Source of the DNA: Sulfitobacter sp.
GTDB taxonomy: Bacteria; Pseudomonadota; Alphaproteobacteria; Rhodobacterales; Rhodobacteraceae
Length of the DNA stretch: 64,000 nt
NCBI GenBank assembly: GCA_029252045.1
Contig: JAQXCD010000004.1
Coordinates: forward strand, 5,675-69,674
Direction: 5' to 3'
Within the stretch, counting starts at the first letter, position 1, and the number at the start of each line of letters is the position of its first letter. Below the pieces are notes generated by a model. The model worked only from the letters and a program-made list of their open reading frames with translations, had not been told where the DNA came from and did no database searches. This document shows positions 1-64,000 of this stretch, piece by piece. A program made the translations under genes and the position numbers.

Positions 1-99
1 ACAATGAAGCGGGGGCGGTGCGCCTTGCTGCGATAACATGTGTCCCAGGGGCGCGATATTTTTATCGCCTTTGTAAATTTACGGGCGTAAGGCTGGCCT

Positions 100-1332
100 A
101 TGATAGATTTTTTGACCCTTGATGACGCGCGCAACCAGCCAGCATGGCGGCGCCCGAAAGTGTTGCTGTTTGTGATGGCTTTGGCCATGCCGATTGCGTT
201 TTTTACCTGGTATGCGTTGTTGAACAACTTTGTAAAAGAAGTGGCGCAGTTTGACGGGGCCGACATCGGGCTTTTGCATACGATCCGGGAAATTCCGGGA
301 TTCCTGTCTTTTCTGGTGATCTTTTTGATCATCATTATCCGCGAGCAGGTGTTGGGGTTGGTCTCGCTTATGGTGTTGGGGGCGGCGACGGCTGTGACGG
401 CATGGTACCCGCAGCTGACGGGTATTTTGATGCTGACTTTCCTGAGCTCGGTGGGGTTTCACTATTACGAGACAGTAAACCAGTCCTTGCAGCTGCAATG
501 GTTGCCCAAGGATAAGGCGCCGCAGATTATGGGCTGGCTGATGGCGACAGGCTCGGCTGCCACGTTTTGCGTGTATTTTGTGATCATGGTTCTGTGGGAG
601 CCCTTGGGGCTGACCTATGATATCGTGTTTATGGCGGGTGGCGGATTGACGATGGCGATTGCGCTGTTTGCGTTGCTGGCCTTTCCGCAATACGAGAGCC
701 CGCATCCGCAGATCAAGAAGCTGGTCCTGCGCAAACGCTACTGGCTCTATTATGCGCTGCAATTCATGTCAGGCGCGCGGCGGCAGATATTCATGGTCTT
801 TGCCGGCTTTATGATGGTCGAGAAGTTCGGCTTTCAGGTGCATGAGGTGGCGGGATTGTATTTGGTGAACCTGTTACTGAACATGATCATTGCCCCCATG
901 CTGGGCCGTATTGTTGCACGGTTTGGCGAGCGTAAGGCCTTGATGTTCGAATATACCGGATTGGTTTGTGTGTTTCTGGCTTACGGCGGCGTCTACTTCT
1001 TTGACTGGGGCTTTCAGGTGGCGGCGGTACTTTATGTTCTGGACCATATGTTCTTTGGTCTGGCGCTGGCGTTGAAAACGTATTTCCAGAAGATTGGCGC
1101 GCCCGGAGATATGGCGCCCACGGCGGCGGTGGCCTTTACCATCAACCACATCGCGGCGGTCTTCTTGCCGGTTAGCCTAGGGTTCTTGTGGCTGGCGTCC
1201 CCTGCGGCGGTGTTTTTGTTGGCGGCGGGGATGGCATCGGTGTCCTTTGTGCTGGCGACGATGATCCCGCGCCATCCGGATGCGGGCAATGAGACGGTGT
1301 TTGTCGCGCGCAGGCTCAAGGCGGCGGAATGA
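100..1332 (+). CDS. MFS transporter
   Basis: 410-aa ORF with about 12 hydrophobic segments and an MFS-like loop motif (GRIVARFGERK). Confidence 0.8.
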   Translation: MIDFLTLDDARNQPAWRRPKVLLFVMALAMPIAFFTWYALLNNFVKEVAQFDGADIGLLHTIREIPGFLSFLVIFLIIIIREQVLGLVSLMVLGAATAVTAWYPQLTGILMLTFLSSVGFHYYETVNQSLQLQWLPKDKAPQIMGWLMATGSAATFCVYFVIMVLWEPLGLTYDIVFMAGGGLTMAIALFALLAFPQYESPHPQIKKLVLRKRYWLYYALQFMSGARRQIFMVFAGFMMVEKFGFQVHEVAGLYLVNLLLNMIIAPMLGRIVARFGERKALMFEYTGLVCVFLAYGGVYFFDWGFQVAAVLYVLDHMFFGLALALKTYFQKIGAPGDMAPTAAVAFTINHIAAVFLPVSLGFLWLASPAAVFLLAAGMASVSFVLATMIPRHPDAGNETVFVARRLKAAE

Positions 1333-2722
1333 GCGGGCAGGCCGCTTCCTCACCGGCTCTACTCTCGGGCATGTGGTGCGGATGACAGCCACCGGTGCGC
1401 TGGGCATCACGTTTGTGTTTGTCGTGGATGCGGCGAACCTGCTGTGGGTGAGCCAGCTGGGTGACAGGCAGCTGGTGGCGGCCATCGGGTTTGCCTATGC
1501 GGTGCAATTCTTTTCGGTCTCGATTGCAGTGGGGCTGATGATTGCGGCTACGGCTGTGGTGTCGCGCAGTATTGGCGCGGGGGATCGCGACAAGGCGCGC
1601 CGTCAGGCGGGTGCGGCTGTGGTGATCGCCGCGTGCACACTGGCGGTTGTCTCGGCTTTGATCGTTCTATTCCGTCAGCAGTTGGTAGGCTGGGCTGGTG
1701 CCGAGGGCGAGACGGCGCGGCTGGCGGCCCGCTATCTGGCGATAAGCATTCCCTCCTTGGTGCCGATGTCGGCTGCACTTGTAATGTCGGGAACATTGCG
1801 TGCGGACGGCTACGGGGCGAAGGCGATGTATGTGACGCTTCTGGCGGGCGTGGTACTGCTGATCATTGATCCCTTTCTGATCTATTATTCCGGCTGGGGG
1901 CTGGACGGTGTTGCGGTAGGTCTGGTGCTGTTTCGTTTTGCGCTGCTGGCGCTTGCAGTGCGTTTTGCCATCATCGAGATGAACCTGATTGACCGCCCGC
2001 GGCTGAGCACGTTGCGCAATATCGGCGCGCCCTTTGTTGCTGTGGCCATCCCTGCAATTGCGACACAGATGAGCACACCTGTGGGCAACTACCTGTTGAC
2101 CCGGGTGATGGCCCCTTACGGCGATGATGCCGTGGCTGCATGGGCGGTGGTTGGGCGGCTGACGGTGGTGGTGTTTGGCGGTATATTTGCGCTGTCGGGG
2201 GCAATTGGTGGCATCTTCGGCCAGAACTTTGGCGCGGGGCAGATGGAGCGTGTGCGCAGCACCTACCGCGATGCGCTGGTATTTTGCCTGATTTATACGC
2301 TGGTCGCCTGGGGCCTTTTTGTGCTGCTGGTGCCCTATATCATCGCCGCGTTTGATCTGAGCGGGCAGGGCGCGGATGTGTTGAATGCCTTTGCGGTGAT
2401 CGGAGTGGGCGGGTTTATTTTCTTTGGCGCGCTGTTTGTGTCGAATGCTGCGTTTAACAATCTGGGCAAGCCGGGCCGCTCGACTTTGGTGAACTGGACC
2501 AAGGACGGCGTTCTGAGCCTGCCAGCGGCGCTGTGGTTCGCGGGCATTTTCGGCGCTGCGGGTGTGATTTATGGCCAAGCGGCCGCAGGGATTGTCGTTG
2601 GTGCGGTTTCGGCCACTTGGGGCTGGTTTTATGTAAAGGGGCTTAGGCCTGTAGATGCGGTTGCCCTTGACCCTGCCGCACCAGCGCCCTACCCGAACCC
2701 TGACAGACACAGGAGCCGATAG
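1329..2722 (+). pseudogene. MATE-family efflux transporter, frameshifted near the start (or 1-nt sequencing error)
   Basis: ATG at 1329 overlaps the MFS stop (ATGA) and reads MSGQ. The MATE body (GRFLTGSTLGHVVRMT...GQNFGAG) is in another frame. One extra G at 1340-1341 would restore MSGQGRFLTGS. Confidence 0.65.
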
Positions 2723-3595
2723 ATGCCAACCTTTACCGCACTGACCACGCTGACAGGCCGCGAGCCTGCCTATACTTTGGGCGAAGCCATGGAGGCATTG
2801 AACCCTGAGCCGACAGGTGTGGGTGTTTTCGAGATGGAAGACGGCTCCGGCCTGTGGGAAGTCGGCGGATATTTCGAGGAAGCGCCGGATGAGGCGGCGT
2901 TGGCCGTGCTTGCAGCCGCATTGGGGGCAAAGCCCTTTGTGGTGTCAGAGTTGCCCGAGACAGATTGGGTTGCACATGTGCGCCGCGAGCTGGCGCCCGT
3001 CGAGGCGGGACGCTTTTTTGTCTATGGTTCACATGATGCGGATAAAGTGCCGGCCGATTGCGAGCCGCTGTTGATCGAGGCGGCAATGGCATTTGGTACG
3101 GGCCACCATGGCACGACGCTGGGCTGCTTGAAGGCGTTGGACATGCTGGCGAACGACGGATTTGTGGGCAAACGTGTGGTGGACATCGGCTGTGGTACAG
3201 CCGTGTTGGCCATGGGCGCTGCAAGGATCTGGGCGGATACCGTTCTGGCGTCTGACATTGACGAAGTCGCTGTAGATGTGGCGCGTGCCAATGTTGTGGC
3301 AAACGGGCTGGAGGGCCGTGTCAATTGTGTCGAGGCCGCAGGCTTTGATCATCCCTCACTGGCAGAGGCCGCGCCCTTTGATCTGGTGTTCGCCAATATC
3401 CTCAAGGGACCCCTGATTGCACTGGCCCCTGATATGGCGTGCGTGATGGCGGCCGATGGCTATGCGATTCTTTCGGGTATCCTGAACGAGCAGGCAGACG
3501 AAGTGATTGGCGTTTATGCACAGTCTGGCATCAATCTACACCATCGCGAGAGCATTGGTGACTGGACGACAATAGTGCTTCGGAAAATGACCTAG
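2723..3595 (+). CDS. prmA: 50S ribosomal protein L11 methyltransferase
   Basis: AMAFGTGHHGTT, VVDIGCGTAVLA and FANIL motifs. Confidence 0.92.
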   Translation: MPTFTALTTLTGREPAYTLGEAMEALNPEPTGVGVFEMEDGSGLWEVGGYFEEAPDEAALAVLAAALGAKPFVVSELPETDWVAHVRRELAPVEAGRFFVYGSHDADKVPADCEPLLIEAAMAFGTGHHGTTLGCLKALDMLANDGFVGKRVVDIGCGTAVLAMGAARIWADTVLASDIDEVAVDVARANVVANGLEGRVNCVEAAGFDHPSLAEAAPFDLVFANILKGPLIALAPDMACVMAADGYAILSGILNEQADEVIGVYAQSGINLHHRESIGDWTTIVLRKMT

Positions 3596-3601
3596 AAGAT
3601 A

Positions 3602-3649
3602 CCCCATTTGGGGCCATTGCGCCCCATTTGCCCCACTTTTGCCACATTG
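3602..3649. repeat. Roughly 10-bp-phased CCCCAT-like repeats in a promoter region
   Basis: CCCCATTTG at 3602 and 3622, GGCCATTG at 3612, CCCCACTTT at 3631, GCCACATTG at 3641. The first unit is part of the palindrome CCCCA-TT-TGGGG. Confidence 0.5.
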
Positions 3650-3706
3650 TTTGTCTAAAAATTATCTCAACAACGGTGGGGGCTGTTGCTGAGAGAGACC
3701 ACTGTC

Positions 3707-4054
3707 ATGGTTTACACAAAACAAGATTTTAATGCGCGTCTGAACACAGTCGGCGGTAAGCATTCCAAGCTCGTTCGCCGTGGCTACACGTCAGGCGTCG
3801 ACAAAAATGGTATCATCATTACAAAGCCAAAGCGGGCCCGTGTCCGGTTACCCGTCAAAGGTCTAGTTTTGATGGTGTTCAGCTTCTTTTGCTTCAAAGC
3901 ATTTATGCTGATTGCGAATGGTCCCGATACTTATAATGACCGCCTTGCGACATTGCAGAACGGCACAGTCATCGAGACAATGGGCGCAAAAGTCCTGAGC
4001 ATTGATCCGGCGACCCAGTTCATTGCGGATCAGGTTGGACCCTATCTGCGCTAA
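3707..4054 (+). CDS. Conserved hypothetical single-pass membrane protein
   Basis: ORF with a basic N-terminus and one hydrophobic helix (GLVLMVFSFFCFKAFMLIA). ATG at 3707 chosen over the upstream TTG. Confidence 0.7.
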   Translation: MVYTKQDFNARLNTVGGKHSKLVRRGYTSGVDKNGIIITKPKRARVRLPVKGLVLMVFSFFCFKAFMLIANGPDTYNDRLATLQNGTVIETMGAKVLSIDPATQFIADQVGPYLR

Positions 4055-4141
4055 TTTGCGAAACGACCTCTATGGTCTGCTCCCCCGGGGGGGAGGGGCG
4101 GCTGTGGGGGCACTTTTGCGCAACGTGATACAGCGCAAAAT

Positions 4142-4185
4142 AAGAAGGCCGCGACTGGATTTACCAGCGCGGCCTTTTCTTGTTT
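4142..4185. terminator. Bidirectional intrinsic terminator between convergent genes
   Basis: AAGGCCGCG (4145-4153) and CGCGGCCTT (4168-4176) form a stem, with T-rich tails on both strands. Confidence 0.7.
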
Positions 4186-4237
4186 GAAGCGAGAGCAGCA
4201 GGTGCGCCGGTTCTGGCGCCGCTGCTTCGGATCACAT

Positions 4238-4456
4238 TCAGCGGATCAGGTAGCTCCGTGCGATACCTTCGATATCGCCACGCTCAAGACCGATATCCGC
4301 CAGTTCGCGGTCTGTCAGGCCTGTGAGTGCTTTGCTTGTTACGCGTGCATCGTTCCATGCGCGAACAGAGTTTGCCAGATCGGCAGCAAAAGCGAATGTG
4401 CGGTTTGCAAATGATGCAACGCCATATGTGGTGCGGGTGGTGTCAAAAGCAGCCAT
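4238..4456 (-). CDS. DUF1127 (YjiS-like) small protein
   Basis: 72 aa with the signature W..AR.T.KAL..LTDRELADIGLERGDI. Confidence 0.88.
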   Translation of the reverse strand: MAAFDTTRTTYGVASFANRTFAFAADLANSVRAWNDARVTSKALTGLTDRELADIGLERGDIEGIARSYLIR

Positions 4457-4562
4457 TGGAGCCGTCCTTCTATTTAAGAGGTTATGCCAGTTTCTCTGGC
4501 GATCTGATGCTCAAATAGGCAGAGTGAGAACTTCGCGCAAGTGGCTGTCACGCACGGCTGAT

Positions 4563-4577
4563 ATGCGTTTTCTGCAT
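4563..4577. promoter_or_regulatory. LysR-type palindromic site upstream of the DUF1127 gene
   Basis: ATGC-N7-GCAT, which contains the T-N11-A core, about 110 bp upstream of the start. Confidence 0.4.
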
Positions 4578-4799
4578 AGCAGCAAAAACGCCATTTACTC
4601 CTTTAAACTATGGCGAAATTTAGGCAAAAGCAATGTCGTTTTTGACCGATTTCGCCTCGTTCTTCTCTGCGTCGCAGCAATGGGTGTCGCGGATGGGGTG
4701 GCTGGGGTCGAAAATAGACCATGAGCGGAAATTGGTAGGCAATGTTCGCGTTTCGTGCTACTGCAACCAAAAAGCAACAATAACGAGAGGCATGAGTGG

Positions 4800-5309
4800 A
4801 TGATCAGGGTAATCGGCATCGATCCGGGCCTGCGAAACATGGGTTGGGGCGTGATTGACGTCTCGGGCAGCAAGTTAAGCCATGTCGCAAATGGAATCTG
4901 CCACTCTGAAACAGGGATGGAATTGGCGGAGCGGTTGTTGACGCTGCATGCGCAGCTGACGCGAGTGTTTGTAACCTACCGCCCGCAGACAGCTGCGGTC
5001 GAGCATACGTTTGTGAACAAGGACGGCGTGGCCACGCTCAAACTGGGACAGGCGCGTGGTATTGCGCTGTTGGTGCCCGCGCAGATGGGCCTGGCCGTGG
5101 GGGAGTATGCCCCTAACAACGTCAAGAAGACGGTTGTAGGGGTAGGCCACGCAGACAAGGGGCAGGTTGCGCATATGGTGCGGATGCAACTGCCCGGTGT
5201 CCGGTTCGAGGGACCGGACGCGGCGGACGCACTGGCAATTGCCATTACCCATGCGCATCACGGCGGGGCGTCCAGCTTTGCCGCAGCTGTAGCGAGGGCC
5301 AGCGCATGA
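4800..5309 (+). CDS. ruvC: Holliday junction resolvase RuvC
   Basis: [25 protein letters not shown] and DAADALAIA motifs; first gene of ruvCAB. Confidence 0.95.
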
Positions 5310-5968
5310 TTGGCAAGATTACAGGCCGTATCGAGTACCGTGCAGTTGATCATGTACTGATTGACGTGCGCGGTGTGGGATATCTGGTGTTCTGCTCGGA
5401 ACGGACACTGGCGGGCTTGCCGCCTGTGGGTGAAGTAACTGCCGTCTATACCGATATGTTGGTCCAAGAGACGAATTTGCAGCTGTTTGGCTTTACCACG
5501 CTGGCAGAGAAAGAGTGGCATAGATTGTTGACGAGTGTTCAGGGAATTGGGGCCAAGGCCTCACTGGCTATTCTTGGCGCGCTTGGGCCGGATGGTATCG
5601 GGCGTGCGATTGCGCTGGGAGACTGGAATGCGGTGAAGGCGGCAAAGGGCGTAGGCCCCAAGATTGCACAGCGCGTTGTGCTGGATCTGAAGGATAAGGC
5701 CCCGGCGATGATGGCGATGGGCGGCACGGTAGCTGAGGCGCTGGGAGACGCCGAGGCCGAAGTGATCGAGACGCCTGCACCACGCAAGAAAGCCGCCCCC
5801 GCACCGAATGCCAGCGCGCAGTCGGAGGCCCTGTCGGCCCTGTCAAACCTTGGCTACGTCCCATCCGATGCGGCGGGGGCCGTGGCGCGGGCTGCGGGTG
5901 AGGCACCTGATGCGGATACGCCGACGCTGATCCGCGCGGCGTTGAAACTTCTGGCGCCAAGAGAGTAA
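5306..5968 (+). CDS. ruvA: Holliday junction branch migration protein RuvA
   Basis: [30 protein letters not shown] and ALSNLGY motifs. Confidence 0.95.
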
Positions 5969-6015
5969 TATGCGCTTATCAAGCCATGACGGCTTTCTTC
6001 GCTTAGGGACGGTAC

Positions 6016-7035
6016 ATGATAGACAGTGATCCGATTGTTCGGCCCGAGGGCATGCCGGAAGATTTTGACCGCGCCTTGCGCCCGCAGATGCTGGACGAGT
6101 TTGTGGGGCAGGCGGAAGCGCGTGCGAACCTCAAGGTCTTTATCCAATCCGCCAAGCAGCGCGAAGAGGCGATGGACCATACATTGTTTCATGGTCCACC
6201 CGGATTGGGAAAGACCACGCTGGCGCAGATTATGGCGCGCGAGCTGGGTGTGGGGTTCCGGATGACATCGGGTCCTGTGCTGGCCAAGGCCGGTGATCTG
6301 GCCGCGATCCTGACCAATCTGGAAGCGCGCGATGTGTTGTTCATTGACGAGATCCACAGGCTTAATCCGGCCGTTGAAGAGGTGCTATATCCGGCGCTGG
6401 AGGATTTCGAGCTGGATCTGGTGATTGGTGAAGGACCTGCTGCGCGCACCGTGCGCATTGAATTGCAGCCCTTTACGCTGGTCGGAGCCACCACGCGGAT
6501 GGGCCTGCTGACAACCCCGCTGCGCGACCGTTTTGGTATACCGACACGGTTGCAGTTTTATACCGAAGACGAGCTGTTTATCATCGTTGAGCGGAATGCC
6601 CGTAAACTGGGTGCCCCTGCCGACGAGGGTGGTGCGCGCGAAATTGCCAAACGCGCCCGCGGCACACCGCGTATTGCAGGCCGGTTGCTGCGGCGTGTGG
6701 TGGATTTTGCGGTCGTGGAGGGTGACGGGCGTGTAACCCGTGCGTTGGCAGATATGGCGCTGACGCGACTGGGGGTCGATCATCTGGGACTGGATGGTGC
6801 AGATAGGCGCTATTTGCAGTTGATTGCGGATCATTATCAAGGTGGACCCGTCGGGATTGAAACACTGTCGGCGGCTTTGTCTGAGTCTCGTGACTCACTG
6901 GAAGATGTAATTGAGCCGTTCTTGTTGCAGCAGGGTCTGATCCAGCGCACACCGCGCGGGCGGATGTTGGCGCAGAAAGCATGGACGCATTTGGGAATGG
7001 AGCCGCCGAAACGGGATGTTGACCTGTTTGGCTGA
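6016..7035 (+). CDS. ruvB: Holliday junction helicase RuvB
   Basis: [25 protein letters not shown] and RGTPRIA motifs. Confidence 0.97.
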
Positions 7036-7059
7036 TCGCGGATTGAGTTTAGAGGCACA

Positions 7060-7695
7060 ATGAAGATGGAACCGGAACAGATCGAGGCGCTGTTTACCCG
7101 CGCGGACGGGCAATTTGTTTTTGCGCGTTGGGGGCGGCCTATTGCGCCTGTGATTTTTGGTGTTGAAGAGGCGACGTTGGAAGTTGTTAAAGGCGCGCTG
7201 GAAGCAGTGGCGGTTTTGGCGGATCATAAGATGGCCGAGACGGATATGGAGCTCGGCTCTAACCTGATGGTGTTTTTCTTTTCCGACTGGGCGGAATTAC
7301 TGGATGTGCCTGGCATGGACCGGTTGGTGCCGGATCTGGGTCCGTTGGTGGCGCGCTTGCAGGGGGCAGAGGCCAACCAGTACCGGTTCTTCCGCTTTGA
7401 CGAGAGTGGCGCCATCAAGGCGTGTTTTGTGTTTTTGCGGATGGATGAAAACCTTAGCGCTGTTCCGGCGCAGACGCTGGCGCTGAGCCAGATTGTGCAG
7501 TCCTATCTGCTGTGGTCCGATACGGCGTTTCGCGATCAGTCGCCTTTGGCGTTCGCGGGGGATACCACAATCCTTCGACCTGACATCGCGGGGCTGATCC
7601 GTGCGGCCTATGATCCGGTGCTGCCGCCAGCGGCGATGGACGTGAGCCATGCGCTGCGGCTTTATGCGCGGATGCAGGCGGAGGCGGTGCAGTGA
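7060..7695 (+). CDS. Conserved hypothetical protein between ruvB and ybgC
   Basis: 211-aa ORF with typical codon usage; its stop overlaps the ybgC start (GTGA). Confidence 0.7.
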   Translation: MKMEPEQIEALFTRADGQFVFARWGRPIAPVIFGVEEATLEVVKGALEAVAVLADHKMAETDMELGSNLMVFFFSDWAELLDVPGMDRLVPDLGPLVARLQGAEANQYRFFRFDESGAIKACFVFLRMDENLSAVPAQTLALSQIVQSYLLWSDTAFRDQSPLAFAGDTTILRPDIAGLIRAAYDPVLPPAAMDVSHALRLYARMQAEAVQ

Positions 7696-8078
7696 TCCAC
7701 CGCAAGGAAATCCGCGTCTATTATGAAGACACGGACATGGCGGGCATTGTCTATTATGCCAACTACCTGCGCTATATCGAGCGGGCCCGCAGTGACTGGG
7801 TGCGCGAGGTCGGCATTGATCAACTAGCGATGAAAGAAGCGGGCGTCGTCTTTGCCGTGCGCCGTGTCGAGGCGGACTATATTAGGCCTGCGCGGTTTGA
7901 TGACGTTCTTGAGGTGCGCACGACGCTTGATAGTCTGAGTGCGGCCAAAATGGTGATGGTACAGGAGGTTTGGCGCGCAGATGTGCTGATTTTCAGTGCA
8001 AAAGTGCTGATTGTTTGCATTGGTGCCTCTGGCAAGCCTGTGCGCCTTCCGGCGGAATGTCGCCTGCTGGAAACGTGA
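7692..8078 (+). CDS. ybgC: Tol-Pal-associated acyl-CoA thioesterase
   Basis: RVYYEDTDMAGIVYYANYL and ERARS motifs; lies upstream of tolQ. Confidence 0.92.
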   Translation: MIHRKEIRVYYEDTDMAGIVYYANYLRYIERARSDWVREVGIDQLAMKEAGVVFAVRRVEADYIRPARFDDVLEVRTTLDSLSAAKMVMVQEVWRADVLIFSAKVLIVCIGASGKPVRLPAECRLLET

Positions 8079-8187
8079 TCGGGTGCCTATACGCTTGGCT
8101 CTCGCTTTTTGTCTTGTGCTGCGCTAGATTCTAGCCAAATGGAGCCTGAGAACAGGCCCGTCCGAGGCAAGAGAGTAGAGCACACAC

Positions 8188-8883
8188 ATGCAGACAGCAT
8201 TGATAGCAGCCGAAATCGGCGGCAGCATTACCGTATGGGGCATGTTTGCCCAAGCGACGATCACCGTTAAGCTGGTGATGCTGGCCTTGGTTGCGGCCAG
8301 CATTTGGAGCTGGTCGATCATTGTCCAGAAAACCATCCAATATCGCGCCGCCAAGCGTGAAGCGGAAGAGTTTGACCATGCGTTCTGGTCGGGCGAGCCG
8401 CTGGACGGGTTGTTTGACCAGATCGGGCCCGAGCCGGAAGGGGCCGCCCAGAAGATTTTTGCGGCGGGTATGACCGAATGGCGCCGTTCGCACCGCGAAG
8501 ATGGCGGACTGATCCCCGGGGCAACAGCGCGCATCGACCGATCCATGGATGTCGCGATTGCAAAGGAAGCGGAGCGGCTTCACAAAGGTTTGCCGGTTTT
8601 GGCCACGACAGGCTCAACCGCGCCGTTTGTGGGTTTGTTCGGGACCGTGTTTGGTATCATGAACGCCTTTATCGAGATTGCAGAACAGCAAAACACCAAC
8701 CTTGCTGTGGTGGCGCCGGGTATCGCGGAGGCCTTGCTGGCGACGGGTCTGGGTCTGATGGCTGCGATCCCTGCCGTCGTTCTGTATAACAAGCTGAATG
8801 CAGACAGTGACCGTATCCTTGGCGGGTATGAGGCATTTGCTGACGAATTCGCCACCATCCTCAGCCGCCAGTTGGACAGCTGA
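8188..8883 (+). CDS. tolQ: TolQ
   Basis: LATTGSTAPFVGLFGTV and APGIAEALLAT motifs. Confidence 0.95.
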   Translation: MQTALIAAEIGGSITVWGMFAQATITVKLVMLALVAASIWSWSIIVQKTIQYRAAKREAEEFDHAFWSGEPLDGLFDQIGPEPEGAAQKIFAAGMTEWRRSHREDGGLIPGATARIDRSMDVAIAKEAERLHKGLPVLATTGSTAPFVGLFGTVFGIMNAFIEIAEQQNTNLAVVAPGIAEALLATGLGLMAAIPAVVLYNKLNADSDRILGGYEAFADEFATILSRQLDS

Positions 8884-8886
8884 GCC

Positions 8887-9360
8887 ATGGCAGGTGGCGT
8901 GATGAAAAATACTGGCGGGGGCGGACGGCGCGGCAGGCGGCGTGGCGGTGCGCAACCGATGTCCGAGATCAACATCACCCCGTTTGTGGACGTGATGCTG
9001 GTGTTGTTGATTATTTTCATGGTGGCAGCGCCCTTGCTGACCGTGGGTGTCCCTGTGGAGCTGCCAAAAACAGCGGCCTCAGCTTTGCCCGCCGAGCAGG
9101 AAGAGCCGTTGACCGTAACAATCACAGCAGACGGTGTTGTGCAGATTTTGACAACCGAGACCCCGCGTGAAGAGTTGATCCCGAAACTGCGCGCGGTTGC
9201 AGCCGAGCGTGAAGGGGACCGCGTGTTTTTGCGCGCTGACGGCGCTGTGCCTTACAGCACCGTTATGGAGATTATGGGTGCGCTGAATGCGGGCGGGTTT
9301 TCCAACATCGGTCTTGTGACGGATATTGGCGGGCCCACGCTGGATGGCAGCGGGAACTGA
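8887..9360 (+). CDS. tolR: TolR
   Basis: EINITPFVDVMLVLLIIFMVAAP motif. Confidence 0.95.
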   Translation: MAGGVMKNTGGGGRRGRRRGGAQPMSEINITPFVDVMLVLLIIFMVAAPLLTVGVPVELPKTAASALPAEQEEPLTVTITADGVVQILTTETPREELIPKLRAVAAEREGDRVFLRADGAVPYSTVMEIMGALNAGGFSNIGLVTDIGGPTLDGSGN

Positions 9361-9363
9361 GCG

Positions 9364-10473
9364 ATGTCCTCGCCGGAGAAAACAGCAAACATTATATCGG
9401 GAGGTGGGCATGCCGCTCTCCTCCTTTGGGTGCTGTTTGGCGGCATGTTTACCTCGCGTCCCGATCCGGTTGAGGTGCAGGAAGTTGCCATGATTTCGGG
9501 CGAGGAGTTCCAGTCCTTGGTAGATGCGGCGCGGCAGCCCGTTGTTGAAGCACCCGAGCCTGTGCCCGCAGCACCTGAAGTGACCCCTGAGGCACCCGAA
9601 GTTGATGTGGCCACACCAGAACCCGTGGCACCCCCGCCGCCGCCTGAAGAGGTGGCCGAACCTGCGCCGGAGCCTGTGGAAGAAGTGGTGCCCCAGATAT
9701 CCGAGGCCGCACCGATAAGCCCGGATGCACCTGCGGAAGTGACGGTGCAGGATGCGCCGCCGTCAACCCGTCCGATCGAGCGGCCTGCGGCAATCATCGC
9801 GCCGACCCCTGCGCCCGCACCCGAGCCGGAAGCTGTTCAGGAGCCGGAGCCACAAGAAGCTGTTGTCCCTGAGGAAACAGGCGAGACGGTTGAGCCGCCG
9901 CGCGAGGCCAAACAGGCGCCAGAGGCCACCAACCGGACGATCACGGAGGCCACGCAGCCGCCTGCCGCGTCGCCGAACCAATCCGCTCGCCCGCCCGCGC
10001 GCAGACCATCGGCGCCGCGTCCGGCTGAGCCTGCAGTGACCACGCCCACACCGGCAGCACCCACGCAAGACACTGCATCAGTGGACAATGCGGCCGTGCA
10101 AGCAGCTCTTAAAGCGGCGCTGAGTTCTGCCGAGAACACTGTACCGACCGGCCCGCCGATGTCATCGGGCGAAAAGGACGCGTTGCGCCTGGCGGTACAG
10201 GCCTGCTGGAACGTGGATCCGGGTGCCCGCTGGGCACTAACGACCGTGACGGTTGCGATGAACATGACACAAGACGGCAAAGTGATCGCCAACTCGCTGC
10301 GGATGATCGCCAGCGAGGGGGGCGATTCCTCTACTGCTGATGCGGCATTTGGTGCGGCGCGTCGCGCGATCCTGCTGTGCCAAAAGGACGGCTTTCCACT
10401 GCCTGCCGAAAAATACGGCCAGTGGCAGGAAATCGAGATGACGTTTAACCCCGAACGGATGCGCATCCGATGA
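9364..10473 (+). CDS. tolA: TolA-like Pro/Ala/Glu-rich energy transducer
   Basis: N-terminal SxxxH transmembrane helix, long PEP-rich linker, C-terminal CWN...WQEIEMTFNP; located between tolR and tolB. Confidence 0.85.
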   Translation: MSSPEKTANIISGGGHAALLLWVLFGGMFTSRPDPVEVQEVAMISGEEFQSLVDAARQPVVEAPEPVPAAPEVTPEAPEVDVATPEPVAPPPPPEEVAEPAPEPVEEVVPQISEAAPISPDAPAEVTVQDAPPSTRPIERPAAIIAPTPAPAPEPEAVQEPEPQEAVVPEETGETVEPPREAKQAPEATNRTITEATQPPAASPNQSARPPARRPSAPRPAEPAVTTPTPAAPTQDTASVDNAAVQAALKAALSSAENTVPTGPPMSSGEKDALRLAVQACWNVDPGARWALTTVTVAMNMTQDGKVIANSLRMIASEGGDSSTADAAFGAARRAILLCQKDGFPLPAEKYGQWQEIEMTFNPERMRIR

Positions 10474-10591
10474 AGGGGATTACGGGCGGTCTTTTGCGCT
10501 GCGGAAGAGAGATATACACTCTCCCCGTTGAAAAATAAGATAAATGGCGGGATATTGAACTGACGTTCACCCCTGAAAGGACGAGTTTGAA

Positions 10592-11914
10592 ATGAAGTTT
10601 TTGAGCATTTGTTTGGCGCTGGTTTTCGCTGTTGGCTTGACGCAAGGTGCGCAGGCCCAGCTAGGGCCGCTGCGGATCACCATCGAAGAGGGGATCATCC
10701 GGCCTTTGCCTTTCGCCGTTCCCAACTTTCAGGCAGAAACTGGCGAGGCAGGACAGCTTGCTGGTGATCTCGCGCGGGTGATTGCGGCTGATTTGCAGGG
10801 CACAGGCGTGTTCCGCGAAATCCCGAGCTCGGCGTTTATTGCGCAGTACAGTGATTTCAACGCACCAGTCTCGTTCCCTGAATGGAAGGCGATCAATGCA
10901 GAGGCGCTGGTGACAGGTGCCGTGTCGGTGTCGGGCAAGAACGTGAACGTCAAATTCCGCGTCTTTGATGTGGTGTCGGGGACAAACCTTGGCGAAGGCC
11001 TGCAATTCTCTGGTACTACGGACGGCTGGCGCCGGATGGCGCACAAAGTGGCAGATGAGGTGTATTCGCGCATCACCGGCGAAGGCGGGTATTTCGACAG
11101 CCGCGTGGTTTATGTGTCAGAGACCGGCCCCAAGGATGACCGCAAAAAGCGTCTGGCAGTGATGGATTATGACGGTGCCAACGTGCGCTACCTGACCGAC
11201 AGCAGCTCCCTTGTTCTGGCGCCGCGTTTCTCGCCCACCGGCGACCGCGTGCTCTATACCAGCTATGAGAGCGGATTTCCGCGTATCTATGTGCTTGATA
11301 TCGGTTCGGTGCAGCGTCGCGTGCTGCAAAGTGGTGATGGCACGATGAGTTTTGCTCCCCGCTTCTCGCCATCGGGTCAGACCGTTGTGTTTTCGATCAG
11401 TCAGGGCGGCAACACTGATATCTATTCCATGGACATCAACTCGGGCCAGTCGGTACGTTTGACCAATACTCCGGCGATTGAAACCGCGCCCAGCTATAAC
11501 CCAGATGGCAGCCAGATCGTGTTCGAGAGCGACCGCTCCGGCTCGCAACAGCTGTATATCATGTCCGCAGGAGGAGGCGAAGCGCGGCGTATTTCCTTTG
11601 GTGAGGGGCGGTACGGCACGCCCGTCTGGTCGCCGCGCGGTGATCTGGTGGCGTTTACCAAGCAGCATGCAGGCCGTTTCCACATAGGTGTGATGCGCAC
11701 GGATGGCTCGGAAGAGCGGCTGCTCACGGCATCGTTTCTGGACGAAGGCCCGACATGGTCGCCAAATGGCCGCGTGATCATGTTTACGCGTGAAACGCAC
11801 GGCGAAGGTGGGGCGTCGGCGCTCTACTCCGTCGATATTACCGGCCGCGTGTTGCGGCAGGTCCAAACTCAAGAAGGCGGATCTGATCCCAGCTGGTCAC
11901 CGCTCCAGCAGTAG
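10592..11914 (+). CDS. tolB: TolB beta-propeller protein
   Basis: Signal peptide and repeated P(R/S/T)(F/W)SP units. Confidence 0.95.
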
Positions 11915-11986
11915 CCCTTTCCCTGATGCGCCGCGCTGTGGTAGCATCGGGGGAATAACAAAATACCCCATACGAGGTCTCGACAG

Positions 11987-12508
11987 ATGAAATTCCTACC
12001 CATGACCCTTCTGGTTGCAGCTGTTGCGCTGTCGGCCTGTACAAACCCCAACCGCTTTGGTGGTGATGCTGCCGGTTCCGGCAATCCGACAGGCGGCCAG
12101 CCGCTGAACGGTATTGGCGACGGTAGCGCAAATGATCCGACGTCTGCCGCCTATTTCAACCAGACAGTCGGTGACCGCGTCCTGTTTGAAGTAGACCAGT
12201 CCAAGCTGACAGCCTCTGGCCGCGCTACGCTGGACGGGCAGGCCGGCTGGCTGATGACCAACGGTGACTATCAGGCCGTCATCGAAGGCCACGCGGACGA
12301 GCAAGGCACACGCGAGTACAACCTTGCGCTGGGTGCGCGCCGTGCCAATGCCGCGCGCGAATATCTGCTGTCCAAAGGTGTTCCCGCAGGCCGTCTGCGT
12401 GTTGTCAGCTACGGCAAGGAACGCCCGATCGAGATCTGCTCGAACGAGGCATGCTATGCCAAAAACCGCCGCGCTGTGACTGTGCTGGCGGGTGGCCAAA
12501 CCAGCTAA
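11987..12508 (+). CDS. pal: Peptidoglycan-associated lipoprotein Pal
   Basis: Lipobox LSAC; EGHADEQGTREYNLALGARRA; SYGKERP. Confidence 0.95.
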   Translation: MKFLPMTLLVAAVALSACTNPNRFGGDAAGSGNPTGGQPLNGIGDGSANDPTSAAYFNQTVGDRVLFEVDQSKLTASGRATLDGQAGWLMTNGDYQAVIEGHADEQGTREYNLALGARRANAAREYLLSKGVPAGRLRVVSYGKERPIEICSNEACYAKNRRAVTVLAGGQTS

Positions 12509-12521
12509 GGGAGCCAACATC

Positions 12522-13337
12522 ATGCGCTTTGCTTTTATTTTCGCTGTTGTTCTCGGCGCCGTACCCATGGGGGCGGTTGCGCAGGATGCACAGACGCTTG
12601 CGGATATCCGGCAGGAGCTGGGGATACTCAGCGTCGAGATGACCAAGCTCAAGCGCGAGATGTCCACAACAGGGACGGCAGGGGGCGTACAGCTGCCTGC
12701 CTCCGTTCTGGAGCGTGTGAACGCGATGGAGAGCGAGCTGTCGCGCGTCACCTCCAAGACCGAGGAACTTGAGTTCCGGATCAACCGGATTGTCGATGAC
12801 GGTACACGCCGGATTGCCGATCTGGAATTCCGCCTGGTCGAGCTTGAAGGCGGCGATATTTCGGCCTTGGGCACTACATCTACATTGGGCGGTGAAGGTC
12901 AGGCCACAGCGCCTGCGCCGACACCGGCACCACAGACCAACACCAGCCAACTCGCCGTGGGCGAGCAAGACGATTTCAAGCGGGCGCAGGAGGCGCTCGC
13001 ATCCAGTGACTTTCGTGCCGCCGCAGATCAGCTTGAGACCTTCAATCAGACCTACCCGGGTTCTCCAATAGCAGCCGAAGTCGACCTGCTGCGCGGGGAT
13101 GCCTTGGCGGGTTTGGGTGATGTGCGCGAAGCAGCGCGTGCCTATCTGGCAAGCTTTGGTGCGGCCCCGACGGGGTCTAGTGCCGCGGAATCGCTGTTTA
13201 AACTGGGCGCATCATTAGGCGCTTTGGGCCAAAGCTCCGAAGCTTGCGTGACATTGGCGGAAGTTTCCGCACGGTTTCCAGACAATGCGTTTGCAGCGCA
13301 AGCGGAAGCGGAGCGGTCCAAGCTCGGATGCAGCTAG
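12522..13337 (+). CDS. cpoB: Tol-Pal system protein YbgF/CpoB
   Basis: Signal peptide, coiled coil and C-terminal TPRs; directly downstream of pal. Confidence 0.88.
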   Translation: MRFAFIFAVVLGAVPMGAVAQDAQTLADIRQELGILSVEMTKLKREMSTTGTAGGVQLPASVLERVNAMESELSRVTSKTEELEFRINRIVDDGTRRIADLEFRLVELEGGDISALGTTSTLGGEGQATAPAPTPAPQTNTSQLAVGEQDDFKRAQEALASSDFRAAADQLETFNQTYPGSPIAAEVDLLRGDALAGLGDVREAARAYLASFGAAPTGSSAAESLFKLGASLGALGQSSEACVTLAEVSARFPDNAFAAQAEAERSKLGCS

Positions 13338-14596
13338 ACCAAGACTGGCTCATGCAGCAGGGCGAGGATGCCATGCTGTTGCATATTGTTGATACGGCGT
13401 TTTCCAACAACCTTCCCGATCGCATCGGGATTGCAGTGTCGGGCGGCGGTGATAGCGTCGCTTTGCTCCACCTGTTTGCGCGTTGGTCCGCCCAAACGGG
13501 TCACCCGATTTCCGCTGTAACCGTCGATCACCAATTGCGCGACGAGAGCGGCGATGAGGCGCACGGGGTTGCACAATTGTGCAAATCGCTTGGAGTGTCG
13601 CATGATATTTTGACATGGGAGCGACCGGTTGAGGCAGGCAACCTTGCCGCCACAGCGCGGGACGGGAGGTATGCGCTGATGGCGCAGTGGGCGCAGGCCA
13701 ATGGGGTTGGCGGTATCGCTCTGGGCCATACTGCTGATGATAACGCCGAGAATTTTCTGATGCGCTTGGGGCGGTCGGCAGGCATTGACGGGCTGGCCGA
13801 GATGGAGTTCCGGTTTGTCCGACATGGGATCAGCTGGGCGCGACCGCTTTGGCAGCAAGGGCGCGAAGAATTGCGTGAGTATTTGCGGCGCCGTAACGTG
13901 GCGTGGGTGGACGACCCGAGCAATGATGACCCGCGTTATACCCGCACCAAGGTGCGCCGGTTGTTACCGAAGTTGGCGCAGGCAGGGATCACGGTAGATA
14001 ACATTCACCATTCGGCATTTGCGCTGAGGCAGGCACAGGGGGCGCTGGCCCATTATACACGGCAAGAGGCGGCGGCACATGTGCGCCAAGACATGGGTGA
14101 TCTGCTATTTCCGCTGCATATCCACCCGCCAATTCCCGGCGATATCGAGCGGCGTTTGGTGGCGCGGGCGCTGCAATGGGTGGGGTCAAATCCCTATCCG
14201 CCGCGCAAAATGTTTGCGGGCGTTCTGGCGCATGAGTTGGCGCAGCAACAACGAAAGACTGTCGCCGGGTGTCTGATCATTAAGCGCAAAGGGCATTTCC
14301 GGATTATCCGCGAATATAACGCGGTAAAGGATCTCAGCTGCCCGACGGATGCGGTTTGGGACACACGCTGGCGGCTGAACGGTCCGCATGCGGCTGATTT
14401 GCAAGTCCGCGCCCTGGGCGAGGCCGTGACACTGTTGCCGGATTGGCGCAAAATTGGCCTGCCGCGGCCCACACTTATGGCTTCTCCGGCGGTTTGGAGG
14501 GGTGAAAACCTCGTTGCGGCGCCTGTTGCTGGATACAATGCCGACTGGACGGCACAGATCGTCGCAGATTTCGCTTCATTCCTGCTTTCGCATTGA
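13328..14596 (+). CDS. tilS: tRNA(Ile)-lysidine synthetase
   Basis: AVSGGGDS, VDHQLR, LGHTADD, RPL and WVDDPSN motifs; sits between cpoB and ftsH. Confidence 0.92.
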   Translation: MQLDQDWLMQQGEDAMLLHIVDTAFSNNLPDRIGIAVSGGGDSVALLHLFARWSAQTGHPISAVTVDHQLRDESGDEAHGVAQLCKSLGVSHDILTWERPVEAGNLAATARDGRYALMAQWAQANGVGGIALGHTADDNAENFLMRLGRSAGIDGLAEMEFRFVRHGISWARPLWQQGREELREYLRRRNVAWVDDPSNDDPRYTRTKVRRLLPKLAQAGITVDNIHHSAFALRQAQGALAHYTRQEAAAHVRQDMGDLLFPLHIHPPIPGDIERRLVARALQWVGSNPYPPRKMFAGVLAHELAQQQRKTVAGCLIIKRKGHFRIIREYNAVKDLSCPTDAVWDTRWRLNGPHAADLQVRALGEAVTLLPDWRKIGLPRPTLMASPAVWRGENLVAAPVAGYNADWTAQIVADFASFLLSH

Positions 14597-14674
14597 ACAA
14601 ATCGCGTCAGTCTCTATCTTAGTAGAGTAGCCGGAGGAGGACCTTTCGGCTGAGATGTATTCAGGAGAGTTTCC

Positions 14675-16600
14675 TTGGGCAATTTTCGCAATCTTGCATT
14701 CTGGGCCGTATTGCTGGTTCTCGTTTTTTCGTTGTTCAATTTGTTCAACGGTGGCGGCGCTGGCAGTGGCATGCAGAGCCGTGAGATCAGCTATTCCGAT
14801 TTCATAGCATCTGTCGAGAACGGCAATGTGAGCAATGTCACCCTAGACGGCGAGCAGGTTCGCTTTCGCCAGTCTGACGGTTCCGACTATGTGACAATCA
14901 AACCGTTCGATGCCGAAGTGACAAAGCTTCTGACCGATAACGACATCCCTTTCCGCGCGGAGAGCCAGCAGGAAAGCGGTTTGCAGACATTCCTTGTCTC
15001 GCTGCTTCCTATCCTGCTGCTGATCGGTGTGTGGATCTACTTCATGAACCGCATGCAGGGTGGCGGCAAAGGTGGCGCAATGGGCTTTGGTAAGTCCAAG
15101 GCCAAGATGCTGACCGAAAAGCATGGCCGGGTGACGTTTGACGACGTGGCGGGCATTGATGAAGCCAAGGAAGAGCTGGAAGAGATCGTCGAATTCCTGC
15201 GCAACCCGCAGAAGTTCAGCCGTCTTGGTGGCAAAATCCCCAAAGGTGCGCTGCTTGAGGGCCCTCCCGGTACTGGTAAAACACTGCTGGCGCGTGCGAT
15301 TGCGGGTGAGGCGGGTGTGCCGTTCTTCACCATCTCGGGCTCCGACTTTGTCGAGATGTTTGTCGGTGTGGGTGCAAGCCGTGTGCGCGGCATGTTCGAG
15401 CAGGCCAAGAAAAACGCGCCTTGCATCGTGTTTATCGACGAGATTGACGCCGTGGGTCGTTCACGCGGTGCCGGTTACGGTGGCGGCAACGACGAGCGTG
15501 AACAGACGCTCAACCAGCTTCTGGTCGAGATGGACGGTTTTGAAGCTAATGAGGGCGTGATCATCATTGCGGCAACCAACCGTAAGGACGTTCTTGACCC
15601 TGCGCTGCTGCGCCCGGGCCGTTTTGACCGTCAGGTAACTGTCGGCAATCCCGATATCAAAGGCCGCGAGAAGATTTTGGGTGTGCATGCACGCAAAACA
15701 CCCCTGGGCCCTGATGTTGATCTGCGTATCATTGCGCGCGGTACACCGGGTTTCTCCGGCGCGGACCTTGCGAACCTTGTAAACGAGGCGGCGCTGACTG
15801 CCGCGCGTCTGGGCCGTCGCTTTGTCGCCATGCTCGATTTCGAGAGCGCCAAAGACAAGATCATGATGGGCGCCGAGCGCCGCTCGATGGTTCTGACGCA
15901 GGACCAGAAAGAAAAGACAGCCTACCACGAAGCGGGCCACGCGATTGTGGGCATCAAGCTGCCGAAATGTGACCCGGTGTACAAAGCCACGATCATTCCA
16001 CGCGGTGGTGCATTGGGTATGGTGATGAGCCTGCCTGAAATGGACAAGTTGCAGATGTTCAAAGATGAAGCAGAGCAGCGGATCGCCATGACTATGGCGG
16101 GCAAGGCGGCTGAAATCTTCAAATACGGCGCGGATTCCGTGTCTTCCGGTCCGGTTGGCGACATCATGCAAGCTAGTGCGTTGGCGCGTGCCATGGTGAT
16201 GCGCTACGGCATGTCCGACAAGGTCGGCAACATCGACTATCAGGAAGCGGCGGCAGGCTATCAGGCCAATGGCGGGGCAGGTGGCTTTAGCGTCTCAGCC
16301 GCCACCAAGGAACTGATCGAATCCGAAGTGAAGCGTATCATCGACGAAGGTTATGCGCTTGCCTACAAGCTGATCGAGGACAACGCAGAAGAGTTCGAGC
16401 GTCTCGCACAGGGGCTGCTTGAGTATGAAACCCTGACGGGCGACGAGATCAAGCGCGTGATGGCGGGTAACCTGCCAAGCGAGCCTGACGAGGATGACAC
16501 GCCTGACAGTGGTTCTGCGCCCAGCGTGACAGCAATCCCGAAGGCCAAGGGCAAAAAGACGCCGCCCGCCGGCGGGATGGAGCCTGAGCCTTCTGCCTGA
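14675..16600 (+). CDS. ftsH: ATP-dependent zinc metalloprotease FtsH
   Basis: [21 protein letters not shown]...[13 protein letters not shown] and HEAGH motifs; TTG start. Confidence 0.97.
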
Positions 16601-16635
16601 TCACATCATCTGAAACGGACACAACAAAAGTTCAT

Positions 16636-16666
16636 AGGCCCCGCACTGCGCGGGGCCTTTTCTTTT
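16636..16666 (+). terminator. Intrinsic terminator after ftsH
   Basis: AGGCCCCGC-actgc-GCGGGGCCT hairpin followed by TTTCTTTT. Confidence 0.8.
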
Positions 16667-16707
16667 GTGGGCGGCACGATCACACTGCCAGAAAAAGGAA
16701 GCCTGAC

Positions 16708-17268
16708 ATGCCCGCATTGATCCCCACCGACCATTACGCAACCATCACATGGTTGGGGGTTGTGCCGGACCGTGCTGCGGGCCTGAAAGCTGTCCCGCGC
16801 GAGGTGCTGGCCTTGGGGTTTGACGGACCCGAGGGCGAAGACCACGGCGGACTAACGCGCCCTTCTTGCAGTCGTGTGTTGTCACAATATCCGCGCGACA
16901 CGGTGATCCGGAACACCCGCCAGCTGTGCGTGATGAGCGCGGAGGAGCTGACTGCCATTGCTGCCGCTATGGGAGTTGATGCGCTGGACCCCAGCTATAT
17001 GAGCGCCACTGTGGTGATTGAGGGCATTGCCGATTTCACCCATGTGCCGCCGTCCTCCCGCCTTCAAGCGGCATCAGGTGCGACGATTGTCGTTGATATG
17101 GAAAACCGCCCCTGCATGTTGCCCGCCCGCGAGATCGAGGCGGACATGCCCGGTGTTGGAAAAGCGATCAAAGGCGCTGCAAAAGGCCGCCGCGGCGTGA
17201 CAGCATGGGTCGAGCGGGAAGGTGTGTTCACACTGGGTGAGCGGCTGCGGCTACATATCCCCGACTAG
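16708..17268 (+). CDS. MOSC domain protein, probably slightly C-terminally truncated
   Basis: GEDHGG, RNTRQL and ENRPC motifs. The frame continues after the TAG as RPWAP, resembling the family tail DQRxW. Confidence 0.8.
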   Translation: MPALIPTDHYATITWLGVVPDRAAGLKAVPREVLALGFDGPEGEDHGGLTRPSCSRVLSQYPRDTVIRNTRQLCVMSAEELTAIAAAMGVDALDPSYMSATVVIEGIADFTHVPPSSRLQAASGATIVVDMENRPCMLPAREIEADMPGVGKAIKGAAKGRRGVTAWVEREGVFTLGERLRLHIPD

Positions 17269-17291
17269 CGGCCATGGGCGCCTGCGATGAT

Positions 17292-17900
17292 CTAGGTGCG
17301 GCCTGCGGCCTCCAGCAGATCAAGCGACTTTGCAACATCTGTCAGGTTCAGCTTGGCAATCTCCTCTGGCGTCAGCGTCCACCACTGGGTCGCCAGCAGG
17401 CGGACCACTGTCTCCTCGTCAAAACGGTATCTGATCAATTTGGCAGGGGTGCCCCCGACGATGGCATAGGGGGCGACATCCTTGGTCACCACCGCGCCAC
17501 CGCCAATGATCGCACCATGCCCGATGGTCACACCCGCCGAGATGATGCACTGCGAGCCGATCCAGACGTCGGACCCGATGGTAGTGGGTTTGTACTGGTC
17601 AAAGGCGGATTGGGGAAAGATATCATCCTCGTTGCGAAAGTGGCGTTTGGCGGCAAAGGCGACGGGGCTGCTGGTGAGCCAGTCGACGGGGTGCATCGGC
17701 GCGCCGATCTCGCAGGCTTTCCCGATTGAGCAATAGCGCCCCACAGTTGTGTTGCGAAAGAATGTGGTGCCATCATTTACAAAGGTGAACTGGCCAATCT
17801 CGCTGTAGTCCCGCACGGTACAAGCACGGCACAGGCGCACGGGTGCCTCCAGTTTGGCGTTTTTGGCAACCGAAGACTTGCTAGGGATGTAGTTTTTCAT
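17292..17900 (-). CDS. CatB/Vat-related hexapeptide-repeat O-acetyltransferase
   Basis: VGRYCSIG, TTIGSDVWIG, IGHGAIIGGGAVVTKDVAPYAIVGGTPAKLIRYRF and WW motifs. Confidence 0.85.
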   Translation of the reverse strand: MKNYIPSKSSVAKNAKLEAPVRLCRACTVRDYSEIGQFTFVNDGTTFFRNTTVGRYCSIGKACEIGAPMHPVDWLTSSPVAFAAKRHFRNEDDIFPQSAFDQYKPTTIGSDVWIGSQCIISAGVTIGHGAIIGGGAVVTKDVAPYAIVGGTPAKLIRYRFDEETVVRLLATQWWTLTPEEIAKLNLTDVAKSLDLLEAAGRT

Positions 17901-18146
17901 GGCTGCCCTTCCGGAGCAAAAGGCAGTGGGTTGACTGCTGGCACCCCTGCAACCTGCCAAACAATGGAGGCTGATTCAATTTTAAAAGCCATAGGTCAGA
18001 CATACGGCAGGTTTCATAAAAGAAACCCTACTGCGACCTGACGCCGCAACGCGGGCTGGAAATGTCGTAATCCATACCTGTCAACGCGAGATGCCCTTGT
18101 ATCAATTCCTCAGAATCTGCCGAACCGGCTCAGAATGGGGAATACC

Positions 18147-19823
18147 ATGGCTTTTAAAACTGACATCCAAATCGCGCGTGAAGCGAAAAAGAAACCCATT
18201 CAGGAGATCGGCGCAAAGCTGGGTATCTCCAGCGATGATCTGCTGCCCTACGGCCACGACAAGGCAAAAATCAGCCAGAGCTTTATCAACTCGGTTCAGG
18301 ACCGCAAAGACGGCAAGCTGATCCTTGTGACAGCGATCAACCCGACGCCTGCGGGCGAAGGCAAGACCACCACAACGGTTGGTCTGGGTGACGGTCTGAA
18401 CCGTATCGGCAAGAACGCCGCTGTTTGTATTCGCGAAGCATCTCTGGGACCAAACTTCGGCATGAAGGGTGGTGCTGCTGGCGGTGGCTATGCCCAGATC
18501 GTTCCAATGGAAGAGATGAACCTGCACTTTACAGGCGACTTCCACGCGATCACTTCCGCGCACAACCTGTTGTCCGCGATGATCGATAACCACATCTATT
18601 GGGGCAACGAGCTGGAGATCGACATCCGCCGTGTTGTCTGGCGCCGCGTGGTCGACATGAACGACCGCGCATTGCGCCAGATCACCGCGAGCTTGGGCGG
18701 CGTATCCAACGGCTTCCCGCGTGAAACCGGTTTCGACATCACAGTGGCCTCCGAAGTGATGGCGATCCTGTGCCTGTCCAAGAACCTTGAGGATCTGCAA
18801 GCGAAGCTTGGCTCGATGATTGTGGCCTACCGCCGTGACAAGACACCAGTCTATTGCCGGGACATCAAGGCTGATGGCGCGATGACTGTTCTGCTGAAAG
18901 ACGCAATGCAGCCGAACCTTGTTCAGACGCTGGAAAACAACCCTGCTTTTGTCCACGGTGGCCCATTTGCCAACATCGCACACGGCTGTAACTCGGTTAT
19001 TGCCACAACAACTGCGCTGAAACTGGCGGATTATGTTGTGACAGAAGCGGGCTTTGGTGCCGATCTGGGTGCCGAGAAGTTCATGAACATCAAATGCCGC
19101 AAAGCAGGTCTTGCGCCTTCCGTTGTGGTTGTTGTGGCGACAGTGCGTGCGATGAAGATGAACGGTGGCGTGTCCAAGGCCGATCTGGGAACAGAGAATG
19201 TTGCCGCCGTCCAGAAGGGCTGTGCCAACCTCGGCCGTCACGTCGAGAACGTGAAGTCCTTTGGGGTGCCTGTTGTTGTCGCGATCAACCACTTCGTGAC
19301 GGACACAGACGCCGAAGTTCAGGCGATCAAGGACTATGTGGCCAAGCAGGGTGCGGAAGCAGTCCTGTCGCGTCACTGGGAACTGGGCTCGGAAGGGTCT
19401 GCGGAACTGGCGACCCGTGTGGCGGAAATTGCGGATGCAGGCAAAGCCAACTTCGCACCGCTCTATCCTGACGAGATGCCGTTGTTCCAGAAGATTGAAG
19501 CTGTCGCCAAGCGCATCTACCGCGCGGATGAAGTGCTGGCGGATCAGAAAATCCGCAACCAGCTGAAGGAATGGGAAGAGCAGGGCTATGGCAATCTGCC
19601 GGTCTGCATGGCGAAAACCCAGTACAGCTTTACCACTGATCCAGACCGTCGTGGCGCGCCTGTAGGCTTCTCCGTGCCTGTGCGTGAAGTACGTCTGTCA
19701 GCGGGTGCCGGTTTTGTTGTGGTTATCTGCGGTGAGATCATGACCATGCCCGGTCTGCCACGTGTGCCTTCCGCCGAGAACATCAAGCTGAACGCAGACG
19801 GTGACGTCGAAGGTTTGTTCTGA
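18147..19823 (+). CDS. fhs: Formate--tetrahydrofolate ligase
   Basis: [36 protein letters not shown] and MTMPGLP motifs. Confidence 0.97.
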
Positions 19824-19838
19824 CATTTTGAGACGAAG

Positions 19839-19875
19839 AAAGCGGGGCGGAGGGATAGACCCTCCGCCCCGCTTT
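19839..19875. terminator. Strong hairpin terminator after fhs
   Basis: Perfect 16-bp stem AAAGCGGGGCGGAGGG / CCCTCCGCCCCGCTTT with a 5-nt loop. Confidence 0.7.
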
Positions 19876-19928
19876 GGCCTGACGGCCATGAGTTTATAGG
19901 CACAATAAAGAAAAGGGGCGCGGGGCGT

Positions 19929-20831
19929 ATGGCTGCGACAATTATTGACGGTAAGGAATTTGCGGCGCGGGTGCGGGCGCAAGTTGCGACGCATGTGACA
20001 CATCTGAAAGCGGAACACGGGATTACGCCGGGGCTGGCGGTTGTGCTGGTTGGTGAAGACCCTGCCTCACAGGTTTATGTGCGCTCCAAGGGTAAAATGA
20101 CTGTCGAAGTTGGCATGAAATCGGTTGAGCATAAACTGGATGTTGAGACACCCGAGGCCGAGTTACTGGCACTGATTGACCAGTTGAACAATGATCCTGA
20201 AATTCATGGTATTCTGGTGCAGTTGCCGTTGCCCAAACATCTGAACGAAGATTTGGTAATCAACTCGATCGATCCGGCCAAGGATGTGGATGGGTTCCAT
20301 ATCTCGAACGTCGGGCTGTTGGGCACCGGCCAAAAGAGCATGGTGCCTTGTACCCCGCTGGGTTGTTTGATGATGTTGCGCGACCACCACGGGTCTATTT
20401 CTGGTATGAATGCGGTTGTAATCGGGCGCTCGAACATCGTCGGCAAGCCCATGGCGCAGTTGCTGTTAAACGACAGTGCAACAGTCACAATCGCGCACAG
20501 CCGGACCAAGGATTTGGCCGATGTTGTGCGTCGCGCAGATATTGTGGTTGCGGCTGTTGGCCGTCCCGAGATGGTGCCCGGCGACTGGATCAAGCCGGGG
20601 GCCACTGTGATTGACGTTGGCATCAACCGTCTGGACGCACCTGAGAAGGGTGAGGGCAAGACCAAGTTGGTAGGTGATGTGCACTATGACAGCTGTGCTG
20701 CGGTGGCAGGGGCGATTACGCCTGTGCCGGGTGGTGTAGGGCCGATGACGATCGCGTGTCTTTTGGCCAACACTGTCACCGCTTGCTGCCGTGCAAATGG
20801 TCTGGCCGAGCCCGAGGGCCTAACCGCCTGA
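19929..20831 (+). CDS. folD: Methylene-THF dehydrogenase/cyclohydrolase
   Basis: [31 protein letters not shown] and [11 protein letters not shown] motifs. Confidence 0.97.
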
Positions 20832-21217
20832 GACGACCTGAAACATGATACGGCCTGGCAGGAATGTGAAAGCGCCAGCCACAATCAAGGCCCCGAACAC
20901 AAGCGCCGTCATGCGGCGCTTGTGCTGTTTAAGCGGTGGCTGCGGGCATGGCCGACACCAACCACCAGCGACCAAAGTGTAAACGCCGAGAGCAGATGGA
21001 TGGGGCTGAACGGTCCGACCATTCGAATTTCGTGAATGCCAAAACTGCTGAGGGCGACGATAGCCATCATAATGACCCATGCCCATCCCATCACCCTGTG
21101 CAGCGGGCTGCCTTTGCGTATGGCGAATATACCGACGGTCAGGAGCACCGCGCCAAGGGCAAGGACTGTATGGATCTGGATCACCAGGAATGCTTTTGCG
21201 AGTGGTGCGAGGGTCAT
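20820..21217 (-). pseudogene. DUF2306 membrane protein, frameshifted
   Basis: The N-terminal part (KGSPLHRVMGW...FSPIHLLS) stops at 20909. The C-terminal part (QHKRRMTALVFGALIVAGAFTFLPGRIM) is in another frame ending at 20820. One extra base in the T-run at 20928-20930 rejoins them. Confidence 0.75.
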
Positions 21218-21309
21218 GGGGCGTCTCCTTGTTTTTATGTTGGCATGTCATGCCAAGCTGTGGGGAAACGGGCCAGATAGATTGCGTAGGTGCGCCGTAC
21301 TCTTCGTGA

Positions 21310-22047
21310 ATGACAAGGAAATCCGTGGCGATGGAGTTCACGCTTCGTGAAATATCCAAGTTGCGCATAGCTCTGCTGATCTGGGTGACGCTATCAGTTG
21401 TTGCAGCAGTGGCCGGTCCTTTTGGGACGCTCGAGGCGATGGGGCTTGGGGGGCGTTTGGTGTATTGGAGCGGCGTTGTCGGTGTATCCATCGGGTTGAA
21501 CACGGGAGCAAACGGGCTTGCAGAAGGGCGGAGTTTGATTGTCAGAGCCGGGATCGGTGTCGGCTTTGTCTTGCTGTTGTCGACTGGGTTTCACGTCCTG
21601 AACAGTTTGCTCTTTGACATCTGGGATGGCTTTGCGGACTGGGCTTATTTGACGGCGATTGTTGGTTTGGTGACCGCGGCAGTGCATTAGGTCATCTGGG
21701 GTGTTAGGCCGCATGTGCCGGTAGATACGGACGGGCCAAGAGAGGCCTTCCAGCGCCGACTGCCGTTTGAGGTGCGGGCGCCGTTGATCCGGATCGAGGC
21801 ACAGGATCATTACCTGAATGTTGTGACCCAGAAGGGCAACGCACTGATTTTGATGCGCCTCAGTGATGCGGCTGCTGAGCTTGAAGGGCAGGGCATGCAA
21901 GTTCACCGTTCGCACTGGATTGCCCAAAAGGCTGTGACCAAGCCACGCCGCGAAAAAGGGCGCGATATGTTGGTCATGTCCGATGGGGCAGCCGTCCCCG
22001 TCAGCCGCAGCTACCGCGCGGCGGCGCAGCAAGCAGGGTTCCTCTAG
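21310..22047 (+). pseudogene. Membrane-anchored LytTR DNA-binding protein with an internal stop
   Basis: The TM region (21310-21690) and the LytTR domain (EAQDHY, VHRSHW, VPVSRSY; 21715-22047) are in the same frame, separated by TAG at 21688-21690. Confidence 0.8.
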
Positions 22048-22463
22048 CGCGGGACGGGAACCATCGTGCCTTGCAGAATTGCAATCAGGGTTTGGACGCC
22101 ATCTTTTTCCGCATGCACTTCGGCTGTTACAACGCTTAAGCGCTTGCCCGCTTTGATAACGCGGCCTGTTGCAATCAGTCGATCACCGCGCGCAGGCGCG
22201 AGAAGGTTGAGTTTGATCTCGGCTGTGACAACTTCCATATCAAGCGGGAGCATTGTGAGGGCAGCATAGCCGGCAGCACTATCCCCGATGGAAAAGGTAA
22301 GACCAGCGTGTCCAAAACCTTGATGTTGGCGGGTTCCTTCGAGAATGGGACAGGTGATGCGCACCAGACCGTTTGAGACCTCTGACAGCTCCGCACCAAT
22401 TGTGTGCATCATGGTCTGTGCAGAAAAGCTGGCGGTTATGCGGTCTGTGATGTTGTCGTCCAT
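22044..22463 (-). CDS. PaaI-family thioesterase
   Basis: HQGFGHAG...GDSAAGYAA and EIKLNLLAPA motifs. Confidence 0.88.
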   Translation of the reverse strand: MDDNITDRITASFSAQTMMHTIGAELSEVSNGLVRITCPILEGTRQHQGFGHAGLTFSIGDSAAGYAALTMLPLDMEVVTAEIKLNLLAPARGDRLIATGRVIKAGKRLSVVTAEVHAEKDGVQTLIAILQGTMVPVPR

Positions 22464-22466
22464 GTT

Positions 22467-23129
22467 TTACCTCGGCATTGGAATAGCGGTTGCTGTAGGG
22501 CCGGTTAGCACAGCGATTGCCTCTGGGCGCATCAGAGAACTCAATATGGGTGATTGTGCCCGCAATCCGCCCGTATAGGTGCCGTATGCGGGCAAAATGA
22601 CCCGGTTGCTGTCGATGAGAAAGGCTGGGCGTGTGATGTTACGCCCACTCAGCTCTAATGTGGCTTTCGGGTGGAAATGACCTGAGACCTCACCAATTGC
22701 GGCTTGCCGTGCAATGTGGCGGAAGGTCAGAGGCGCCAGCGGCAACTCCGCCAGATGGGAGCCCCCAAATTCGATTGGCCCCGGATCGTGGTTCCCCTCG
22801 ATCCAGACCCAGCGGCGACCGGCTTGTAAACGGAATACCCAGTCGCGTTCTTCCTGTGGCAGGGAGCGAGCGGCGTCCAGATCGTCGAAGCTGTCTCCAA
22901 GGCAGATAACAGTTCGCGCATGACACAGGGCCAAATCAGCAGCAAGACGGTTTAGAGTGTCACGTGTATCATAGGGTGGCAAAGCTGATCCGCCGCGCCG
23001 AGCAATCCGTTCTGATTTACCGAGATGGAGATCACTGAAAACCATTAAACTTTGTTCTGGCCACCAAAGTGCACCAGAGGCCAGTGCCTTCAGCCCTACA
23101 CCGGAAAGAGTGAAGTCATAACCATTCAT
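22467..23129 (-). CDS. pdeM: Ligase-associated DNA damage response endonuclease
   Basis: SDLHLGK, LGDSFDD, GNHDP and GHFHPK metallophosphoesterase motifs; adjacent to the DEXH helicase. Confidence 0.88.
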   Translation of the reverse strand: MNGYDFTLSGVGLKALASGALWWPEQSLMVFSDLHLGKSERIARRGGSALPPYDTRDTLNRLAADLALCHARTVICLGDSFDDLDAARSLPQEERDWVFRLQAGRRWVWIEGNHDPGPIEFGGSHLAELPLAPLTFRHIARQAAIGEVSGHFHPKATLELSGRNITRPAFLIDSNRVILPAYGTYTGGLRAQSPILSSLMRPEAIAVLTGPTATAIPMPR

Positions 23130-23203
23130 CCTGAATATGTGCCGCAGGCTGTCTCACACCACAAGGGATGAACGATAGGTAGGCTAATGGGGTTACTGTC
23201 GGA

Positions 23204-23399
23204 TTGGGATATGAAAAAGGGTGCAAGGTGGGCCGAGCAGCATTAACGCGTCCTTAACCTTGCTTTGAAATGGTGCAAGGTGCGGTACAGGTATGGGAAC
23301 CGATGGCCGTAAAGGGTGCAAGGCGCGTCGCCTCGGGTGGGTCAAGGCTTTCCTTAGACGCGCCTTCATTCGTTGCTTGCACCCTTTTTCATATCCCAA
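23204..23399. repeat. 196-bp element bounded by perfect 24-bp inverted repeats (MITE/REP-like)
   Basis: TTGGGATATGAAAAAGGGTGCAAG (23204-23227) and its exact reverse complement (23376-23399). Internal GGTGCAAGG occurs three times, plus an inner hairpin AAGGCGCGTC/GACGCGCCTT. Confidence 0.8.
23243..23258 (+). promoter_or_regulatory. CtrA-type box TTAA-N7-TTAAC inside the repeat element
   Basis: TTAA CGCGTCC TTAAC matches the alphaproteobacterial CtrA consensus. Confidence 0.4.
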
Positions 23400-23431
23400 G
23401 AGCAACACTGGCTCTGGGGGTGCAGGTTCCG

Positions 23432-25885
23432 TTAGTTCCCTACTCTCCATTCTGGCTTGTTGGATGGGGGTAGAGTGATTTGCGCTAGGCCGGATGTTTC
23501 CATGAGCTGGCGGGCTTCTTCTGCCAGCAGGCGTTCTTCGGCAGCACCTTTGACAGGGACGCGGCCCATTTCCATAAACATAGGTGCGGCAAGCGGCGTC
23601 ACTTGGCTTAGGGCGAGGTGATCGATGCGTCCCTGGGTGCGTGTCAGCATTTCTTCGACACGACCAAAGTCGACCAACCCATGGAGCGCTTCTTCGCGGG
23701 TGATGTCCAGCATGAGGTGATCGGGGTCGTATTTCGTGAGGGTGTCATAGAGGATATCCGAACTGAAAGTTGCCTGACGCCCTGACTTGCGGGCTTGCGG
23801 GCTATTTCGCTGGATCAAGCCTGCGATGGTAGCGGTCGCCCGAAAGGTGCGTTTCATGACGGCATTTCCAGCCAGCCATTTTTCCATCCCGTTTTGAAGT
23901 GCCTTAGGGTCCAGGAGTGGGATGGGATCGGTGACAGGATCGAGGCTCCAGATAAGAGTTGCATAATCAGTTGCAACAAAACCTAAAGGACCAAGGCCCA
24001 ATTCTTCCATGCGTTTGGTCAGCAGCAGGCCCAGTGTTTGCTGGCCGTTGCGGCCGGCAAATCCGTAGATGACTGTCTGGGCGCGTCCGTCGTGCGGGAA
24101 GCTCTCGACCAGCAAGCGGCCTGGCTGGGGGAGTTGGCTGCGGCTACGTTGTAATTTCAACCAATGAGCTGTGTGATCGGGTAAATCGGGCCAGCAGTCT
24201 TGGGTGAACAAGCGTTGCACGCGCGCGCTGAGTTGGGTGGAGGTGGCGAATTTTGTGCCCATGAAGGTTGCGACTTTGGGTTTCTTTGCGCTGTCACGGG
24301 AGACTTCGACGGTCATCTCGCGCAGGCCTTCGTATTTTACGATTTGCCCACCGATCAGGAAGGTATCGCCGGGAGTGAGGGTCGCGGCGAAGCCTTCTTC
24401 GATTTCGCCCAGTGGTTTGCCGCCGCGGTTACGCTTCAGGCGCACTTGGAGTGTGTCAGTGTCCTGAATGGTGCCGATGTTCATTCTGATGGCGCGGGCT
24501 GTGCGGGGATCGCGGAGCTGCCATTGCCCGTCTGGCCGTTGGATCAGGCGTTGCCAGCGGTCATATGCGCGTAAAGCGTAGCCGCCTGTTGCGCAGAAAT
24601 CGAGGCAGGCGTCAAACTGTGCGCGGGAAAGACCGCTATAGGCTCCTGCGGATGTGACTCCGCGGTAGAGTGTTTCGGGATCGAAAGGACCTGCGCATGC
24701 CCTAATCAGGATATGCTGGCACAAGACATCACGGGGGGCTGCGCCGCGTGGGTCACCGTCAAGTGTGCCGTCCAGCACGGCCTCAAGGGCTGCGATACAT
24801 TCGACAACCTCAAAGCGGTTGGCGGGCACGAGCAAGGCTTTGGATGGTGCGTTGTAGCGGTGATTGGCGCGGCCGATGCGCTGGACAAGGCGTTTGACAT
24901 TTTTAGGGGCGCCGATCTGGATGACCAAATCCACATCTCCCCAGTCAATCCCCAGATCGAGGCTGCCGGTGCAAACAATTGCGCGCAGCTCACCCCGTAC
25001 CATAGCGGCTTCGACGCGCGCGCGTTGTTCGCGGTCTAGGCTGCCGTGGTGGATGCCGATGGGCAGGCTTTCGTCGTTGGCGAGCCAGAGTTTGTGAAAG
25101 AAAATCTCGGCCTGTGCGCGAGTGTTGTGGAAGATCAGGGTTGTGTTGTGGGCTTTGATTTGGTCGAGCACTGCGGGGATAGCATAGGCTGCGCCGCCCC
25201 CGGACCACGGCGGGGGAGCTTTGGTACGCAACATCTGGATGTCTGGGGCGGGGCCGGGATCGGCGAGCAGTATTTCGCAGGGATCGGGGTGGCGGGCCAT
25301 AAGGTGGGCGATGGCGGCGGGGTCCTCGACCGTAGCGGAAAGGCCCACGCGTTTGAGGTTTGGGCATATCGTGTTGAGCAGCGCGAGGGCGAGCATCATC
25401 TGATCGCCGCGCTTGCTCTCGGCCAAGGCGTGGATTTCGTCGATGACGACGCGTTTGAGGCCCGAAAACATCCGCGGTGCGTCCTCATAGCTCAGCAGGA
25501 GTGCGAGGCTTTCGGGGGTTGTCAGAAAGATGTGTGGCGGATCGGCGCGTTGGCGTTTGCGAAGAGTGGCTGTGGTCTCGCCGGTGCGTTCTTCGATCCG
25601 GATGTTCAGCCCCATTTCGGTGACGGGGGCCGTCAGGTTGCGTTTGATGTCGGCTGCAAGCGCTTTGAGGGGGGAGATATAAAGGGTGTGCATGCCTTTA
25701 TGATCCTTCTGCGCCAGATCAATCAGCGTGGGCAGGAACCCTGACAGCGTTTTGCCGCCGCCTGTAGGTGCGATGAGCAGGAGGGCGGGTGCGTCGGCGC
25801 GCTCCAGCATGGCTTGCTGGTGCGGGTGTATGGACCAGCCTTTAGAGGCGAACCAGCTTTGAAAGGTTTCGGGGAGTTTGCACAT
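23432..25885 (-). CDS. Ligase-associated DNA damage response DEXH-box (Lhr-like) helicase
   Basis: APTGGGKT, IDEIHA, GLSAT, HHGSL and QRIGRANH motifs. Start set at MCKLPETFQSWF. Confidence 0.92.
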   Translation of the reverse strand: MCKLPETFQSWFASKGWSIHPHQQAMLERADAPALLLIAPTGGGKTLSGFLPTLIDLAQKDHKGMHTLYISPLKALAADIKRNLTAPVTEMGLNIRIEERTGETTATLRKRQRADPPHIFLTTPESLALLLSYEDAPRMFSGLKRVVIDEIHALAESKRGDQMMLALALLNTICPNLKRVGLSATVEDPAAIAHLMARHPDPCEILLADPGPAPDIQMLRTKAPPPWSGGGAAYAIPAVLDQIKAHNTTLIFHNTRAQAEIFFHKLWLANDESLPIGIHHGSLDREQRARVEAAMVRGELRAIVCTGSLDLGIDWGDVDLVIQIGAPKNVKRLVQRIGRANHRYNAPSKALLVPANRFEVVECIAALEAVLDGTLDGDPRGAAPRDVLCQHILIRACAGPFDPETLYRGVTSAGAYSGLSRAQFDACLDFCATGGYALRAYDRWQRLIQRPDGQWQLRDPRTARAIRMNIGTIQDTDTLQVRLKRNRGGKPLGEIEEGFAATLTPGDTFLIGGQIVKYEGLREMTVEVSRDSAKKPKVATFMGTKFATSTQLSARVQRLFTQDCWPDLPDHTAHWLKLQRSRSQLPQPGRLLVESFPHDGRAQTVIYGFAGRNGQQTLGLLLTKRMEELGLGPLGFVATDYATLIWSLDPVTDPIPLLDPKALQNGMEKWLAGNAVMKRTFRATATIAGLIQRNSPQARKSGRQATFSSDILYDTLTKYDPDHLMLDITREEALHGLVDFGRVEEMLTRTQGRIDHLALSQVTPLAAPMFMEMGRVPVKGAAEERLLAEEARQLMETSGLAQITLPPSNKPEWRVGN

Positions 25886-25982
25886 GGCATGCAAGATAGC
25901 ACTGGAGCGCAAGGGGGCCAGCCCCAATTGGCGCAAGCGCCAATTCCCCCGGAGGATATAGGGCCAAGAAAGATAGAAAAGA

Positions 25983-26777
25983 TCAGCTGCGGGGTTTGAG
26001 GGCTGCGATTGTGCGTTGGACTGTTTCGGGCAGCGAGAGATCCGCGCCGATGGGGGCTGCATCCAGCGCGCTGGCCACGTCTTTTACGAGGATTGCAATT
26101 GTGTTGTCAGGCTCCAGCCCGTCGCGGGCGAATTCGATGCTGTTGAAGCCGGAGGCGAACCAGTTTTGCCCTGACGAAGTGTGGATGAGGTCGAGCAGGG
26201 CACTGGTGTCGAGGCCGGCGTCATCCGCCCAGTCAAGAACCAGGCGCGTCATTGCGGTATTGGAGGCGGCCAGCAGGTTATTAAGGACTTTCGCTTGCAT
26301 GCCGGCGCCATAGTCGCCCATGCGGTGGAAGTGTTTACCCATGGCTTTGAAGAGGGGTTGGGCGGCATCCAAATCCGCTGTGTCCCCGCCGAGCATAAAG
26401 CTGAGCCGCGCCTCTTGGGCGGCAATCTTGGCACCTGACATGGGTGCGTCGATCAGTGCGATATGGGACGGGATACGCGCGCGCAGGTCGCGGACGTAGC
26501 GCGGGGAAAGTGTGGAGCTGATGATGATGCGGATCAGGCTGGGGATGGCCGCGAAATTCTGATCCCCGAAAAGAACATTTTCAGTTTGATCAATGTCGCG
26601 GACAACTGTGATCAGCGTGTCCAGGTCTTCTGAAAAAATCGCGATATCGTCCGTGATATAGGGCGCATCGCTGGGGACAACATCCTAGCCGCTGGCGGGT
26701 AGGCCTGCTGCGCGCAGGGCAGCCAACATTGGCGCACCCATACGGCCGCAGCCGGCGATACCTGTGAGCGAGCGCAT
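25983..26777 (-). pseudogene. NAD(P)-dependent oxidoreductase (3-hydroxyisobutyrate dehydrogenase family) with an internal stop
   Basis: GIAGCGRMGAPM...SG*DVV...IDAPMSG...KVLNNLL in one continuous frame, with TAG at codon 31 (26685-26687). Confidence 0.82.
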
Positions 26778-26781
26778 TGTG

Positions 26782-26970
26782 TTACTTCACGATATGTTCG
26801 TCTTTGACGAACATGTTGGCCCAAGCGCGGTCCATCAGGGCAGGGGACATTTGATATGGAATGCCCTCAAAATCGCAAATGGCGATGATCTGGTCGATCA
26901 GGAAGATCGGTTGGTAGTTGGCGTAGGTGTCAAAATCGTTTATGTATCGCGCTTCAGCGAAAGCAAAACA
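26782..26970 (-). pseudogene. C-terminal remnant of the ATPase usually found at the distal end of Roseobacter tad loci
   Basis: A startless 62-codon frame, ...YANYQPIFLIDQIIAICDFEGIPYQMSPALMDRAWANMFVKDEHIVK*, begins right at the cpaB stop. Family assignment is from memory. Confidence 0.6.
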
Positions 26971-26972
26971 CT

Positions 26973-27824
26973 TTAGTTTGTGCAGGGAATTGGCAGGTTA
27001 ACAACATCGGCGCCGCGGCGGGTCCGGATGGTGCAAACCTTTTCTGCAACTTCTTCTGGCGCTTGAACTTCGTCACGAATATCCAGCAAATCGCGCTGGT
27101 TTACTTCGATATCGCCTGTACCTTCGGAGACATCATCAACACCAACCAGTGCCAGAGACAGGCGGCCAGTCGATTGTGCCTGTGCCAGTGACGCGACCTG
27201 TGTTTGGTCAACAGCCACAGTAACGGTCCGCGCAATTTGGGCGCCTTCTACGTCGCCGGAGCTTTGGTCAACCGCAATCAAGGAGACTTTCGCTTCGATC
27301 AGTTTGGTCACTTCTGTCCGGTTCGAGCCGCCGCCGACTGCGCCGGTCCAATAGATGTCTACGCGGTCACCGGAGCGCAAAAAGCCCGACACGCCGGAGG
27401 ACACGTCAACTTTGATCGCAAATGCACGCATGCCGGGGTCAAGCTGTGAAGTCAGGCCTGCATCCTCACCGGGTTTTGTGATTTTCACGGCGAGCAGGGC
27501 TTCGAATTTCTCGATAGGGCGCAGAACGACGCGCGGCAAATCTGTATTTTCAGGGAAAAGCACTGCGATGTCTTCGTAATATCCTGCGGGCAGGGCTGCC
27601 AAGGGGAAGGGGACTGCCGTTACATCGTCTTTTGTCAGCTTCTCACCGTATTTAAGCGAGCGGGTGGTGACAAAAATGGTTTTCGTTGGGACAATCTGGG
27701 CCTTTTCCGCATCGGCGCGTGCCATTGCGGACTTATATTGCCCGATTTGACCTTTCGCGAGATACACCGCGCCGCCAGCCAACGCGATGCCGACTAACAA
27801 CACGAGTCTAAAAATCATACGCAT
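26973..27824 (-). CDS. cpaB: Flp pilus assembly protein CpaB
   Basis: N-terminal TM helix, SAF-like region, GMRAFAIKVD...GVSGFLRSGDRVD, and G.LSLAL. Confidence 0.92.
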   Translation of the reverse strand: MRMIFRLVLLVGIALAGGAVYLAKGQIGQYKSAMARADAEKAQIVPTKTIFVTTRSLKYGEKLTKDDVTAVPFPLAALPAGYYEDIAVLFPENTDLPRVVLRPIEKFEALLAVKITKPGEDAGLTSQLDPGMRAFAIKVDVSSGVSGFLRSGDRVDIYWTGAVGGGSNRTEVTKLIEAKVSLIAVDQSSGDVEGAQIARTVTVAVDQTQVASLAQAQSTGRLSLALVGVDDVSEGTGDIEVNQRDLLDIRDEVQAPEEVAEKVCTIRTRRGADVVNLPIPCTN

Positions 27825-27944
27825 CTTGTGTTCCTCTTTCGTTTGGATGTCTTGGCGCGCCCGCCAACTACTCGGGCTTCAATCACGATATCCGGTTTTA
27901 TGGCGCCTTCGATCCGCGTTCGGACCGGCGGGCGCCAAAGTGCC

Positions 27945-28145
27945 TTATTGGCCAGGGTTTCGTAACTGGTCCTGATCGGCTTCGGTCAGGTAGGTGCCGA
28001 TGGAAGCGCCCATGGCATCGCTGGATTGTTTGATCGCGACAAAAGCCGAAACAGTTACGATAATGATTGCGGCAGTAAGAACGACCCAATCAACGGTTAC
28101 GGCACCGTCTTCGTTTTTCGTAAAGGAATTGAATTTATGAAGCAT
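27945..28145 (-). CDS. Flp/TadE-like pilin
   Basis: F.KNEDGAVTVDWVVLTAA prepilin motif; ATG at 28145. Confidence 0.8.
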   Translation of the reverse strand: MLHKFNSFTKNEDGAVTVDWVVLTAAIIIVTVSAFVAIKQSSDAMGASIGTYLTEADQDQLRNPGQ

Positions 28146-28257
28146 TTTGACATTTCCGCTGAATGTTTTCGTTACACTGAACTGCGCTAAACGCGACAGG
28201 GGGCTGCATTCCATGCAGAACGCAGCCCCCTGAAGAATTTAGGTGCTTTGGGGAAAC

Positions 28258-28470
28258 TTAGTTTCCAGCAGCCTGCGTGCCGAAGTCAGCCGCGCCAACA
28301 GTCTGTGCGCCGAGGAACGCGCCTGTGTTGGCTGTCATGTCTGCAGCGCCGTCACGGATGGAACCGTAAGCAGCAATCACCAGGCCAACAACAGCAGCTG
28401 TCAGAACAACCCAGTCAACTGTTACTGCGCCGGATTCGTCATTCTTGAAGTTTTTTACGAAAGTCATCAT
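28258..28470 (-). CDS. flp: Flp pilin (major subunit candidate)
   Basis: FKNDESGAVTVDWVVLTAAVVGL; GGAGG ribosome binding site upstream. Confidence 0.85.
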   Translation of the reverse strand: MMTFVKNFKNDESGAVTVDWVVLTAAVVGLVIAAYGSIRDGAADMTANTGAFLGAQTVGAADFGTQAAGN

Positions 28471-28831
28471 TTTAGTATCCCTCCAAAGGATTTTTTAAGG
28501 TTTTAAGTTCTCACCCCGCCTTGCGTTCCGGCCCGCTCTCATTCAGGCCTGCTTGACTTGGTATGACCCTATATAGCTGTATGATTGGGGCATGAATTTG
28601 ACAGCAAATGCGGCATTTGCTGCGGTAAGTAATTATTCTAGATAAAATTCACTAAGCTGATGATAAATATCAGTTTTAATATCCAGATTTCGATCTTCTA
28701 GTTAATGTTTGCGGCTCAAACACCGCAATTATGTCGAAATCGCCATGATTGACTGCCTCATTTACTGGATTGATGGTCTGTTTTGCGCGATATTGGCGTA
28801 AAAAAGCAGTCAATAAACGAGAGCAGGCAGC

Positions 28832-29506
28832 ATGAAACGCACTTTTCTACCGCTGGCACTGGGTGCCGCGATGGCTTTTTTGCCTGTGGGGGCTGTTGTT
28901 CATGCGGATTCGCCCAAACCATTCGCAGATTTCAAGCCAAAATTCGTAAAACCGCCCAAAGCTGGTGAGCGAAAGCGCGTGAATGTCAAAATAAACCGCC
29001 CCGCTGTGAATGTTACACCGCCAGTTGCGGCCGAATCTGCGGTAGCTGCCGCGCCTTCAGGAGAAATTGCACGGCCCAAGGCAGGACAGTACGATTGGTT
29101 CTGGGATAAAGTATCGCCCGGGCTTGCGCTCGCCGTGATTTCTGTAGAATCGTCGGGGCGCACGGACGCAGTAAGTAGTGCAGGTGCGCAGGGGCTGATG
29201 CAATTGATGCCGGATACGGCCAGTCGCTTTGGTGTGGTTGATAGTAGTGTCACACAGCAAAATATCTCGGGCGGGGTCAAATATCTTGACTGGCTTATGG
29301 GAGAGTTCGCCAACGATCCTATTCTGGTGCTGGCCGGATATAATGCGGGGGAGGGGTCTGTGCGCAAACACGCAGGCGTGCCGCCATTCGCCGAGACACG
29401 TGATTATGTGCCAAAAGTGCTGGCAGCGTTTCAGGTGGCCAAGGGGCTTTGTAAAACGCCGCCCGAGTTGATCTCGGACGGCTGTGTGTTCAATCTGATG
29501 AAATGA
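28832..29506 (+). CDS. Tad-associated lytic transglycosylase (SLT) with a probable in-frame internal deletion
   Basis: VES catalytic motif, GAQGLMQLMP, AGYNAGEG and ETRDYV. WFWDKVSP runs directly into GLALAVISVES. Confidence 0.82.
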   Translation: MKRTFLPLALGAAMAFLPVGAVVHADSPKPFADFKPKFVKPPKAGERKRVNVKINRPAVNVTPPVAAESAVAAAPSGEIARPKAGQYDWFWDKVSPGLALAVISVESSGRTDAVSSAGAQGLMQLMPDTASRFGVVDSSVTQQNISGGVKYLDWLMGEFANDPILVLAGYNAGEGSVRKHAGVPPFAETRDYVPKVLAAFQVAKGLCKTPPELISDGCVFNLMK

Positions 29507-30127
29507 TCAGACCAGTGTAGCCTGCGTGGCTGCGCGCAGCTCTTCTTCCGTTACGCCCTCGGCGCATTCAACAATGCGCAGGCCGCCTTCGACCACATCC
29601 AACACGCCCAGATTGGTGATGATGCGGTCAACCACACCTTTACCTGTCAGCGGCAGGGTGCATTCCTTCAGCACTTTGCTTTCGCCGTGCTTGTTGGCGT
29701 GGTCCATCACAACAATCACGCGGCCAACGCCGGCCACTAGATCCATCGCACCGCCCATACCTTTGACCAGCTTGCCCGGAATCATCCAGTTTGCCAGATC
29801 GCCGGTCTCGGAGACTTCCATCGCGCCAAGGATCGCCGCAGCAATCTTGCCGCCGCGGATCATCGCAAAGGATGTGGCGGAATCGAAGTAGGCTGTGCGG
29901 TCCATCTCGGTGATGGTCTGCTTGCCTGCGTTGATCAGGTCAGCGTCTTCGTCCCCTTCAAACGGGAAGGGGCCCATGCCCAACATGCCGTTTTCGGATT
30001 GCAGGGTGATATCCTTGTCGCCGACATAGTTCGCCACCAGCGTCGGAATACCGATACCAAGGTTCACATACATGCCGTCTTCCAACTCAAGCGCGGCGCG
30101 TGCCGCCATCTGATTACGATCCCACAT
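29507..30127 (-). CDS. scoB: 3-oxoacid CoA-transferase subunit B
   Basis: [21 protein letters not shown] and GMGGAMDLV motifs. Confidence 0.93.
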
Positions 30128-30129
30128 TG

Positions 30130-30834
30130 TTATGCTCCCTCGCGTGTGCGCACTGTGCGCTGCTCGATACGTTTTTCGTGTGTGCCCTGAATGATGCGGT
30201 GCACATAGATGCCGGGCAGGTGGATGTTGTCGGGGTCAAGACTGCCTGTCGGCACGATCTCTTCTACCTCTACAATGCACACTTTTCCGCACATCGCGGC
30301 GGGCGGGTTAAAGTTGCGGGCTGTCTTGCGGAAGATCAGATTGCCTGTCTCGTCCGCTTTCCATGCCTTCACGATCGCCAGATCAGCAAAGATACCTTCT
30401 TCGAGTATATAGTCCTGCCCGTTCCAGTTCTTCACGTCTTTGCCTTCGGCAATCACAGTGCCCACGCCGGTTTTGGTGTAAAAACCGGGGATACCTGCAC
30501 CACCGGCGCGCATCCGCTCGGCCAATGTGCCTTGCGGGGTGAATTCAAGCTCAAGCTCGCCGGACAGATACTGGCGCATGAATTCCGCGTTCTCGCCCAC
30601 ATAGGACGAGATCATCTTTTTGACCTGCTTGGTCTGCAACAGGATGCCGATGCCAAAATCATCGACGCCCGCGTTGTTGGAGGCAAATGTTAGGTCTTTG
30701 GCGCCGTTTTCCTTGATCGCCTGCAACAGCAACTCGGGAATGCCGCAAAGGCCAAATCCGCCCGAGGCGATCAGCATACCGTCCGAGAGGACACCCTCCA
30801 GCGCCTCCGCAGCGTTCGCGTAAATCTTTTTCAT
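30130..30834 (-). CDS. scoA: 3-oxoacid CoA-transferase subunit A
   Basis: [25 protein letters not shown] and TARNFNP motifs. Confidence 0.93.
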
Positions 30835-30954
30835 GAAAGGATGCTCCCCTGATCCGTGAAGTGATTGCGGCAAGTTGTGACGCGGGGGTAGGGTGCTGTC
30901 AATGAGACGCTGCACTGCGGCACAGGGGATTTGCCGCAGTGCAGGTATGGCGGC

Positions 30955-31521
30955 TTAAAACAAGCGGACCTGCGTGCCGATTTCGGTCAGCGCAAACAGT
31001 TCCTCGATTTTGTGGTTATACAGTCCGATACAGCCGTCCGAGGATTGGCGCCCGATCTTGCGCGTGTCGTGGGTGCCGTGGATCAGATAAGCAGGCCAGT
31101 CCAAATACATCGCATGTGTGCCCAGCGGGTTGCCGGGGCCGGGAGGCATGTATTTCAGTTCCGGGTTCCGCTCGATCATCGAAGGCGTGGGCGTCCAGTC
31201 AGGGCCGACACGCTTGCGCACAATGCGGGTATAGCCGCGCTTGGTCAGCTCGTCGGTGCGTGGAACAGAAGTTGGGTAGATATTGTAGGTCTCTCCATCG
31301 CCGCTCCAAAAATGCAGCGCCCGCGATGTGAAATCCGCTACAATAGCGCCCTTGCCCAAGCTCTCAAAATGATCCTGCCAGCGTTGCGGCGAAAAGCTCA
31401 TGATGTTGCGGCGGGTGACTGTTACCTCGGCCGGTTGTGTGGCGAGCGCCAAAGACGGGGCGGCAAGGGCGGCACATGTTGTCAGCAACATCGTGCGGCG
31501 CAAATACTTGGGGTTGGTCAT
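30955..31521 (-). CDS. L,D-transpeptidase (YkuD), Tat-exported
   Basis: Twin-Arg signal LRRTML; PGNPLG; HGT...SDGCIGL catalytic motif. Confidence 0.9.
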   Translation of the reverse strand: MTNPKYLRRTMLLTTCAALAAPSLALATQPAEVTVTRRNIMSFSPQRWQDHFESLGKGAIVADFTSRALHFWSGDGETYNIYPTSVPRTDELTKRGYTRIVRKRVGPDWTPTPSMIERNPELKYMPPGPGNPLGTHAMYLDWPAYLIHGTHDTRKIGRQSSDGCIGLYNHKIEELFALTEIGTQVRLF

Positions 31522-31663
31522 TGCTCTCCTCACATTCAGTGTTTTGATTGTGATTAGACCTATCAAACACGTCGATGCGTACAACAATATGCTGGCCGGT
31601 TAACGGGAATGTGACCCCTGCGTGAGCAGCCCCGCGCGCTAAGTGCACGGGACTGCCTAAAAA

Positions 31664-34436
31664 TCAGCCTTCTTTTTTCGCAGCCGGTTTCTTGGCGGCG
31701 GCTTTCTTGGCCGGCGCTTTCTTTTTTGCGGCGGGCTTCTTGGCTGCTGCCTTCTTTGGGGCTGCCTTTTTCTTGGCAGCAGGCTTTTTCTTGCCAGACT
31801 TTTCAGCGCGCTCATCAATCAGATGCACGGCTTGGGCCAAAGTGATCTCTTCCGGATCGACCGTGTCGGGAATCGTCGCGTTGATTTTTTCCCACTTCAC
31901 ATAGGGGCCGTATTTGCCCTTCATCACATTCACAGGGCCACCTGCTTCCGGGTGTTCGCCCAATTCACGCAAGGGTGCTGCGGCCACTCCGCGTGCGCCG
32001 CGTGACGCGACTTTTTCGGCCAGCAGCTGCACTGCGCGGTTCATGCCGACGGTAAACACCTCGTCAATGCCTTCGAGGTTGGCATTTGTGCCGCCCCGAT
32101 CAGAGGTGCTGGGCGCATGTTTGAGGTAGGGACCAAAGCGGCCGATGTTGGCCCAGACCATGATACCATCCTCGGGGTGGGGCCCGATTTCACGCGGCAG
32201 CGACAGCAACATCAAGGCACGTTCCAACTCCAGCTCTTCGGGTTCCCAATCTTTGGGGATCGACTGGCGTGGTGGCTTTTTGTTCTCTTCCGTGACTTCG
32301 CCGCGCTGGACATAGGGGCCAAAGCGGCCTTTGAACACGCGAATATCGTCGCCATCGTCTTTGCCCAACAGCTTGCCTTCCGGCGGGATGGCAGAGGCTT
32401 CGGCCTCGGGATTTGGCGGGCCGAAGGGGCGGGTATAGCGACACTCGGGGTAGGCCGAGCAGCCGATGAAGGCGCCGCCGGAACGGGCCGTACGCATGCT
32501 CAGACGGCCTACGCCGCAGTTCGGGCACAGGCGCGGATCGGTCCCTTCCTCATTCGCGGGAAAGAGGTGGGGCGCCAGAACATCGTTGATTTTCTCAAGC
32601 ACTTCGGTGATCCGCAGCTCGGATGTCTCTGCAATTGCGGCAGAGAAGTCGCGCCAGAACCGGTCGAGCACTTTCTTATACTCGGCATCACCTGCGCTGA
32701 CCTTGTCCAGCTGGTCTTCCAGATCGGCGGTGAAATCATAGCCGATGTAGCGCTTGAAGTAGTTTTCAAGGAAAGCTGTGACCAGACGGCCCTTGTCTTC
32801 GGGGATCAGGCGCTGGCCCTCGCGGCGCACATAGCCACGGTCCTGAATGGTGGTCACAATGCTGGCGTAGGTCGACGGACGGCCGATGCCGAGCTCTTCC
32901 ATACGCTTTACCAATGTTGCTTCGGTGTAGCGCGGGGGCGGCTGTGTAAAGTGCTGGCCACCCAGAACGGCGTCTTTTTCAGCCAGCAAAGCGCCTGATT
33001 TGCGCTGCATGCCGCGCGCACCTTTGTCGCCTGCGTCGATCAGCTCCTCATCCGTGAGGCCTGCGGCCTTGCCGAATTCCTCGCTATAGCGCGCTGCAGC
33101 GGATTTCTTCAGCGCATCGCCTTCGGCGATCTGCGGTAGACGCTTTTCATCGTCGTCGGCCACATCATCGCGGCCTTCTTCATAAACCTTGAGGAACCCG
33201 TCAAACAACACAACCTGACCTGTGGCGCGCAAGACAACCTGTTTGTCGGCGGAGGAGACATCAACAGTTGTCCGCTCCAGACGTGCACTCTCCATCTGGC
33301 AAGCCAGCGTACGTTTCCAGATCAGATCATAGAGCTTGCGCTGGTCGCCATCCATCAGTTTGAGCGCGTCCGCGTCTTTGGTCATCTCGGTCGGGCGGAT
33401 GCATTCGTGTGCTTCCTGCGCGTTTTTGGCTTTGTTCTTATAGACGCGCGGGGCGGAGGGCACATATTTGTCGCCGTAACGCTCTGTGATGGCATCGCGA
33501 GCCATCTGCACAGCTTCGGGGGCCATATCGATGCCATCTGTCCGCATATAAGTAATGTGACCTGCCTCATACAGGCGCTGTGCGGTGCTCATCGTCTGGC
33601 GCGCACCCATCCCGAACTTGCGGCTGGCCTCTTGTTGCAGTGTCGAGGTCATGAAGGGCGCGGACGGGTTGCGGGAGGCGGGTTTCGCCTCGACGCTGGC
33701 CACTTTGAGATCACGGCTGGAAACAGCCTGCACCGCCATTTCGGCCTTGGTGGCATCCCCCAGATCAAATTTATCCAGCTTTTTGCCGGCAAGTTCTGTC
33801 AGACGGATTTCGAACTCCTGACCCGATGGCGTGGAAACAAGCGCTTTAACGCTCCAGAATTCACGGGGGCGGAAGGCTTCGATCTCGATTTCACGCTCGC
33901 AAATGATACGAAGCGTAACAGATTGCACGCGACCAGCGGATTTGGCACCGGGCAGTTTGCGCCACAGAACCGGCGACAGGTTGAAGCCCACCAGATAGTC
34001 CAGCGCGCGGCGGGCAAGATAGGCTTCGACCAGAGGCATATCTACCTGACGGGGGTTTTTCATGGCTTCGGTCACAGCCGACTTGGTGATCGCATTGAAA
34101 ACCACGCGAGAGACCGGCGTGTCTTTCTTGATCGACTTGCGCAGCGTCAACGCTTCTTGCAGGTGCCAGCTGATCGCCTCGCCCTCGCGGTCGGGGTCGG
34201 TTGCGAGGATCAGTTCATTGTCGAGCTTTAGCGCGTCGGCGATAGCCTTCATGTGCTTTTTGGAGCCGCTGTCGATCTCCCAAAGCATCTCGAAATCGTT
34301 CTCGGTGTCTACCGATCCGTCTTTCGGGGGCAGGTCACGAACGTGACCATAGGACGCGAGGACAGTATAATTGTCACCGAGATATTTGTTGATTGTCTTG
34401 GCCTTGGCGGGAGATTCGACAACGACTACTGGCATG
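31664..34436 (-). CDS. topA: DNA topoisomerase I
   Basis: VVVESPAKAK, DPDREGE, SAGRVQ, ITYMRTD and GIGRPSTY motifs, zinc ribbon and Lys/Ala-rich tail. Confidence 0.97.
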
Positions 34437-34614
34437 TAACAAAGATCCTTCGGGGGAGGTTTAGCGCCGTCTATGGCCTTTGACATGTGGGATGCAAGGG
34501 GTCTTTGTCAATGCAGGGCAGCTGTAACCTGTTACCGAAGCAGGGGGAAATCGCCGGAATATGTTGCTATTTCGCGCCTCGTTGCGTTGTGGAGCACTAT
34601 CAGTGCGCCCGTTT

Positions 34615-35765
34615 CTAAACAGGCCGTGACAACAGCCCGCCCGCGCTGCGGGTCACCTTGCCGTCCATCTCCAGCTCAACCAGCGCGGGGGTTATTTGGG
34701 CCGAAGGAACCTGCAAATCACGGATCAGCTGGTCTTCGGCCACGGGGGAGGGGCCAAGGCGCTGAAGGATGGACAAGTGGAGGCTTGCTGCTTCGCGCAG
34801 GGTGCGGCGCGGTTTTGCTGCGGGCGGTTGCCGCGAAATAGGTTGTGTCGCTGCGGGCGGGGTTTGTTCACTATGTAGCGGGGTCAACGCGTCAATAATG
34901 TCAGCTGCATTGCGGATGAGAGTTGCGCCATCGCGGATCAACATGTTGCCGCCTGCGGCGCGGGCATCAAACGGGTGACCTGGAACGGCCAGTACATCAC
35001 GCCCCTGATCCAGCGCATCGCGGGCGGTGATCAGGCTGCCGGATTTGGCGGCCGCTTCGACCACAACGGTGGCGCGGGCAAGACCCGATATAATGCGGTT
35101 GCGGCGCGGGAAGTGCCGCGCGGTAGGTTGTAGGCCCATGGGTTGTTCGGACAAGCGCAGCCCCTGTTTGGCAATATCGTGCGCAAGCGCTGTATTTTCG
35201 GTCGGATAGATGACGTCAACACCACCAGCCTGCACGGCGATGGTACCAAACGGCAGCGCTGCCAGATGGGCCGCTGCATCAATGCCGCGTGCCAGACAGG
35301 ACACAACGACAAATCCCGCCTCGCCCAGCTCATGTGCCAGCGTGCGGGCCATGCGCGTGCCCAGCGAAGAGGCGTTCCGCGCGCCGACCAGTGCGATCAG
35401 GGGCCGTGCAAGCAACGCCGGATCACCGAGGAGCCAGAGAAACGGTGGCGCATCCTCTAGCTCTGCCAGTGCTGCAGGATAGTCCGAATGTGAGATGTGG
35501 AGCAGTTTCGCACCCTGAGCGTGGGCCGCACGCAATTCAGCGCGCACAACGCCTTCGGGACATACTTCATATCCCGAAACGCCCACGGCGCGCGCCACCT
35601 GAGGCAGCGCGGCCAGCGCGTTTTGCGCAGTGCCGTGTTCAGTCAGCAGTCGTTTATACGTGGCAATGCCGACCCGGCGCGAGTGCAACAAACGGAGACA
35701 GGCGAACTGTTCATCTTCCGGGGTGGGGGGTGAGTGGAAGAAGGAAAGTGGTCCTTGTCAGTCAT
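34615..35765 (-). pseudogene. dprA: DNA-processing protein DprA, 5' frameshift and altered signature motif
   Basis: ATG at 35765 (MTDKDHFPSSTHPP) is out of frame with EDEQFACLRLLHSRRVG. Core motifs VGARNAS, FPRRNRIISG and SGSLITA are present, but the SGLARGID motif reads SCLARGID. Confidence 0.7.
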
Positions 35766-35809
35766 CCCGTGTCTCCGTCTGTTGCTGGAATCAGATATAC
35801 GGCGAACTG

Positions 35810-35825
35810 GTTAATGGGGGGTGAA
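35810..35825 (-). promoter_or_regulatory. Near-consensus CtrA box upstream of dprA
   Basis: The minus strand reads TTCA-N7-TTAAC (one mismatch), about 45 bp upstream of the ATG. Confidence 0.4.
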
Positions 35826-35853
35826 TCAAAATCGGGTAATTCGTTTCAACCGC

Positions 35854-37275
35854 TTATGAAGCCGCCCCGCCAATGGTCAGCCCACCGATCATCAGCGTTG
35901 GTTGGCCGACACCCACGGGCACCCACTGGCCTTGCTTGCCGCAGTTCCCCATGCCGGGATCAAGAGACGGGTCATTGCCGATGGCGCGGATTTGCTTGAG
36001 CGCGGTTGCCCCGTCACCGATCAGTGTGGCGCCTTTGACGGGCGCGCCGACGACACCGTTTTGAACGCGGTAGGCCTCGGTGCAGGAAAACACGAACTTG
36101 CCATTGGTGATGTCCACCTGACCGCCGCCAAATCCAACGGCGTAGATGCCGTCCTTGAGGCCCGCTACAATATCACCGGGAGCCGTATCGCCGCCTAGCA
36201 TATAGGTGTTGGTCATCCGCGGCATCGGAATATGGGCATAGCTTTGACGGCGCCCGTTGCCGGTGCTTTTGACGCCCATCAAGCGGGCATTCTGGCGGTC
36301 CTGCATATAGCCGACCAACATGCCGTCCTCGATCAGGACATTCTTGGCGCTGGGCGTGCCTTCGTCATCCACGCTGATACTGCCACGACGATCATGGATT
36401 GTGCCGTCATCCAGAACAGTGACGCCTTTGGCGGCGATCTGCTGGCCCATCAGTCCTGCGAAAGCAGATGCGCCTTTGCGGTTGAAATCCCCTTCCAGTC
36501 CGTGGCCGATCGCTTCGTGCAGCAAAATTCCGGGCCAGCCGGGGCCGAGGACAACGTCCATAACACCGGCAGGGGCAGGGACCGCCTGCAAATTCACCAA
36601 GGCGATGCGCAGCGCTTCGCGCGCTTTGCCTTGCCAGTCAGCCGCCATCAGCATCCCGTCAAGTGCGATGCGCCCGCCGCCGCCCGCTGTCCCGCTTTCA
36701 CGGCGACCTTCATGCTCTACAATGACAGAGACGTTCACGCGTGTCATCGGGCGGATGTCGCGCACGGATGTCCCTTCGGGGCGCAGGATTTCCACTTCCT
36801 GAATGGAGGCTGAGATGGAGGCGCTGACCTGCACCACACGGGGATCCAAAGTGCGGCAGAAGTCGTCAATCTCGCGCAGCGTCTCGACCTTTACGGCAAA
36901 TGCGGCACCCGCAATCGGGTCTGCATCGGTGTAAAGCTTGCGGTTTGTTCCCTCAGGCGCATCAGCCCATGTGCCGCCGCCGTCGCCGACAGCAAGGCGC
37001 GCGGTTTGTGATGCGCGGCGCAGGGCGGCTTCGGAAATTTCTGTGGAATGGGCGTATCCGGCCACTTCACCGCGCACGGCGCGCAGCCCGAATCCCGTTG
37101 CGGCATCGTAACTTGCGGTCTTGAGGCGCCCGTCATCGAACATCAGTGATTCCGAGCGGCTGCGCTCAAGAAACAACTCCCCGTCGTCGGCACCGGCAAC
37201 CGCGTCGCGGAGCACGCGGAGTGCGGTATCACGGTTTAGAGTGTCATCAAACGGCATGAAAGGGGTATGGGACAT
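35854..37275 (-). CDS. tldD: Metalloprotease TldD
   Basis: LLHEAIGHGLEGDFNRKG, PRMTNTYM, GGGQVD and CGKQGQ motifs. Confidence 0.95.
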   Translation of the reverse strand: MSHTPFMPFDDTLNRDTALRVLRDAVAGADDGELFLERSRSESLMFDDGRLKTASYDAATGFGLRAVRGEVAGYAHSTEISEAALRRASQTARLAVGDGGGTWADAPEGTNRKLYTDADPIAGAAFAVKVETLREIDDFCRTLDPRVVQVSASISASIQEVEILRPEGTSVRDIRPMTRVNVSVIVEHEGRRESGTAGGGGRIALDGMLMAADWQGKAREALRIALVNLQAVPAPAGVMDVVLGPGWPGILLHEAIGHGLEGDFNRKGASAFAGLMGQQIAAKGVTVLDDGTIHDRRGSISVDDEGTPSAKNVLIEDGMLVGYMQDRQNARLMGVKSTGNGRRQSYAHIPMPRMTNTYMLGGDTAPGDIVAGLKDGIYAVGFGGGQVDITNGKFVFSCTEAYRVQNGVVGAPVKGATLIGDGATALKQIRAIGNDPSLDPGMGNCGKQGQWVPVGVGQPTLMIGGLTIGGAAS

Positions 37276-37440
37276 CGGGGGCGTGCTCCTGAGTGCAGGG
37301 AAGGGGCGCTTCGCGTCCTTCTGACGCAAGCATAGGACTTTCTTTCATTCACAGAATATGATTGTAAGGCGCAAGATTACAACGCCGCGGGCGCTTCCGT
37401 GTGCGTTTTGCCACCTAGGGTCAAGAATATCAGGACGAAA

Positions 37441-38340
37441 ATGATGACAAAGCACCTCACACTTGCCGGACTACTGGCTGCCTTCACAAGCGTTCCCGTA
37501 TGGGCGCAAAGCGTTGATCCACAGGGTCTCGAGATCATCGGCGCCCCCGTCGACGGCAAAATGGGCTTCCAGCCCGGCGTGACCCAGCTTGCTACTGATT
37601 TGCAGTGGCTGGACGGAATGATTCTGGTAATCATTGCAATCATCACACTGTTTGTGACCGGTCTGATCCTTTGGGTTGCGTTCCGCTATAACGCCAAGCG
37701 TAACCCGAAGCCTGCGTCCTTTACCCACCACACACCCGTCGAGATTGCGTGGACAATTGTTCCGATCCTGATCCTTGTCGGTATCGGCGCATGGTCCCTT
37801 CCGATTTTGTTCCGCCAGCAGGAAATCCCTGTTGCTGACGTGACAATCAAAGCAACTGGCAACCAGTGGTACTGGACACATGAGTATGTGGACGAAGGTT
37901 TCGGCTTTGACAGCTACATGATCGGTGCGCCGGCGCTGGGTGGCGAAAACATGAAAACACCAGAAGTGATCGCACAGCTTGAAGCCGCCGGTTATTCCGA
38001 AAGCGAATGGCTGCTGGCGACCGACACTGCTGTTGTGGTGCCTGTGAACAAGACTATCGTGGTGCAGGTGACCGGATCTGACGTGATCCACGCTTGGACC
38101 ATTCCCGCCTTCGGTGTGAAGCAGGATGCTGTTCCTGGCCGTCTGGCGCAGCTTTGGTTCAAAGCAGAGAAAGAGGGCGTGTATTTTGGTCAGTGCTCAG
38201 AGCTGTGCGGCATTGCCCACGCTTACATGCCGATCACAGTCAAAGTTGTGTCCGAAGAAGCCTACGCCGAGTGGCTGAGCCGCGCGAAAGAGGAATACGC
38301 AGGTATTCTCCAGCCGCTCACCGTCGCTTCGGCTGATTGA
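37441..38340 (+). CDS. coxB: aa3 cytochrome c oxidase subunit II
   Basis: QWYW, DVIHAW and CuA motif [12 protein letters not shown]. Confidence 0.96.
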
Positions 38341-38440
38341 TCCTTTCAGGCAGGCTTAGGTCTGCCTGACACACCCGCTCCAGCGCATGACCCTGCGCTG
38401 GAGCGCTGCTATATACGCCTTGCCATGGGATGCCCTGACT

Positions 38441-39379
38441 ATGACTGACGTGACAGATACACAGAGCTTTGAAGCCGAGCCGCAATTGGGTGACTACTAT
38501 GCCCTGTTGAAGCCACGCGTGATGCAACTGGTCGTATTTACAGCGGTTGTTGGCATGCTTGCCGCTCCTGTCGGAGTGAACCCTGTTGTCGGGTTTGCAT
38601 CCATCCTGTTTCTGGCAATTGGCGCGGGTGCATCCGGTGCGCTGAACATGTGGTGGGATGCCGATATTGATGCGGTGATGAAACGCACGGTCAATCGCCC
38701 GATTCCTGCCGGCAAAGTCACTGCGCAATCCGCGATGTATTTCGGCGTTGCCTTGTCCGGTCTGTCCGTAATGATGCTGGCGCTGAGCGCGAACCTGTTG
38801 GCGGGCGCGATGCTGGCCTTTACGATTTTCTTTTACGTTGTGCCCTATACCATGTGGCTCAAACGCTCGACCCCGCAGAACATCGTGATCGGTGGTGCGG
38901 CGGGTGCGTTTCCACCGGTAATTGGCTGGATTATTGCCACGGGTCAGATTGCGGTGCTGGAGCCGTGGCTGATGTTTGCGTTGATCTTCATGTGGACACC
39001 GCCCCATTTCTGGGCGCTGGCGCTGTTCATGCGCAATGACTACGACGATGCGAAGGTGCCGATGCTGACTGTGACCCACGGTCGCCGCGCCACGCGTAAC
39101 CACATCCTCGGCTATACCGTTGTGCTGTTTGTGCTGGCAGTCGGTACAGCCTTCAGCGCGATTGGCGGTTGGGTCTATCTGGCTACAGCGCTGGTGCTGA
39201 ACGTTCTGTTCCTCAAAGGCGCCTATGACATCTGGCAACGCGACGAGGATATGTCCGAAGCTGATAATTTTGCGGTTGAGCGCAAGTTCTTCCGTCTGTC
39301 GCTGTGGTATCTGTTTGCGCATTTTGTCGCGATCCTGATCGAAGCAGCGTTGAAACCTGTAGGGCTGGGAGGCTGGTAA
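38441..39379 (+). CDS. cyoE: Heme o synthase (protoheme IX farnesyltransferase)
   Basis: LLKPRVM, DADIDAVMKRT..RP, LKRSTPQN and WTPPHFWAL motifs. Confidence 0.95.
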   Translation: MTDVTDTQSFEAEPQLGDYYALLKPRVMQLVVFTAVVGMLAAPVGVNPVVGFASILFLAIGAGASGALNMWWDADIDAVMKRTVNRPIPAGKVTAQSAMYFGVALSGLSVMMLALSANLLAGAMLAFTIFFYVVPYTMWLKRSTPQNIVIGGAAGAFPPVIGWIIATGQIAVLEPWLMFALIFMWTPPHFWALALFMRNDYDDAKVPMLTVTHGRRATRNHILGYTVVLFVLAVGTAFSAIGGWVYLATALVLNVLFLKGAYDIWQRDEDMSEADNFAVERKFFRLSLWYLFAHFVAILIEAALKPVGLGGW

Positions 39380-39570
39380 TGGGATTGCGTCCGGAACACG
39401 AAATTCATACGCGCCGTAAAGGGCTCAACATGGGTGTTGGTCTGATGCTTGGTGCATTTGTTATTCTGGTCATGTTGTTGACCTTCACAAAAATCACGTC
39501 GGCTGAATTCCAGATCCCTGCCTCGCAGGCTAATGGCGTAGGCGTACAGACAGGCGGAGGCTCCAACTGA
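39379..39570 (+). CDS. Small membrane protein of the cox assembly cluster
   Basis: HE.H.RRKG.N plus one TM helix; translationally coupled between cyoE and ctaG. Confidence 0.7.
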   Translation: MGLRPEHEIHTRRKGLNMGVGLMLGAFVILVMLLTFTKITSAEFQIPASQANGVGVQTGGGSN

Positions 39571-40145
39571 TGGCGTTGACCGGTCCTCAGAAAACTGTTG
39601 CCCAGACCGTTAGTCTGGTGGTGGTGATGGGCGGCCTCGCTTGGGCGTCTGTGCCGTTTTACGACTGGTTCTGCCGTGTGACAGGCTTTGGCGGCGTGCC
39701 GGGTGTTGCCACCGTCGCCCCTGACGAAATTCTAGAGCAAACAATCAAAGTTCGCTTTGACGGGTCTGTTAACGACCATATGCCATGGGAATTCAAACCC
39801 GTTGTACGCGAGATGGAACTGCGCATTGGCGAAACCGGTCTGGCCTTCTACGAGGCCTACAACCCGACCGACAAACCAATTGCAGGGCAGGCGACCTACA
39901 ACGTGACCCCCTATCAGGCAGGCGCGTTCTTTGAGAAAATCGACTGCTTCTGCTTTGAAGAGCAGGTGCTTGCCCCGGGCGAGCGCGTGCAAATGCCCGT
40001 CAGCTTCTTTGTTGACCCCGAAATTGTAGGCGATCGTGAAGGTCAGTATATACATACCATCACGCTATCTTATACATTCTACCAAATCGATCTGCCCGAA
40101 GGCTATGCAGCCCTTGACGCCGGTCAACCAACTGAACTGAACTAA
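39570..40145 (+). CDS. ctaG: Cytochrome c oxidase assembly protein CtaG/Cox11
   Basis: YDWFCRVTG and KIDCFCF copper motif. Confidence 0.95.
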
Positions 40146-40170
40146 TCACAAGGACGAGGGTACGCGCACC

Positions 40171-40977
40171 ATGGCCCATGCAAAAAATCACGACTACCAC
40201 ATTCTGACCCCCTCCATCTGGCCGCTGCTGAGCGCTCTGTTTGCATTTGTAATGCTCACAGGCGGTGTTCTGTGGATGCATTCTATGACACCGTTCGTCT
40301 TCCTGATCGGCTTTGTGGGCACGCTGTATTGCATGTTCGCATGGTGGGCTGACGTGGTGGAAGAAAGCAAAATCGGCGATCACACCGCAGTGGTCCAGAT
40401 CGGCCTGCGCTATGGCTTTATCCTCTTCATCATGTCCGAAGTGATGTTCTTCGCGGCGTGGTTCTGGAGCTTCTTCAAGCATGCGATCTACCCGATGAAC
40501 GAATACTTCGGCTCAACCTATGTGCCGCCCGTGATTTATCAGGTGGATGCCTTCCACCTGCCGCTGATCAACACGCTGATTCTGTTGCTGTCGGGTTGTG
40601 CTGTGACATGGGCGCACCACGCGCTGGTGCATGGCAACGTGCGCGCCGACCTCAAGAACGGTCTGATTATCGCGGTTGTGCTGGGCCTGCTGTTCACTGG
40701 CCTTCAGGCGTATGAGTACAAGCACCTGCTGCACGAAGGCTGGGTATTTGGCGAAGACAAGTTCTTCTCCAACTTCTTCATGGCTACAGGTTTCCACGGC
40801 TTCCACGTTGTCATCGGTACGATCTTCCTGTTCGTCTGCTGGATGCGTGCCCGCGCGGGTCACTTCACATCCCAGCACCACGTCGGCTTCGAAGCAGCCG
40901 CATGGTACTGGCACTTCGTTGACGTTGTATGGCTGTTCTTGTTCTTCGCCGTCTACATCTGGGGCATCCCGTCCTAA
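40171..40977 (+). CDS. coxC: Cytochrome c oxidase subunit III
   Basis: [18 protein letters not shown] and [10 protein letters not shown] motifs. Confidence 0.96.
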
Positions 40978-41072
40978 GCACGGGCTTGCACCTTTAGCGA
41001 TACCAGGTAAAACACGCGCGCGGGGCCAATGCCTCGCGCGTTTTTCATTCCAGCCAGACCATGGGGAACCCG

Positions 41073-41753
41073 ATGCGCCGCAGTCTTTTTCTTATTGTCG
41101 TCGGTATCGGCGGGGCGGCTGTTTTGCTGTGGCTGGGTTTTTGGCAGGTGCAGCGGCTGGAGTGGAAACTGGGTGTGATTGCCCAGATTGATGCCCGCAT
41201 TGCAGCAGCGCCGATCCCGTTGCCCGATGTGCTTGATCCGGTGCAGGATTCGTACCTGCCGGTTAAGGTCAGAGGCGTGATAGAGCCTGCCTACCTGCGG
41301 GTGCTGGTCAGCCAGAAAGAAACCGGTGCGGGATATCGCATCATCTCGGCACTTGATATGGGCGGGCGCCGCGTGCTGCTGGACCGTGGATTTGCGCGGG
41401 CAGATCAACCCGATATCTCGGTGCACGAAGGCTCCGAGACGGTGGATGGAAACCTGCAATGGCCGGAAGAAATTGACGGCTTCACCCCCGAGCCTGACCA
41501 CACCGGAAACATCTGGTTTGCCCGTGATGTCGCCGCCATGGCGCAGGCACTGGGCACCGAGCCTATTCTGGTTGTCGCCAAGCAAACCTCGTTTGATGAC
41601 AGCCCTGTGACGCCGCTTCCGGTTGACACGGCTGCCATTACAAACGACCACCTTTCCTACGCTATTACCTGGTTCTCGCTTGCCGCGATCTGGGTGGCGA
41701 TGACACTGGCCTTTATTCTGCGCGCCCGCCGCGCCCCCAAACAGACGAGCTGA
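41073..41753 (+). CDS. SURF1-family protein
   Basis: LGFWQVQRLEWK, DRGF and NDHLSYAITWF motifs. Confidence 0.92.
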   Translation: MRRSLFLIVVGIGGAAVLLWLGFWQVQRLEWKLGVIAQIDARIAAAPIPLPDVLDPVQDSYLPVKVRGVIEPAYLRVLVSQKETGAGYRIISALDMGGRRVLLDRGFARADQPDISVHEGSETVDGNLQWPEEIDGFTPEPDHTGNIWFARDVAAMAQALGTEPILVVAKQTSFDDSPVTPLPVDTAAITNDHLSYAITWFSLAAIWVAMTLAFILRARRAPKQTS

Positions 41754-41757
41754 CCCC

Positions 41758-43146
41758 ATGCGCTATATCTCTACCCGTGGCACTGCGCCGATCCTGACAT
41801 TTGAGGAGGCGATGCTGACAGGCCTTGCCCGTGACGGCGGCCTGTACGTCCCCGAGAGCATTCCGCAGCTGGATCATGCCACGATCAAAGCGATGGCAGG
41901 CCAGTCCTATGAGGAAGTAGCATTTACCGTCATGCGTCCGTTCATCGGTCATACCTTTACCGATGCCGAATTCCGCGATCTGATTGCCAAGGCCTATGCC
42001 GGTTTCGGCCACGCCAGCCGCGCCCCGCTAAAGGAACTGGCCCCGAACCATTTCCTGCTGGAACTTTTTCATGGTCCGACATTGGCGTTCAAAGATTTCG
42101 CCATGCAGCTGATCGGCCAGATGTTCCAGCTGGCACTGGGCCGCAAGGGCGAGCGGGTGACGATTGTGGGTGCCACCTCCGGCGATACCGGATCGGCGGC
42201 AATCGAGGCCTTCCGTGGTCTGGATAATGTGGACGTCGTGATCCTCTATCCTCATGGGCGAGTGTCCGAAGTGCAGCGCCGCCAGATGACGACGCCAGTA
42301 GAAAGCAACGTGCATGCGCTGGCCGTTGACGGTGATTTTGACGATTGCCAAGCCCGCCTCAAGGATATGTTCAACGATTTTGAATTCCGCGATGGTGTCA
42401 AGTTGGCGGGTGTGAACTCGATCAACTGGGGCCGCGTTTTGGCGCAGGTGGTCTATTACTTCACCTCTGCTGTCAGCCTCGGGGCGCCGGACCGCAAGGT
42501 CAGCTTTACAGTTCCTACAGGGAATTTCGGTGACATCTTCGCGGGCTATATCGCCAAACGCATGGGCCTGCCGATTGATCAGCTTGTTGTCGCCACCAAC
42601 CAGAACGACATCCTGCACCGCTGCCTTAGCGGGCAGGGCTATCATAAAGACAAAGTGCATCCTTCGATCAGTCCGTCGATGGATATTCAGGTCTCTTCGA
42701 ATTTCGAGCGCGCGCTGTTTGACGCCTATGACCGTGATGGCAATGCCGTGGCACAGCTGATGGCCGAGTTGGGGCAGGGCGGATTTGACGTCTCCCAAGG
42801 GGCTGCACAGGTGTTGTCGGGTCACTATGCCTCTGGCCGCGCGTCTGAAGAGGAAACATCGCAGACTATTGCCGACACATTGAAAGCCAGCGCCGAGCTG
42901 TTATGCCCGCATTCCGCCACCGGCGTGAAAGTCGCCAATGAAATGTGCGATCCGGCAACGCCAATGATCACACTAGCCACCGCACATCCCGCCAAATTCC
43001 CGGACGCGGTGGAAGCGGCAACCGGTATCCGTCCGCCCTTGCCCCCGCGCATGGCAGACCTCTATGACCGCCCCGAGCGCGTGACCCGTGTGGCCAACGA
43101 TCTCGAAGCACTAAAGACCCAGATTAAAGGACTGATTGCTCAGTGA
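41758..43146 (+). CDS. thrC: Threonine synthase
   Basis: MRYISTRG, FHGPTLAFKD, ATSGDTG, NSINWGR and TAHPAKF motifs. Confidence 0.96.
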   Translation: MRYISTRGTAPILTFEEAMLTGLARDGGLYVPESIPQLDHATIKAMAGQSYEEVAFTVMRPFIGHTFTDAEFRDLIAKAYAGFGHASRAPLKELAPNHFLLELFHGPTLAFKDFAMQLIGQMFQLALGRKGERVTIVGATSGDTGSAAIEAFRGLDNVDVVILYPHGRVSEVQRRQMTTPVESNVHALAVDGDFDDCQARLKDMFNDFEFRDGVKLAGVNSINWGRVLAQVVYYFTSAVSLGAPDRKVSFTVPTGNFGDIFAGYIAKRMGLPIDQLVVATNQNDILHRCLSGQGYHKDKVHPSISPSMDIQVSSNFERALFDAYDRDGNAVAQLMAELGQGGFDVSQGAAQVLSGHYASGRASEEETSQTIADTLKASAELLCPHSATGVKVANEMCDPATPMITLATAHPAKFPDAVEAATGIRPPLPPRMADLYDRPERVTRVANDLEALKTQIKGLIAQ

Positions 43147-44405
43147 CCCTGCAAACGCACCGCCTCTCGAACGGCTTTCGCATCGTAACAGAATCCATGC
43201 CGGGCCTTGCCTCTGCCTCCATCGGGGTATGGGTCGGCGCGGGGGGACGTCACGAGACGCCTGAACAAAACGGCATTGCCCATTTTCTGGAGCATATGGC
43301 CTTTAAGGGCACCAAGACCCGCACCGCCCTGCAAATCGCCGAGGCGATTGAGGATGTGGGCGGCTATATCAACGCCTATACCTCGCGCGAAGTGACGGCC
43401 TATTACGTCCGCGTGCTGGAAAACGATGTGCCGCTGGGATTGGAAGTCATTGCCGATATTCTGCGCAATCCGCTGATGGATGATGCAGAGATCGAGGTCG
43501 AGCGCGGTGTGATCCTGCAAGAGATCGGGCAGGCACTGGATACACCCGACGACGTCATTTTTGACTGGCTGCAAGAGCAGGCCTTCCCGAACCAGCCGAT
43601 GGGCCGCAGCATCCTCGGCCCTGTCGAGCGGGTATCGAACTTCAACCGTCAGGACCTTTCCGGCTTCATTGACCAGCATTACGGCCCCGAGCAGATGATC
43701 CTGTCGGCGGCAGGCGCTGTGGACCACGATTCATTGGTGGCGATGGCGGAAAAGCTGTTTGGCGACATGACGCCAAAGCCTGCGATGATAGCAGCGCCCG
43801 CCTTGTTTGCGGGCGGAGAGCATCGCCAGAACAAGGTATTGGAACAGGCGCATTTTGCACTTGGTTTCGAGAGCCCCGGCTACCGCGCTGACGACATCTA
43901 TGTGGCGCAAATCTACGCGTCCGCACTTGGTGGCGGCATGTCGAGCCGTTTGTTCCAAGAGGTCCGTGAAAACCGCGGCCTTTGCTATACCATCTTTGCA
44001 CAAGCAGGTGCCTATGCCGACACGGGCATGATGACCGTCTACGCGGGGACATCGGGCGAGCAGTTGCCGGAACTGGCAACCATCACAATCGACGAGATGA
44101 AGCGGGCAGCATCTGACATGTCCCCCGCCGAAGTGGCGCGCGCGCGCGCGCAGATGAAGGCCGGTTTGCTGATGGGTCTGGAATCACCCTCCAACCGTGC
44201 CGAGCGTCTGGCGCGGCTGATCCAGATTTGGGACCGTATTCCAGATCTGGAAGAAACGATTGCCCAGATTGATGCGGTTACAACCGGTGATGTGCGCGAC
44301 TTTGCTGAACGGATGGCGGTCACCGCTCCGGCTGCGATGGCCCTATACGGTCCCGTCGAAGAGGCGCCGACACTGGAAGCACTTGAGGCAAGGCGCGCTG
44401 CATAA
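43143..44405 (+). CDS. M16-family peptidase
   Basis: HFLEHMAFKGT inverted zinc motif. Confidence 0.93.
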   Translation: MTLQTHRLSNGFRIVTESMPGLASASIGVWVGAGGRHETPEQNGIAHFLEHMAFKGTKTRTALQIAEAIEDVGGYINAYTSREVTAYYVRVLENDVPLGLEVIADILRNPLMDDAEIEVERGVILQEIGQALDTPDDVIFDWLQEQAFPNQPMGRSILGPVERVSNFNRQDLSGFIDQHYGPEQMILSAAGAVDHDSLVAMAEKLFGDMTPKPAMIAAPALFAGGEHRQNKVLEQAHFALGFESPGYRADDIYVAQIYASALGGGMSSRLFQEVRENRGLCYTIFAQAGAYADTGMMTVYAGTSGEQLPELATITIDEMKRAASDMSPAEVARARAQMKAGLLMGLESPSNRAERLARLIQIWDRIPDLEETIAQIDAVTTGDVRDFAERMAVTAPAAMALYGPVEEAPTLEALEARRAA

Positions 44406-44989
44406 TGCTGCTGTCACGGCGTCGACTGAAACTCGAGACCGAGCGCATGACCCTGCGCTCGCCGATCCATTCCGACTACCGCCCATGGGTCGCCCTGCGC
44501 AGTGCGAGCCGCGAGTTCCTGACCCCTTGGGAGCCTGAATGGGCGGCTGACCACCTGAGCCGCAAAGCATTTTCGAACCGTGTTTACTGGGCCAACCGCT
44601 CGATCAATGCGGGTACCGCGTTGCCGCTGTTTCTGGTGCGCCGGTCGGACCAGATGTTGTTGGGGGCGATCACGCTGGATAACATCCGGCGCGGTCCTGC
44701 GCTGGCGGGGACGTTGGGCTATTGGACCGGCGAGACCTTTGCCCGACGTGGCTATATGCGCGAAGCCATCGAGACGGTGGTGCATTACGCGTTCAACCAT
44801 CTTGACCTGAGCAGGATCGAGGCGGCCTGCCTGCCGGAGAACGCGCCATCGCGCGGCTTGCTGGAGCGGTCTGGTTTCAAATACGAAGGCGTCGCCCAGA
44901 GCTATTTGCAAATTGACGGGCGCTGGCGGACCCATGTGCTCTATGCGTCACTGCGAAATGACAGGCGGGGTAAGACGAACGCCAGTTGA
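44405..44989 (+). CDS. RimJ-like GNAT N-acetyltransferase
   Basis: FLTPWEP, GTLGYW, RGYMREA and WRTHVLY motifs. Confidence 0.88.
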   Translation: MLLSRRRLKLETERMTLRSPIHSDYRPWVALRSASREFLTPWEPEWAADHLSRKAFSNRVYWANRSINAGTALPLFLVRRSDQMLLGAITLDNIRRGPALAGTLGYWTGETFARRGYMREAIETVVHYAFNHLDLSRIEAACLPENAPSRGLLERSGFKYEGVAQSYLQIDGRWRTHVLYASLRNDRRGKTNAS

Positions 44990-45050
44990 TAGTGTCGCGG
45001 CGATAGCCTTAGCGCTTGCATCCGGTGCAGGCGCATTAGATCATCTGGTT

Positions 45051-46472
45051 ATGACACATCCCCTGAACCCCGCCGATGCCATCTTTGCCGAAAAACTGCG
45101 TTCAGCGCTGCCTGATGGCACGGTGTTCGATGCAACGGCCCGTTATCTGGAGGAGCCGCGCGGTCTCTACGCGGGGCGCTCCGCTGTTGTGGTCAAGCCG
45201 CGTAAGGTTGAAGAGGTCGCAACTCTGATCCGATTGGCAGGAGAGGCGCGCGTCGGGGTTATCCCTTATGGGGGGGGCACCGGTCTGGTCGGCGGGCAAG
45301 TTGCCTCCGAGGGACCGGCCCCGCTGATCCTGTCGATGGAGCGTATGACAGCTGTGCGTGCGGTTTATCCGGACGAGAATGTGATGGTCGTCGAGGCAGG
45401 GGTTATTCTGGAGGATGTCCAACGTGCGGCCGAGGATGCAGACCGCCTGTTTCCGCTGTCACTGGCGGCGCAGGGAACAGCGCGGATCGGTGGCAATCTG
45501 GGCACTAATGCAGGCGGCACGGGTGTGCTACGTTACGGCAATACACGCGATCTCTGTCTGGGCCTTGAGGCTGTTTTGCCGGATGGGCAGATATGGCACG
45601 GGCTGACGCGGTTGCGCAAAAACAATACCGGATATGATTTGCGTCACCTTCTGATCGGTGCTGAAGGCACATTAGGGGTGATCACGGCAGCGGCTCTCAA
45701 ACTGTTTGCGCGGCCGGCCCAGACGGGAACGGCTTTGCTGGTTGTCGACAGCCCTGCTGCGGCGCTCAAACTGCTGAGCATGGCGCGCAGCCAGTTCGGG
45801 GAGATGGTCAGCGCGTTCGAGTTGATCCACCGCCAGGGTTTTGACTTTCTGACCGAGAAAATGCCGGAGGTGCGTCAGCCCTTTGCCACCCCGCTGGAAT
45901 GGTCTGTCCTGATCGAGTTGGGTCTGGCAGCGGATATGGACCCGCAAGAGGGGCTTGAGAGGTTGTTCGGCGATGCAGCCGAGGCGGGGCTGGTGCATGA
46001 CGGTTTGATCGCGCAGTCCAGTGGACAAGCGGCTGATTTCTGGACCATCCGTGAGAGTATCCCCGAGGGGAACCGCCGTGTCGGATCCGTATCGAGCCAT
46101 GATATTTCGGTGCCTCTGGGGGCAATACCCGAATTCATCATACGCGCGGGTGAGCAATTGGCCGCGATGGGAGATTTCCGGATCAACTGTTTTGGTCACG
46201 TCGGTGACGGCAACCTTCACTATAACGTCTTTCCGCAGGTTGGCCGAACGCGGGCGGATCATGAAAACCAGCGTGATGCGATCAAGGCATGTATCCATGA
46301 TCTGACGCATGAGTTGGGGGGATCGATCTCGGCCGAGCACGGGATCGGGCGGCTGAAAGTGGGAGACCTTGAGAAATACGGTGATCCGGCAAAGTTGTCC
46401 GCGATGCGGGCGATCAAGGCGGCGCTGGATCCGCTTGGGATTATGAATCCGGGTGCTGTGTTGCGGCAGTGA
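45051..46472 (+). CDS. FAD-binding oxidoreductase (D-2-hydroxyacid dehydrogenase family)
   Basis: PYGGGTGLVGGQ, IGGNLGTN, GAEGTLG, GHVGDGNLHYN and SAEHGIG motifs. Confidence 0.9.
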   Translation: MTHPLNPADAIFAEKLRSALPDGTVFDATARYLEEPRGLYAGRSAVVVKPRKVEEVATLIRLAGEARVGVIPYGGGTGLVGGQVASEGPAPLILSMERMTAVRAVYPDENVMVVEAGVILEDVQRAAEDADRLFPLSLAAQGTARIGGNLGTNAGGTGVLRYGNTRDLCLGLEAVLPDGQIWHGLTRLRKNNTGYDLRHLLIGAEGTLGVITAAALKLFARPAQTGTALLVVDSPAAALKLLSMARSQFGEMVSAFELIHRQGFDFLTEKMPEVRQPFATPLEWSVLIELGLAADMDPQEGLERLFGDAAEAGLVHDGLIAQSSGQAADFWTIRESIPEGNRRVGSVSSHDISVPLGAIPEFIIRAGEQLAAMGDFRINCFGHVGDGNLHYNVFPQVGRTRADHENQRDAIKACIHDLTHELGGSISAEHGIGRLKVGDLEKYGDPAKLSAMRAIKAALDPLGIMNPGAVLRQ

Positions 46473-46535
46473 GGGGGCCAGCCCCCATCGGGCTAAAGCC
46501 CGATCCCCCCGGAGGATTTATGGCCAAATAAGATA
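46473..46535. repeat. Short palindromic REP-like intergenic element
   Basis: Two adjacent perfect hairpins, GGGGGC-CA-GCCCCC and ATCGGGCT-AA-AGCCCGAT, followed by CCCCCGGAGGATTTATGGCCAA. Confidence 0.6.
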
Positions 46536-46539
46536 GGCT

Positions 46540-47070
46540 CTAGTGGCCGTCGAATTCACATAGGACCTGTACGTCCATACCCATGGCTTCCAGACGCTTG
46601 CGGCCGCCCAAGGCGGGCAGGTCAATGATGAAGGAGGTCGAGATGATTTCGGCGCCCAGACGTTCCAGCAGTTTGATGCCCGCCTCGGCGGTGCCGCCTG
46701 TGGCCAGCAGATCATCCACGACTAGGACTTTTTCGCCGGCTTTGACGGCGTCATCGTGGATTTCCATTGTCGCTTCACCGTATTCCAGTGTGTAGTCCTG
46801 CGAGAGGGTTTTACCCGGCAGTTTGCCTTTCTTGCGGATCGGCACAAAGCCTACGCTGAGTTGGTGAGCGATGGCGCCGCCCATGATAAAGCCGCGTGCT
46901 TCAAGCCCTACGACTTTGTCGATGCGCAGGCCTGCATAGGGGTGCAGCATCTGGTCGATGGCCATGCGAAACCCGCGCGGATCCGCGAAGAGTGTTGTTA
47001 CATCGCGGAACATGATCCCTTTGTGGGGGAAATCTGGAATGGTGCGGATATAGTCTGCGACGGTTTTCAT
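46540..47070 (-). CDS. apt: Adenine phosphoribosyltransferase
   Basis: [28 protein letters not shown] and [10 protein letters not shown] motifs. Confidence 0.96.
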
Positions 47071-47696
47071 GCTGTGCCTCTGCGGAGTGTTGCGGTCAAT
47101 ATGCCCATGCCGATCAATGCGCCGCCGCCTGCGCGGGTGATCCAGGTGATGATGTTTGGCTGCGCGATGACGCGGCGCAAACGGTCTGCCGCCAGTGCAT
47201 AGGCGAAGGCATTGAGGGCGGCAAGGGTGACGAAAGTGGTGATGAGGATGGCAAACTGCGGCACTAGCGGTGTGTTTGGCTGGATGAACTGCGGCACAAA
47301 GGCGATGAAAAACGCTATGCTTTTGGGGTTGAGTGCTGTGACGGCGGCGGTATGGCCAAACACGCGGGATGCGGTGATGCTATCTGTGGCGGGCAATTGG
47401 AGGCCAGAGGTGGGGGCCGAGCGGACCAGTTTTATGCCGAGGTAGATCAGGTAGGCAGCACCGACCCACTTGAGCGCAGTGAAGAGTGTGGCCGAGGCCA
47501 GCACCAGTGCGCCTAGCCCGAGCAGGGAGGCTGTCATTGCGATCAGGTCCCCCAATGCGACACCCGCGGCAGAGGCCACAGCGACAGAACGGCCTTTGGA
47601 CAGGGCATAACTGAGAACCAGAAGCACAGTGGGGCCGGGGATCAACAGCAAAGCGATCGAGGCGGCGGCGAAGGTCAGCCAGAGGTCAAAGGGCAT
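47067..47696 (-). CDS. LysE/RhtB-family translocator
   Basis: [15 protein letters not shown] and LNPKSIAFF motifs. Confidence 0.9.
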
Positions 47697-47726
47697 GGAG
47701 AGTGCTTTCGCTTTTGGGAAGGGGCC

Positions 47727-48374
47727 CTAGTCGGGTGGGTAATGGCGGATCAGTGCCATCTTGTCCTGTACCCCCAAGGTTTTCAAGCTGTTGTCAGCGT
47801 TTTGCGACAGGATCGAGCGGGTGAGGTAATGGGGGTTCTGAATATCGGTGATCAGACCCAAAGCTTGGGTGATTTCCTCCAGCATGACAGATTCGTATTG
47901 CCGCAGGGTGATCGTGTTGGAAAAGCCAATGACGGCGCCGGTGATTGTGCTGCCCGTGACATCCAGTGCGGTGATGGCGTTTGCCATGGTCTTGCCTTTG
48001 AGAAGATCGGGGGCAGGGATCACATTGCCGCGCGGCACGTCCAGCAAGTGAATTGCGATATCCGGATTTCCCTCGTCCGGGACCAGCGTCAGACCCATGC
48101 CGGCTGCATTGAGCCGTTGCACGGCGCGCACTGCGGCGGCTTCCGCGCGTTTAAGCTTACCGCCGAGAAACGAGGGCGCGCGTTCGACAATACCGACGGT
48201 GAGGGTTGTTTTGCGCCATCTGTAGAAGGGTTTGGTGCAAGGGCCGTCCGGTGGTGCTGCACAGGCCACAAGACGGTAGAACCCCCTATCATCCAGCGGG
48301 CCGTTACTGTCCACAAAGTCCTGTGCTTGCGCTGTCCCTGCCGCACAGGCCAGCGCAAGGAGCAGACGGTTCAG
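47727..48374 (-). CDS. DUF2927-like exported protein; start codon non-canonical (CTG) or lost
   Basis: The frame extends to a CTG overlapping the mtnP stop, giving the signal peptide NRLLLALACAAGTAQA. Contains EEITQALGL. Confidence 0.6.
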   Translation of the reverse strand: MNRLLLALACAAGTAQAQDFVDSNGPLDDRGFYRLVACAAPPDGPCTKPFYRWRKTTLTVGIVERAPSFLGGKLKRAEAAAVRAVQRLNAAGMGLTLVPDEGNPDIAIHLLDVPRGNVIPAPDLLKGKTMANAITALDVTGSTITGAVIGFSNTITLRQYESVMLEEITQALGLITDIQNPHYLTRSILSQNADNSLKTLGVQDKMALIRHYPPD

Positions 48375-49243
48375 AGAACACGCCCTGCGATGGCATCCAG
48401 CTTGGCGATCACGGCTGGGTCGCGTGCTTCGGGGCTGGTCATAATTGCGTATTCCAATGCGCGGTCGCAGCCGTGCGGGCAGGGGGCGCGGTCTGCGCCA
48501 AGCAGGCTGGGCAGTTGTGCCACGAGGTTGCAGGCGTTGGCTGCATTGCCTTGTAATCTTTTGATAATTTCAGTGACATCGACTTCGCCGTGATCGGGGT
48601 GCCAGCTGTCATAATCTGTGATCATCGCGACGGAAGCATAGCACAGCTCGGCCTCGCGGGCGAGTTTTGCTTCGGGCATGTTGGTCATGCCGATCACATC
48701 CGCACCCCAGCTGTTGCGGTACATTTTGCTCTCGGCCAGTGTGGAAAACTGGGGGCCTTCCATGGCGAGGTAGGTGCCGCCACGGTGGACGGTGACGCCG
48801 GTGGCTTTTGCGGCAGTTTCACAGGCATCAGACAGGCGCGGGCAGGTGGGGTGGGCGACGCTGACGTGGGCCACGCACCCTGTGCCAAAGAAGGATTTCT
48901 CGCGCGCGAAAGTCCGGTCAATGAATTGATCTACAATGACAAAATCCCCCGGCGCCATTTCCTCGCGGAAGGAGCCGCAGGCGGAGACGGAGATGACATC
49001 GGTGCAGCCCAACCGCTTGAGCGCGTCGATGTTTGCACGGTAGGGAACGGTGGTGGGAGAATGCACATGCCCGCGCCCGTGACGCGGCAGGAACGCCATT
49101 TCGACACCGCCCAGTGACCCCGTCAGGATCGCATCGGAAGGCGCGCCCCATGGCGTCTTTACGGTTGTCCATTGCGCCCCCTCCAGCCCGTCGATGTCAT
49201 AGATGCCGGAGCCGCCGATGACGGCGATTTTGGTGTTGGTCAT
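48371..49243 (-). CDS. mtnP: S-methyl-5'-thioadenosine phosphorylase
   Basis: IGGSG, FLPRHGRGH, EGPQFST..ES, GMTNMPE and TDYDSW motifs. Confidence 0.93.
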   Translation of the reverse strand: MTNTKIAVIGGSGIYDIDGLEGAQWTTVKTPWGAPSDAILTGSLGGVEMAFLPRHGRGHVHSPTTVPYRANIDALKRLGCTDVISVSACGSFREEMAPGDFVIVDQFIDRTFAREKSFFGTGCVAHVSVAHPTCPRLSDACETAAKATGVTVHRGGTYLAMEGPQFSTLAESKMYRNSWGADVIGMTNMPEAKLAREAELCYASVAMITDYDSWHPDHGEVDVTEIIKRLQGNAANACNLVAQLPSLLGADRAPCPHGCDRALEYAIMTSPEARDPAVIAKLDAIAGRVL

Positions 49244-49324
49244 GGTGTATCCTCAGATCGATTTTGGCGATGGTGGCGCGGGGCAAAGGTTAATGCAACC
49301 GAACAAATAGTGAGAATTCGGGGG

Positions 49325-49372
49325 GTACCACGCGTACACCCCCTGTGCACCCTGCGTACACCAGCCGGTGTA
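49325..49372. repeat. About 11-bp-phased GT(A/G)CACC repeats with a terminal hairpin
   Basis: GCGTACACC at 49332 and 49354, GTGCACC at 49345, then TACACC-agcc-GGTGTA. Confidence 0.5.
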
Positions 49373-49418
49373 TGGGCTGGCGGTGAGAGTCAGGTCATCA
49401 ACTTGGCCGGTAAAGGCG

Positions 49419-50571
49419 CTAAGCCGTCCCTAGCAAATCTCGGGCGATGCGTTCAAAGATGGCACTTCCGATGGGGATCAAGTCATCGGGGAAATCGTAG
49501 TCCGGATTGTGTAGCGCGGCATAGTCTTCGCCCGGTCCCAAGCATAGCATTGCAGCTTTGGCACTCCATCCAAACACGCCGAAATCTTCTGACGCGCGCA
49601 TGGGAACACCTGCATCACCGTAAGGGACGTCGATTGCTTCCATAGCTTTTGTCGCCACGGCATGAGCGTCTGGATCATTGATTGAGGCCGCAAAGTTATC
49701 GCACACCTCAAAATCCACACTAAGGCCGAATTACTCTGCGGCTGTGACGGCAAGAGTGCGGGCCATGGTTTCGAGATGTTCCATGCCTTCGTCACCTGTT
49801 GTCCGCAAAGTGGCAAAGATTTCGGCTTCTCCCGGTGCCACGCCAAATGATGGCTCGCCAATCTTTACATGGGTAATCGTCACCAGTCTGAAATTTGCAT
49901 CAAGTGATCCGCCTTGCCCGAGAGCATCCAGCGCGGGGATCAGCTCGGCAACAGCCTGTGCCGGAGAAATGCCATCTTCGGGATCAGCTGCATGGGCCGT
50001 TTTGCCGCCAAGCTTGATCTTGAGCCCCAATGAAGCACAGTTGATTAGTCCAGCGCAGGTAGAGACGTGTCCGAAAGGCCGTCCGGGTAGGATATGAATG
50101 GCAAACGCCCAGTCTGCCTGAATTTCTTGATAAGCAGGATCGGCAACAACAGCTTTCGCGCCGCTGCCGTCCTCTTCTGCGGGCTGGAACATGAGAATGA
50201 CACGCCCACATGCGACAGGTTGGCGGGATATCATGCGCCCCAAGGCGAGCAGCATTGTCATGTGGCCGTCATGGCCGCAAACGTGGCTTTTTCCGTTTGT
50301 CAGCGACGACCACGCGATGTCGTTACGTTCCTCAATCGGCAGTCCGTCAAGCTCGGCACGAAAGAGGACCGTTGGACCGTCTTTGCCGGTGTCAAAAACC
50401 GCAGCCACGCCATGGCCACCTAACCCGGTCAGGATGCGCGTTGGTGACATAGGTTTAAGCGCCGTGACAATTTTGCGGGGGGGTTTCGACTTCTTCGCCG
50501 GACAATTCTGGATAGCGGTGCAGTTCACGGCGGAATTCGGTGAGTTCCATCTAGTCAAGATTTGTTAGCAT
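49419..50571 (-). pseudogene. M20 amidohydrolase pseudogene
   Basis: RRELH..PELSGEE, FRAELDGL, CGHDGH, QPAEE and SEDFG motifs are present, but with TAG at codon 7 (50551-50553), a +1 frameshift in G7 (50477-50483) and an in-frame TAA (49731-49733). Confidence 0.88.
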
Positions 50572-50872
50572 GTGTTACCCTGCTTTCGAAGTCGGTTCCG
50601 CGGATCATTCCACTGGTAAACCAGAACTTGGAACATTCTCCAAGCACCTTACGATAAAACGGGACTATTGATGTTTTGCATGACCGTCATTTGTCCAAGT
50701 ATTTGTAAGGGCACGAAAGGCCCGCACATCCGCCATTGGTGGAAAGGGTGTGTCGGTCTTGCCTTGGCACACATGTGCAGCGTTTGCACTTGAGGGGCAA
50801 GTTTGTTAGGGCAGCGGCAAGGTGCGTATGCACAACCCAGCCCTCAGACCCAGATGACAGGAGGCCCACACC

Positions 50873-52540
50873 GTGCGCGCCACATTTCGTAGTTTTACCA
50901 AGACCCTAACGCCCAAAGACGTGACTGATCTGCGTTGGATGGGGGAGAACGGCTTTTCGGTCAGCCGGATGCGGATTGAATTGCTGTCGGGGCTGACCGT
51001 CGCACTGGCGTTGGTGCCCGAAGCGGTGGCCTTTGCCTTTGTAGCGGGGGTGCATCCGCTGGTTGGGCTTTATGCGGCGTTTCTGGTGGGTTTGATCACG
51101 GCGCTGATCGGGGGCCGTCCGGGCATGATCTCGGGGGCGACAGGGGCGCTGGCGGTGGTGATGGTGGCTTTGGTCGCTCAACACGGCGTTGAATATCTGT
51201 TTGCGACCGTGGTTCTGATGGGGCTTTTGCAGATTTTTGCAGGGGTCATGCAATTGGGCAAGTTCATACGGCTGGTGCCACATCCGGTGATGTTGGGCTT
51301 TGTGAATGGCCTCGCGATTGTGATTTTTCTGGCGCAGATGGGGCAGTTCAAGGTGCCCGGATCGATGGTGGATACAGGCCATGGCATGGGCGGCGGTGAG
51401 TGGTTGTCGGGGATGCCTTTGGCGTTGATGCTGATGCTGGTCGCGGCAACGATGGCGATTATCTGGGTGATGCCGCGCATCACGAAACTGATCCCTGCAC
51501 CGCTGGCGGGTATTGGTATTGTGGCGGCTGTAGTGATCTTCACCGGCATGGATGTGCCGCGTGTGGGGGATCTGGCGTCGATTCAGGGCGGTTTGCCCAG
51601 CTTCCACAATCCGTTTGGCACGGGCATGGGGCTTTATGGCACGGCGCTGGCGCCGATGAATATGGAAACCCTTTATATTATTGCACCTTACGCGGTGATC
51701 CTGGCGGCAATTGGTCTGATTGAATCGCTGCTGACGCTGAACCTTGTGGGCGATATGACCAACACGCGCGGTGGTGCCAGCCAGGAATGTGTGGCGCAGG
51801 GTGTGGCCAATACGGTGACCGGATTTTTCGGCGGCATGGGTGGCTGTGCGATGATCGGCCAATCGATGATCAACGTGAAATCAGGGGGGCGCACGCGGGT
51901 CGCAGGCATTGCGGCGGCTGTGTTCTTGTTGCTGTTTATCGTTGTTGCCTCGCCTCTGATCGAGCTGATCCCGCTGGCCGCGCTGGTGGGGGTGATGTTC
52001 ATGGTAGTGATCGGCACGTTTGCGTGGAACAGCCTCACCATCCTGCGCAAGGTGCCGTTGACGGATGCCTTTGTCATCCTGCTGGTGACGGTTGTGACGG
52101 TCTACAAGGACCTTGCGGTGGCCGTTGTCGTGGGGGTGATTGTTAGCGCGCTGGCCTACGCGTGGAACAATGCGCGCCGCATCCATGCCAAGACCTATGT
52201 GACACCCGAAGGGGCCAAAGTGTACCAGCTGCAGGGGCCGCTGTTCTTCGGCTCTGCCGCCGGCTTTGTGGAGCTGTTCGACATCCACAATGACCCGGAT
52301 GTTGTTGTGGTAGATTTCAATGACAGCCGCGTTGTGGACCAATCCGCGCTGCAAGCGATTGAAGCGATTGCAGGCAAATACGAGGACGCGGGCAAGCGAA
52401 TCGAGCTGCGCCATCTGACCCGTGATTGCCATGCCTTGCTGACCAAAGCGGGTCACCTGATGATCGACAGCGACGATGATCCTGACTACCAGATTGCGGT
52501 GGATTATCAGGTGCGCACGGGGGTTCTGGGCGGACACTAA
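50873..52540 (+). CDS. SulP-family anion transporter with C-terminal STAS domain
   Basis: GGRPGMISGATG, GGMGGCAMIGQS and GPLFFGS motifs; AGGAGG ribosome binding site with GTG start. Confidence 0.92.
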   Translation: MRATFRSFTKTLTPKDVTDLRWMGENGFSVSRMRIELLSGLTVALALVPEAVAFAFVAGVHPLVGLYAAFLVGLITALIGGRPGMISGATGALAVVMVALVAQHGVEYLFATVVLMGLLQIFAGVMQLGKFIRLVPHPVMLGFVNGLAIVIFLAQMGQFKVPGSMVDTGHGMGGGEWLSGMPLALMLMLVAATMAIIWVMPRITKLIPAPLAGIGIVAAVVIFTGMDVPRVGDLASIQGGLPSFHNPFGTGMGLYGTALAPMNMETLYIIAPYAVILAAIGLIESLLTLNLVGDMTNTRGGASQECVAQGVANTVTGFFGGMGGCAMIGQSMINVKSGGRTRVAGIAAAVFLLLFIVVASPLIELIPLAALVGVMFMVVIGTFAWNSLTILRKVPLTDAFVILLVTVVTVYKDLAVAVVVGVIVSALAYAWNNARRIHAKTYVTPEGAKVYQLQGPLFFGSAAGFVELFDIHNDPDVVVVDFNDSRVVDQSALQAIEAIAGKYEDAGKRIELRHLTRDCHALLTKAGHLMIDSDDDPDYQIAVDYQVRTGVLGGH

Positions 52541-52652
52541 CGCCGTTGTCTAATTCGTCGTTCGGAAGACTCGACAAACCGGTATGATCTTGCTAATGGC
52601 GGGGTTCCTGCAAATCATTGCAACTCTTTTCTAGAAAGGTGGTGAAAACCAC

Positions 52653-52853
52653 ATGCAGGTTAGTGTTCGTGACAACAATGTCGATCAGGCGCTTCGTGCC
52701 CTGAAAAAGAAACTGCAACGCGAAGGCGTTTTTCGTGAAATGAAGCTTAAGCAACATTTCGAGAAACCGTCCGAGAAAAAAGCGCGTAATAAAGCAGAAG
52801 CAATCCGTCGTTCGCGTAAATTGGCGCGTAAGAAGTTGGAGCGCGAAGGGTAA
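52653..52853 (+). CDS. rpsU: 30S ribosomal protein S21
   Basis: [25 protein letters not shown]...FEKPSEKK. Confidence 0.96.
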
Positions 52854-52883
52854 GAACTTTACTCTTTTCTTTGACACGATTTC

Positions 52884-52924
52884 GAAACCCCCGTGGCCTT
52901 CTGGCGGCGGGGGTTTTGTTTTGG
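52884..52924 (+). terminator. Intrinsic terminator after rpsU
   Basis: AAACCCCCG...CGGGGGTTTT stem followed by GTTTTGG. Confidence 0.7.
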
Positions 52925-53276
52925 GGCGCAGTGGACGGTTGTAATGTCGATTGCATTGATGCGGCGTATTTTTGCATTCGTCTTAAAGGGCGGCGTCGCG
53001 GAGTACTGCCTCAAAGCTAATCGGTTTTGCCCCAAACCGGACCTTTAGAGCGGATTGGGGTAGAGGTCTGCAATGCGGACAAAGCGGCCCTTGACACCCG
53101 AGGGACAAACGGCTGCTTTCATAAGTTACATCCGCACCGAGAAATGAAGATGGCAATAAGTGACCAAACTCTACTTGAGGCAAAATTTGATCTATGCTGT
53201 GCAAGCGCAACCTAGAGCCATTCTTTCAAGTGCTTTACATAGCTGCAAATGATTACGCCCCCCCTGAATGCTGCCT

Positions 53277-54755
53277 TCAACGCATGACGAAGGGGTTTGC
53301 CATTGGGCTGTCAGACGTATTGATCCAAGTGGTTTTAGTGCGCGTGTAGTCATGAATTGCGTCGATGCCAGCCTCCCGTCCGTATCCAGACTGATTATAG
53401 CCGCCGAACGGTGCAATAGGAGAAATGGCCCGGTAGGTATTCACCCAGCAAATACCCGCCTTCAACAACTTAGACACGCGATGCGCACGCGCGAGGTTTT
53501 GCGTGAATACGCCCGAACCCAATCCAAAAGGCGTATCGTTGGCAAGGGCAATGGCCTCTTCTTCCGTGTCAAAAGAAATCAGTGACATCACGGGGCCAAA
53601 CATCTCGACCCTAAGCGTCTCGGTGTCCGTGCCTGTGCATTCAACCAGGGTAGGGGGCATATAGTTGCCAGTCTGCGCAAGTGGCGCGCCACCAAAGTGG
53701 ATTTTCGCGCCTTGCGTTTTTGCGATGACCAGTGTTGTCACGATCTTATTGATCTGCGCCGCCGTGCAAACGGGGCCAAGGTGCGAGTGGCTGTCCATTG
53801 GGTCACCCACAATAATATGCGCGGCCTTCTCGGTGATTTTCGCAATGAGCGCATCGAGGATTGGACGGTGAATAAGTCCCCGCGACCCTGCGACACAGCT
53901 TTGCCCAGAAGCGCCGAAATTGCCCGCGATCAGACCATTTGCGGCGCCCTCCAAATCGGCGTCGTCAAAGACAAGAATCGGGGATTTCCCACCCAACTCA
54001 AGCGAGGTCACGGCGAAGTTTTCAGCAGAATTGCGCACGACATGCTTTGCGGTTTCTGGTCCGCCCGTAAACGCGATCCTGTCAACATCGGGGTGCCGTG
54101 TCAGCGGGATTGCGCAATTTTCAGCGTCGCCAGTGATGATCGAAACGACGCCCTCGGGAAAGCCGGCTCGCTCGATCAATTTGGCAAACGCGAGCATCGG
54201 AGCAGGGGCTACTTCTGACGCTTTTAAAACCACTGCGCAGCCAGCGGCAAGTGCAGGCCCGAGCTTGGTTGCCGTTAGAAACATCTGGGCGTTCCACGGC
54301 ACGATCGCCACCACAACACCGATAGGTTCGCGGCGCGTGAAGACATGCATATCGGGTTTATCTATCGGCAGCACCGCGCCTTCGATCTTATCAGCAAGGC
54401 CCGCATAGTAGCGGTAATAGTCTCCGACATAGGCTGTTTGTGTTGATGTTTCGGCCAGTAACTTGCCACTATCTGTGGTTTCCAGACGGCCCAGTTCTTG
54501 CGCGTTTTCCTCAATCAGTTCCGCAAGACGATATAGCAGCTTGCCGCGCTTCGTCTGGGTCATATCGCGCCATGCTGGATCATTCAGCGCCCGCCGCGCA
54601 GCGGCTATCGCGCGGTCTACATCAGCAGGGGCAGCACAAGCAAACGTCGCCCAATCCTGACCTGTCGCAGGGTTTTGGGTTGCCATCGTCTGGCCCGTAT
54701 CTCCGTCAGTCCAAGCGCCATCGATATACATCTGAAAATGTGGAAGCTGTGTCAT
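53277..54755 (-). CDS. Aldehyde dehydrogenase (TgnC-like)
   Basis: PWN, FTGG, LELGGKSP, catalytic GQSCVAG, EMFGPV and the C-terminal MANPFVMR typical of this subfamily. Confidence 0.9.
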   Translation of the reverse strand: MTQLPHFQMYIDGAWTDGDTGQTMATQNPATGQDWATFACAAPADVDRAIAAARRALNDPAWRDMTQTKRGKLLYRLAELIEENAQELGRLETTDSGKLLAETSTQTAYVGDYYRYYAGLADKIEGAVLPIDKPDMHVFTRREPIGVVVAIVPWNAQMFLTATKLGPALAAGCAVVLKASEVAPAPMLAFAKLIERAGFPEGVVSIITGDAENCAIPLTRHPDVDRIAFTGGPETAKHVVRNSAENFAVTSLELGGKSPILVFDDADLEGAANGLIAGNFGASGQSCVAGSRGLIHRPILDALIAKITEKAAHIIVGDPMDSHSHLGPVCTAAQINKIVTTLVIAKTQGAKIHFGGAPLAQTGNYMPPTLVECTGTDTETLRVEMFGPVMSLISFDTEEEAIALANDTPFGLGSGVFTQNLARAHRVSKLLKAGICWVNTYRAISPIAPFGGYNQSGYGREAGIDAIHDYTRTKTTWINTSDSPMANPFVMR

Positions 54756-54763
54756 GTTGGTCC

Positions 54764-55798
54764 TCATGTGAAAGCGGGCATTACTTCGTCGATGAACCGC
54801 CCAAGCGAGGCGCGTTTGCGCTCGGAACTCATACCGCTATCGATCCAGAATGCATATTCGTCATACCCCAAATCCTCATAGCGTTTAATTTTGTCGATCA
54901 CCTGCTGCGTTGTGCCAATCGTCAAGTCATGCAGCATATTCTCTGGCGACATCATGGTATTTGCTGCGATTTCATCTTGGGTCAAAGTTTCGATTAATCC
55001 CTGACTGACGGGGCGCTTGTTTTGAAACCAAGCCCCAAAATAACAGTAGAATTCTGACAACTCTTTGGCGGCCAACGCGACATCATCGGTATCTGCACCG
55101 ACGTATGTGTGATGCAGCAACATGATTTTTGGGCGAGGCCCACTGAAGGCCGCACAGGCATCGTTGAACTTTGTCATAAGGCTTTCGATTTCAGTCATCC
55201 CTTGCCAAAGAGGGGTCACTTGAATGTTGAAACCGTTATCGACGCCAAAAGCGTGACTATTGGCATCTCGCGCTGCGATCCAGATTGGCGGGCCGTCGGG
55301 TTGCACCGGTTTTGGCGCAGAGGTAGTTGCAGGAAACTGGTAGTAATGCCCCTCATGCGCACAATCACCTGCCCATAGCTGGCGTAGCAATGGGGCAGAC
55401 TCCCGCATTCTCTGACCTGCGTCCCACGCATCCATTCCGGGCCGCAGACGTTCGTATTCGTAGGAATAAGCCCCCCGCGCGATGCCAAGCTCGATCCGTC
55501 CGTCGGTAATCAAATCTGCAGCCGCAGCTTCGCCTGCGAGTGCAATCGGATGCCAGAATGGTGCAATCACCGTCCCTGTGCCAAGCCGTAGGTGTTTGGT
55601 GTGATAGCTGAGGTCGACAAGGCTCATGAACGGGTTGGGCGCGATCGTAAAATCCATCCCGTGATGTTCGCCTGTCCAAATCGCCCGCATGCCGCCTTCG
55701 TCAGCCATCTTGGCCAGCGCAATCAGATCACTGCGCAATACGCGCTGATCTTGGTCGGGGCAGATCCGTTCCATATGTGCAAAAAGCGAGAAATCCAT
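54764..55798 (-). CDS. Luciferase-like (LLM) flavin-dependent monooxygenase, TgnB-like oxygenase component
   Basis: FSLF.HMER, WTGEHHGMDFTIAPNPF, PFWHPI.LAGE, ARGAYSYEYER and FWIDSGMS, all recalled from trigonelline monooxygenase TgnB. Confidence 0.85.
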   Translation of the reverse strand: MDFSLFAHMERICPDQDQRVLRSDLIALAKMADEGGMRAIWTGEHHGMDFTIAPNPFMSLVDLSYHTKHLRLGTGTVIAPFWHPIALAGEAAAADLITDGRIELGIARGAYSYEYERLRPGMDAWDAGQRMRESAPLLRQLWAGDCAHEGHYYQFPATTSAPKPVQPDGPPIWIAARDANSHAFGVDNGFNIQVTPLWQGMTEIESLMTKFNDACAAFSGPRPKIMLLHHTYVGADTDDVALAAKELSEFYCYFGAWFQNKRPVSQGLIETLTQDEIAANTMMSPENMLHDLTIGTTQQVIDKIKRYEDLGYDEYAFWIDSGMSSERKRASLGRFIDEVMPAFT

Positions 55799-55801
55799 GG
55801 G

Positions 55802-56725
55802 CTACTTCCTTGTTGTCGCAGTGTGGATTGCACCGTCTTCGGTGTCTCCAAGGTAAAGGGCAAAATTTCGGGTCCGGTGCTCAAGCGCGAAACGGGACAT
55901 CATCCGCGCAATAGGCGCGCTGGCGAAAGTCTGGTTGGTAAGGTCTGCGATTGGCACGGCGACGATCCCATCAGTGGGTGTCTCAATATGACCCGTCGCC
56001 AAAAAATACGTGTAATGCGCACGCGGTTTTACACTCTCAAAAACCGAATAGGCTTGGCCAAGATCGGCCACGATCCCTTTGCTGACGAGTGTCTCGCGCA
56101 GGTCATTGATCAACCGCCCCCTTTCTAAGTGGGTGCAATGCGGTGGTCGCAGTCCGTCCGCGGTTTGAACCATCAAGACAGTGTCGTCATCCTCAACAAT
56201 CGCGCCGCAAATCGCCGTGCCGCCTGTCTCTTCAAAAGCCGCACGCTCTAATCCAAGGCTAAAATATTGTCCGTTGACGTAACCAAGCCCCGCCCCCGTG
56301 TTGTGGGTAAACTCATGCACCCTCCCGATCAGGATGCAGTGGTCACCCGCAGGAATTATCTGTTCCGCGCTGCATGAAAATTGTGCGACAGCCCCGTCGA
56401 TCAACGGCACGCCATGCGCGTCAAGTTGATGTGGCACTTGTGCAAACCTGTCGCCCTTAAAACTTGCGAAGATGTTCGAAATTGCCTCTTGTCCCTCGGA
56501 TAGAGTATTGACGGCAAAATGCGTGCATTTGGCAAAGGTGTCGTAGCTCGACAAAAACTTGCCAGGGCAAACTAGCAAAAGTGGCGGGTCAAGCGATACT
56601 GACGAAAATGAATTTGCGGTAAACCCAACAGGGGTGCCGTCATCGCGAACTGCCGTTACGACAGTCACACCCGTTAGAAAACCACCAAAGGCATTGCGGA
56701 GGGCACGTGGATCAATTTGTGTCAA
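55802..56725 (-). CDS. Flavin reductase with a C-terminal extra domain (TgnA-like reductase component)
   Basis: LRNAFGGFLTGVTVVT, ANSFSSVSLDPPL and GDHCILIG, followed by about 140 further aa. Confidence 0.85.
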   Translation of the reverse strand: MTQIDPRALRNAFGGFLTGVTVVTAVRDDGTPVGFTANSFSSVSLDPPLLLVCPGKFLSSYDTFAKCTHFAVNTLSEGQEAISNIFASFKGDRFAQVPHQLDAHGVPLIDGAVAQFSCSAEQIIPAGDHCILIGRVHEFTHNTGAGLGYVNGQYFSLGLERAAFEETGGTAICGAIVEDDDTVLMVQTADGLRPPHCTHLERGRLINDLRETLVSKGIVADLGQAYSVFESVKPRAHYTYFLATGHIETPTDGIVAVPIADLTNQTFASAPIARMMSRFALEHRTRNFALYLGDTEDGAIHTATTRK

Positions 56726-57500
56726 TTTGCGTGTCCCGAATGAACGTTTCTAAAATCTCGGTCACCTGCGTCGCATGGGTCATCGGCAGCATGTGCGCAG
56801 CCTTTTTCAAAACGACTGACGTGCCTTTTGGGGCCAGCGCTGCCATCCGCTGGGACATCTGCGGCGTTGAATTTGGTTCGTCTTCGCCTGTCAAAAACAA
56901 TGCAGGACAGCGGAGGTTTTCGAGCGCCTGCCCGGATGGACCATCCTGAGCCGCAAACACACGGTAGGCATCGCGGTAGCCAACGGGATCGACCCCGCAG
57001 AGCCATTCTTGGCAAGCGTCCTGCGCCGCTGACGGCGCTGCATCAAACCAGCGGAGGAGCGTCGCGGTTGGATCGGCCATTGTCTTGCCATCCAAACTTG
57101 CGGCACGCGCCAAGACAGCATCTTTTGCGGCGGTATCTCGCTGGAAAATACCATTGAGTGCGGCAACCCCATGCACCAGATCAGGATACCTGTCGGCCAT
57201 ATCCAAAGCGATCATTGCACCAAAAGAGTGGCCAATCACGACCGCTGGCTTCGTCAGGATCGCTGCAATTGCATCGGTGAAATCGGCCAACTGCGGATGA
57301 CCCGCGAGGCGATCACTTTCCCCATGTCCAGGCATGTCAACGGCCAGAACACGACAGGTCTGCGCCAACGCCTGCAATTGCCCACCCCACGCTTCGGCCC
57401 GCAAACCGACGCCGTGAACCAGTAAGACATTTAGCCCTGACCCGCCTGTGATTGCGGCAAGCGACCCGAACTTAGACCGCGGCTGGGTTGTCCAAGTCAT
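56712..57500 (-). CDS. Alpha/beta hydrolase (TgnD-like)
   Basis: LVHGVG, DMPGHG, GHSFG nucleophile elbow, TGEDEPNSTP and AAHM. Confidence 0.85.
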   Translation of the reverse strand: MTWTTQPRSKFGSLAAITGGSGLNVLLVHGVGLRAEAWGGQLQALAQTCRVLAVDMPGHGESDRLAGHPQLADFTDAIAAILTKPAVVIGHSFGAMIALDMADRYPDLVHGVAALNGIFQRDTAAKDAVLARAASLDGKTMADPTATLLRWFDAAPSAAQDACQEWLCGVDPVGYRDAYRVFAAQDGPSGQALENLRCPALFLTGEDEPNSTPQMSQRMAALAPKGTSVVLKKAAHMLPMTHATQVTEILETFIRDTQIDTN

Positions 57501-58071
57501 GACCCAAATCCTTCAAATCTTGGTATCTGTCGCCAATACGATGATGTGGACGCCCACTTGTCGCGGCACCCAACACAACAACGATTTCGTTGTCGCGCGG
57601 CGCATCCGGGATCGCGAATTGGATTGTCAGGTAGTGGGAGCGGCGACCGGCGTCATTCTTATCCATCAGCGGCACCATGATCGGCGCATTCGCACCGCCG
57701 CGCGTGTTTGTGAAGGCGAGATAGGATTTTGCACCGACGGCCTCCCGGTAATGATTGCCGAACCGCAATGTGTGGATCAGCCCGGACGCGTGTTCAATCT
57801 CGCCATTTAGCCCGACAACGGCAGCTTTGCCGTAAGCTTCGATCGCGTCACCTGAGCCTGCGAGTTTGATCATCCGGTCTGTCAATATCTCGCCCAAAAC
57901 GGGTCCATATGCATGAATTTCTGGGGTTAGATCCTCGACAAACCGACCCACCCATGGGTTACGCACAACGGCGGCCACGGCGAACAAGCGCCACGGTTTT
58001 TCGGCTGGGCGAAATCCCTCGATTAGAACCTCTTCATCGTAGGTCACAATTTTTCGAATTTCCGGATGCAT
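57472..58071 (-). CDS. Amino acid synthesis family protein (DUF1185)
   Basis: IRKIV, AAVVRNPW.G, EAYGKAAVVG.NGEIEHAS and DAPRDNEIVV motifs. Confidence 0.88.
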   Translation of the reverse strand: MHPEIRKIVTYDEEVLIEGFRPAEKPWRLFAVAAVVRNPWVGRFVEDLTPEIHAYGPVLGEILTDRMIKLAGSGDAIEAYGKAAVVGLNGEIEHASGLIHTLRFGNHYREAVGAKSYLAFTNTRGGANAPIMVPLMDKNDAGRRSHYLTIQFAIPDAPRDNEIVVVLGAATSGRPHHRIGDRYQDLKDLGHDLDNPAAV

Positions 58072-58153
58072 GCCGACGTCTCCCTTTGGTGTTATGGCAA
58101 AGTATCAAACGCGGGTGCCCAATTTGACAAATGAATGATTATGAGGCTTAGGT

Positions 58154-58168
58154 ATTAGCATTACTAAT
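58154..58168. promoter_or_regulatory. GcvA-type LysR recognition site
   Basis: Perfect ATTA-N7-TAAT overlapping the LysR start, in the divergent intergenic region. Confidence 0.55.
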
Positions 58169-59033
58169 GGGTGACTTGACCATGATGAAAGCTTTACCGC
58201 CGCTCGCATGGTTTCGCGCGTTCGAAGCTGCGGCTCGTAAACTCAGCTTTACCGCTGCGGCCGAAGAAATTGGCATGACCCAATCTGCCGTCAGCCAACA
58301 TGTCAGGTCGCTGGAGACATCACTTGGTGTCGCCTTGTTTATCCGCCGTGCACGCGGGCTCTCGCTTACGGATGACGGGCGCAAGTTATTGCCTCAAGTG
58401 GGCTCGGCACTTGAAACGCTGACCGCCGCGGCCCGCGCGTTTGAGACGGTGCACACTGAAAACGTATTGACCATCGCCACATCGGTCAGTGTCGCACAAT
58501 GGATTATTTCGCCATATCTTTCTGATTTCACGCAAAGCCACCCGAACATACGAATGCGATTTCTAAGCACAATTTGGCCAGACGACTTTCACACTGTCAG
58601 AGCGGACATCGAAATTCCGTTCGGATCACAAAAACAAGTGGGCCGCGACGCAATTATGTTGGAACCCAACGATCTGATCGCGTTGAAATCACCGACCCTG
58701 AAAGGCAGCATCGAAGCATTGCCATTGATTGAGTCGGTAGGCACCTCTGACGGTTGGAAAACATGGGGTGAGGTCGTTGGTGGAGACCCCAAGCCCGAGC
58801 TATTCGTTGACAGTTACGGCGCGGCGCTGAACCTTGCCGTTCATGGTAATGGTATTGCACTTGTGAGCAGAATATTAGCCCAACATGCATTGCACGCAAA
58901 ACAACTCGAATTAGCCCACACAGCCAGGGCCCCTTGCAAGGAGGGCTATTTCTTGAGGGTCAATGAGGCCAAACCCATAGCGTTACAATTTCGAGACTGG
59001 CTGCTTGGCAGAATCGAAAGAGGTAATAGGTAA
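58167..59033 (+). CDS. LysR-family regulator (GcvA subfamily)
   Basis: FRAFEAAARKLSFTAAAEEIGMTQSAVSQHVRSLE helix-turn-helix; divergent from the operon. Confidence 0.92.
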   Translation: MGDLTMMKALPPLAWFRAFEAAARKLSFTAAAEEIGMTQSAVSQHVRSLETSLGVALFIRRARGLSLTDDGRKLLPQVGSALETLTAAARAFETVHTENVLTIATSVSVAQWIISPYLSDFTQSHPNIRMRFLSTIWPDDFHTVRADIEIPFGSQKQVGRDAIMLEPNDLIALKSPTLKGSIEALPLIESVGTSDGWKTWGEVVGGDPKPELFVDSYGAALNLAVHGNGIALVSRILAQHALHAKQLELAHTARAPCKEGYFLRVNEAKPIALQFRDWLLGRIERGNR

Positions 59034-59245
59034 ATTCATTTCTAGCCCCCAATTAATGCCCAAGAGAAAGTTAGAAACGCTACAAATTGCACCTTGAACC
59101 AACTTGGTGGTTTTTATCTCAACTGGTTCAGTGAGTTTCCCGATACCGGACCTTCGCTGCGACACAGAAACTGTTTCATCGGGCTAAAACCTACCGTTCG
59201 CTGCATCGGGCGCGAAGGGCGGTTTTTTCATTTTGTGTCAGTGTC

Positions 59246-59848
59246 CTAGGTTATCATAAACACATCGTAGCGGGTGGATTTGCCCAGTATCTGGTGTGAG
59301 CAGGGGCGGATGCCTGCGATCGGGTCTGCTTTGGCGGGCCATTTCAGCACCACGCGGTTGCTGGCATTCTCCAGTGCTACGCGCAGCAGGTCGGCGGCGT
59401 CGTCATCGGTGCCGACAATCTCGCGCACTTGGCGCAACTCTTTTTTGACCAGCGCGGAGTTTGTGCGGGGCGGGTGCATCGGATCGATCAGCACGGCCTC
59501 GCCGCCCAATCCGGGCAGCAGGTCTTTGGCGTCGCCGTGCAGCAGGGTCATGCGGCTGATGATCTGGGCCAATTCTCCGCCTTCGGCAGCAGCGCGTTCC
59601 ATGCCGGCCCGCAGGAGGGCGTGCATCTGCGCCGAGCGTTCGATCAATGTGACCTGCGCACCCAGTGACGCCAGCAGGAAGGCATCGCGCCCGAGGCCTG
59701 CTGTGGCATCCACCACAAAGGGCGTTTTGCCGGCGCGCAGGCCCATGGCCTTGGGCAAATCCTGTCCGCGCCCGCCGCCGAACCGCAAGCGGTGGGCGAC
59801 GGGGCCGGAGATAAAATTAACCTCAAGGGGGGCAGCTTTTTGCGTCAT
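59246..59848 (-). CDS. RsmJ-like class I SAM-dependent methyltransferase
   Basis: VVDATAGLGRDAFLLAS, IDPMHP and RVVLKWP motifs. Confidence 0.8.
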   Translation of the reverse strand: MTQKAAPLEVNFISGPVAHRLRFGGGRGQDLPKAMGLRAGKTPFVVDATAGLGRDAFLLASLGAQVTLIERSAQMHALLRAGMERAAAEGGELAQIISRMTLLHGDAKDLLPGLGGEAVLIDPMHPPRTNSALVKKELRQVREIVGTDDDAADLLRVALENASNRVVLKWPAKADPIAGIRPCSHQILGKSTRYDVFMIT

Positions 59849-59863
59849 TTAGGCAGGGCCGGC

Positions 59864-60469
59864 TCAATCATCGGGCCGGATGATCTCGAACACTTCGCGC
59901 ACAACGGAATAGTCGCGGTATCCCAAACGGCTGAGCGGGGCGTAGCGCGTCACGTCAAAGCGGCCATCGATGACGCAATCATCGCGCATGTGCACGCCAA
60001 TGACTTCGCCAAAGCAGACAAAATTCGCCTCACCCTCGATCTGGACGATCTGGGTCATACGGCATTCAAGCGAAGCAGGGGCATTGCCCACCCGCGAACA
60101 GGCGATCTGTTCACATTCGGCTTTCTCAATCCCTGCATGGGCAAATTCATCCGTGCCATGGGGCAGGGTGGCAGAGGATTTGTTCATTGCATCAGCGGCG
60201 GCATATTCGACGATGTTCACGCAGAACACGCCTGTGTCGCGGATGTTGGCCATGGTGTCCTTGGTGCCCTGCACGTCGTCTTTCACACCAGTGGAGGCAA
60301 ACATGACCTGAGGTGGGACATAGGCCACACCGTTGAAGAAGGAATAGGGGGCGATGTTGTCACGCCCTTGGGCGTCGCGGGTCGAAATCCAGCCGATCGG
60401 CCGCGGGGTGACAATGGCGTTAAACGGGTTGTGCGGCAGGCCGTGGCCATCTGCGGGGCGGTAGAACAT
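59864..60469 (-). CDS. Flavin reductase family protein (DIM6/NTAB)
   Basis: PFNAIVTPRPIGWIST, NIAPYSFFN and LSRLGY motifs. Confidence 0.88.
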   Translation of the reverse strand: MFYRPADGHGLPHNPFNAIVTPRPIGWISTRDAQGRDNIAPYSFFNGVAYVPPQVMFASTGVKDDVQGTKDTMANIRDTGVFCVNIVEYAAADAMNKSSATLPHGTDEFAHAGIEKAECEQIACSRVGNAPASLECRMTQIVQIEGEANFVCFGEVIGVHMRDDCVIDGRFDVTRYAPLSRLGYRDYSVVREVFEIIRPDD

Positions 60470-60557
60470 GGTGTGCAACTCTCTGTTGTGATTGAACACA
60501 GAGCTAACGCCGTGATAGGCCGCTGACCAGAAGAAATCCCGCCGGAGACCCGCACCC

Positions 60558-61043
60558 TTGTACGAGATTGCCGCAGAGACACCTGAAGACCTTTGGGAAG
60601 TAGAGGCGTTGTACGACACATGTTTCGCGCCCGGGCGCACGGCATTGTCGTCTTACCGCCTGCGTGAAGGTGTACCCCCTGTGGCGGGTCTGAGCCTTGT
60701 GGCGCGGGACGATCTGGGGATTCTGGCGGGGGCGATCCGGTTCTGGCCTGTGTTGGTCGGCGGGCATGCCAGTTTGTTATTGGGGCCGGTGGCCGTGCAT
60801 CCGACGCGACAGGGCGAGGGCCTTGGCGGTCTGCTGATCGAGACCTCGCTGGAGCGCGCAGGGCCGGAGGGCTGGGACCGTGTGATGCTGGTGGGGGATG
60901 CGCCTTATTACAACCGCTACGGCTTTACCCGGCTTGAGGGTGTGATCATGCCGCCGCCCACCAATCCGGACCGCGTTCTGGGCCGCGCGCTGAGCGATGG
61001 TGCGTGGGATGGAATTGCGGGCGAGGTCACGCGCGTCCGTTGA
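60558..61043 (+). CDS. GNAT N-acetyltransferase (YhbS-like)
   Basis: FAPGR...YRLREG, LLGPVAVHPTRQGEGLG and VGDAPYY.RYGF motifs. Confidence 0.87.
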   Translation: MYEIAAETPEDLWEVEALYDTCFAPGRTALSSYRLREGVPPVAGLSLVARDDLGILAGAIRFWPVLVGGHASLLLGPVAVHPTRQGEGLGGLLIETSLERAGPEGWDRVMLVGDAPYYNRYGFTRLEGVIMPPPTNPDRVLGRALSDGAWDGIAGEVTRVR

Positions 61044-61087
61044 AATATCCGCTGCTGCATCCCACATTGGATGCAAAGGAGACACCT

Positions 61088-61849
61088 ATGCCCCAGACAC
61101 AGCTGCCCGTGGCGATTGATGTAGAAGCCGAGCTTGAGAAGATCGCGCGCCGCTACAAAGGTGCGGGCGGGGTCGGCATCAATGTGTTGAACCTGATTGG
61201 CGGGCAAGCAGAGAGTTTGCTGGACCGTTTGCCTGCAAGTGTGCGCAAGCAGCTGGAGGCCGCAACCGTATGCGCGCTGGATACCGCGATGACAGCCGCA
61301 CACAAAAGCCGCAGTCATGTGCCGGATCAGGCGTCGTGGCTCAATTCCGCCGCCTCTGCCGCGATGGGGGCTGTGGGCGGTGTCGGCGGGTTGCCTACGG
61401 CACTGGCCGAATTGCCGGTGACCACAACGTTGTTGCTGCGCGTGATCGAGGGTGTGGCCGTGGAATACGGGTTTGATCCGGAGCTGGAATCCGTTCGCTT
61501 TGACTGCGTGCAGGTGTTTTCTGCGGCGGGGCCGTTGGCGGAGGATGACGGCTCTGATCTGGCGTTTCTGACGGCGCGTCTGGCGCTGTCGGGCAAGGCT
61601 GTGCAGGCGATCATTCACAAGGTGGCCCCCCGTCTGGCGGTTGTAATGGGGCAAAAACTGGCTGCGCAAACGGTGCCTGTGCTGGGCGCTGTGGCGGGTG
61701 CTGCGACGAATTACGCCTACACCAGCTATTATCAGGATATGGCCCATGTGCATTTCGGGCTGCGCAAGCTGGCGATTGAGGCGGACGTGACGCCGCAGGA
61801 GCTGAACAAACGCCTTGCGGTGAAGATGCAAGCGCTGGTCACAGCCTAG
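61088..61849 (+). CDS. EcsC-family protein
   Basis: GAVGGVGG..TALAELPVTT and QTVPVLGAVAGAATN motifs. Confidence 0.8.
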   Translation: MPQTQLPVAIDVEAELEKIARRYKGAGGVGINVLNLIGGQAESLLDRLPASVRKQLEAATVCALDTAMTAAHKSRSHVPDQASWLNSAASAAMGAVGGVGGLPTALAELPVTTTLLLRVIEGVAVEYGFDPELESVRFDCVQVFSAAGPLAEDDGSDLAFLTARLALSGKAVQAIIHKVAPRLAVVMGQKLAAQTVPVLGAVAGAATNYAYTSYYQDMAHVHFGLRKLAIEADVTPQELNKRLAVKMQALVTA

Positions 61850-61911
61850 AGCGTTGCACTTGTTGCAAGGTCCGGCTTGCACCATGATACCTTGCAAAGA
61901 GGGAGGCACCT

Positions 61912-62154
61912 GTGATCCGTACAGCCGTTTTGGTTTTCTCGTTTGCTGCATTTGCACTGCCTGCATTTGCCGAAGTGCGTCTGGGCAAGAACGTCCGGAT
62001 CGGCGGGCATGACGCGTCAAACCAGACCTTCGACAAGAACAACCGTGGTGAATATATCATCCACGACAATCAGCCGAAAAACGCGGGCTGCAAGATCCGC
62101 AAAAACAAGGACGGGTCCAAGACCAAGGTCTGCAATCTGAAGAAAAAGAACTAG
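61912..62154 (+). CDS. Small secreted basic hypothetical protein
   Basis: Signal peptide ending in AFA; mature part is Lys/Asn-rich with two Cys; AGGGAGG ribosome binding site. Confidence 0.65.
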   Translation: MIRTAVLVFSFAAFALPAFAEVRLGKNVRIGGHDASNQTFDKNNRGEYIIHDNQPKNAGCKIRKNKDGSKTKVCNLKKKN

Positions 62155-62157
62155 GGC

Positions 62158-63237
62158 TTACTGGCCGATGCTGGACGGGGCCACTGTGGTGGCCTTGAGC
62201 ACGGCATAGATTTGCGCACCTGCGCGCAGGTCCATCGCGGCCACGGCGCGCCGTGTGATGCGGGCAAGCAAGATGTCACTTCCCGCTTGCAGGGCAATGG
62301 CGGCCCCCGGTCCGTCGCCTTGATGGATCGCCTTCACGGCCACTGGCAGTATGTTCAGCGCGCTGAGGCCGATAGGCTTTTCACGCGACAGCATTACGTC
62401 TTGTGCCATGATCCGCAGGCGGACGCGCGCGCCCACGGGCGCATGTACCCCGGGCAGCTCCAGCATTCCTGCGCTGATGCGCAATCGGGACAGCCCGTCA
62501 TCCGCGTGGCTGACCACTTCGGCCTCAATCACGGCACCTGCCTCGCGGACGCCCAGCAGCGGCACGGCGGCAGGATCTGCCATGACGTCGCGCAGCGCGC
62601 CTTGGGCCGCGATGCGCCCGTCTTTGAGTAGGACCAGCGTGTCGGCAAGGCGGGTAATCTCGTCCACGGCATGGCTGACATAGAGGATCGGCAGGCGCAG
62701 TGGGCCGTCGCGCAAATGCTCCAGATAGGGCAGGATTTCCTGTTTGCGCGCGCTATCAAGGCTGGCCAGCGGCTCGTCCATCAGCAGCATGCGCGGGCCG
62801 CTGAGCAGGGCGCGGCCAAGGGCAACGCGCTGTTTCTCGCCGCCCGACAGGGTGGCAGGGCGGCGGCCCAGCAGGGCAGCAAGGCCAAGCAGCGAGATCA
62901 CGTCGTCGCGTGGAACTTTTGCGCCGCGCGGGGCGTAGCGCGTTCCGAAATCAAGGTTTTGCGCCACAGTGAGGTGGGGAAACAGGCGTGCATCCTGAAA
63001 CACGGTGCCAAAGCGGCGCTTGTGTGGTGGCGTGTGGATGCCGCGGGCTGTGTCCATCAGCGTCTCGCCATCAACTTCCAGCAAGCCCGTGTCAGGGCGC
63101 AGCAAGCCTGCTACGGCGTTGATTACTGTGCTTTTACCAGCGCCGGAGCGGCCAAAAAGGGCAGTGATGCCGCCGCCCGCCTGCATGTCCAGATCAAGGG
63201 TGAACGCCCCGAAGCTATGTTTCAGGCGCAGTTTCAT
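62158..63237 (-). CDS. modC: Molybdate ABC transporter ATP-binding protein
   Basis: GRSGAGKST, LSGGEKQRVA, LMDEP and C-terminal TOBE/mop domain. Confidence 0.93.
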   Translation of the reverse strand: MKLRLKHSFGAFTLDLDMQAGGGITALFGRSGAGKSTVINAVAGLLRPDTGLLEVDGETLMDTARGIHTPPHKRRFGTVFQDARLFPHLTVAQNLDFGTRYAPRGAKVPRDDVISLLGLAALLGRRPATLSGGEKQRVALGRALLSGPRMLLMDEPLASLDSARKQEILPYLEHLRDGPLRLPILYVSHAVDEITRLADTLVLLKDGRIAAQGALRDVMADPAAVPLLGVREAGAVIEAEVVSHADDGLSRLRISAGMLELPGVHAPVGARVRLRIMAQDVMLSREKPIGLSALNILPVAVKAIHQGDGPGAAIALQAGSDILLARITRRAVAAMDLRAGAQIYAVLKATTVAPSSIGQ

Positions 63238-63926
63238 GTTGAACCTGCAATGCGGGCAGCCACGCGGCGGGCGAGGAACTCGGACAGGAGCACCGCCCCC
63301 AGTGCCACAACACAAGACAGCAGTGCCAGGGCGGCGGCGGCCCCTTCGCCACCCGGAATTTGCAGGGCCGTCCAGATGGCAATGGGCAGGGTCTGGGTCT
63401 GGCCCGGAATGTTGGCAACAAAGGTGATGGTGGCACCGAATTCGCCCATGGCTTTGGCGAAGCCCATGACCGCGCCTGCAAGGATGCCGGGTGCAATCAG
63501 GGGCAAGGTGACGCGGGTGAACACGCTTGCGCGGGAGGCGCCGAGGGTGGCGGCGGCATGCTCCAGCTTGGGGTCCACGGCCTCGATCGCGAGGCGCATG
63601 GCGCGCACCATCAGGGGAAACCCCATGACGATGGCGGCCAGTACGGCACCCGTCCATTTGAAGGCGAGCGTCAGGCCGATCGCACCGAGGGCGGCACCCG
63701 CAGGGGCGTTGGGCGCAAACAGCACCAGCAGGATATAGCCCGTCACAACAGGGGGCAGCACCAGCGGCAGGTGAACAACTGCGTTGAGCAGGGATTTTCC
63801 GAAAAACTCACGCCGCGCCAAGACCCATGCCACCGCCAGCGCCAGCGGCACGGCGATGACGGTCGCCCAGACAGCGACCCAGAGCGACAGGCGCAAAGCC
63901 TCCCAAGCGACGGCGTCCAGCGTCAC
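63234..63926 (-). CDS. modB: Molybdate ABC transporter permease
   Basis: HLPLVLPPVVTGY, FPLMVRA, GEFGATI and GQTQTLP motifs. Confidence 0.94.
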   Translation of the reverse strand: MTLDAVAWEALRLSLWVAVWATVIAVPLALAVAWVLARREFFGKSLLNAVVHLPLVLPPVVTGYILLVLFAPNAPAGAALGAIGLTLAFKWTGAVLAAIVMGFPLMVRAMRLAIEAVDPKLEHAAATLGASRASVFTRVTLPLIAPGILAGAVMGFAKAMGEFGATITFVANIPGQTQTLPIAIWTALQIPGGEGAAAALALLSCVVALGAVLLSEFLARRVAARIAGST

Positions 63927-64000
63927 GGGGCAAATCCGTGTTTGGCAAAGATTGCAGCCGCTTGCGGGGTGGAGAGAAGCGCGACAAAGGCGCGGCCTGC
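63923..64000 (-). CDS. modA: Molybdate-binding protein, C-terminal end only (partial)
   Basis: AGRAFVALLSTPQAAAIFAKHGFAP* overlaps the modB start. Confidence 0.75.
   Translation of the reverse strand, partial: AGRAFVALLSTPQAAAIFAKHGFAP

Follow-up and report, generated by a model that had tools for sequence, protein, structure and literature searches.

Recent gene decay in a Sulfitobacter species, probably under selection relaxed on particular functions

Damaged accessory genes recur along a stretch of Sulfitobacter sp. DNA (GCA_029252045.1, contig JAQXCD010000004.1; 64,000 nt, hereafter the window), raising the question of whether this damage is real and what could have allowed it to accumulate. 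The assembly to which the window belongs (labelled G000) is a 68-contig draft of 3.08 Mb at 90% completeness, small for the genus, and the species is known here from metagenome assemblies only. We compared each lesion with syntenic orthologues from five Sulfitobacter species (G005, G012, G002, G003 and G007) and with a sister lineage (PRJEB22097) that is 99.4% identical to the window. Near-identical contigs, 99.9-100% identical to the window and a few SNPs apart from it, were available from ENA (ERZ27289195/196/200/221), Logan (SRR14511837/839/912/914) and CAST23 SAMN19118281.

Lesions in the window and their replication

The first-pass annotation had listed ten lesions, nine of which exist. 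The MATE frameshift is absent, two separate and intact genes, MFS_1 (100-1332) and MatE (1340-2722), having been merged by mistake.

100..1332, plus strand: intact MFS transporter gene (Pfam MFS_1), with full-length 88-92% amino acid matches to 410-447-aa orthologues
1280..2722, plus strand: ORF of an intact MatE (MATE) efflux gene, of which only the start differs from relatives

The MatE gene aligned over 1340-2719 to the G005 and G012 orthologues at 89-90% amino acid identity with zero stops or frame changes, and Pfam MatE matched in two stretches of the ORF. Confirmed and INACTIVATING were the lesions of the NAD(P) oxidoreductase, the LytTR regulator, DUF2306, dprA, the M20 amidohydrolase and the AAA-ATPase remnant.

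20823..21217, minus strand: DUF2306-like membrane protein, with a 1-nt deletion at 20932 that leaves the C-terminal ~35 aa in another frame
21310..22047, plus strand: LytTR-domain membrane regulator, Leu TTG>TAG at 21688
25983..26777, minus strand: NAD(P) oxidoreductase, 3-hydroxyisobutyrate-dehydrogenase-like, Tyr TAT>TAG at 26687 (codon 31)
26785..26949, minus strand: AAA-type ATPase remnant, the last ~50 codons of a 435-aa protein and the right-hand remnant of a 10.5-kb tad deletion
34615..35765, minus strand: dprA pseudogene, frameshifted where a C-rich tract (codon ~15) has lost 10 nt at 35722
49419..50571, minus strand: M20 peptidase/amidohydrolase pseudogene, with an AAG>TAG-type Lys>stop at 49733, +1 nt at 50477 and Leu>stop at 50552

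The stop at codon 31 removes the Rossmann domain of the oxidoreductase, and the LytTR stop splits the membrane half from the DNA-binding domain; in the sister lineage these proteins are full length (264 aa) and unbroken (238 aa), respectively. The LytTR TAG is common to five independent contigs, including Logan SRR14511837 and SRR14511914, and the oxidoreductase TAG was found also in ERZ27289200, a JGI contig having TAT at the same site. The DUF2306 deletion, detected by two-frame alignment to G012 and G007 and as an indel relative to the sister lineage (unbroken, 132 aa), is identical in four independent contigs.

For dprA, which is unbroken in the sister lineage (386 aa), the 10-nt deletion is common to ERZ27289196 and CAST23 SAMN19118281, and a separate allele in SAMN09406050 carries an independent 17-nt deletion. 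The gene has a pN/pS of about 1.15, and a Gly>Cys change at codon 35298-35296 converts SGLARGID to SCLARGID within a motif, SGLARG[IV]D, that is invariant in 32 other species. Because this change is missing from one contig already bearing the 10-nt deletion, the motif change postdates the frameshift. The M20 gene is unbroken in the sister lineage (383 aa), from which it differs at five positions, three of them lesions, and its split calls of 239 and 95 aa recur in ERZ27289196 and ERZ27289221; a syntenic copy was absent from the five other species compared.

The remaining damage includes the tad locus and the gene next to it.

26973..28470, minus strand: orphaned left end of the tad locus, comprising cpaB (26973-27824) and flp pilin genes (27945-28145 and 28258-28470)
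28832..29506, plus strand: SLT lytic transglycosylase adjoining the tad locus and shortened in frame by a 162-nt (54-aa) deletion

The 10.5-kb deletion, which took the tad genes cpaC through tadC together with TPR proteins and the prepilin peptidase, lies between 13-nt direct repeats with its junction at the repeat 26927-26939, and this exact junction is present in JGI contig Ga0210307_1402952. No tad genes were found elsewhere in the G000 assembly. The surviving left end is supported by Pfam RcpC, orthologue alignments and gene calls on sister contigs. The SLT deletion, found also in ERZ27289196, likewise lies between direct repeats (17 nt; junction 29102-29118) and retains the SLT domain and the catalytic ES. 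Dead genes take multiple hits, and some of the deletions are microhomology-mediated.

The SLT lesion and those of two further genes are mild or ambiguous.

16708..17295, plus strand: MOSC-domain gene, Gln CAG>TAG at 17266, falling 9 codons short of the ancestral stop at 17293
47727..48374, minus strand: DUF2927-like gene, with signal-peptide codons in frame but lacking ATG, GTG or TTG

The MOSC stop, shared with ERZ27289200 and ERZ27289196, removes only the last 9 aa and leaves the Pfam domain complete in a 186-aa product; the sister lineage has CAG and 195 aa. In the DUF2927-like gene, a CTG overlaps the upstream TGA, and the GTG at 48314 gives a 195-aa form that is called in every strain of the species; its missing start is probably not a recent lesion.

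The point lesions without exception, as well as the junctions at SLT and tad, recur base-for-base in at least one other assembly (ENA, Logan, JGI; several runs and projects), several of which may share one study, and a lesion cluster on another G000 contig, C7, likewise recurs. MOSC, DUF2306, LytTR, the oxidoreductase, dprA and M20 are full length in the sister lineage, whose own lesions lie in SLT, YkuD, cpaB, cpaF, tadC and the AAA ATPase. The genes hit, M20 excepted, are full length in G005, G012 and G002 and some of them in G003 or G007. The lesions are therefore real and derived. They arose within the span of about 0.6% sequence divergence, and strains are polymorphic for them.

Selection on core and accessory genes

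The core ORFs had been noted at first pass as spared, with the argument that random error would strike these larger targets too. All 25 named core genes are indeed uninterrupted; they make up 49% of the coding bases, and 8-10 point lesions falling at random would have spared every one of them with a probability of 0.001-0.004. On the window's lineage five nonsense changes arose, where 2.7 would be expected with every non-core gene neutral. Between broken and intact genes, pN/pS was 0.54 versus 0.31, on small counts.

We consider it probable that these observations reflect function-specific relaxed selection combined with neutral decay and microhomology deletions. Purifying selection would have ceased to act on a small number of functions: the Tad/Flp pilus together with the neighbouring SLT and AAA ATPase, DprA, the LytTR regulator and a few single enzymes or membrane proteins. 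Ordinary mutations in those genes, namely nonsense substitutions, short-repeat slippage and deletions between 13-17-nt direct repeats, would no longer be purged, so that lesions would build up at about the neutral rate, vary by strain, attract further hits and end in deletion of the whole locus, while core genes would remain under normal selection. The earlier proposal of non-random lesions under relaxed selection is supported for a relaxation on particular functions, the lesions being biological, replicated, and derived relative to both the sister lineage and other species. A shift in lifestyle is the cause that we infer in preference to genome-wide drift: the species would have given up surface attachment and DNA uptake, probably in a free-living habitat.

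Competing explanations

It is rather unlikely that inactivation of the tad pilus, SLT and DprA was itself favoured, for example because it allowed escape from pilus-dependent phages or spared the cell the cost of attachment and DNA uptake; the repeated hits would in that case be parallel adaptation. Independent hits in the same genes point in this direction: SLT carries the deletion in the window and, in the sister lineage, an independent +7-nt frameshift or an intact sequence; dprA bears its 10-nt and 17-nt deletions in different strains; and tad genes, deleted in the window's lineage, are broken in the sister lineage and in G002. A neutral gene is equally expected to take parallel hits, especially in a slippery C-rich tract, and the other broken genes (oxidoreductase, M20, LytTR and DUF2306) are not obviously connected with pili or DNA uptake. 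Among the other Sulfitobacter species, 75 of 80 have an intact cpaF and about 73 of 77 an intact dprA, and neither gene survives intact in G000, G043 or G092, each being lost or broken there (Fisher P = 0.0005; 0.006 without G000), a statistic in which related genomes are not independent samples. The count of nonsense changes on the window's lineage, at or above the expectation for full non-core neutrality, could also mean that selection is weak in general or that it favours loss.

The explanation put forward at first pass, relaxation of selection across the whole genome or drift following a bottleneck or host restriction, with lesions in any non-essential gene, appears unlikely. The roughly neutral rate of non-core nonsense changes and the small genome would suit it, as would the raised frequency of broken orthologues. 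In a hand-curated orthologue screen, using a crude ORF caller, against 476 kb of the isolate-grade relative G005 (~15% of the genome), 13 of 342 orthologues were broken in G000 (3.8%, a conservative screen) versus 1 of 350 in G005 when the direction was reversed (P = 0.0008), an excess of about tenfold. This level is raised but modest: it falls far below that of recently host-restricted bacteria and inside the 3.5-15% range published for pelagic roseobacter MAGs (PMC12661815). The crude coding density is 87.6% in G000 versus 85.3% in G005 with the same caller. No IS expansion was visible, whole-assembly self-BLAST returning a single repeat pair of at least 300 bp, although draft and MAG assemblies can collapse or lose their repeats. 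AT drift is absent. The pN/pS of 0.31 between the two lineages, measured over 31 intact genes at a pS of 0.009, might be read as drift; given the time dependence of dN/dS, however, a value of about 0.3 is usual at that pS, so the figure is compatible with ordinary very recent divergence and is not diagnostic. Moreover, many metagenomes, drawn from several projects, contain the species, and multiple haplotypes of it co-exist. The idea of a host-restricted or symbiotic roseobacter thus finds no support in the normal coding density, the absence of IS repeats or a share of broken orthologues that is not in the tens of percent. Nor is there support for calling such decay unusual in a GC-rich roseobacter, the pseudogene share lying within the published range and the window's GC of 58% being unremarkable beside 54-64% in the relatives' syntenic regions.

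An artefact of MAG assembly, consensus or binning is very improbable and already largely refuted. The draft state of the assembly would favour it, and one public assembly of the species (L156) has splits in core genes, even thrC, so metagenome contigs are not error-free; the oxidoreductase TAG and the tad deletion also occur in all four combinations across contigs, which could indicate chimeric assembly. Against this, different assemblers, runs and projects recover identical lesions; these are substitutions and 10-nt, 162-nt and 10.5-kb deletions rather than homopolymer slips; core genes are free of them; and the sister lineage holds intact alleles. Judged from these sequences, the lesions do not appear to be assembly errors.

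That in-frame TAG is read through by amber suppression or recoding, leaving the genes unbroken, is scarcely credible. MOSC, LytTR and the oxidoreductase are each interrupted in frame by TAG, and so are 2 of 4 genes with a clear nonsense change in the rest of the genome, but G000 codon usage predicts a TAG share of 52% among random nonsense changes, and TAA nonsense is also present. In addition, four different amino acids (Gln, Leu, Tyr and Trp) are replaced, TAG terminates 549 of 2845 predicted genes (19%), including MOSC and LytTR themselves, and no CUA-anticodon tRNA was found in the G000 assembly at its 90% completeness.

Relation to known reductive evolution

Recent nonsense and frameshift lesions in accessory genes, multi-hit pseudogenes and an intact core are shared with the reductive evolution of recently host-restricted bacteria such as Mycobacterium leprae, Sodalis, Yersinia pestis and Salmonella Typhi. 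The Sulfitobacter genome differs from these in its normal coding density and lack of IS expansion, and its pseudogene share is about an order of magnitude below that of M. leprae or Sodalis; nor is the species known to live with a host. A Ruegeria study of a 'generalist Roseobacter lineage' reportedly describes pseudogenisation and genome reduction in marine Roseobacter. The closer likeness is to such reduced marine lineages, treated also in the CHUG genome-reduction study (10.1101/2021.01.15.426902) and a study of neutral genome reduction (10.1101/2024.02.04.578831): a probably free-living organism whose genome is smaller than is average for the group, accessory genes disabled by mutations specific to single strains, pseudogenes making up a few percent, and inactivation followed by deletion. 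Unlike the earlier Roseobacter cases, decay is resolved here between lineages only 0.6% apart, with independent alleles within the same genes (dprA, SLT and tad).

In Rhodobacterales, CtrA reportedly controls both Tad/Flp pili and DprA-dependent DNA acquisition, and gene-transfer-agent recipient capability in Rhodobacter capsulatus requires DprA. The tad locus and dprA are both hit in the Sulfitobacter window, and in two further species of the genus the pair is likewise lost or broken together. The comEC region is unassembled in G000, so pathway-level loss cannot be claimed. A gene-transfer-agent cluster seems to be present in G000, split by a contig break.

In summary, the decay looks like an ordinary case of reductive evolution, a process already known, in a roseobacter that is probably free-living, and its most interesting aspect is that tad and dprA have been lost repeatedly. 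The independent dprA and SLT alleles among strains, together with the lack of intact cpaF and dprA in G043 and G092, lead to the tentative and somewhat doubtful suggestion that the Tad pilus (with SLT) and DprA form a functionally linked module that is repeatedly and jointly lost in Sulfitobacter, possibly under positive selection. If so, the selective driver might be escape from pilus-specific phages or the giving up of a pilus-dependent route of DNA uptake, and the species would have been caught mid-loss, with intact, broken and deleted alleles co-existing.

Damaged genes and their recurrence in public assemblies

The first-pass annotation had listed ten damaged accessory genes beside an intact core. 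ORFs of the syntenic regions of five other Sulfitobacter species (72-86% DNA identity to the window) were called and then compared to the window by tblastn and MAFFT. We confirmed nine of the ten features, six of which are clearly inactivating (oxidoreductase, LytTR, DUF2306, dprA, M20 and the tad deletion) and three mild or ambiguous (MOSC, SLT and DUF2927). The remaining one, a supposed MATE frameshift, is no lesion: MFS and MatE are two genes, each with separate end-to-end orthologues and no stop. The MatE start alone differs, since the overlapping start of the relatives is not kept and the ORF begins at ATG 1280/1289.

Genes of the window examined for damage (window positions)
100-1332, MFS transporter: intact; orthologues of 410-412 aa, 89-92% identity
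1340-2722, MatE: intact; orthologues of 463-467 aa, 89-92% identity
17266, MOSC gene: Gln CAG to TAG, last nine residues lost; Pfam domain complete
20932, DUF2306-like gene: one base missing, final ~35 conserved residues in a different frame
21688, LytTR regulator: Leu TTG to TAG, separating membrane half and DNA-binding domain
26687, oxidoreductase: Tyr TAT to TAG, codon 31 of 264
"tad ATPase remnant": final ~50 codons of an AAA-type ATPase (435 aa); no Pfam match
SLT gene: 162-nt in-frame deletion between 17-nt repeats; catalytic Glu-Ser retained
35722, dprA: 10 nt missing at codon ~15, within a C-rich tract coding for Pro
49733 (stop), 50477 (+1 nt) and 50552 (stop), M20 amidohydrolase: compared with an intact 383-aa allele
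DUF2927-like gene: in-frame signal peptide without a canonical start; same form in every strain of the species

The longest restart product of the oxidoreductase is devoid of the Rossmann domain. The Pfam match of SLT is nearly unaltered (profile positions 11-106 versus 10-106; 80.7 versus 90.3 bits), and the DUF2927-like gene, in which a CTG overlaps the upstream TGA, may well still be alive. Near the MOSC gene, the minus strand carries a gene (17292-17900) for a hexapeptide-repeat acetyltransferase, in a stretch (17293-18006) that is common to the sister lineage and different in every other species compared. The claim of an uninterrupted core held: all the core genes named are full length and make up 49% of coding bases; with 8-10 point lesions placed at random, the probability of hitting none of these genes is 0.001-0.004.

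Public-assembly matches were found via the exact products of intact neighbouring genes. Contigs 99.9-100% identical to the window occur in five ENA assemblies (ERZ27289195/196/200/221/225), and equally matching contigs occur in four Logan assemblies of sequencing runs (SRR14511837/839/912/914) and in an assembly of SAMN19118281 made by a third party. With 0-14 SNPs relative to the window, they are therefore separate assemblies of one population. Together, these contigs reproduce base for base the MOSC, LytTR and oxidoreductase TAGs, the DUF2306 and 10-nt dprA deletions, the SLT junction and the three M20 lesions. The lesions consist of base substitutions and deletions of several bases, with no homopolymer slips among them. 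Finding identical alleles in unrelated public assemblies thus allows lesions in a draft genome from the environment to be verified without reads. Recoding of TAG was rejected: the genome has no CUA tRNA, TAG terminates 19% of its genes, four different residues are replaced, and 52% TAG is expected among random nonsense changes. In some same-species assemblies, thrC, M16 peptidase and FAD oxidase genes are split (SAMN09406081 and SAMN09406120), reflecting either strain-specific decay or assembly error, which cautions against relying on any single metagenome contig.

Selection relative to the sister lineage

To the sister lineage (PRJEB22097 assemblies, same species), the window is 99.4% identical across 48 kb, with 181 substitutions and a pS of 0.009. 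This lineage carries intact MOSC (195 aa), DUF2306 (132), LytTR (238), oxidoreductase (264), dprA (386) and M20 (383) genes. It has lesions of its own: a +7-nt frameshift in SLT, and a 10-nt insertion near the 3' end of YkuD (L,D-transpeptidase; window 30955-31521; 171 versus 188 aa), for which the window's form is ancestral. Intact genes show a pN/pS of 0.31 versus 0.54 for broken ones (about 1.15 for dprA). The window's lineage has gained five nonsense changes against 2.7 expected if all non-core genes were neutral (P = 0.14). Selection has therefore left such changes essentially unpurged from dispensable genes, though their number is not demonstrably in excess. We also observed that a 4HBT thioesterase, a metallophosphoesterase-like gene and the Lhr helicase (22044-25939) together carry 14 nonsynonymous and 1 synonymous difference from the sister lineage, whereas the ratio in other genes is ~1:1. 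The comparison provides a snapshot of coexisting allelic states within one species at 99.4-100% identity: the same loci occur intact, with point mutations, with multiple hits or deleted.

Joint loss of tad and dprA

The tad locus has lost 10.5 kb between 13-nt direct repeats, which removed cpaC, an OmpA-like gene, tadZ, cpaF, tadB, tadC, TPR genes and the prepilin peptidase and spared two flp genes and cpaB. An exact-pattern scan of JGI metagenomes recovered the same junction in contig Ga0210307_1402952; none of the matching ENA, Logan or SAMN19118281 contigs spans it. No record matched the cpaB product, and the pilin product matched contigs of just 0.6 kb. The sister lineage retains the locus, with stops or frameshifts in cpaB, cpaF, tadC and the AAA ATPase that are partly polymorphic among its samples. 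In G002, a neighbouring species with a small genome, the tad locus (contig C8) has decayed independently, with cpaB interrupted by two in-frame stops and tadC frameshifted. The oxidoreductase TAG (26687) and the tad deletion (junction 26927-26939) lie 250 nt apart, and all four combinations occur across assemblies: both in the window, TAG only in ERZ27289200, deletion only in JGI Ga0210307 and neither in the PRJEB22097 lineage. Recombination, recurrent deletion or chimeric contigs would account for these combinations.

The 5' C-rich tract of dprA, CCACTCACCCCCCACTCCCACCCACCCC (35700-35745), is a mutational hot spot: a 17-nt deletion in SAMN09406050, a third strain (99.6% identical), falls in the tract that bears the 10-nt deletion elsewhere. 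The conserved motif reads SCLARGID in the window versus SGLARG[IV]D in 32 other Sulfitobacter species; because one contig with the 10-nt deletion still has SGLARG, the motif changed after the frameshift. The full-length dprA of the sister lineage (aligned to window 34618-35691) carries Ser to Phe in the otherwise invariant AAAKSGSLITA, and may also be under relaxed selection.

Among 80 other Sulfitobacter species, cpaF has a match in 76 and an open frame in 75, the G076 copy ending at a contig end. It is absent or fragmented in the window's genome (G000) and in G031, G043, G072 and G092. dprA is essentially universal in the genus and is frameshifted in G000 and three other species, two of which also have no intact cpaF.

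Frameshifted dprA loci in other species
G043:C107:2800-6200
G092:C1:2232000-2236500
G070:C36

Because G092 is a 5-contig, 100%-complete assembly, these losses are not solely an effect of metagenome assembly. The overlap of the two losses has P = 0.0005, or 0.006 without G000, uncorrected for phylogeny. Taken with the independent alleles within the species, it is compatible with loss that is adaptive or functionally linked. A pathway-level account of DNA uptake is unsupported, since ComEC and part of the GTA cluster, neither matched in Pfam searches, seem absent only through gaps in the assembly: the GTA cluster is broken between the end of C25 and the start of C40, so that its GTA_TIM domain is left out, and the relatives' trpGDC-moaC-moeA-lexA-comEC-gltX-gltA region, core genes included, is without counterpart as part of the missing ~10%. 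FliF likewise has no match in this 90.2%-complete assembly. This overlap is the most interesting lead: the Tad pilus and DprA are lost together repeatedly, which bears on a link between attachment and DNA acquisition in roseobacters.

Genome-wide burden and mode of decay

The assembly comprises 3.08 Mb in 68 contigs (90.2% complete, 0.17% contaminated); the window is 5675-69674 of its contig C4, and the best matches to fhs belong to Sulfitobacter. A screen based on 441 ORFs (476 kb) of G005, a Sulfitobacter genome 100% complete in 30 contigs, found 13 of 342 orthologues broken, four in the window and nine elsewhere. Screened the other way, G005 had a single broken case out of 350, which is a degraded IS110 transposase (Fisher P = 0.0008). 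Calls were curated by hand, and many automated ones, including L17, GreA, L25 and thymidine kinase, were removed as N-termini over-extended by the ORF caller. Lesion density in the window (4/52) did not differ significantly from that in the remaining genome (9/290; P = 0.12). One cluster outside the window is given below.

Broken genes on contig C7
C7:5359-10862 (5.5 kb): sulfotransferase-like gene, two TAG stops; DUF2332, frameshift; DUF4893, TAA stop

Their neighbours L25, pth and a beta-lactamase-family gene are intact. These lesions recur in independent assemblies, and one NCBI MAG (GCA_029253145.1) holds an intact DUF2332 allele. In the window-syntenic region, lesions number none in G003 and G012 and two, both in tad genes, in G002. 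Pelagic roseobacter MAGs have Pseudofinder pseudogenes amounting to 3.5-15% of CDS (PMC12661815).

Of the earlier interpretation, which had combined relaxed selection or drift with host restriction, relaxed selection stands. Host-restricted decay does not: coding density is normal (a crude 87.6%), no multi-copy repeats were found in the assembly, and GC is inside the relatives' range. The relaxation of selection concerns particular functions, and the genome is otherwise ordinary. Constraint on those functions would have been lost first, point mutations and repeat-mediated slippage would then accumulate unpurged, already broken genes would take further hits, and microhomology-mediated deletion would follow. 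Neither a new kind of system nor a symbiont is indicated; the proposed mechanism is the textbook one, of which this is another example at unusually fine resolution. Collectively, these observations show reductive evolution, finely resolved, in a genus that is abundant in the sea.

Follow-up and report, generated by a model that had tools for sequence, protein, structure and literature searches.

Three intact Tad/Flp pilus genes lie side by side on the minus strand of the window (the whole 64,000-nucleotide stretch of Sulfitobacter DNA analysed here). The first, flp1 (28258-28470), is an open reading frame for a Flp-type pilin of 70 amino acids, 80% identical to flp1 of the congener G004; its match to the Pfam Flp1_like profile is weak (E=0.0045, below the cut-off). 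The second, flp2 (27945-28145), specifies a 66-residue Flp-type pilin, 49% identical to flp2 of G004 over 61 residues; the open reading frame call uses an upstream ATG at 28214, and the alignment with G004 begins at MLHKFNSF. The third gene, cpaB (26973-27824), encodes a 283-amino-acid protein of the RcpC/CpaB family, matches TIGR03177 (E=2e-58; 197.6 bits against a cut-off of 71) and PF16976 (E=8e-25), and is the sole copy in the genome. Past cpaB's own stop codon (TAA, 26973-26975), and still on the minus strand, come a 47-nt spacer (26926-26972), the end of a P-loop ATPase gene recognized by homology to relatives (26782-26925; codons ~389-435 and the stop codon, lacking a start), a HIBADH-type oxidoreductase gene (25983-26777) and, downstream of it, a gene for a ligase-associated DEXH helicase (TIGR04121, 1010 bits). 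The start of the oxidoreductase gene, at 26777, is 4 nt from the stop of the ATPase fragment. A gene for an SLT-domain lytic transglycosylase (28832-29506) runs divergently on the plus strand. This layout is the one described in the original prediction, in which orphan flp1, flp2 and cpaB are followed by a startless frame, the oxidoreductase and the helicase. The oxidoreductase is present as described but is broken by an in-frame TAG.

The startless frame, devoid of ATG, GTG and TTG start codons, is open from the TAA of cpaB to the TAA at 26782-26784 and has the C-terminus ...DRAWANMFVKDEHIVK. No open reading frame of at least 30 amino acids is listed in this frame, and the fragment by itself gave no match in Pfam or NCBIfam. 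Comparison with 24 congeners was more informative: in 22 of them, residues ~9-64 of the fragment match the C-terminus of open frames of 435-497 amino acids, with 70-88% identity, as expected if the end of cpaB had been joined to the tail of the tad-adjacent ATPase gene. The counterpart in G004 is a 435-amino-acid protein with a weak P-loop signature; its name in databases is “ATPase” or “P-loop NTPase family protein”, and its conservation within Sulfitobacter amounts to 86-93%. The predicted length of 62 codons holds when counted from 26970 (64 from 26976), but the part demonstrably derived from the ATPase is limited to the last 47 codons (26785-26925), corresponding to residues ~389-435 of 435. 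When compared with 19 relatives, this tail shows 92% amino acid and 85% nucleotide identity, against 90% and 85%, respectively, for the relatives among themselves, and contains no stop codon, no indel and no change of an invariant residue. Judged by its sequence, the fragment is a deletion remnant: only a startless terminal part is left, whereas relatives have the gene at full length.

The organization of the intact locus is exemplified by G004 (L026), where the gene order is scoB, the divergent SLT transglycosylase gene, flp, flp, cpaB, cpaC, a gene for an OmpA-like protein, cpaE, cpaF, tadB, tadC, two TPR genes, the A24 prepilin peptidase gene, the 435-codon ATPase gene and the oxidoreductase gene. 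Domain assignments in this genome include Secretin, T2SS-T3SS_pil_N and BON for cpaC, ParA/AAA_31 for cpaE, T2SSE for cpaF and T2SSF for tadC. The same gene set is found in G003, G005, G007 and G002. The roseobacter gene order given in the original prediction, from cpaB, cpaC and the OmpA-like protein to the peptidase and the ATPase, is exactly that of G004.

To see how far the fused arrangement is shared, a 1.3-kb query spanning the join was run against 113 Sulfitobacter species representatives (112 besides the genome under study). The two halves of the query always match separately, and in none of the 112 relatives does a match run through the join. Wherever both halves share a contig, as in more than 20 of the congeners listed, 10.47-10.64 kb separate them (spacing of ~10.5 kb in, for example, G092, G117, G089, G044, G082, G088, G109, G113, G047, G005, G004, G003, G118, G049, G084, G103, G007 and G008). 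Synteny is thus kept on both sides of the join, the intervening genes being present in relatives and missing here. None of 80 metagenome cpaB loci has the ATPase tail directly after cpaB, either. Wherever enough downstream sequence is available in these loci, cpaC begins 150-350 nt after cpaB, except in L090. This sole exception is a distant metagenome contig.

The left flank (scoA/scoB, the SLT gene, flp1, flp2 and cpaB) and the right flank (ATPase tail and oxidoreductase) agree in order and strand with those of the intact Sulfitobacter/Rhodobacterales tad/cpa locus. What differs is that nine genes, 388 ATPase codons and a hairpin that follows cpaB in relatives are gone. Measured on G004, the missing stretch corresponds to L026 positions 3541-14064, that is, 10,524 nt comprising nine whole genes and ATPase codons 1-388.

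The edges of the join could be traced by alignment to relatives, keeping in mind that this comparison rests on sequences ~80% identical in DNA. Homology to the relatives' cpaB reaches 26972. Approached from the other side, the ATPase genes of 19 relatives match in register with an identity of 0.8-0.9 as far as ~26926-26930; identity then falls abruptly to 0.16-0.41, a chance level, in a region where the relatives remain 0.7-0.9 identical to one another. An apparent extension of the ATPase homology into the 3′ end of cpaB (ANSLHKLK versus ATLIHLLK in a BLAST alignment) was discarded, the cpaB reading being fully conserved there and the DNA identity at chance level. Because the 47 nt from 26926 to 26972 match nothing, the join does not fall exactly at the cpaB stop codon, as originally placed, but within ~50 nt of it. 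The spacer is unique in the genome and matches none of the loci compared; searches of the genome detected no trace of an IS, no inverted repeat and no second copy of it. In the 13 closest relatives, 28-48 nt of non-conserved sequence separate cpaB from a strong GC hairpin (ACGCCGCYCC...GGRGCGGCGT). No terminator-like hairpin is left downstream of cpaB here. Probably, the 47 nt are this species' own cpaB spacer or 3′ UTR. In the simplest reading, the left breakpoint falls inside the spacer or where it ends, about where the hairpin begins in relatives. The 5′ arm of that hairpin and the ATPase codons at the right breakpoint (TAC-GCC-AAC) have ACGCC in common, a candidate microhomology. This is still a guess, because the nearest relative is only 80% identical in DNA; that figure refers to the nearest match among genomes, the best metagenome cpaB being 82% identical, on a 1.3-kb contig.

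The remainder of the genome was searched for the missing components (assembly of 3.08 Mb in 68 contigs, 90% complete). Six-frame profile searches of the whole assembly gave no match to PF00437 (T2SSE; motor ATPase CpaF/TadA), with 13 of 14 controls positive, or to PF01478 (Peptidase_A24; prepilin peptidase CpaA/TadV), for which positive controls worked. Likewise, the whole assembly contains no match to PF00263 (secretin CpaC/RcpA) or PF00482 (T2SSF; TadB/TadC platform), again with positive controls working. In tblastn searches at E<=1e-3, the G004 cpaC, cpaE, cpaF, tadB, tadC, both TPR and A24 peptidase sequences had no match; the OmpA-like protein detected only paralogues with 27-39% identity, and the ATPase found its tail alone. 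The genus-wide search returned no CpaF for this genome (G000) either. Thus, pilins and CpaB are present, and the secretin, CpaF, TadB/TadC, A24 peptidase and CpaE are missing, in line with the predicted absence of the tad core. Evidence for the absence of the nine core genes is strong, though not absolute, in a 90%-complete assembly of 68 contigs. Contig C44 carries a third flp-like gene, and contig C31 a pair of neighbouring TadE-like genes; these are further orphans of a once complete system.

Other small lesions were found in the vicinity. The SLT transglycosylase gene has an in-frame 54-codon deletion, and at this site each of the 27 full-length relatives aligned possesses 49-63 additional residues. 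The stretch deleted here is bounded in relatives by direct repeats coding for (K/S)(V/I)SP, for example AAAGTATCGCC, exactly 54 codons apart; the window retains a single KVSP-coding repeat copy (29108-29119), and the deletion is located there. This pattern fits a slipped-strand deletion, which may have removed the 54 codons. The reading frame and a catalytic-type VESSG motif survive; alignment to the Pfam SLT profile begins at its position 11. The TAG in the oxidoreductase gene, which is otherwise 83% identical to its G004 counterpart, is codon 31 (26685-26687) and replaces a Tyr codon of relatives. Further downstream, in a conserved gene for a 247-amino-acid protein, TAG replaces a Leu codon at 21688-21690. 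Since several of the local lesions are TAG codons, read-through of TAG was considered, and rejected, as no tRNA with a CUA anticodon is among the 39 tRNA genes called by ARAGORN. A crude reciprocal tblastn test gave no sign of general pseudogenisation, with 12/109 and 6/60 for this genome versus 7/63 and 6/67 for relative-versus-relative controls, hence no excess. A GC3-based scan for in-frame stops yielded 397 candidates, without a control, and was too noisy.

Elsewhere in the genus, three other species lack CpaF: G019, G121 and G122 (genomes of 2.7-3.2 Mb). Their assemblies contain no cpaB or cpaC, either. In G019, which is 98% complete, the gap between the helicase gene and scoB measures 1.4 kb and holds one flp gene and a 53-residue oxidoreductase relic; judged by this layout, the locus was lost independently there, and to a greater extent. 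G002 keeps all tad genes, with nonsense codons in cpaB (two), in the OmpA-like gene and in tadB. At the start of a G122 contig, a 5′ portion of an IS3-family transposase gene is joined to codon ~407 of the ATPase gene; the contig-start peptide matched nothing in Pfam and was assigned to the IS3-family transposase by tblastn against plasmids. In G121 the genes from TPR1 (partial) through the ATPase gene are kept, at a contig end. Loss of the core in G121 and G122 is only possible, because contig ends cut the locus there.

The data are best explained by a real genomic deletion of ~10.5 kb in this Sulfitobacter species, most simply in one event of illegitimate recombination, and we regard this explanation as likely. 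The original prediction had proposed a single multi-kilobase deletion. The size is borne out by the comparison with relatives, and one event is the simplest account of it. A stepwise loss, by at least two smaller deletions or by insertion of an IS, IS-mediated deletion and loss of the IS, would make the 47-nt spacer a leftover. In favour of such a history, the spacer matches neither flank, and the G122 fusion indicates that IS activity does reach the tad locus in the genus; the SLT deletion and the two TAG codons also attest to other small lesions nearby. However, neither the searches for an IS remnant and inverted repeats nor that for a second copy of the spacer lent substance to this scheme, the length of the spacer fits that of the non-conserved post-cpaB spacer of relatives, and the undecayed state of the surviving parts speaks against long erosion. 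A single event being the more parsimonious, we consider stepwise loss unlikely.

Less probable still is that the assembly created the join, or followed a variant carried by a minority of the population, and that the organism still has the full tad locus. The genome does look like a draft or metagenome-assembled one, given its contig number and completeness, and two core-less congeners have contig breaks in the tad locus, possibly from strain heterogeneity. Yet the join is collinear, on the same strand and inside a 79.9-kb contig, and the 10.5 kb are missing from every other contig. Moreover, a misjoin by repeat collapse is left without a substrate because the breakpoint regions have no long repeat in common in relatives. 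Further lesions specific to this genome lie directly beside the join, and G019 shows that such losses happen in the genus. A second assembly of the species was sought by exact-protein look-up of cpaB, which retrieved no record. Finally, the proposal that the short arrangement is ancestral and that the tad core was inserted in relatives found no support in the data and is effectively refuted by the startless ATPase tail, the cut-off end of a gene that 22 of 24 congeners possess in full; it also has against it the occurrence of CpaF in 109 of the 112 other species, the gene order conserved across Rhodobacterales metagenome loci and the persistence of orphan TadE-like and flp genes, so that we give it next to no credence.

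Under the favoured explanation, a genuine deletion, the event would have extended from just past cpaB, taking the hairpin with it, as far as codon ~389 in the gene for the P-loop ATPase. It would have removed cpaC, the OmpA-like gene, cpaE, cpaF, tadB, tadC, the two TPR genes and the A24 prepilin peptidase gene, along with 89% of the ATPase gene. The products of flp1, flp2, cpaB, the two TadE-like genes and the third flp gene would then be neither processed nor assembled nor secreted, because the genome has no other copy of the core genes, and the cell is predicted to lack pili. Loss of the hairpin may allow transcription from the flp promoter to continue into the ATPase stump and the nonsense-carrying oxidoreductase gene. 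As a molecular event, this is ordinary gene loss, in a clean case.

Compared with the divergence of the species, the deletion looks recent: no extra decay is seen in the ATPase tail, in cpaB or in the pilin genes. For cpaB, full-length comparison with five congeners gave 73.5-74.9% identity, against 74.6-86.6% for the congeners among themselves.

The eroded loci of G019, G002 and G122 resemble the present one in being inactivated and in belonging to small genomes (2.7-3.2 Mb). Their scars are unlike that of this genome, and because the scars differ, these are separate events at one locus. It is conceivable, if still rather speculative, that tad has been lost repeatedly and independently in the lineages with the smallest genomes (the present one, G019, G002 and perhaps G121 and G122), and that these losses mark a switch from attached to free-living existence. 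A bolder variant of this idea is that the flp-cpaB module could be kept for a pilus-independent use.

Tad pili are believed to mediate the attachment of roseobacters to algae and particles. Whether a member of the Rhodobacterales has tad genes or not has been put forward as a way to tell phycosphere colonisers from putative free-living generalists (PMC8383342), and isolates of Roseobacter lacking flp pilus genes have been recorded, as quoted from Voget et al. 2015 in that article (PMC8383342, 2021). Those roseobacters and the species studied here would be alike in having no functional Tad pilus, as far as gene content tells for the latter. They differ in that the former genomes were scored simply as gene-less (PMC8383342), whereas here there is a fresh scar with intact orphan pilin, cpaB and TadE-like genes. 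What this case adds is a defined recent scar with intact orphans, the tad locus being retained almost throughout the genus, together with hints of repeated independent loss in the smallest genomes of the genus. The species offers a natural knock-out that can be compared with intact relatives, as well as a dated example of the shedding of lifestyle genes. If the repeated-loss idea is true, this genome would be the freshest snapshot of a switch, recurring inside a single genus, away from life on surfaces or algae to a free-living one.

The 3-hydroxyisobutyrate dehydrogenase-type oxidoreductase gene (25983-26777, minus strand), which in all relatives lies 4 nt past the stop codon of the terminal tad-locus ATPase gene, carries an in-frame TAG at codon 31 (26685-26687), a position occupied by Tyr in the relatives. 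On the other side of the locus, the SLT lytic transglycosylase gene divergent from flp (28832-29506) has undergone an in-frame deletion of 54 codons (162 nt; junction at 29108-29119) that is private to the window genome when compared with its relatives. The deletion is bounded by two direct repeats coding for KVSP, spaced 54 codons apart in all relatives, and leaves the catalytic-type VESSG motif in place. A further in-frame TAG (21688-21690), at a position read as Leu in a relative, occurs in a gene adjoining folD (21310-22047, plus strand), whose conserved 247-aa product has no known function.

Directly 3′ of the oxidoreductase stop codon, in the 5′-terminal part of the helicase open reading frame, a stretch of about 65 nt (25912-25978) has matches of 80-97% identity on at least eight other contigs of G122, a congener; the stretch looks like a short dispersed repeat. 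The helicase gene and the 220-aa gene following it (22467-26062) separate the oxidoreductase gene from the 247-aa gene. They occupy the same position in three Sulfitobacter genomes (G019, G121 and G122) and are missing from it in G004, whose tad locus is intact (L026, 15015-15123).

Elsewhere in the window's own assembly (G000), two TadE-like genes lying side by side (C31, 147117-147778) and a third flp-like gene (C44, 23114-23230) are kept, with no assembly machinery. An ocean metagenome contig (AACY020309984.1, locus L090) encodes a cpaB relative, 53% identical; no cpaC match was found in the approximately 1.3 kb downstream from it.

The tad locus is also altered in other Sulfitobacter species. 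G002 (contig C8, locus L030) has the full tad gene set, interrupted by four nonsense codons: two in cpaB (Q187 and E234, both TAG), one in the OmpA-like gene (Q219, TAA) and one in tadB (Y8, TAG); the tadC alignment stops at residue 284 of 328. In G019 (98% complete, 3.2 Mb), the helicase-scoB gap is only 1.4 kb long (C7, 52603-53967; loci L224 and L227) and contains a single flp gene together with a relic of the oxidoreductase, 53 residues long, with no tad locus, cpaB, ATPase or SLT gene at this site; an SLT-scoB copy is present on a separate contig (C61). Finally, at the start of contig C22 of G122 (L202, 1-150), a peptide that shares 92% identity with IS3-family transposases runs on in the same frame into the ATPase tail, which is present from about codon 407 onward. 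Such a fusion points to an IS-associated break, in another species, of the same ATPase gene that is broken in the window.

Follow-up and report, generated by a model that had tools for sequence, protein, structure and literature searches.

Which N-methylpyridinium compound, if any, is degraded by a compact set of catabolic genes of an uncultured Sulfitobacter was the question raised by this locus. It lies within a 64,000-nt stretch of DNA (Sulfitobacter sp., GCA_029252045.1 JAQXCD010000004.1:5675-69674), hereafter the window. Judging by gene families, gene order and phylogeny, these genes probably constitute a LysR-regulated tgnF-D-A-B-C operon for the aerobic breakdown of trigonelline (N-methylnicotinate).

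Five catabolic genes, all encoded on the minus strand and tightly coupled, were found by ORF calling and Pfam searches opposite a divergent gene for a GcvA-like LysR regulator; every gene is intact and of full length as judged against its homologues. The first gene of the operon (57472..58071) encodes a tgnF-like DUF1185/AA_synth protein of 199 aa (PF06684, E 8e-72). It is followed by genes for a tgnD-like alpha/beta hydrolase of 262 aa (56712..57500), which matches Pfam Abhydrolase_6 and Abhydrolase_1 and has the nucleophile elbow GHSFG; a tgnA-like NAD(P)H:flavin reductase of 307 aa (55802..56725; PF01613 Flavin_Reduct at residues 14-157); a tgnB-like luciferase-like (LLM) flavin monooxygenase of 344 aa (54764..55798; PF00296 Bac_luciferase, E 3e-46); and, as the last gene, a tgnC-like NAD(P)-dependent aldehyde dehydrogenase of 496 aa (53277..54767; PF00171 Aldedh, E 3e-154). 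In operon order, neighbouring genes overlap by 29 bp and 14 bp at the first two junctions, are separated by 3 bp at the third and overlap by 4 bp at the last. The regulator (58167..59033, plus strand, 288 aa) contains HTH_1 and LysR_substrate domains, and its best NCBIfam match was GcvA (185 bits, under the cutoff of 288). The G+C content of the cluster was 54.7% versus 58.2% for the genome and about 59-61% for the flanks. Thus, the packed, intact minus-strand genes, the opposing GcvA-type LysR and the low G+C content described in the initial annotation were all evident.

The trigonelline pathway of Acinetobacter baylyi ADP1 was reportedly solved by Perchat et al. in 2018. Proteins of A. baumannii (locus L015) and Sinorhizobium meliloti (L016) were used as anchors, standing in for those of A. 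baylyi ADP1, and clusters of the GntR type, e.g., those of Acinetobacter, S. meliloti and Leisingera, are termed canonical below. The tgnR/tgnFDABC-P-E locus of ADP1, viewed through A. baumannii, has the same five families in the same F-D-A-B-C order with the same tight coupling, so that the assignment of the enzyme families to the Tgn pathway, made from the window alone, was borne out. The A. baumannii oxygenase, DUF1185 protein and dehydrogenase were 61%, 66% and 54% identical to those of the window, and the long reductase (~310 aa) and the oxygenase signature residues were common to both; however, the hydrolase (36%) and the reductase (39%) were only distantly similar. The ADP1 genes are accompanied by a GntR regulator, a linked transporter, TgnP, and a linked succinate-semialdehyde dehydrogenase, TgnE, whereas neither TgnP nor TgnE is linked to the window operon and the place of a GntR-family regulator of the TgnR type is taken by the divergent LysR/GcvA-like gene. 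The window type forms a clade separate from the Acinetobacter type, in which C and D stand on long stems.

The cluster located beside nifB on pSymA of S. meliloti has the F-D-A-B-C order of the window, with oxygenase, DUF1185 and dehydrogenase identities of 63%, 70% and 57%, respectively; its GntR, NIPSNAP, four-gene ABC importer and succinate-semialdehyde dehydrogenase (SSADH) genes are missing beside the window operon. This region of pSymA is reportedly where Boivin et al., around 1990-91, located the trc genes for trigonelline catabolism. GntR-type Roseobacter clusters, such as that on a Leisingera caerulea plasmid, share host group, gene order and enzymes with the window (oxygenase identity of 67%), but have the other regulator, with identities of 39-57% for D, A and C; their C and D resemble those of Acinetobacter more closely than those of the window's type. 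The order F-D-A-B-C was identical in L015, L016, L017 and L019, Acinetobacter, S. meliloti, Leisingera and Pantoea being among them. More distant sister lineages from Agrobacterium fabrum pAtC58 and Mesorhizobium loti contain the same families in the order A-C-B-D plus CMD, NIPSNAP and AA_synth genes, and oxygenases of sister Rhodobacterales islands were 35-40% identical to that of the window; gene order, regulators and linked transporters of the sister lineages all differ from those of the window.

Neither a transporter nor an SSADH gene was found adjacent to the cluster. A nearby SulP gene was not kept beside the cluster in other genomes, and the genes flanking about 97 related loci included no recurring family. 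The proposal of a minimal variant without linked transporter or SSADH holds for the entire sub-lineage.

The identity of the oxygenase to the sister lineages was 35-42%, values of 40-41% among them. The A. baumannii orthologue group is named [quoted passage not shown] by NCBI. The motifs HMER, GEHHGMDFTIAPNPF and FWIDSGMS, previously recognised as TgnB-like, were present in the window protein and, slightly varied, in the Acinetobacter, Sinorhizobium, Pantoea and Leisingera orthologues; they were absent from a 40%-identity sister lineage. A careful tree nested the LysR-type clade (100/100) in the GntR-type clade in all bootstrap trees, with a 100/100 split from the sister lineages. Thus, the tree called for by the initial annotation grouped the protein with TgnB; a position outside the canonical clade was not rejected by the AU test (p 0.105), and the LysR-type oxygenase is accordingly best described as lying, on phylogenetic evidence, within or next to the canonical TgnB clade. 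The GntR type has 131 oxygenase columns without variation; the LysR type retained 89% of them with zero fixed switches, and the sister lineages only 50-57%. Additionally, 33 signature columns were common to the LysR and GntR types and never found in sister lineages.

For each of the five window proteins, identity was higher to canonical copies than to those of the sister lineages, to differing degrees. The DUF1185 protein was 64-70% identical to canonical copies and was the best conserved protein inside the LysR-type lineage (75-92%). The reductase is extended at its C terminus by some 150 aa that lack a Pfam match, and it belongs to the length class of canonical copies (308-313 aa) at 39-41% identity; its gene occupies the TgnA position, 3 bp upstream of the oxygenase gene, with weakly resolved orthology, and is missing in some members of the LysR lineage. 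The hydrolase was 36-40% identical to canonical and 27-28% identical to sister-lineage copies, and the LysR- and GntR-type hydrolases grouped together to the exclusion of the sister lineages (SH-aLRT 99). The dehydrogenase contains the catalytic motifs ELGGK and GQSCVA and was 54-57% identical to proteins in the canonical TgnC position, against 51-55% for one sister lineage; support for placing it with the canonical clade was only 76%, and 27 positions that do not vary in the GntR type have undergone a fixed switch. Trees of D and C showed the LysR type as sister to the canonical clade, not nested, with long stems of 1.09 and 0.9, and the divergence of D, A and C from canonical copies was about that of some sister-lineage enzymes. 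In IMG, the enzymes of a syntenic cluster, 66-81% identical to those of the window, bear the KO names TgnA, TgnB, TgnC and TgnD: the homologous hydrolase (66%) is named (E)-2-((N-methylformamido)methylene)succinate hydrolase, the reductase (67%) trigonelline monooxygenase reductase component, and the dehydrogenase (81%) MFMB dehydrogenase. An unlinked SSADH gene was found elsewhere in the genome (G000:C22:19800-21269); its product was 66% identical to the tgn-linked SSADH of S. meliloti.

Together with their non-coding ends, the six genes make up an insertion of 6.3 kb (52933..59252) between rpsU, encoding ribosomal protein S21 (52653..52853, plus strand; identified by translation) and followed by a terminator hairpin (52885-52916), and a gene for an rsmJ-like 16S rRNA methyltransferase (59246..59848, minus strand; PF04445, the RsmJ model being below its cutoff); these flanking features lie outside the module. 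The empty site was found in a congener (G440, L147), in which window positions 52589-52932 (rpsU and terminator) and 59253-59822 (rsmJ) align about 18 bp apart; rpsU likewise adjoins rsmJ in G005 (L149). In another congener (G183), DNA homology was limited to 53277-59003 and the neighbourhood differs. The LysR version travels as a compact six-gene cassette.

This cassette belongs to a separate, common sub-lineage in the Roseobacter group and other marine Alphaproteobacteria. Of about 97 related loci, 79 had a LysR homologue at the equivalent position, as did each of the 16 LysR-type loci checked. The regulator family followed oxygenase identity: LysR at identities of at least 72% (16/16 loci) and GntR at 61-70% (19/19). 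Among 401 Rhodobacterales genomes, including that of the window, the LysR type was present in 45 and the GntR type in 51. No genome had the two together, where independence, with kinship ignored, would predict about 5.7; one or the other version was thus present in about a quarter of these sampled Roseobacter-group genomes. A GntR-type tgnFDABC was found in three congeners. That the two types never occur together in 401 genomes suggests that they do the same job. The LysR type does occur alongside sister lineages within the same genome (G076, G405), and sister lineages, found together with the window's type in this way, therefore probably act on other substrates.

The control region shared by the operon and the regulator gene (58101..58168) contains a promoter candidate, a TTGACAA box and a LysR-type dyad. 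The candidate operon promoter, located by a consensus scan on the minus strand, consists of a -35 element TTGTCA (58130-58125) and a -10 element GATACT (58106-58101). The TTGACAA box occupies 58124-58130, and the dyad ATTAG-N5-CTAAT (58154-58168) overlaps the lysR start codon. Of 23 LysR-type loci, 21 from many genera had the dyad and 19 had the box, the spacing being fixed at 30 bp; no conservation was found in the remainder of the spacer. Because the regulator family differs (LysR versus GntR), the inducer might also differ from the canonical one.

Substrate, catalytic steps, inducer and promoter are predicted in the following scheme, the chemistry of which is modelled on the A. baylyi pathway as it has reportedly been worked out. 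Trigonelline would be taken up by an unlinked transporter, and LysR, bound to the ATTAG-N5-CTAAT dyad, would activate the divergent operon promoter in response to the inducer. The TgnA-like reductase would supply reduced flavin, with which the TgnB-like LLM oxygenase and O2 would open the pyridinium ring. The ring-opened product would be oxidised by the TgnC-like aldehyde dehydrogenase, and the TgnD-like hydrolase would then yield succinate semialdehyde, methylamine, formate and CO2. The unlinked SSADH of contig C22 could convert succinate semialdehyde to succinate, perhaps with the help of the DUF1185 protein. The latter may hold a core catalytic role that work on Acinetobacter did not reveal, because it is highly conserved and retained without a linked SSADH. 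Experiments on members of the LysR-type lineage were not found in the literature.

Other readings of the locus were weighed against trigonelline breakdown. The LysR lineage could have kept the ring-opening chemistry of TgnB and shifted to another marine substrate, an N-methylpyridinium or related N-heterocyclic compound, and another inducer, its diverged C, D and regulator being adapted to this shift; N-methylnicotinamide, N-methylisonicotinate, another N-methylpyridinium compound or a substituted trigonelline would be candidates. The far stronger divergence of C, D and A from canonical copies than that of B and F, the fixed switches in C, the long stems of the LysR type in the D and C trees and the change of regulator family all speak for such a shift. 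We nevertheless consider it unlikely: the oxygenase, the first enzyme to see the substrate, retains its canonical invariants and signature columns without a fixed switch, the switches in C are mostly conservative (I/L, A/G, V/T), and the LysR and GntR types were never found together in 401 genomes, unlike true paralogue lineages, which share genomes with the LysR type. That the genes are a generic cluster for a two-component monooxygenase acting on an ester, lactone or sulfonate, with likeness to tgn at the family level only, is very improbable. The five-gene colinearity, the 54-70% identity of B, C and F to the Acinetobacter and S. meliloti proteins and the oxygenase placement argue against it, even though no curated NCBIfam model reached its cutoff for any of the five catabolic proteins and the RefSeq name of the oxygenase outside Acinetobacter is only "LLM class flavin-dependent oxidoreductase".

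Homarine (N-methylpicolinate), a compound abundant in seawater, and trigonelline are positional isomers. HomA and HomB have been likened to TgnA and TgnB by analogy in the description of the homarine operon homABCDER (Ferrer-Gonzalez et al. 2026, PMC13236597). Like the window operon, homABCDER is assigned to the degradation of an N-methylpyridinium carboxylate, ends with an aldehyde dehydrogenase and may have a LysR-type regulator in marine copies. However, its core proteins are different: by description, it encodes a HomA with a FAD motif, an unassigned HomB, a peptidase-like HomC and an ALDH-like HomD (PMC13236597), and this HomA/HomB/HomC core is absent from the window operon, which encodes members of the LLM, Flavin_Reduct, alpha/beta-hydrolase and DUF1185 families. 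Chemistry of the Tgn type does not fit the hom products, N-methylglutamate and glutamate, and the TgnAB mechanism has been argued to be sterically unlikely on homarine (Heal et al. 2021). Furthermore, contig C3 of this genome encodes a LysR regulator, a DUF3726 protein, a 558-aa orphan, a BCCT transporter and an M19-like fragment, and thus carries a probable hom-type operon. The initial annotation had pointed to a related homarine operon in Ruegeria pomeroyi; homABCDER proved to be unrelated. Since the hom operon is unrelated and a probable copy of it lies elsewhere in the genome, the suggestion of homarine or an undescribed relative as a possible substrate finds little support. Degradation of homarine by the window operon would be quite surprising, and trigonelline is clearly favoured on sequence grounds.

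As a member of a widespread sub-lineage with a different regulator, the locus can be regarded as a largely ordinary marine copy of an already known trigonelline gene set, trigonelline being its predicted substrate. The findings are useful for annotation and strain choice and leave the known chemistry unchanged; the points with some reach are the possibly shared substrate of the LysR lineage and the role of the DUF1185 protein. About a quarter of the sampled Roseobacter-group genomes hold one of two alternative versions of the pathway, controlled by GntR or LysR. Trigonelline is a widespread osmolyte of algae and plants, and knowing its marine users helps in reading ocean metabolite fluxes.

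All five minus-strand genes proposed by the initial annotation were found intact. In gene order, they encode a DUF1185/AA_synth protein (F; PF06684; 57472–58071), an alpha/beta hydrolase (D; 56712–57500), a flavin reductase of 307 aa (A; 55802–56725), a luciferase-like monooxygenase (LLM oxygenase, B; 54764–55798), and an aldehyde dehydrogenase (C; 53277–54767). F and D overlap by 29 bp and D and A by 14 bp; a 3-bp gap separates A from B, and B and C overlap by 4 bp. A divergent LysR regulator is encoded on the plus strand (58167–59033), its top curated match, GcvA, being below the cutoff. An Rfam search of 52400–59400 gave no match. PF01613 covered residues 14–157 only of the reductase; residues ~160–307 matched nothing in Pfam at E values of up to 10, and the length of this C-terminal half was constant across all canonical and LysR-type copies. 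The G+C content of the cluster was 54.7%, lower than that of the genome (58.2%; 3.08 Mb, 68 contigs), which fits acquisition by transfer. The genome contained one TgnB-like gene and one DUF1185 gene. The SulP protein encoded in the flank clusters with Sulfitobacter proteins at ≥90% identity, which places the host as an uncultured Sulfitobacter.

The position of the cluster was compared with that in congeners. In one of them (G440), only ~18 bp lie between rpsU plus terminator (aligning to 52589–52932 of the window) and rsmJ (aligning to 59253–59822), and in another (G005) rpsU adjoins rsmJ; the stretch 52933–59252 of the window is thus a 6.3-kb insertion. In a third congener (G183), the module is located at another site, with 76% DNA identity exactly over 53277–59003. 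Neither an integrase nor an IS element was found around the module, and no copies of either flanking spacer were found genome-wide. Flanking repeats were rejected, the best pair being 19 nt with 84% identity (53027 and 59136; BLAST E ~0.07). Just upstream of rsmJ, a second, unrelated ORF with a Flavin_Reduct domain is present on the minus strand (59864–60640); none of nine congener loci (L141–L149) had it beside rsmJ, so the right flank, too, may be variable.

The 95-bp spacer between lysR and the operon contains a dyad, ATTAG-N5-CTAAT, overlapping the lysR start codon. The dyad was kept in 21 of 23 loci of the same lineage (LysR type), and 19 of the 23 also had a TTGACAA box upstream of the dyad at a fixed distance of 30 bp, while the remaining spacer sequence was not conserved across the compared loci. 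On the opposite strand, this box forms the –35 element of a promoter-like site, TTGTCA-18-GATACT, directed at the operon; we estimate that the likely operon start is some 70 bp downstream of the dyad. Such a layout suggests a classical LysR-type activator that would also repress its own gene.

Homologues of the oxygenase number in the thousands, the nearest belonging to marine Rhodobacterales (80–94% identity), and some near ones are labelled in IMG as [quoted passage not shown]. One metagenome contig with an oxygenase so labelled has an identical layout of LysR and five genes, its other genes being named in IMG as TgnA reductase, TgnC-step dehydrogenase, and TgnD-step hydrolase; the four enzymes of the window share 66–81% identity with these proteins, and the DUF1185 protein shares 89%. 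An annotated A. baumannii record and S. meliloti pSymA were used as tgn anchors, standing in for the A. baylyi ADP1 proteins. The former comprises a small divergent regulator gene, then DUF1185, hydrolase, reductase, LLM, and aldehyde dehydrogenase genes, followed by genes for 468 and 389 aa and a second aldehyde dehydrogenase; NCBI names the orthologue group of its oxygenase [quoted passage not shown]. On pSymA, the same five genes follow GntR and precede those for a NIPSNAP protein, an ABC importer, and succinate-semialdehyde dehydrogenase (SSADH); the whole set lies between noeB and nifB, the region to which genetic mapping reportedly assigned the trc genes for trigonelline. Identities of the window proteins to both anchors were 61–63% for the oxygenase, 66–70% for DUF1185, and 54–57% for the dehydrogenase, but only 36–38% for the hydrolase and 39–41% for the reductase. 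The SSADH of the window's genome, unlinked to the cluster, was 66% identical to the tgn-linked SSADH of S. meliloti. DUF1185 was absent from all 14 control genomes. The PDB held nothing nearer TgnB than generic luciferase-like enzymes, and SPO0826 (2qtp), a solved DUF1185 structure, was rejected as an orthologue of the window protein, being a paralogue. A tgn type of R. pomeroyi was not found among the 80 closest named loci.

More distant, rearranged clusters form sister lineages. Those of A. fabrum pAtC58 (L018) and an M. loti plasmid (L020) differ in gene order (A-C-B-D: reductase, aldehyde dehydrogenase, LLM, hydrolase), their oxygenases share only 40–41% identity with that of the window, and they probably serve a different betaine-like substrate. 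In the A. fabrum locus, carboxymuconolactone-decarboxylase-like, NIPSNAP, and AA_synth genes are also present, next to a ProX-type betaine ABC importer. On another contig of the window's genome, C37:2537–3412 matches only residues 206–496 of the TgnC-like dehydrogenase (53% identity), and neither the N-terminal dehydrogenase part nor an LLM gene was found in the first 8 kb of this contig; it may be a gene remnant from a sister-lineage cluster.

In a careful oxygenase tree, the LysR-type clade was monophyletic (100/100) and separated from the sister lineages (100/100). It was nested in the clade of canonical tgn clusters with a GntR regulator (GntR type) in all bootstrap trees, and a position just outside that clade was not rejected by the AU test (p 0.105). 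The tree check proposed by the initial annotation thus places the oxygenase within or just outside the canonical TgnB clade, apart from the sisters, and the TgnB-like motifs that it had listed are present and common to the canonical group. In quick trees of the hydrolase and dehydrogenase, the LysR type was a long-stemmed sister of the GntR type.

Conservation was scored at columns invariant in the GntR type. Of 131 such oxygenase columns, 89% are kept in the LysR type, without any fixed switch, against 50–57% in the sister lineages; 33 signature columns, many of them Arg, His, Tyr, or Trp, are common to both types and never occur in the sisters. In the dehydrogenase, 75% of the columns are kept and 27 fixed switches are found, and in the hydrolase, 64% are kept. 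Thus, the first substrate-contacting enzyme appears to have stayed the same, in contrast to the regulator and the downstream enzymes, which have diverged. Their divergence leaves some space for the LysR-type cluster acting on a related substrate instead of trigonelline, which we consider unlikely given the conserved oxygenase. By comparison with the known clusters, the operon is probably one for trigonelline breakdown.

The oxygenase was searched for in 401 Rhodobacterales genomes including the window's own, 400 of which had a completeness of ≥90% and a contamination of ≤5%. The matches fell into two bands, 72–100% identity (45 genomes) and 61–70% (51 genomes), and none of the 401 genomes contained both. 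About 5.7 co-occurrences were expected under independence; since this calculation ignores shared ancestry, their absence is suggestive only. The LysR type was found together with sister lineages of 35–40% identity in two genomes (G076, G405). Among 40 loci fetched over both bands, all upper-band loci had a LysR regulator and the order F-D-(A)-B-C, and all lower-band loci had a GntR regulator and F-D-A-B-C. Both types are present in the window's own genus, Sulfitobacter; other named carriers of the LysR type include Tateyamaria, Yoonia, Octadecabacter, Ruegeria atlantica, Phaeobacter italicus, Planktomarina, Roseibium/Labrenzia, and Nitratireductor. Across ~97 LysR-type loci, only the six module genes recur; neither a transporter nor SSADH does, which bears out the initial statement that both are missing from the vicinity.

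Some LysR-type modules (L025, L026, L027, L029, L033) have no reductase gene: their hydrolase and oxygenase genes adjoin or are separated by a gap without a reductase match, so the oxygenase must use an unlinked flavin reductase. L029 also lacks the DUF1185 gene. In a Rhizobiaceae MAG (L103, OZ223237.1), the oxygenase falls among LysR-type sequences and the best dehydrogenase of the locus among GntR-type ones; the cluster could be recombinant, or the extraction could have caught a second aldehyde dehydrogenase. Within the LysR-type module, DUF1185 shows the highest conservation of all proteins (75–92% identity across genera; window 57472–58071, L021–L035), and 501 proteins from several genera fall into its 90%-identity cluster. 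It is reported to assist the SSADH TgnE; as it is highly conserved, yet a TgnE-type SSADH is unlinked, its role may extend past assisting TgnE.

Homarine had also been proposed as a possible substrate. The homarine operon homABCDER (PMC13236597, 2026) encodes HomA with a FAD motif, HomB of unassigned family, peptidase-like HomC, and aldehyde dehydrogenase-like HomD, the catabolic products being N-methylglutamate and glutamate; HomA and HomB were likened to TgnA and TgnB by analogy only (PMC13236597). Outside the window, contig C3 of the same genome (4996–10856) encodes a LysR, a RidA-like protein, a 241-aa DUF3726 protein, a 558-aa protein assigned to no Pfam family, and a BCCT transporter, together with an M19-peptidase-like fragment that is truncated where the contig stops. 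Judged by its gene content, this is a probable hom-type operon. The idea that hom is a Tgn paralogue, its "peptidase" being the alpha/beta hydrolase, was dropped, as the DUF3726, 558-aa orphan, and M19-like genes occur together on C3. Given this operon and the steric argument of Heal et al. (2021), homarine is an unlikely substrate for the window's cluster. Of the earlier reading, the tgn-type enzyme set and the minimal variant without a linked transporter or SSADH stand, and the homarine substrate does not. Judged from sequence comparison, the cluster belongs to the known trigonelline pathway, of which it represents a distinct LysR-controlled marine sub-lineage rather than a new pathway.
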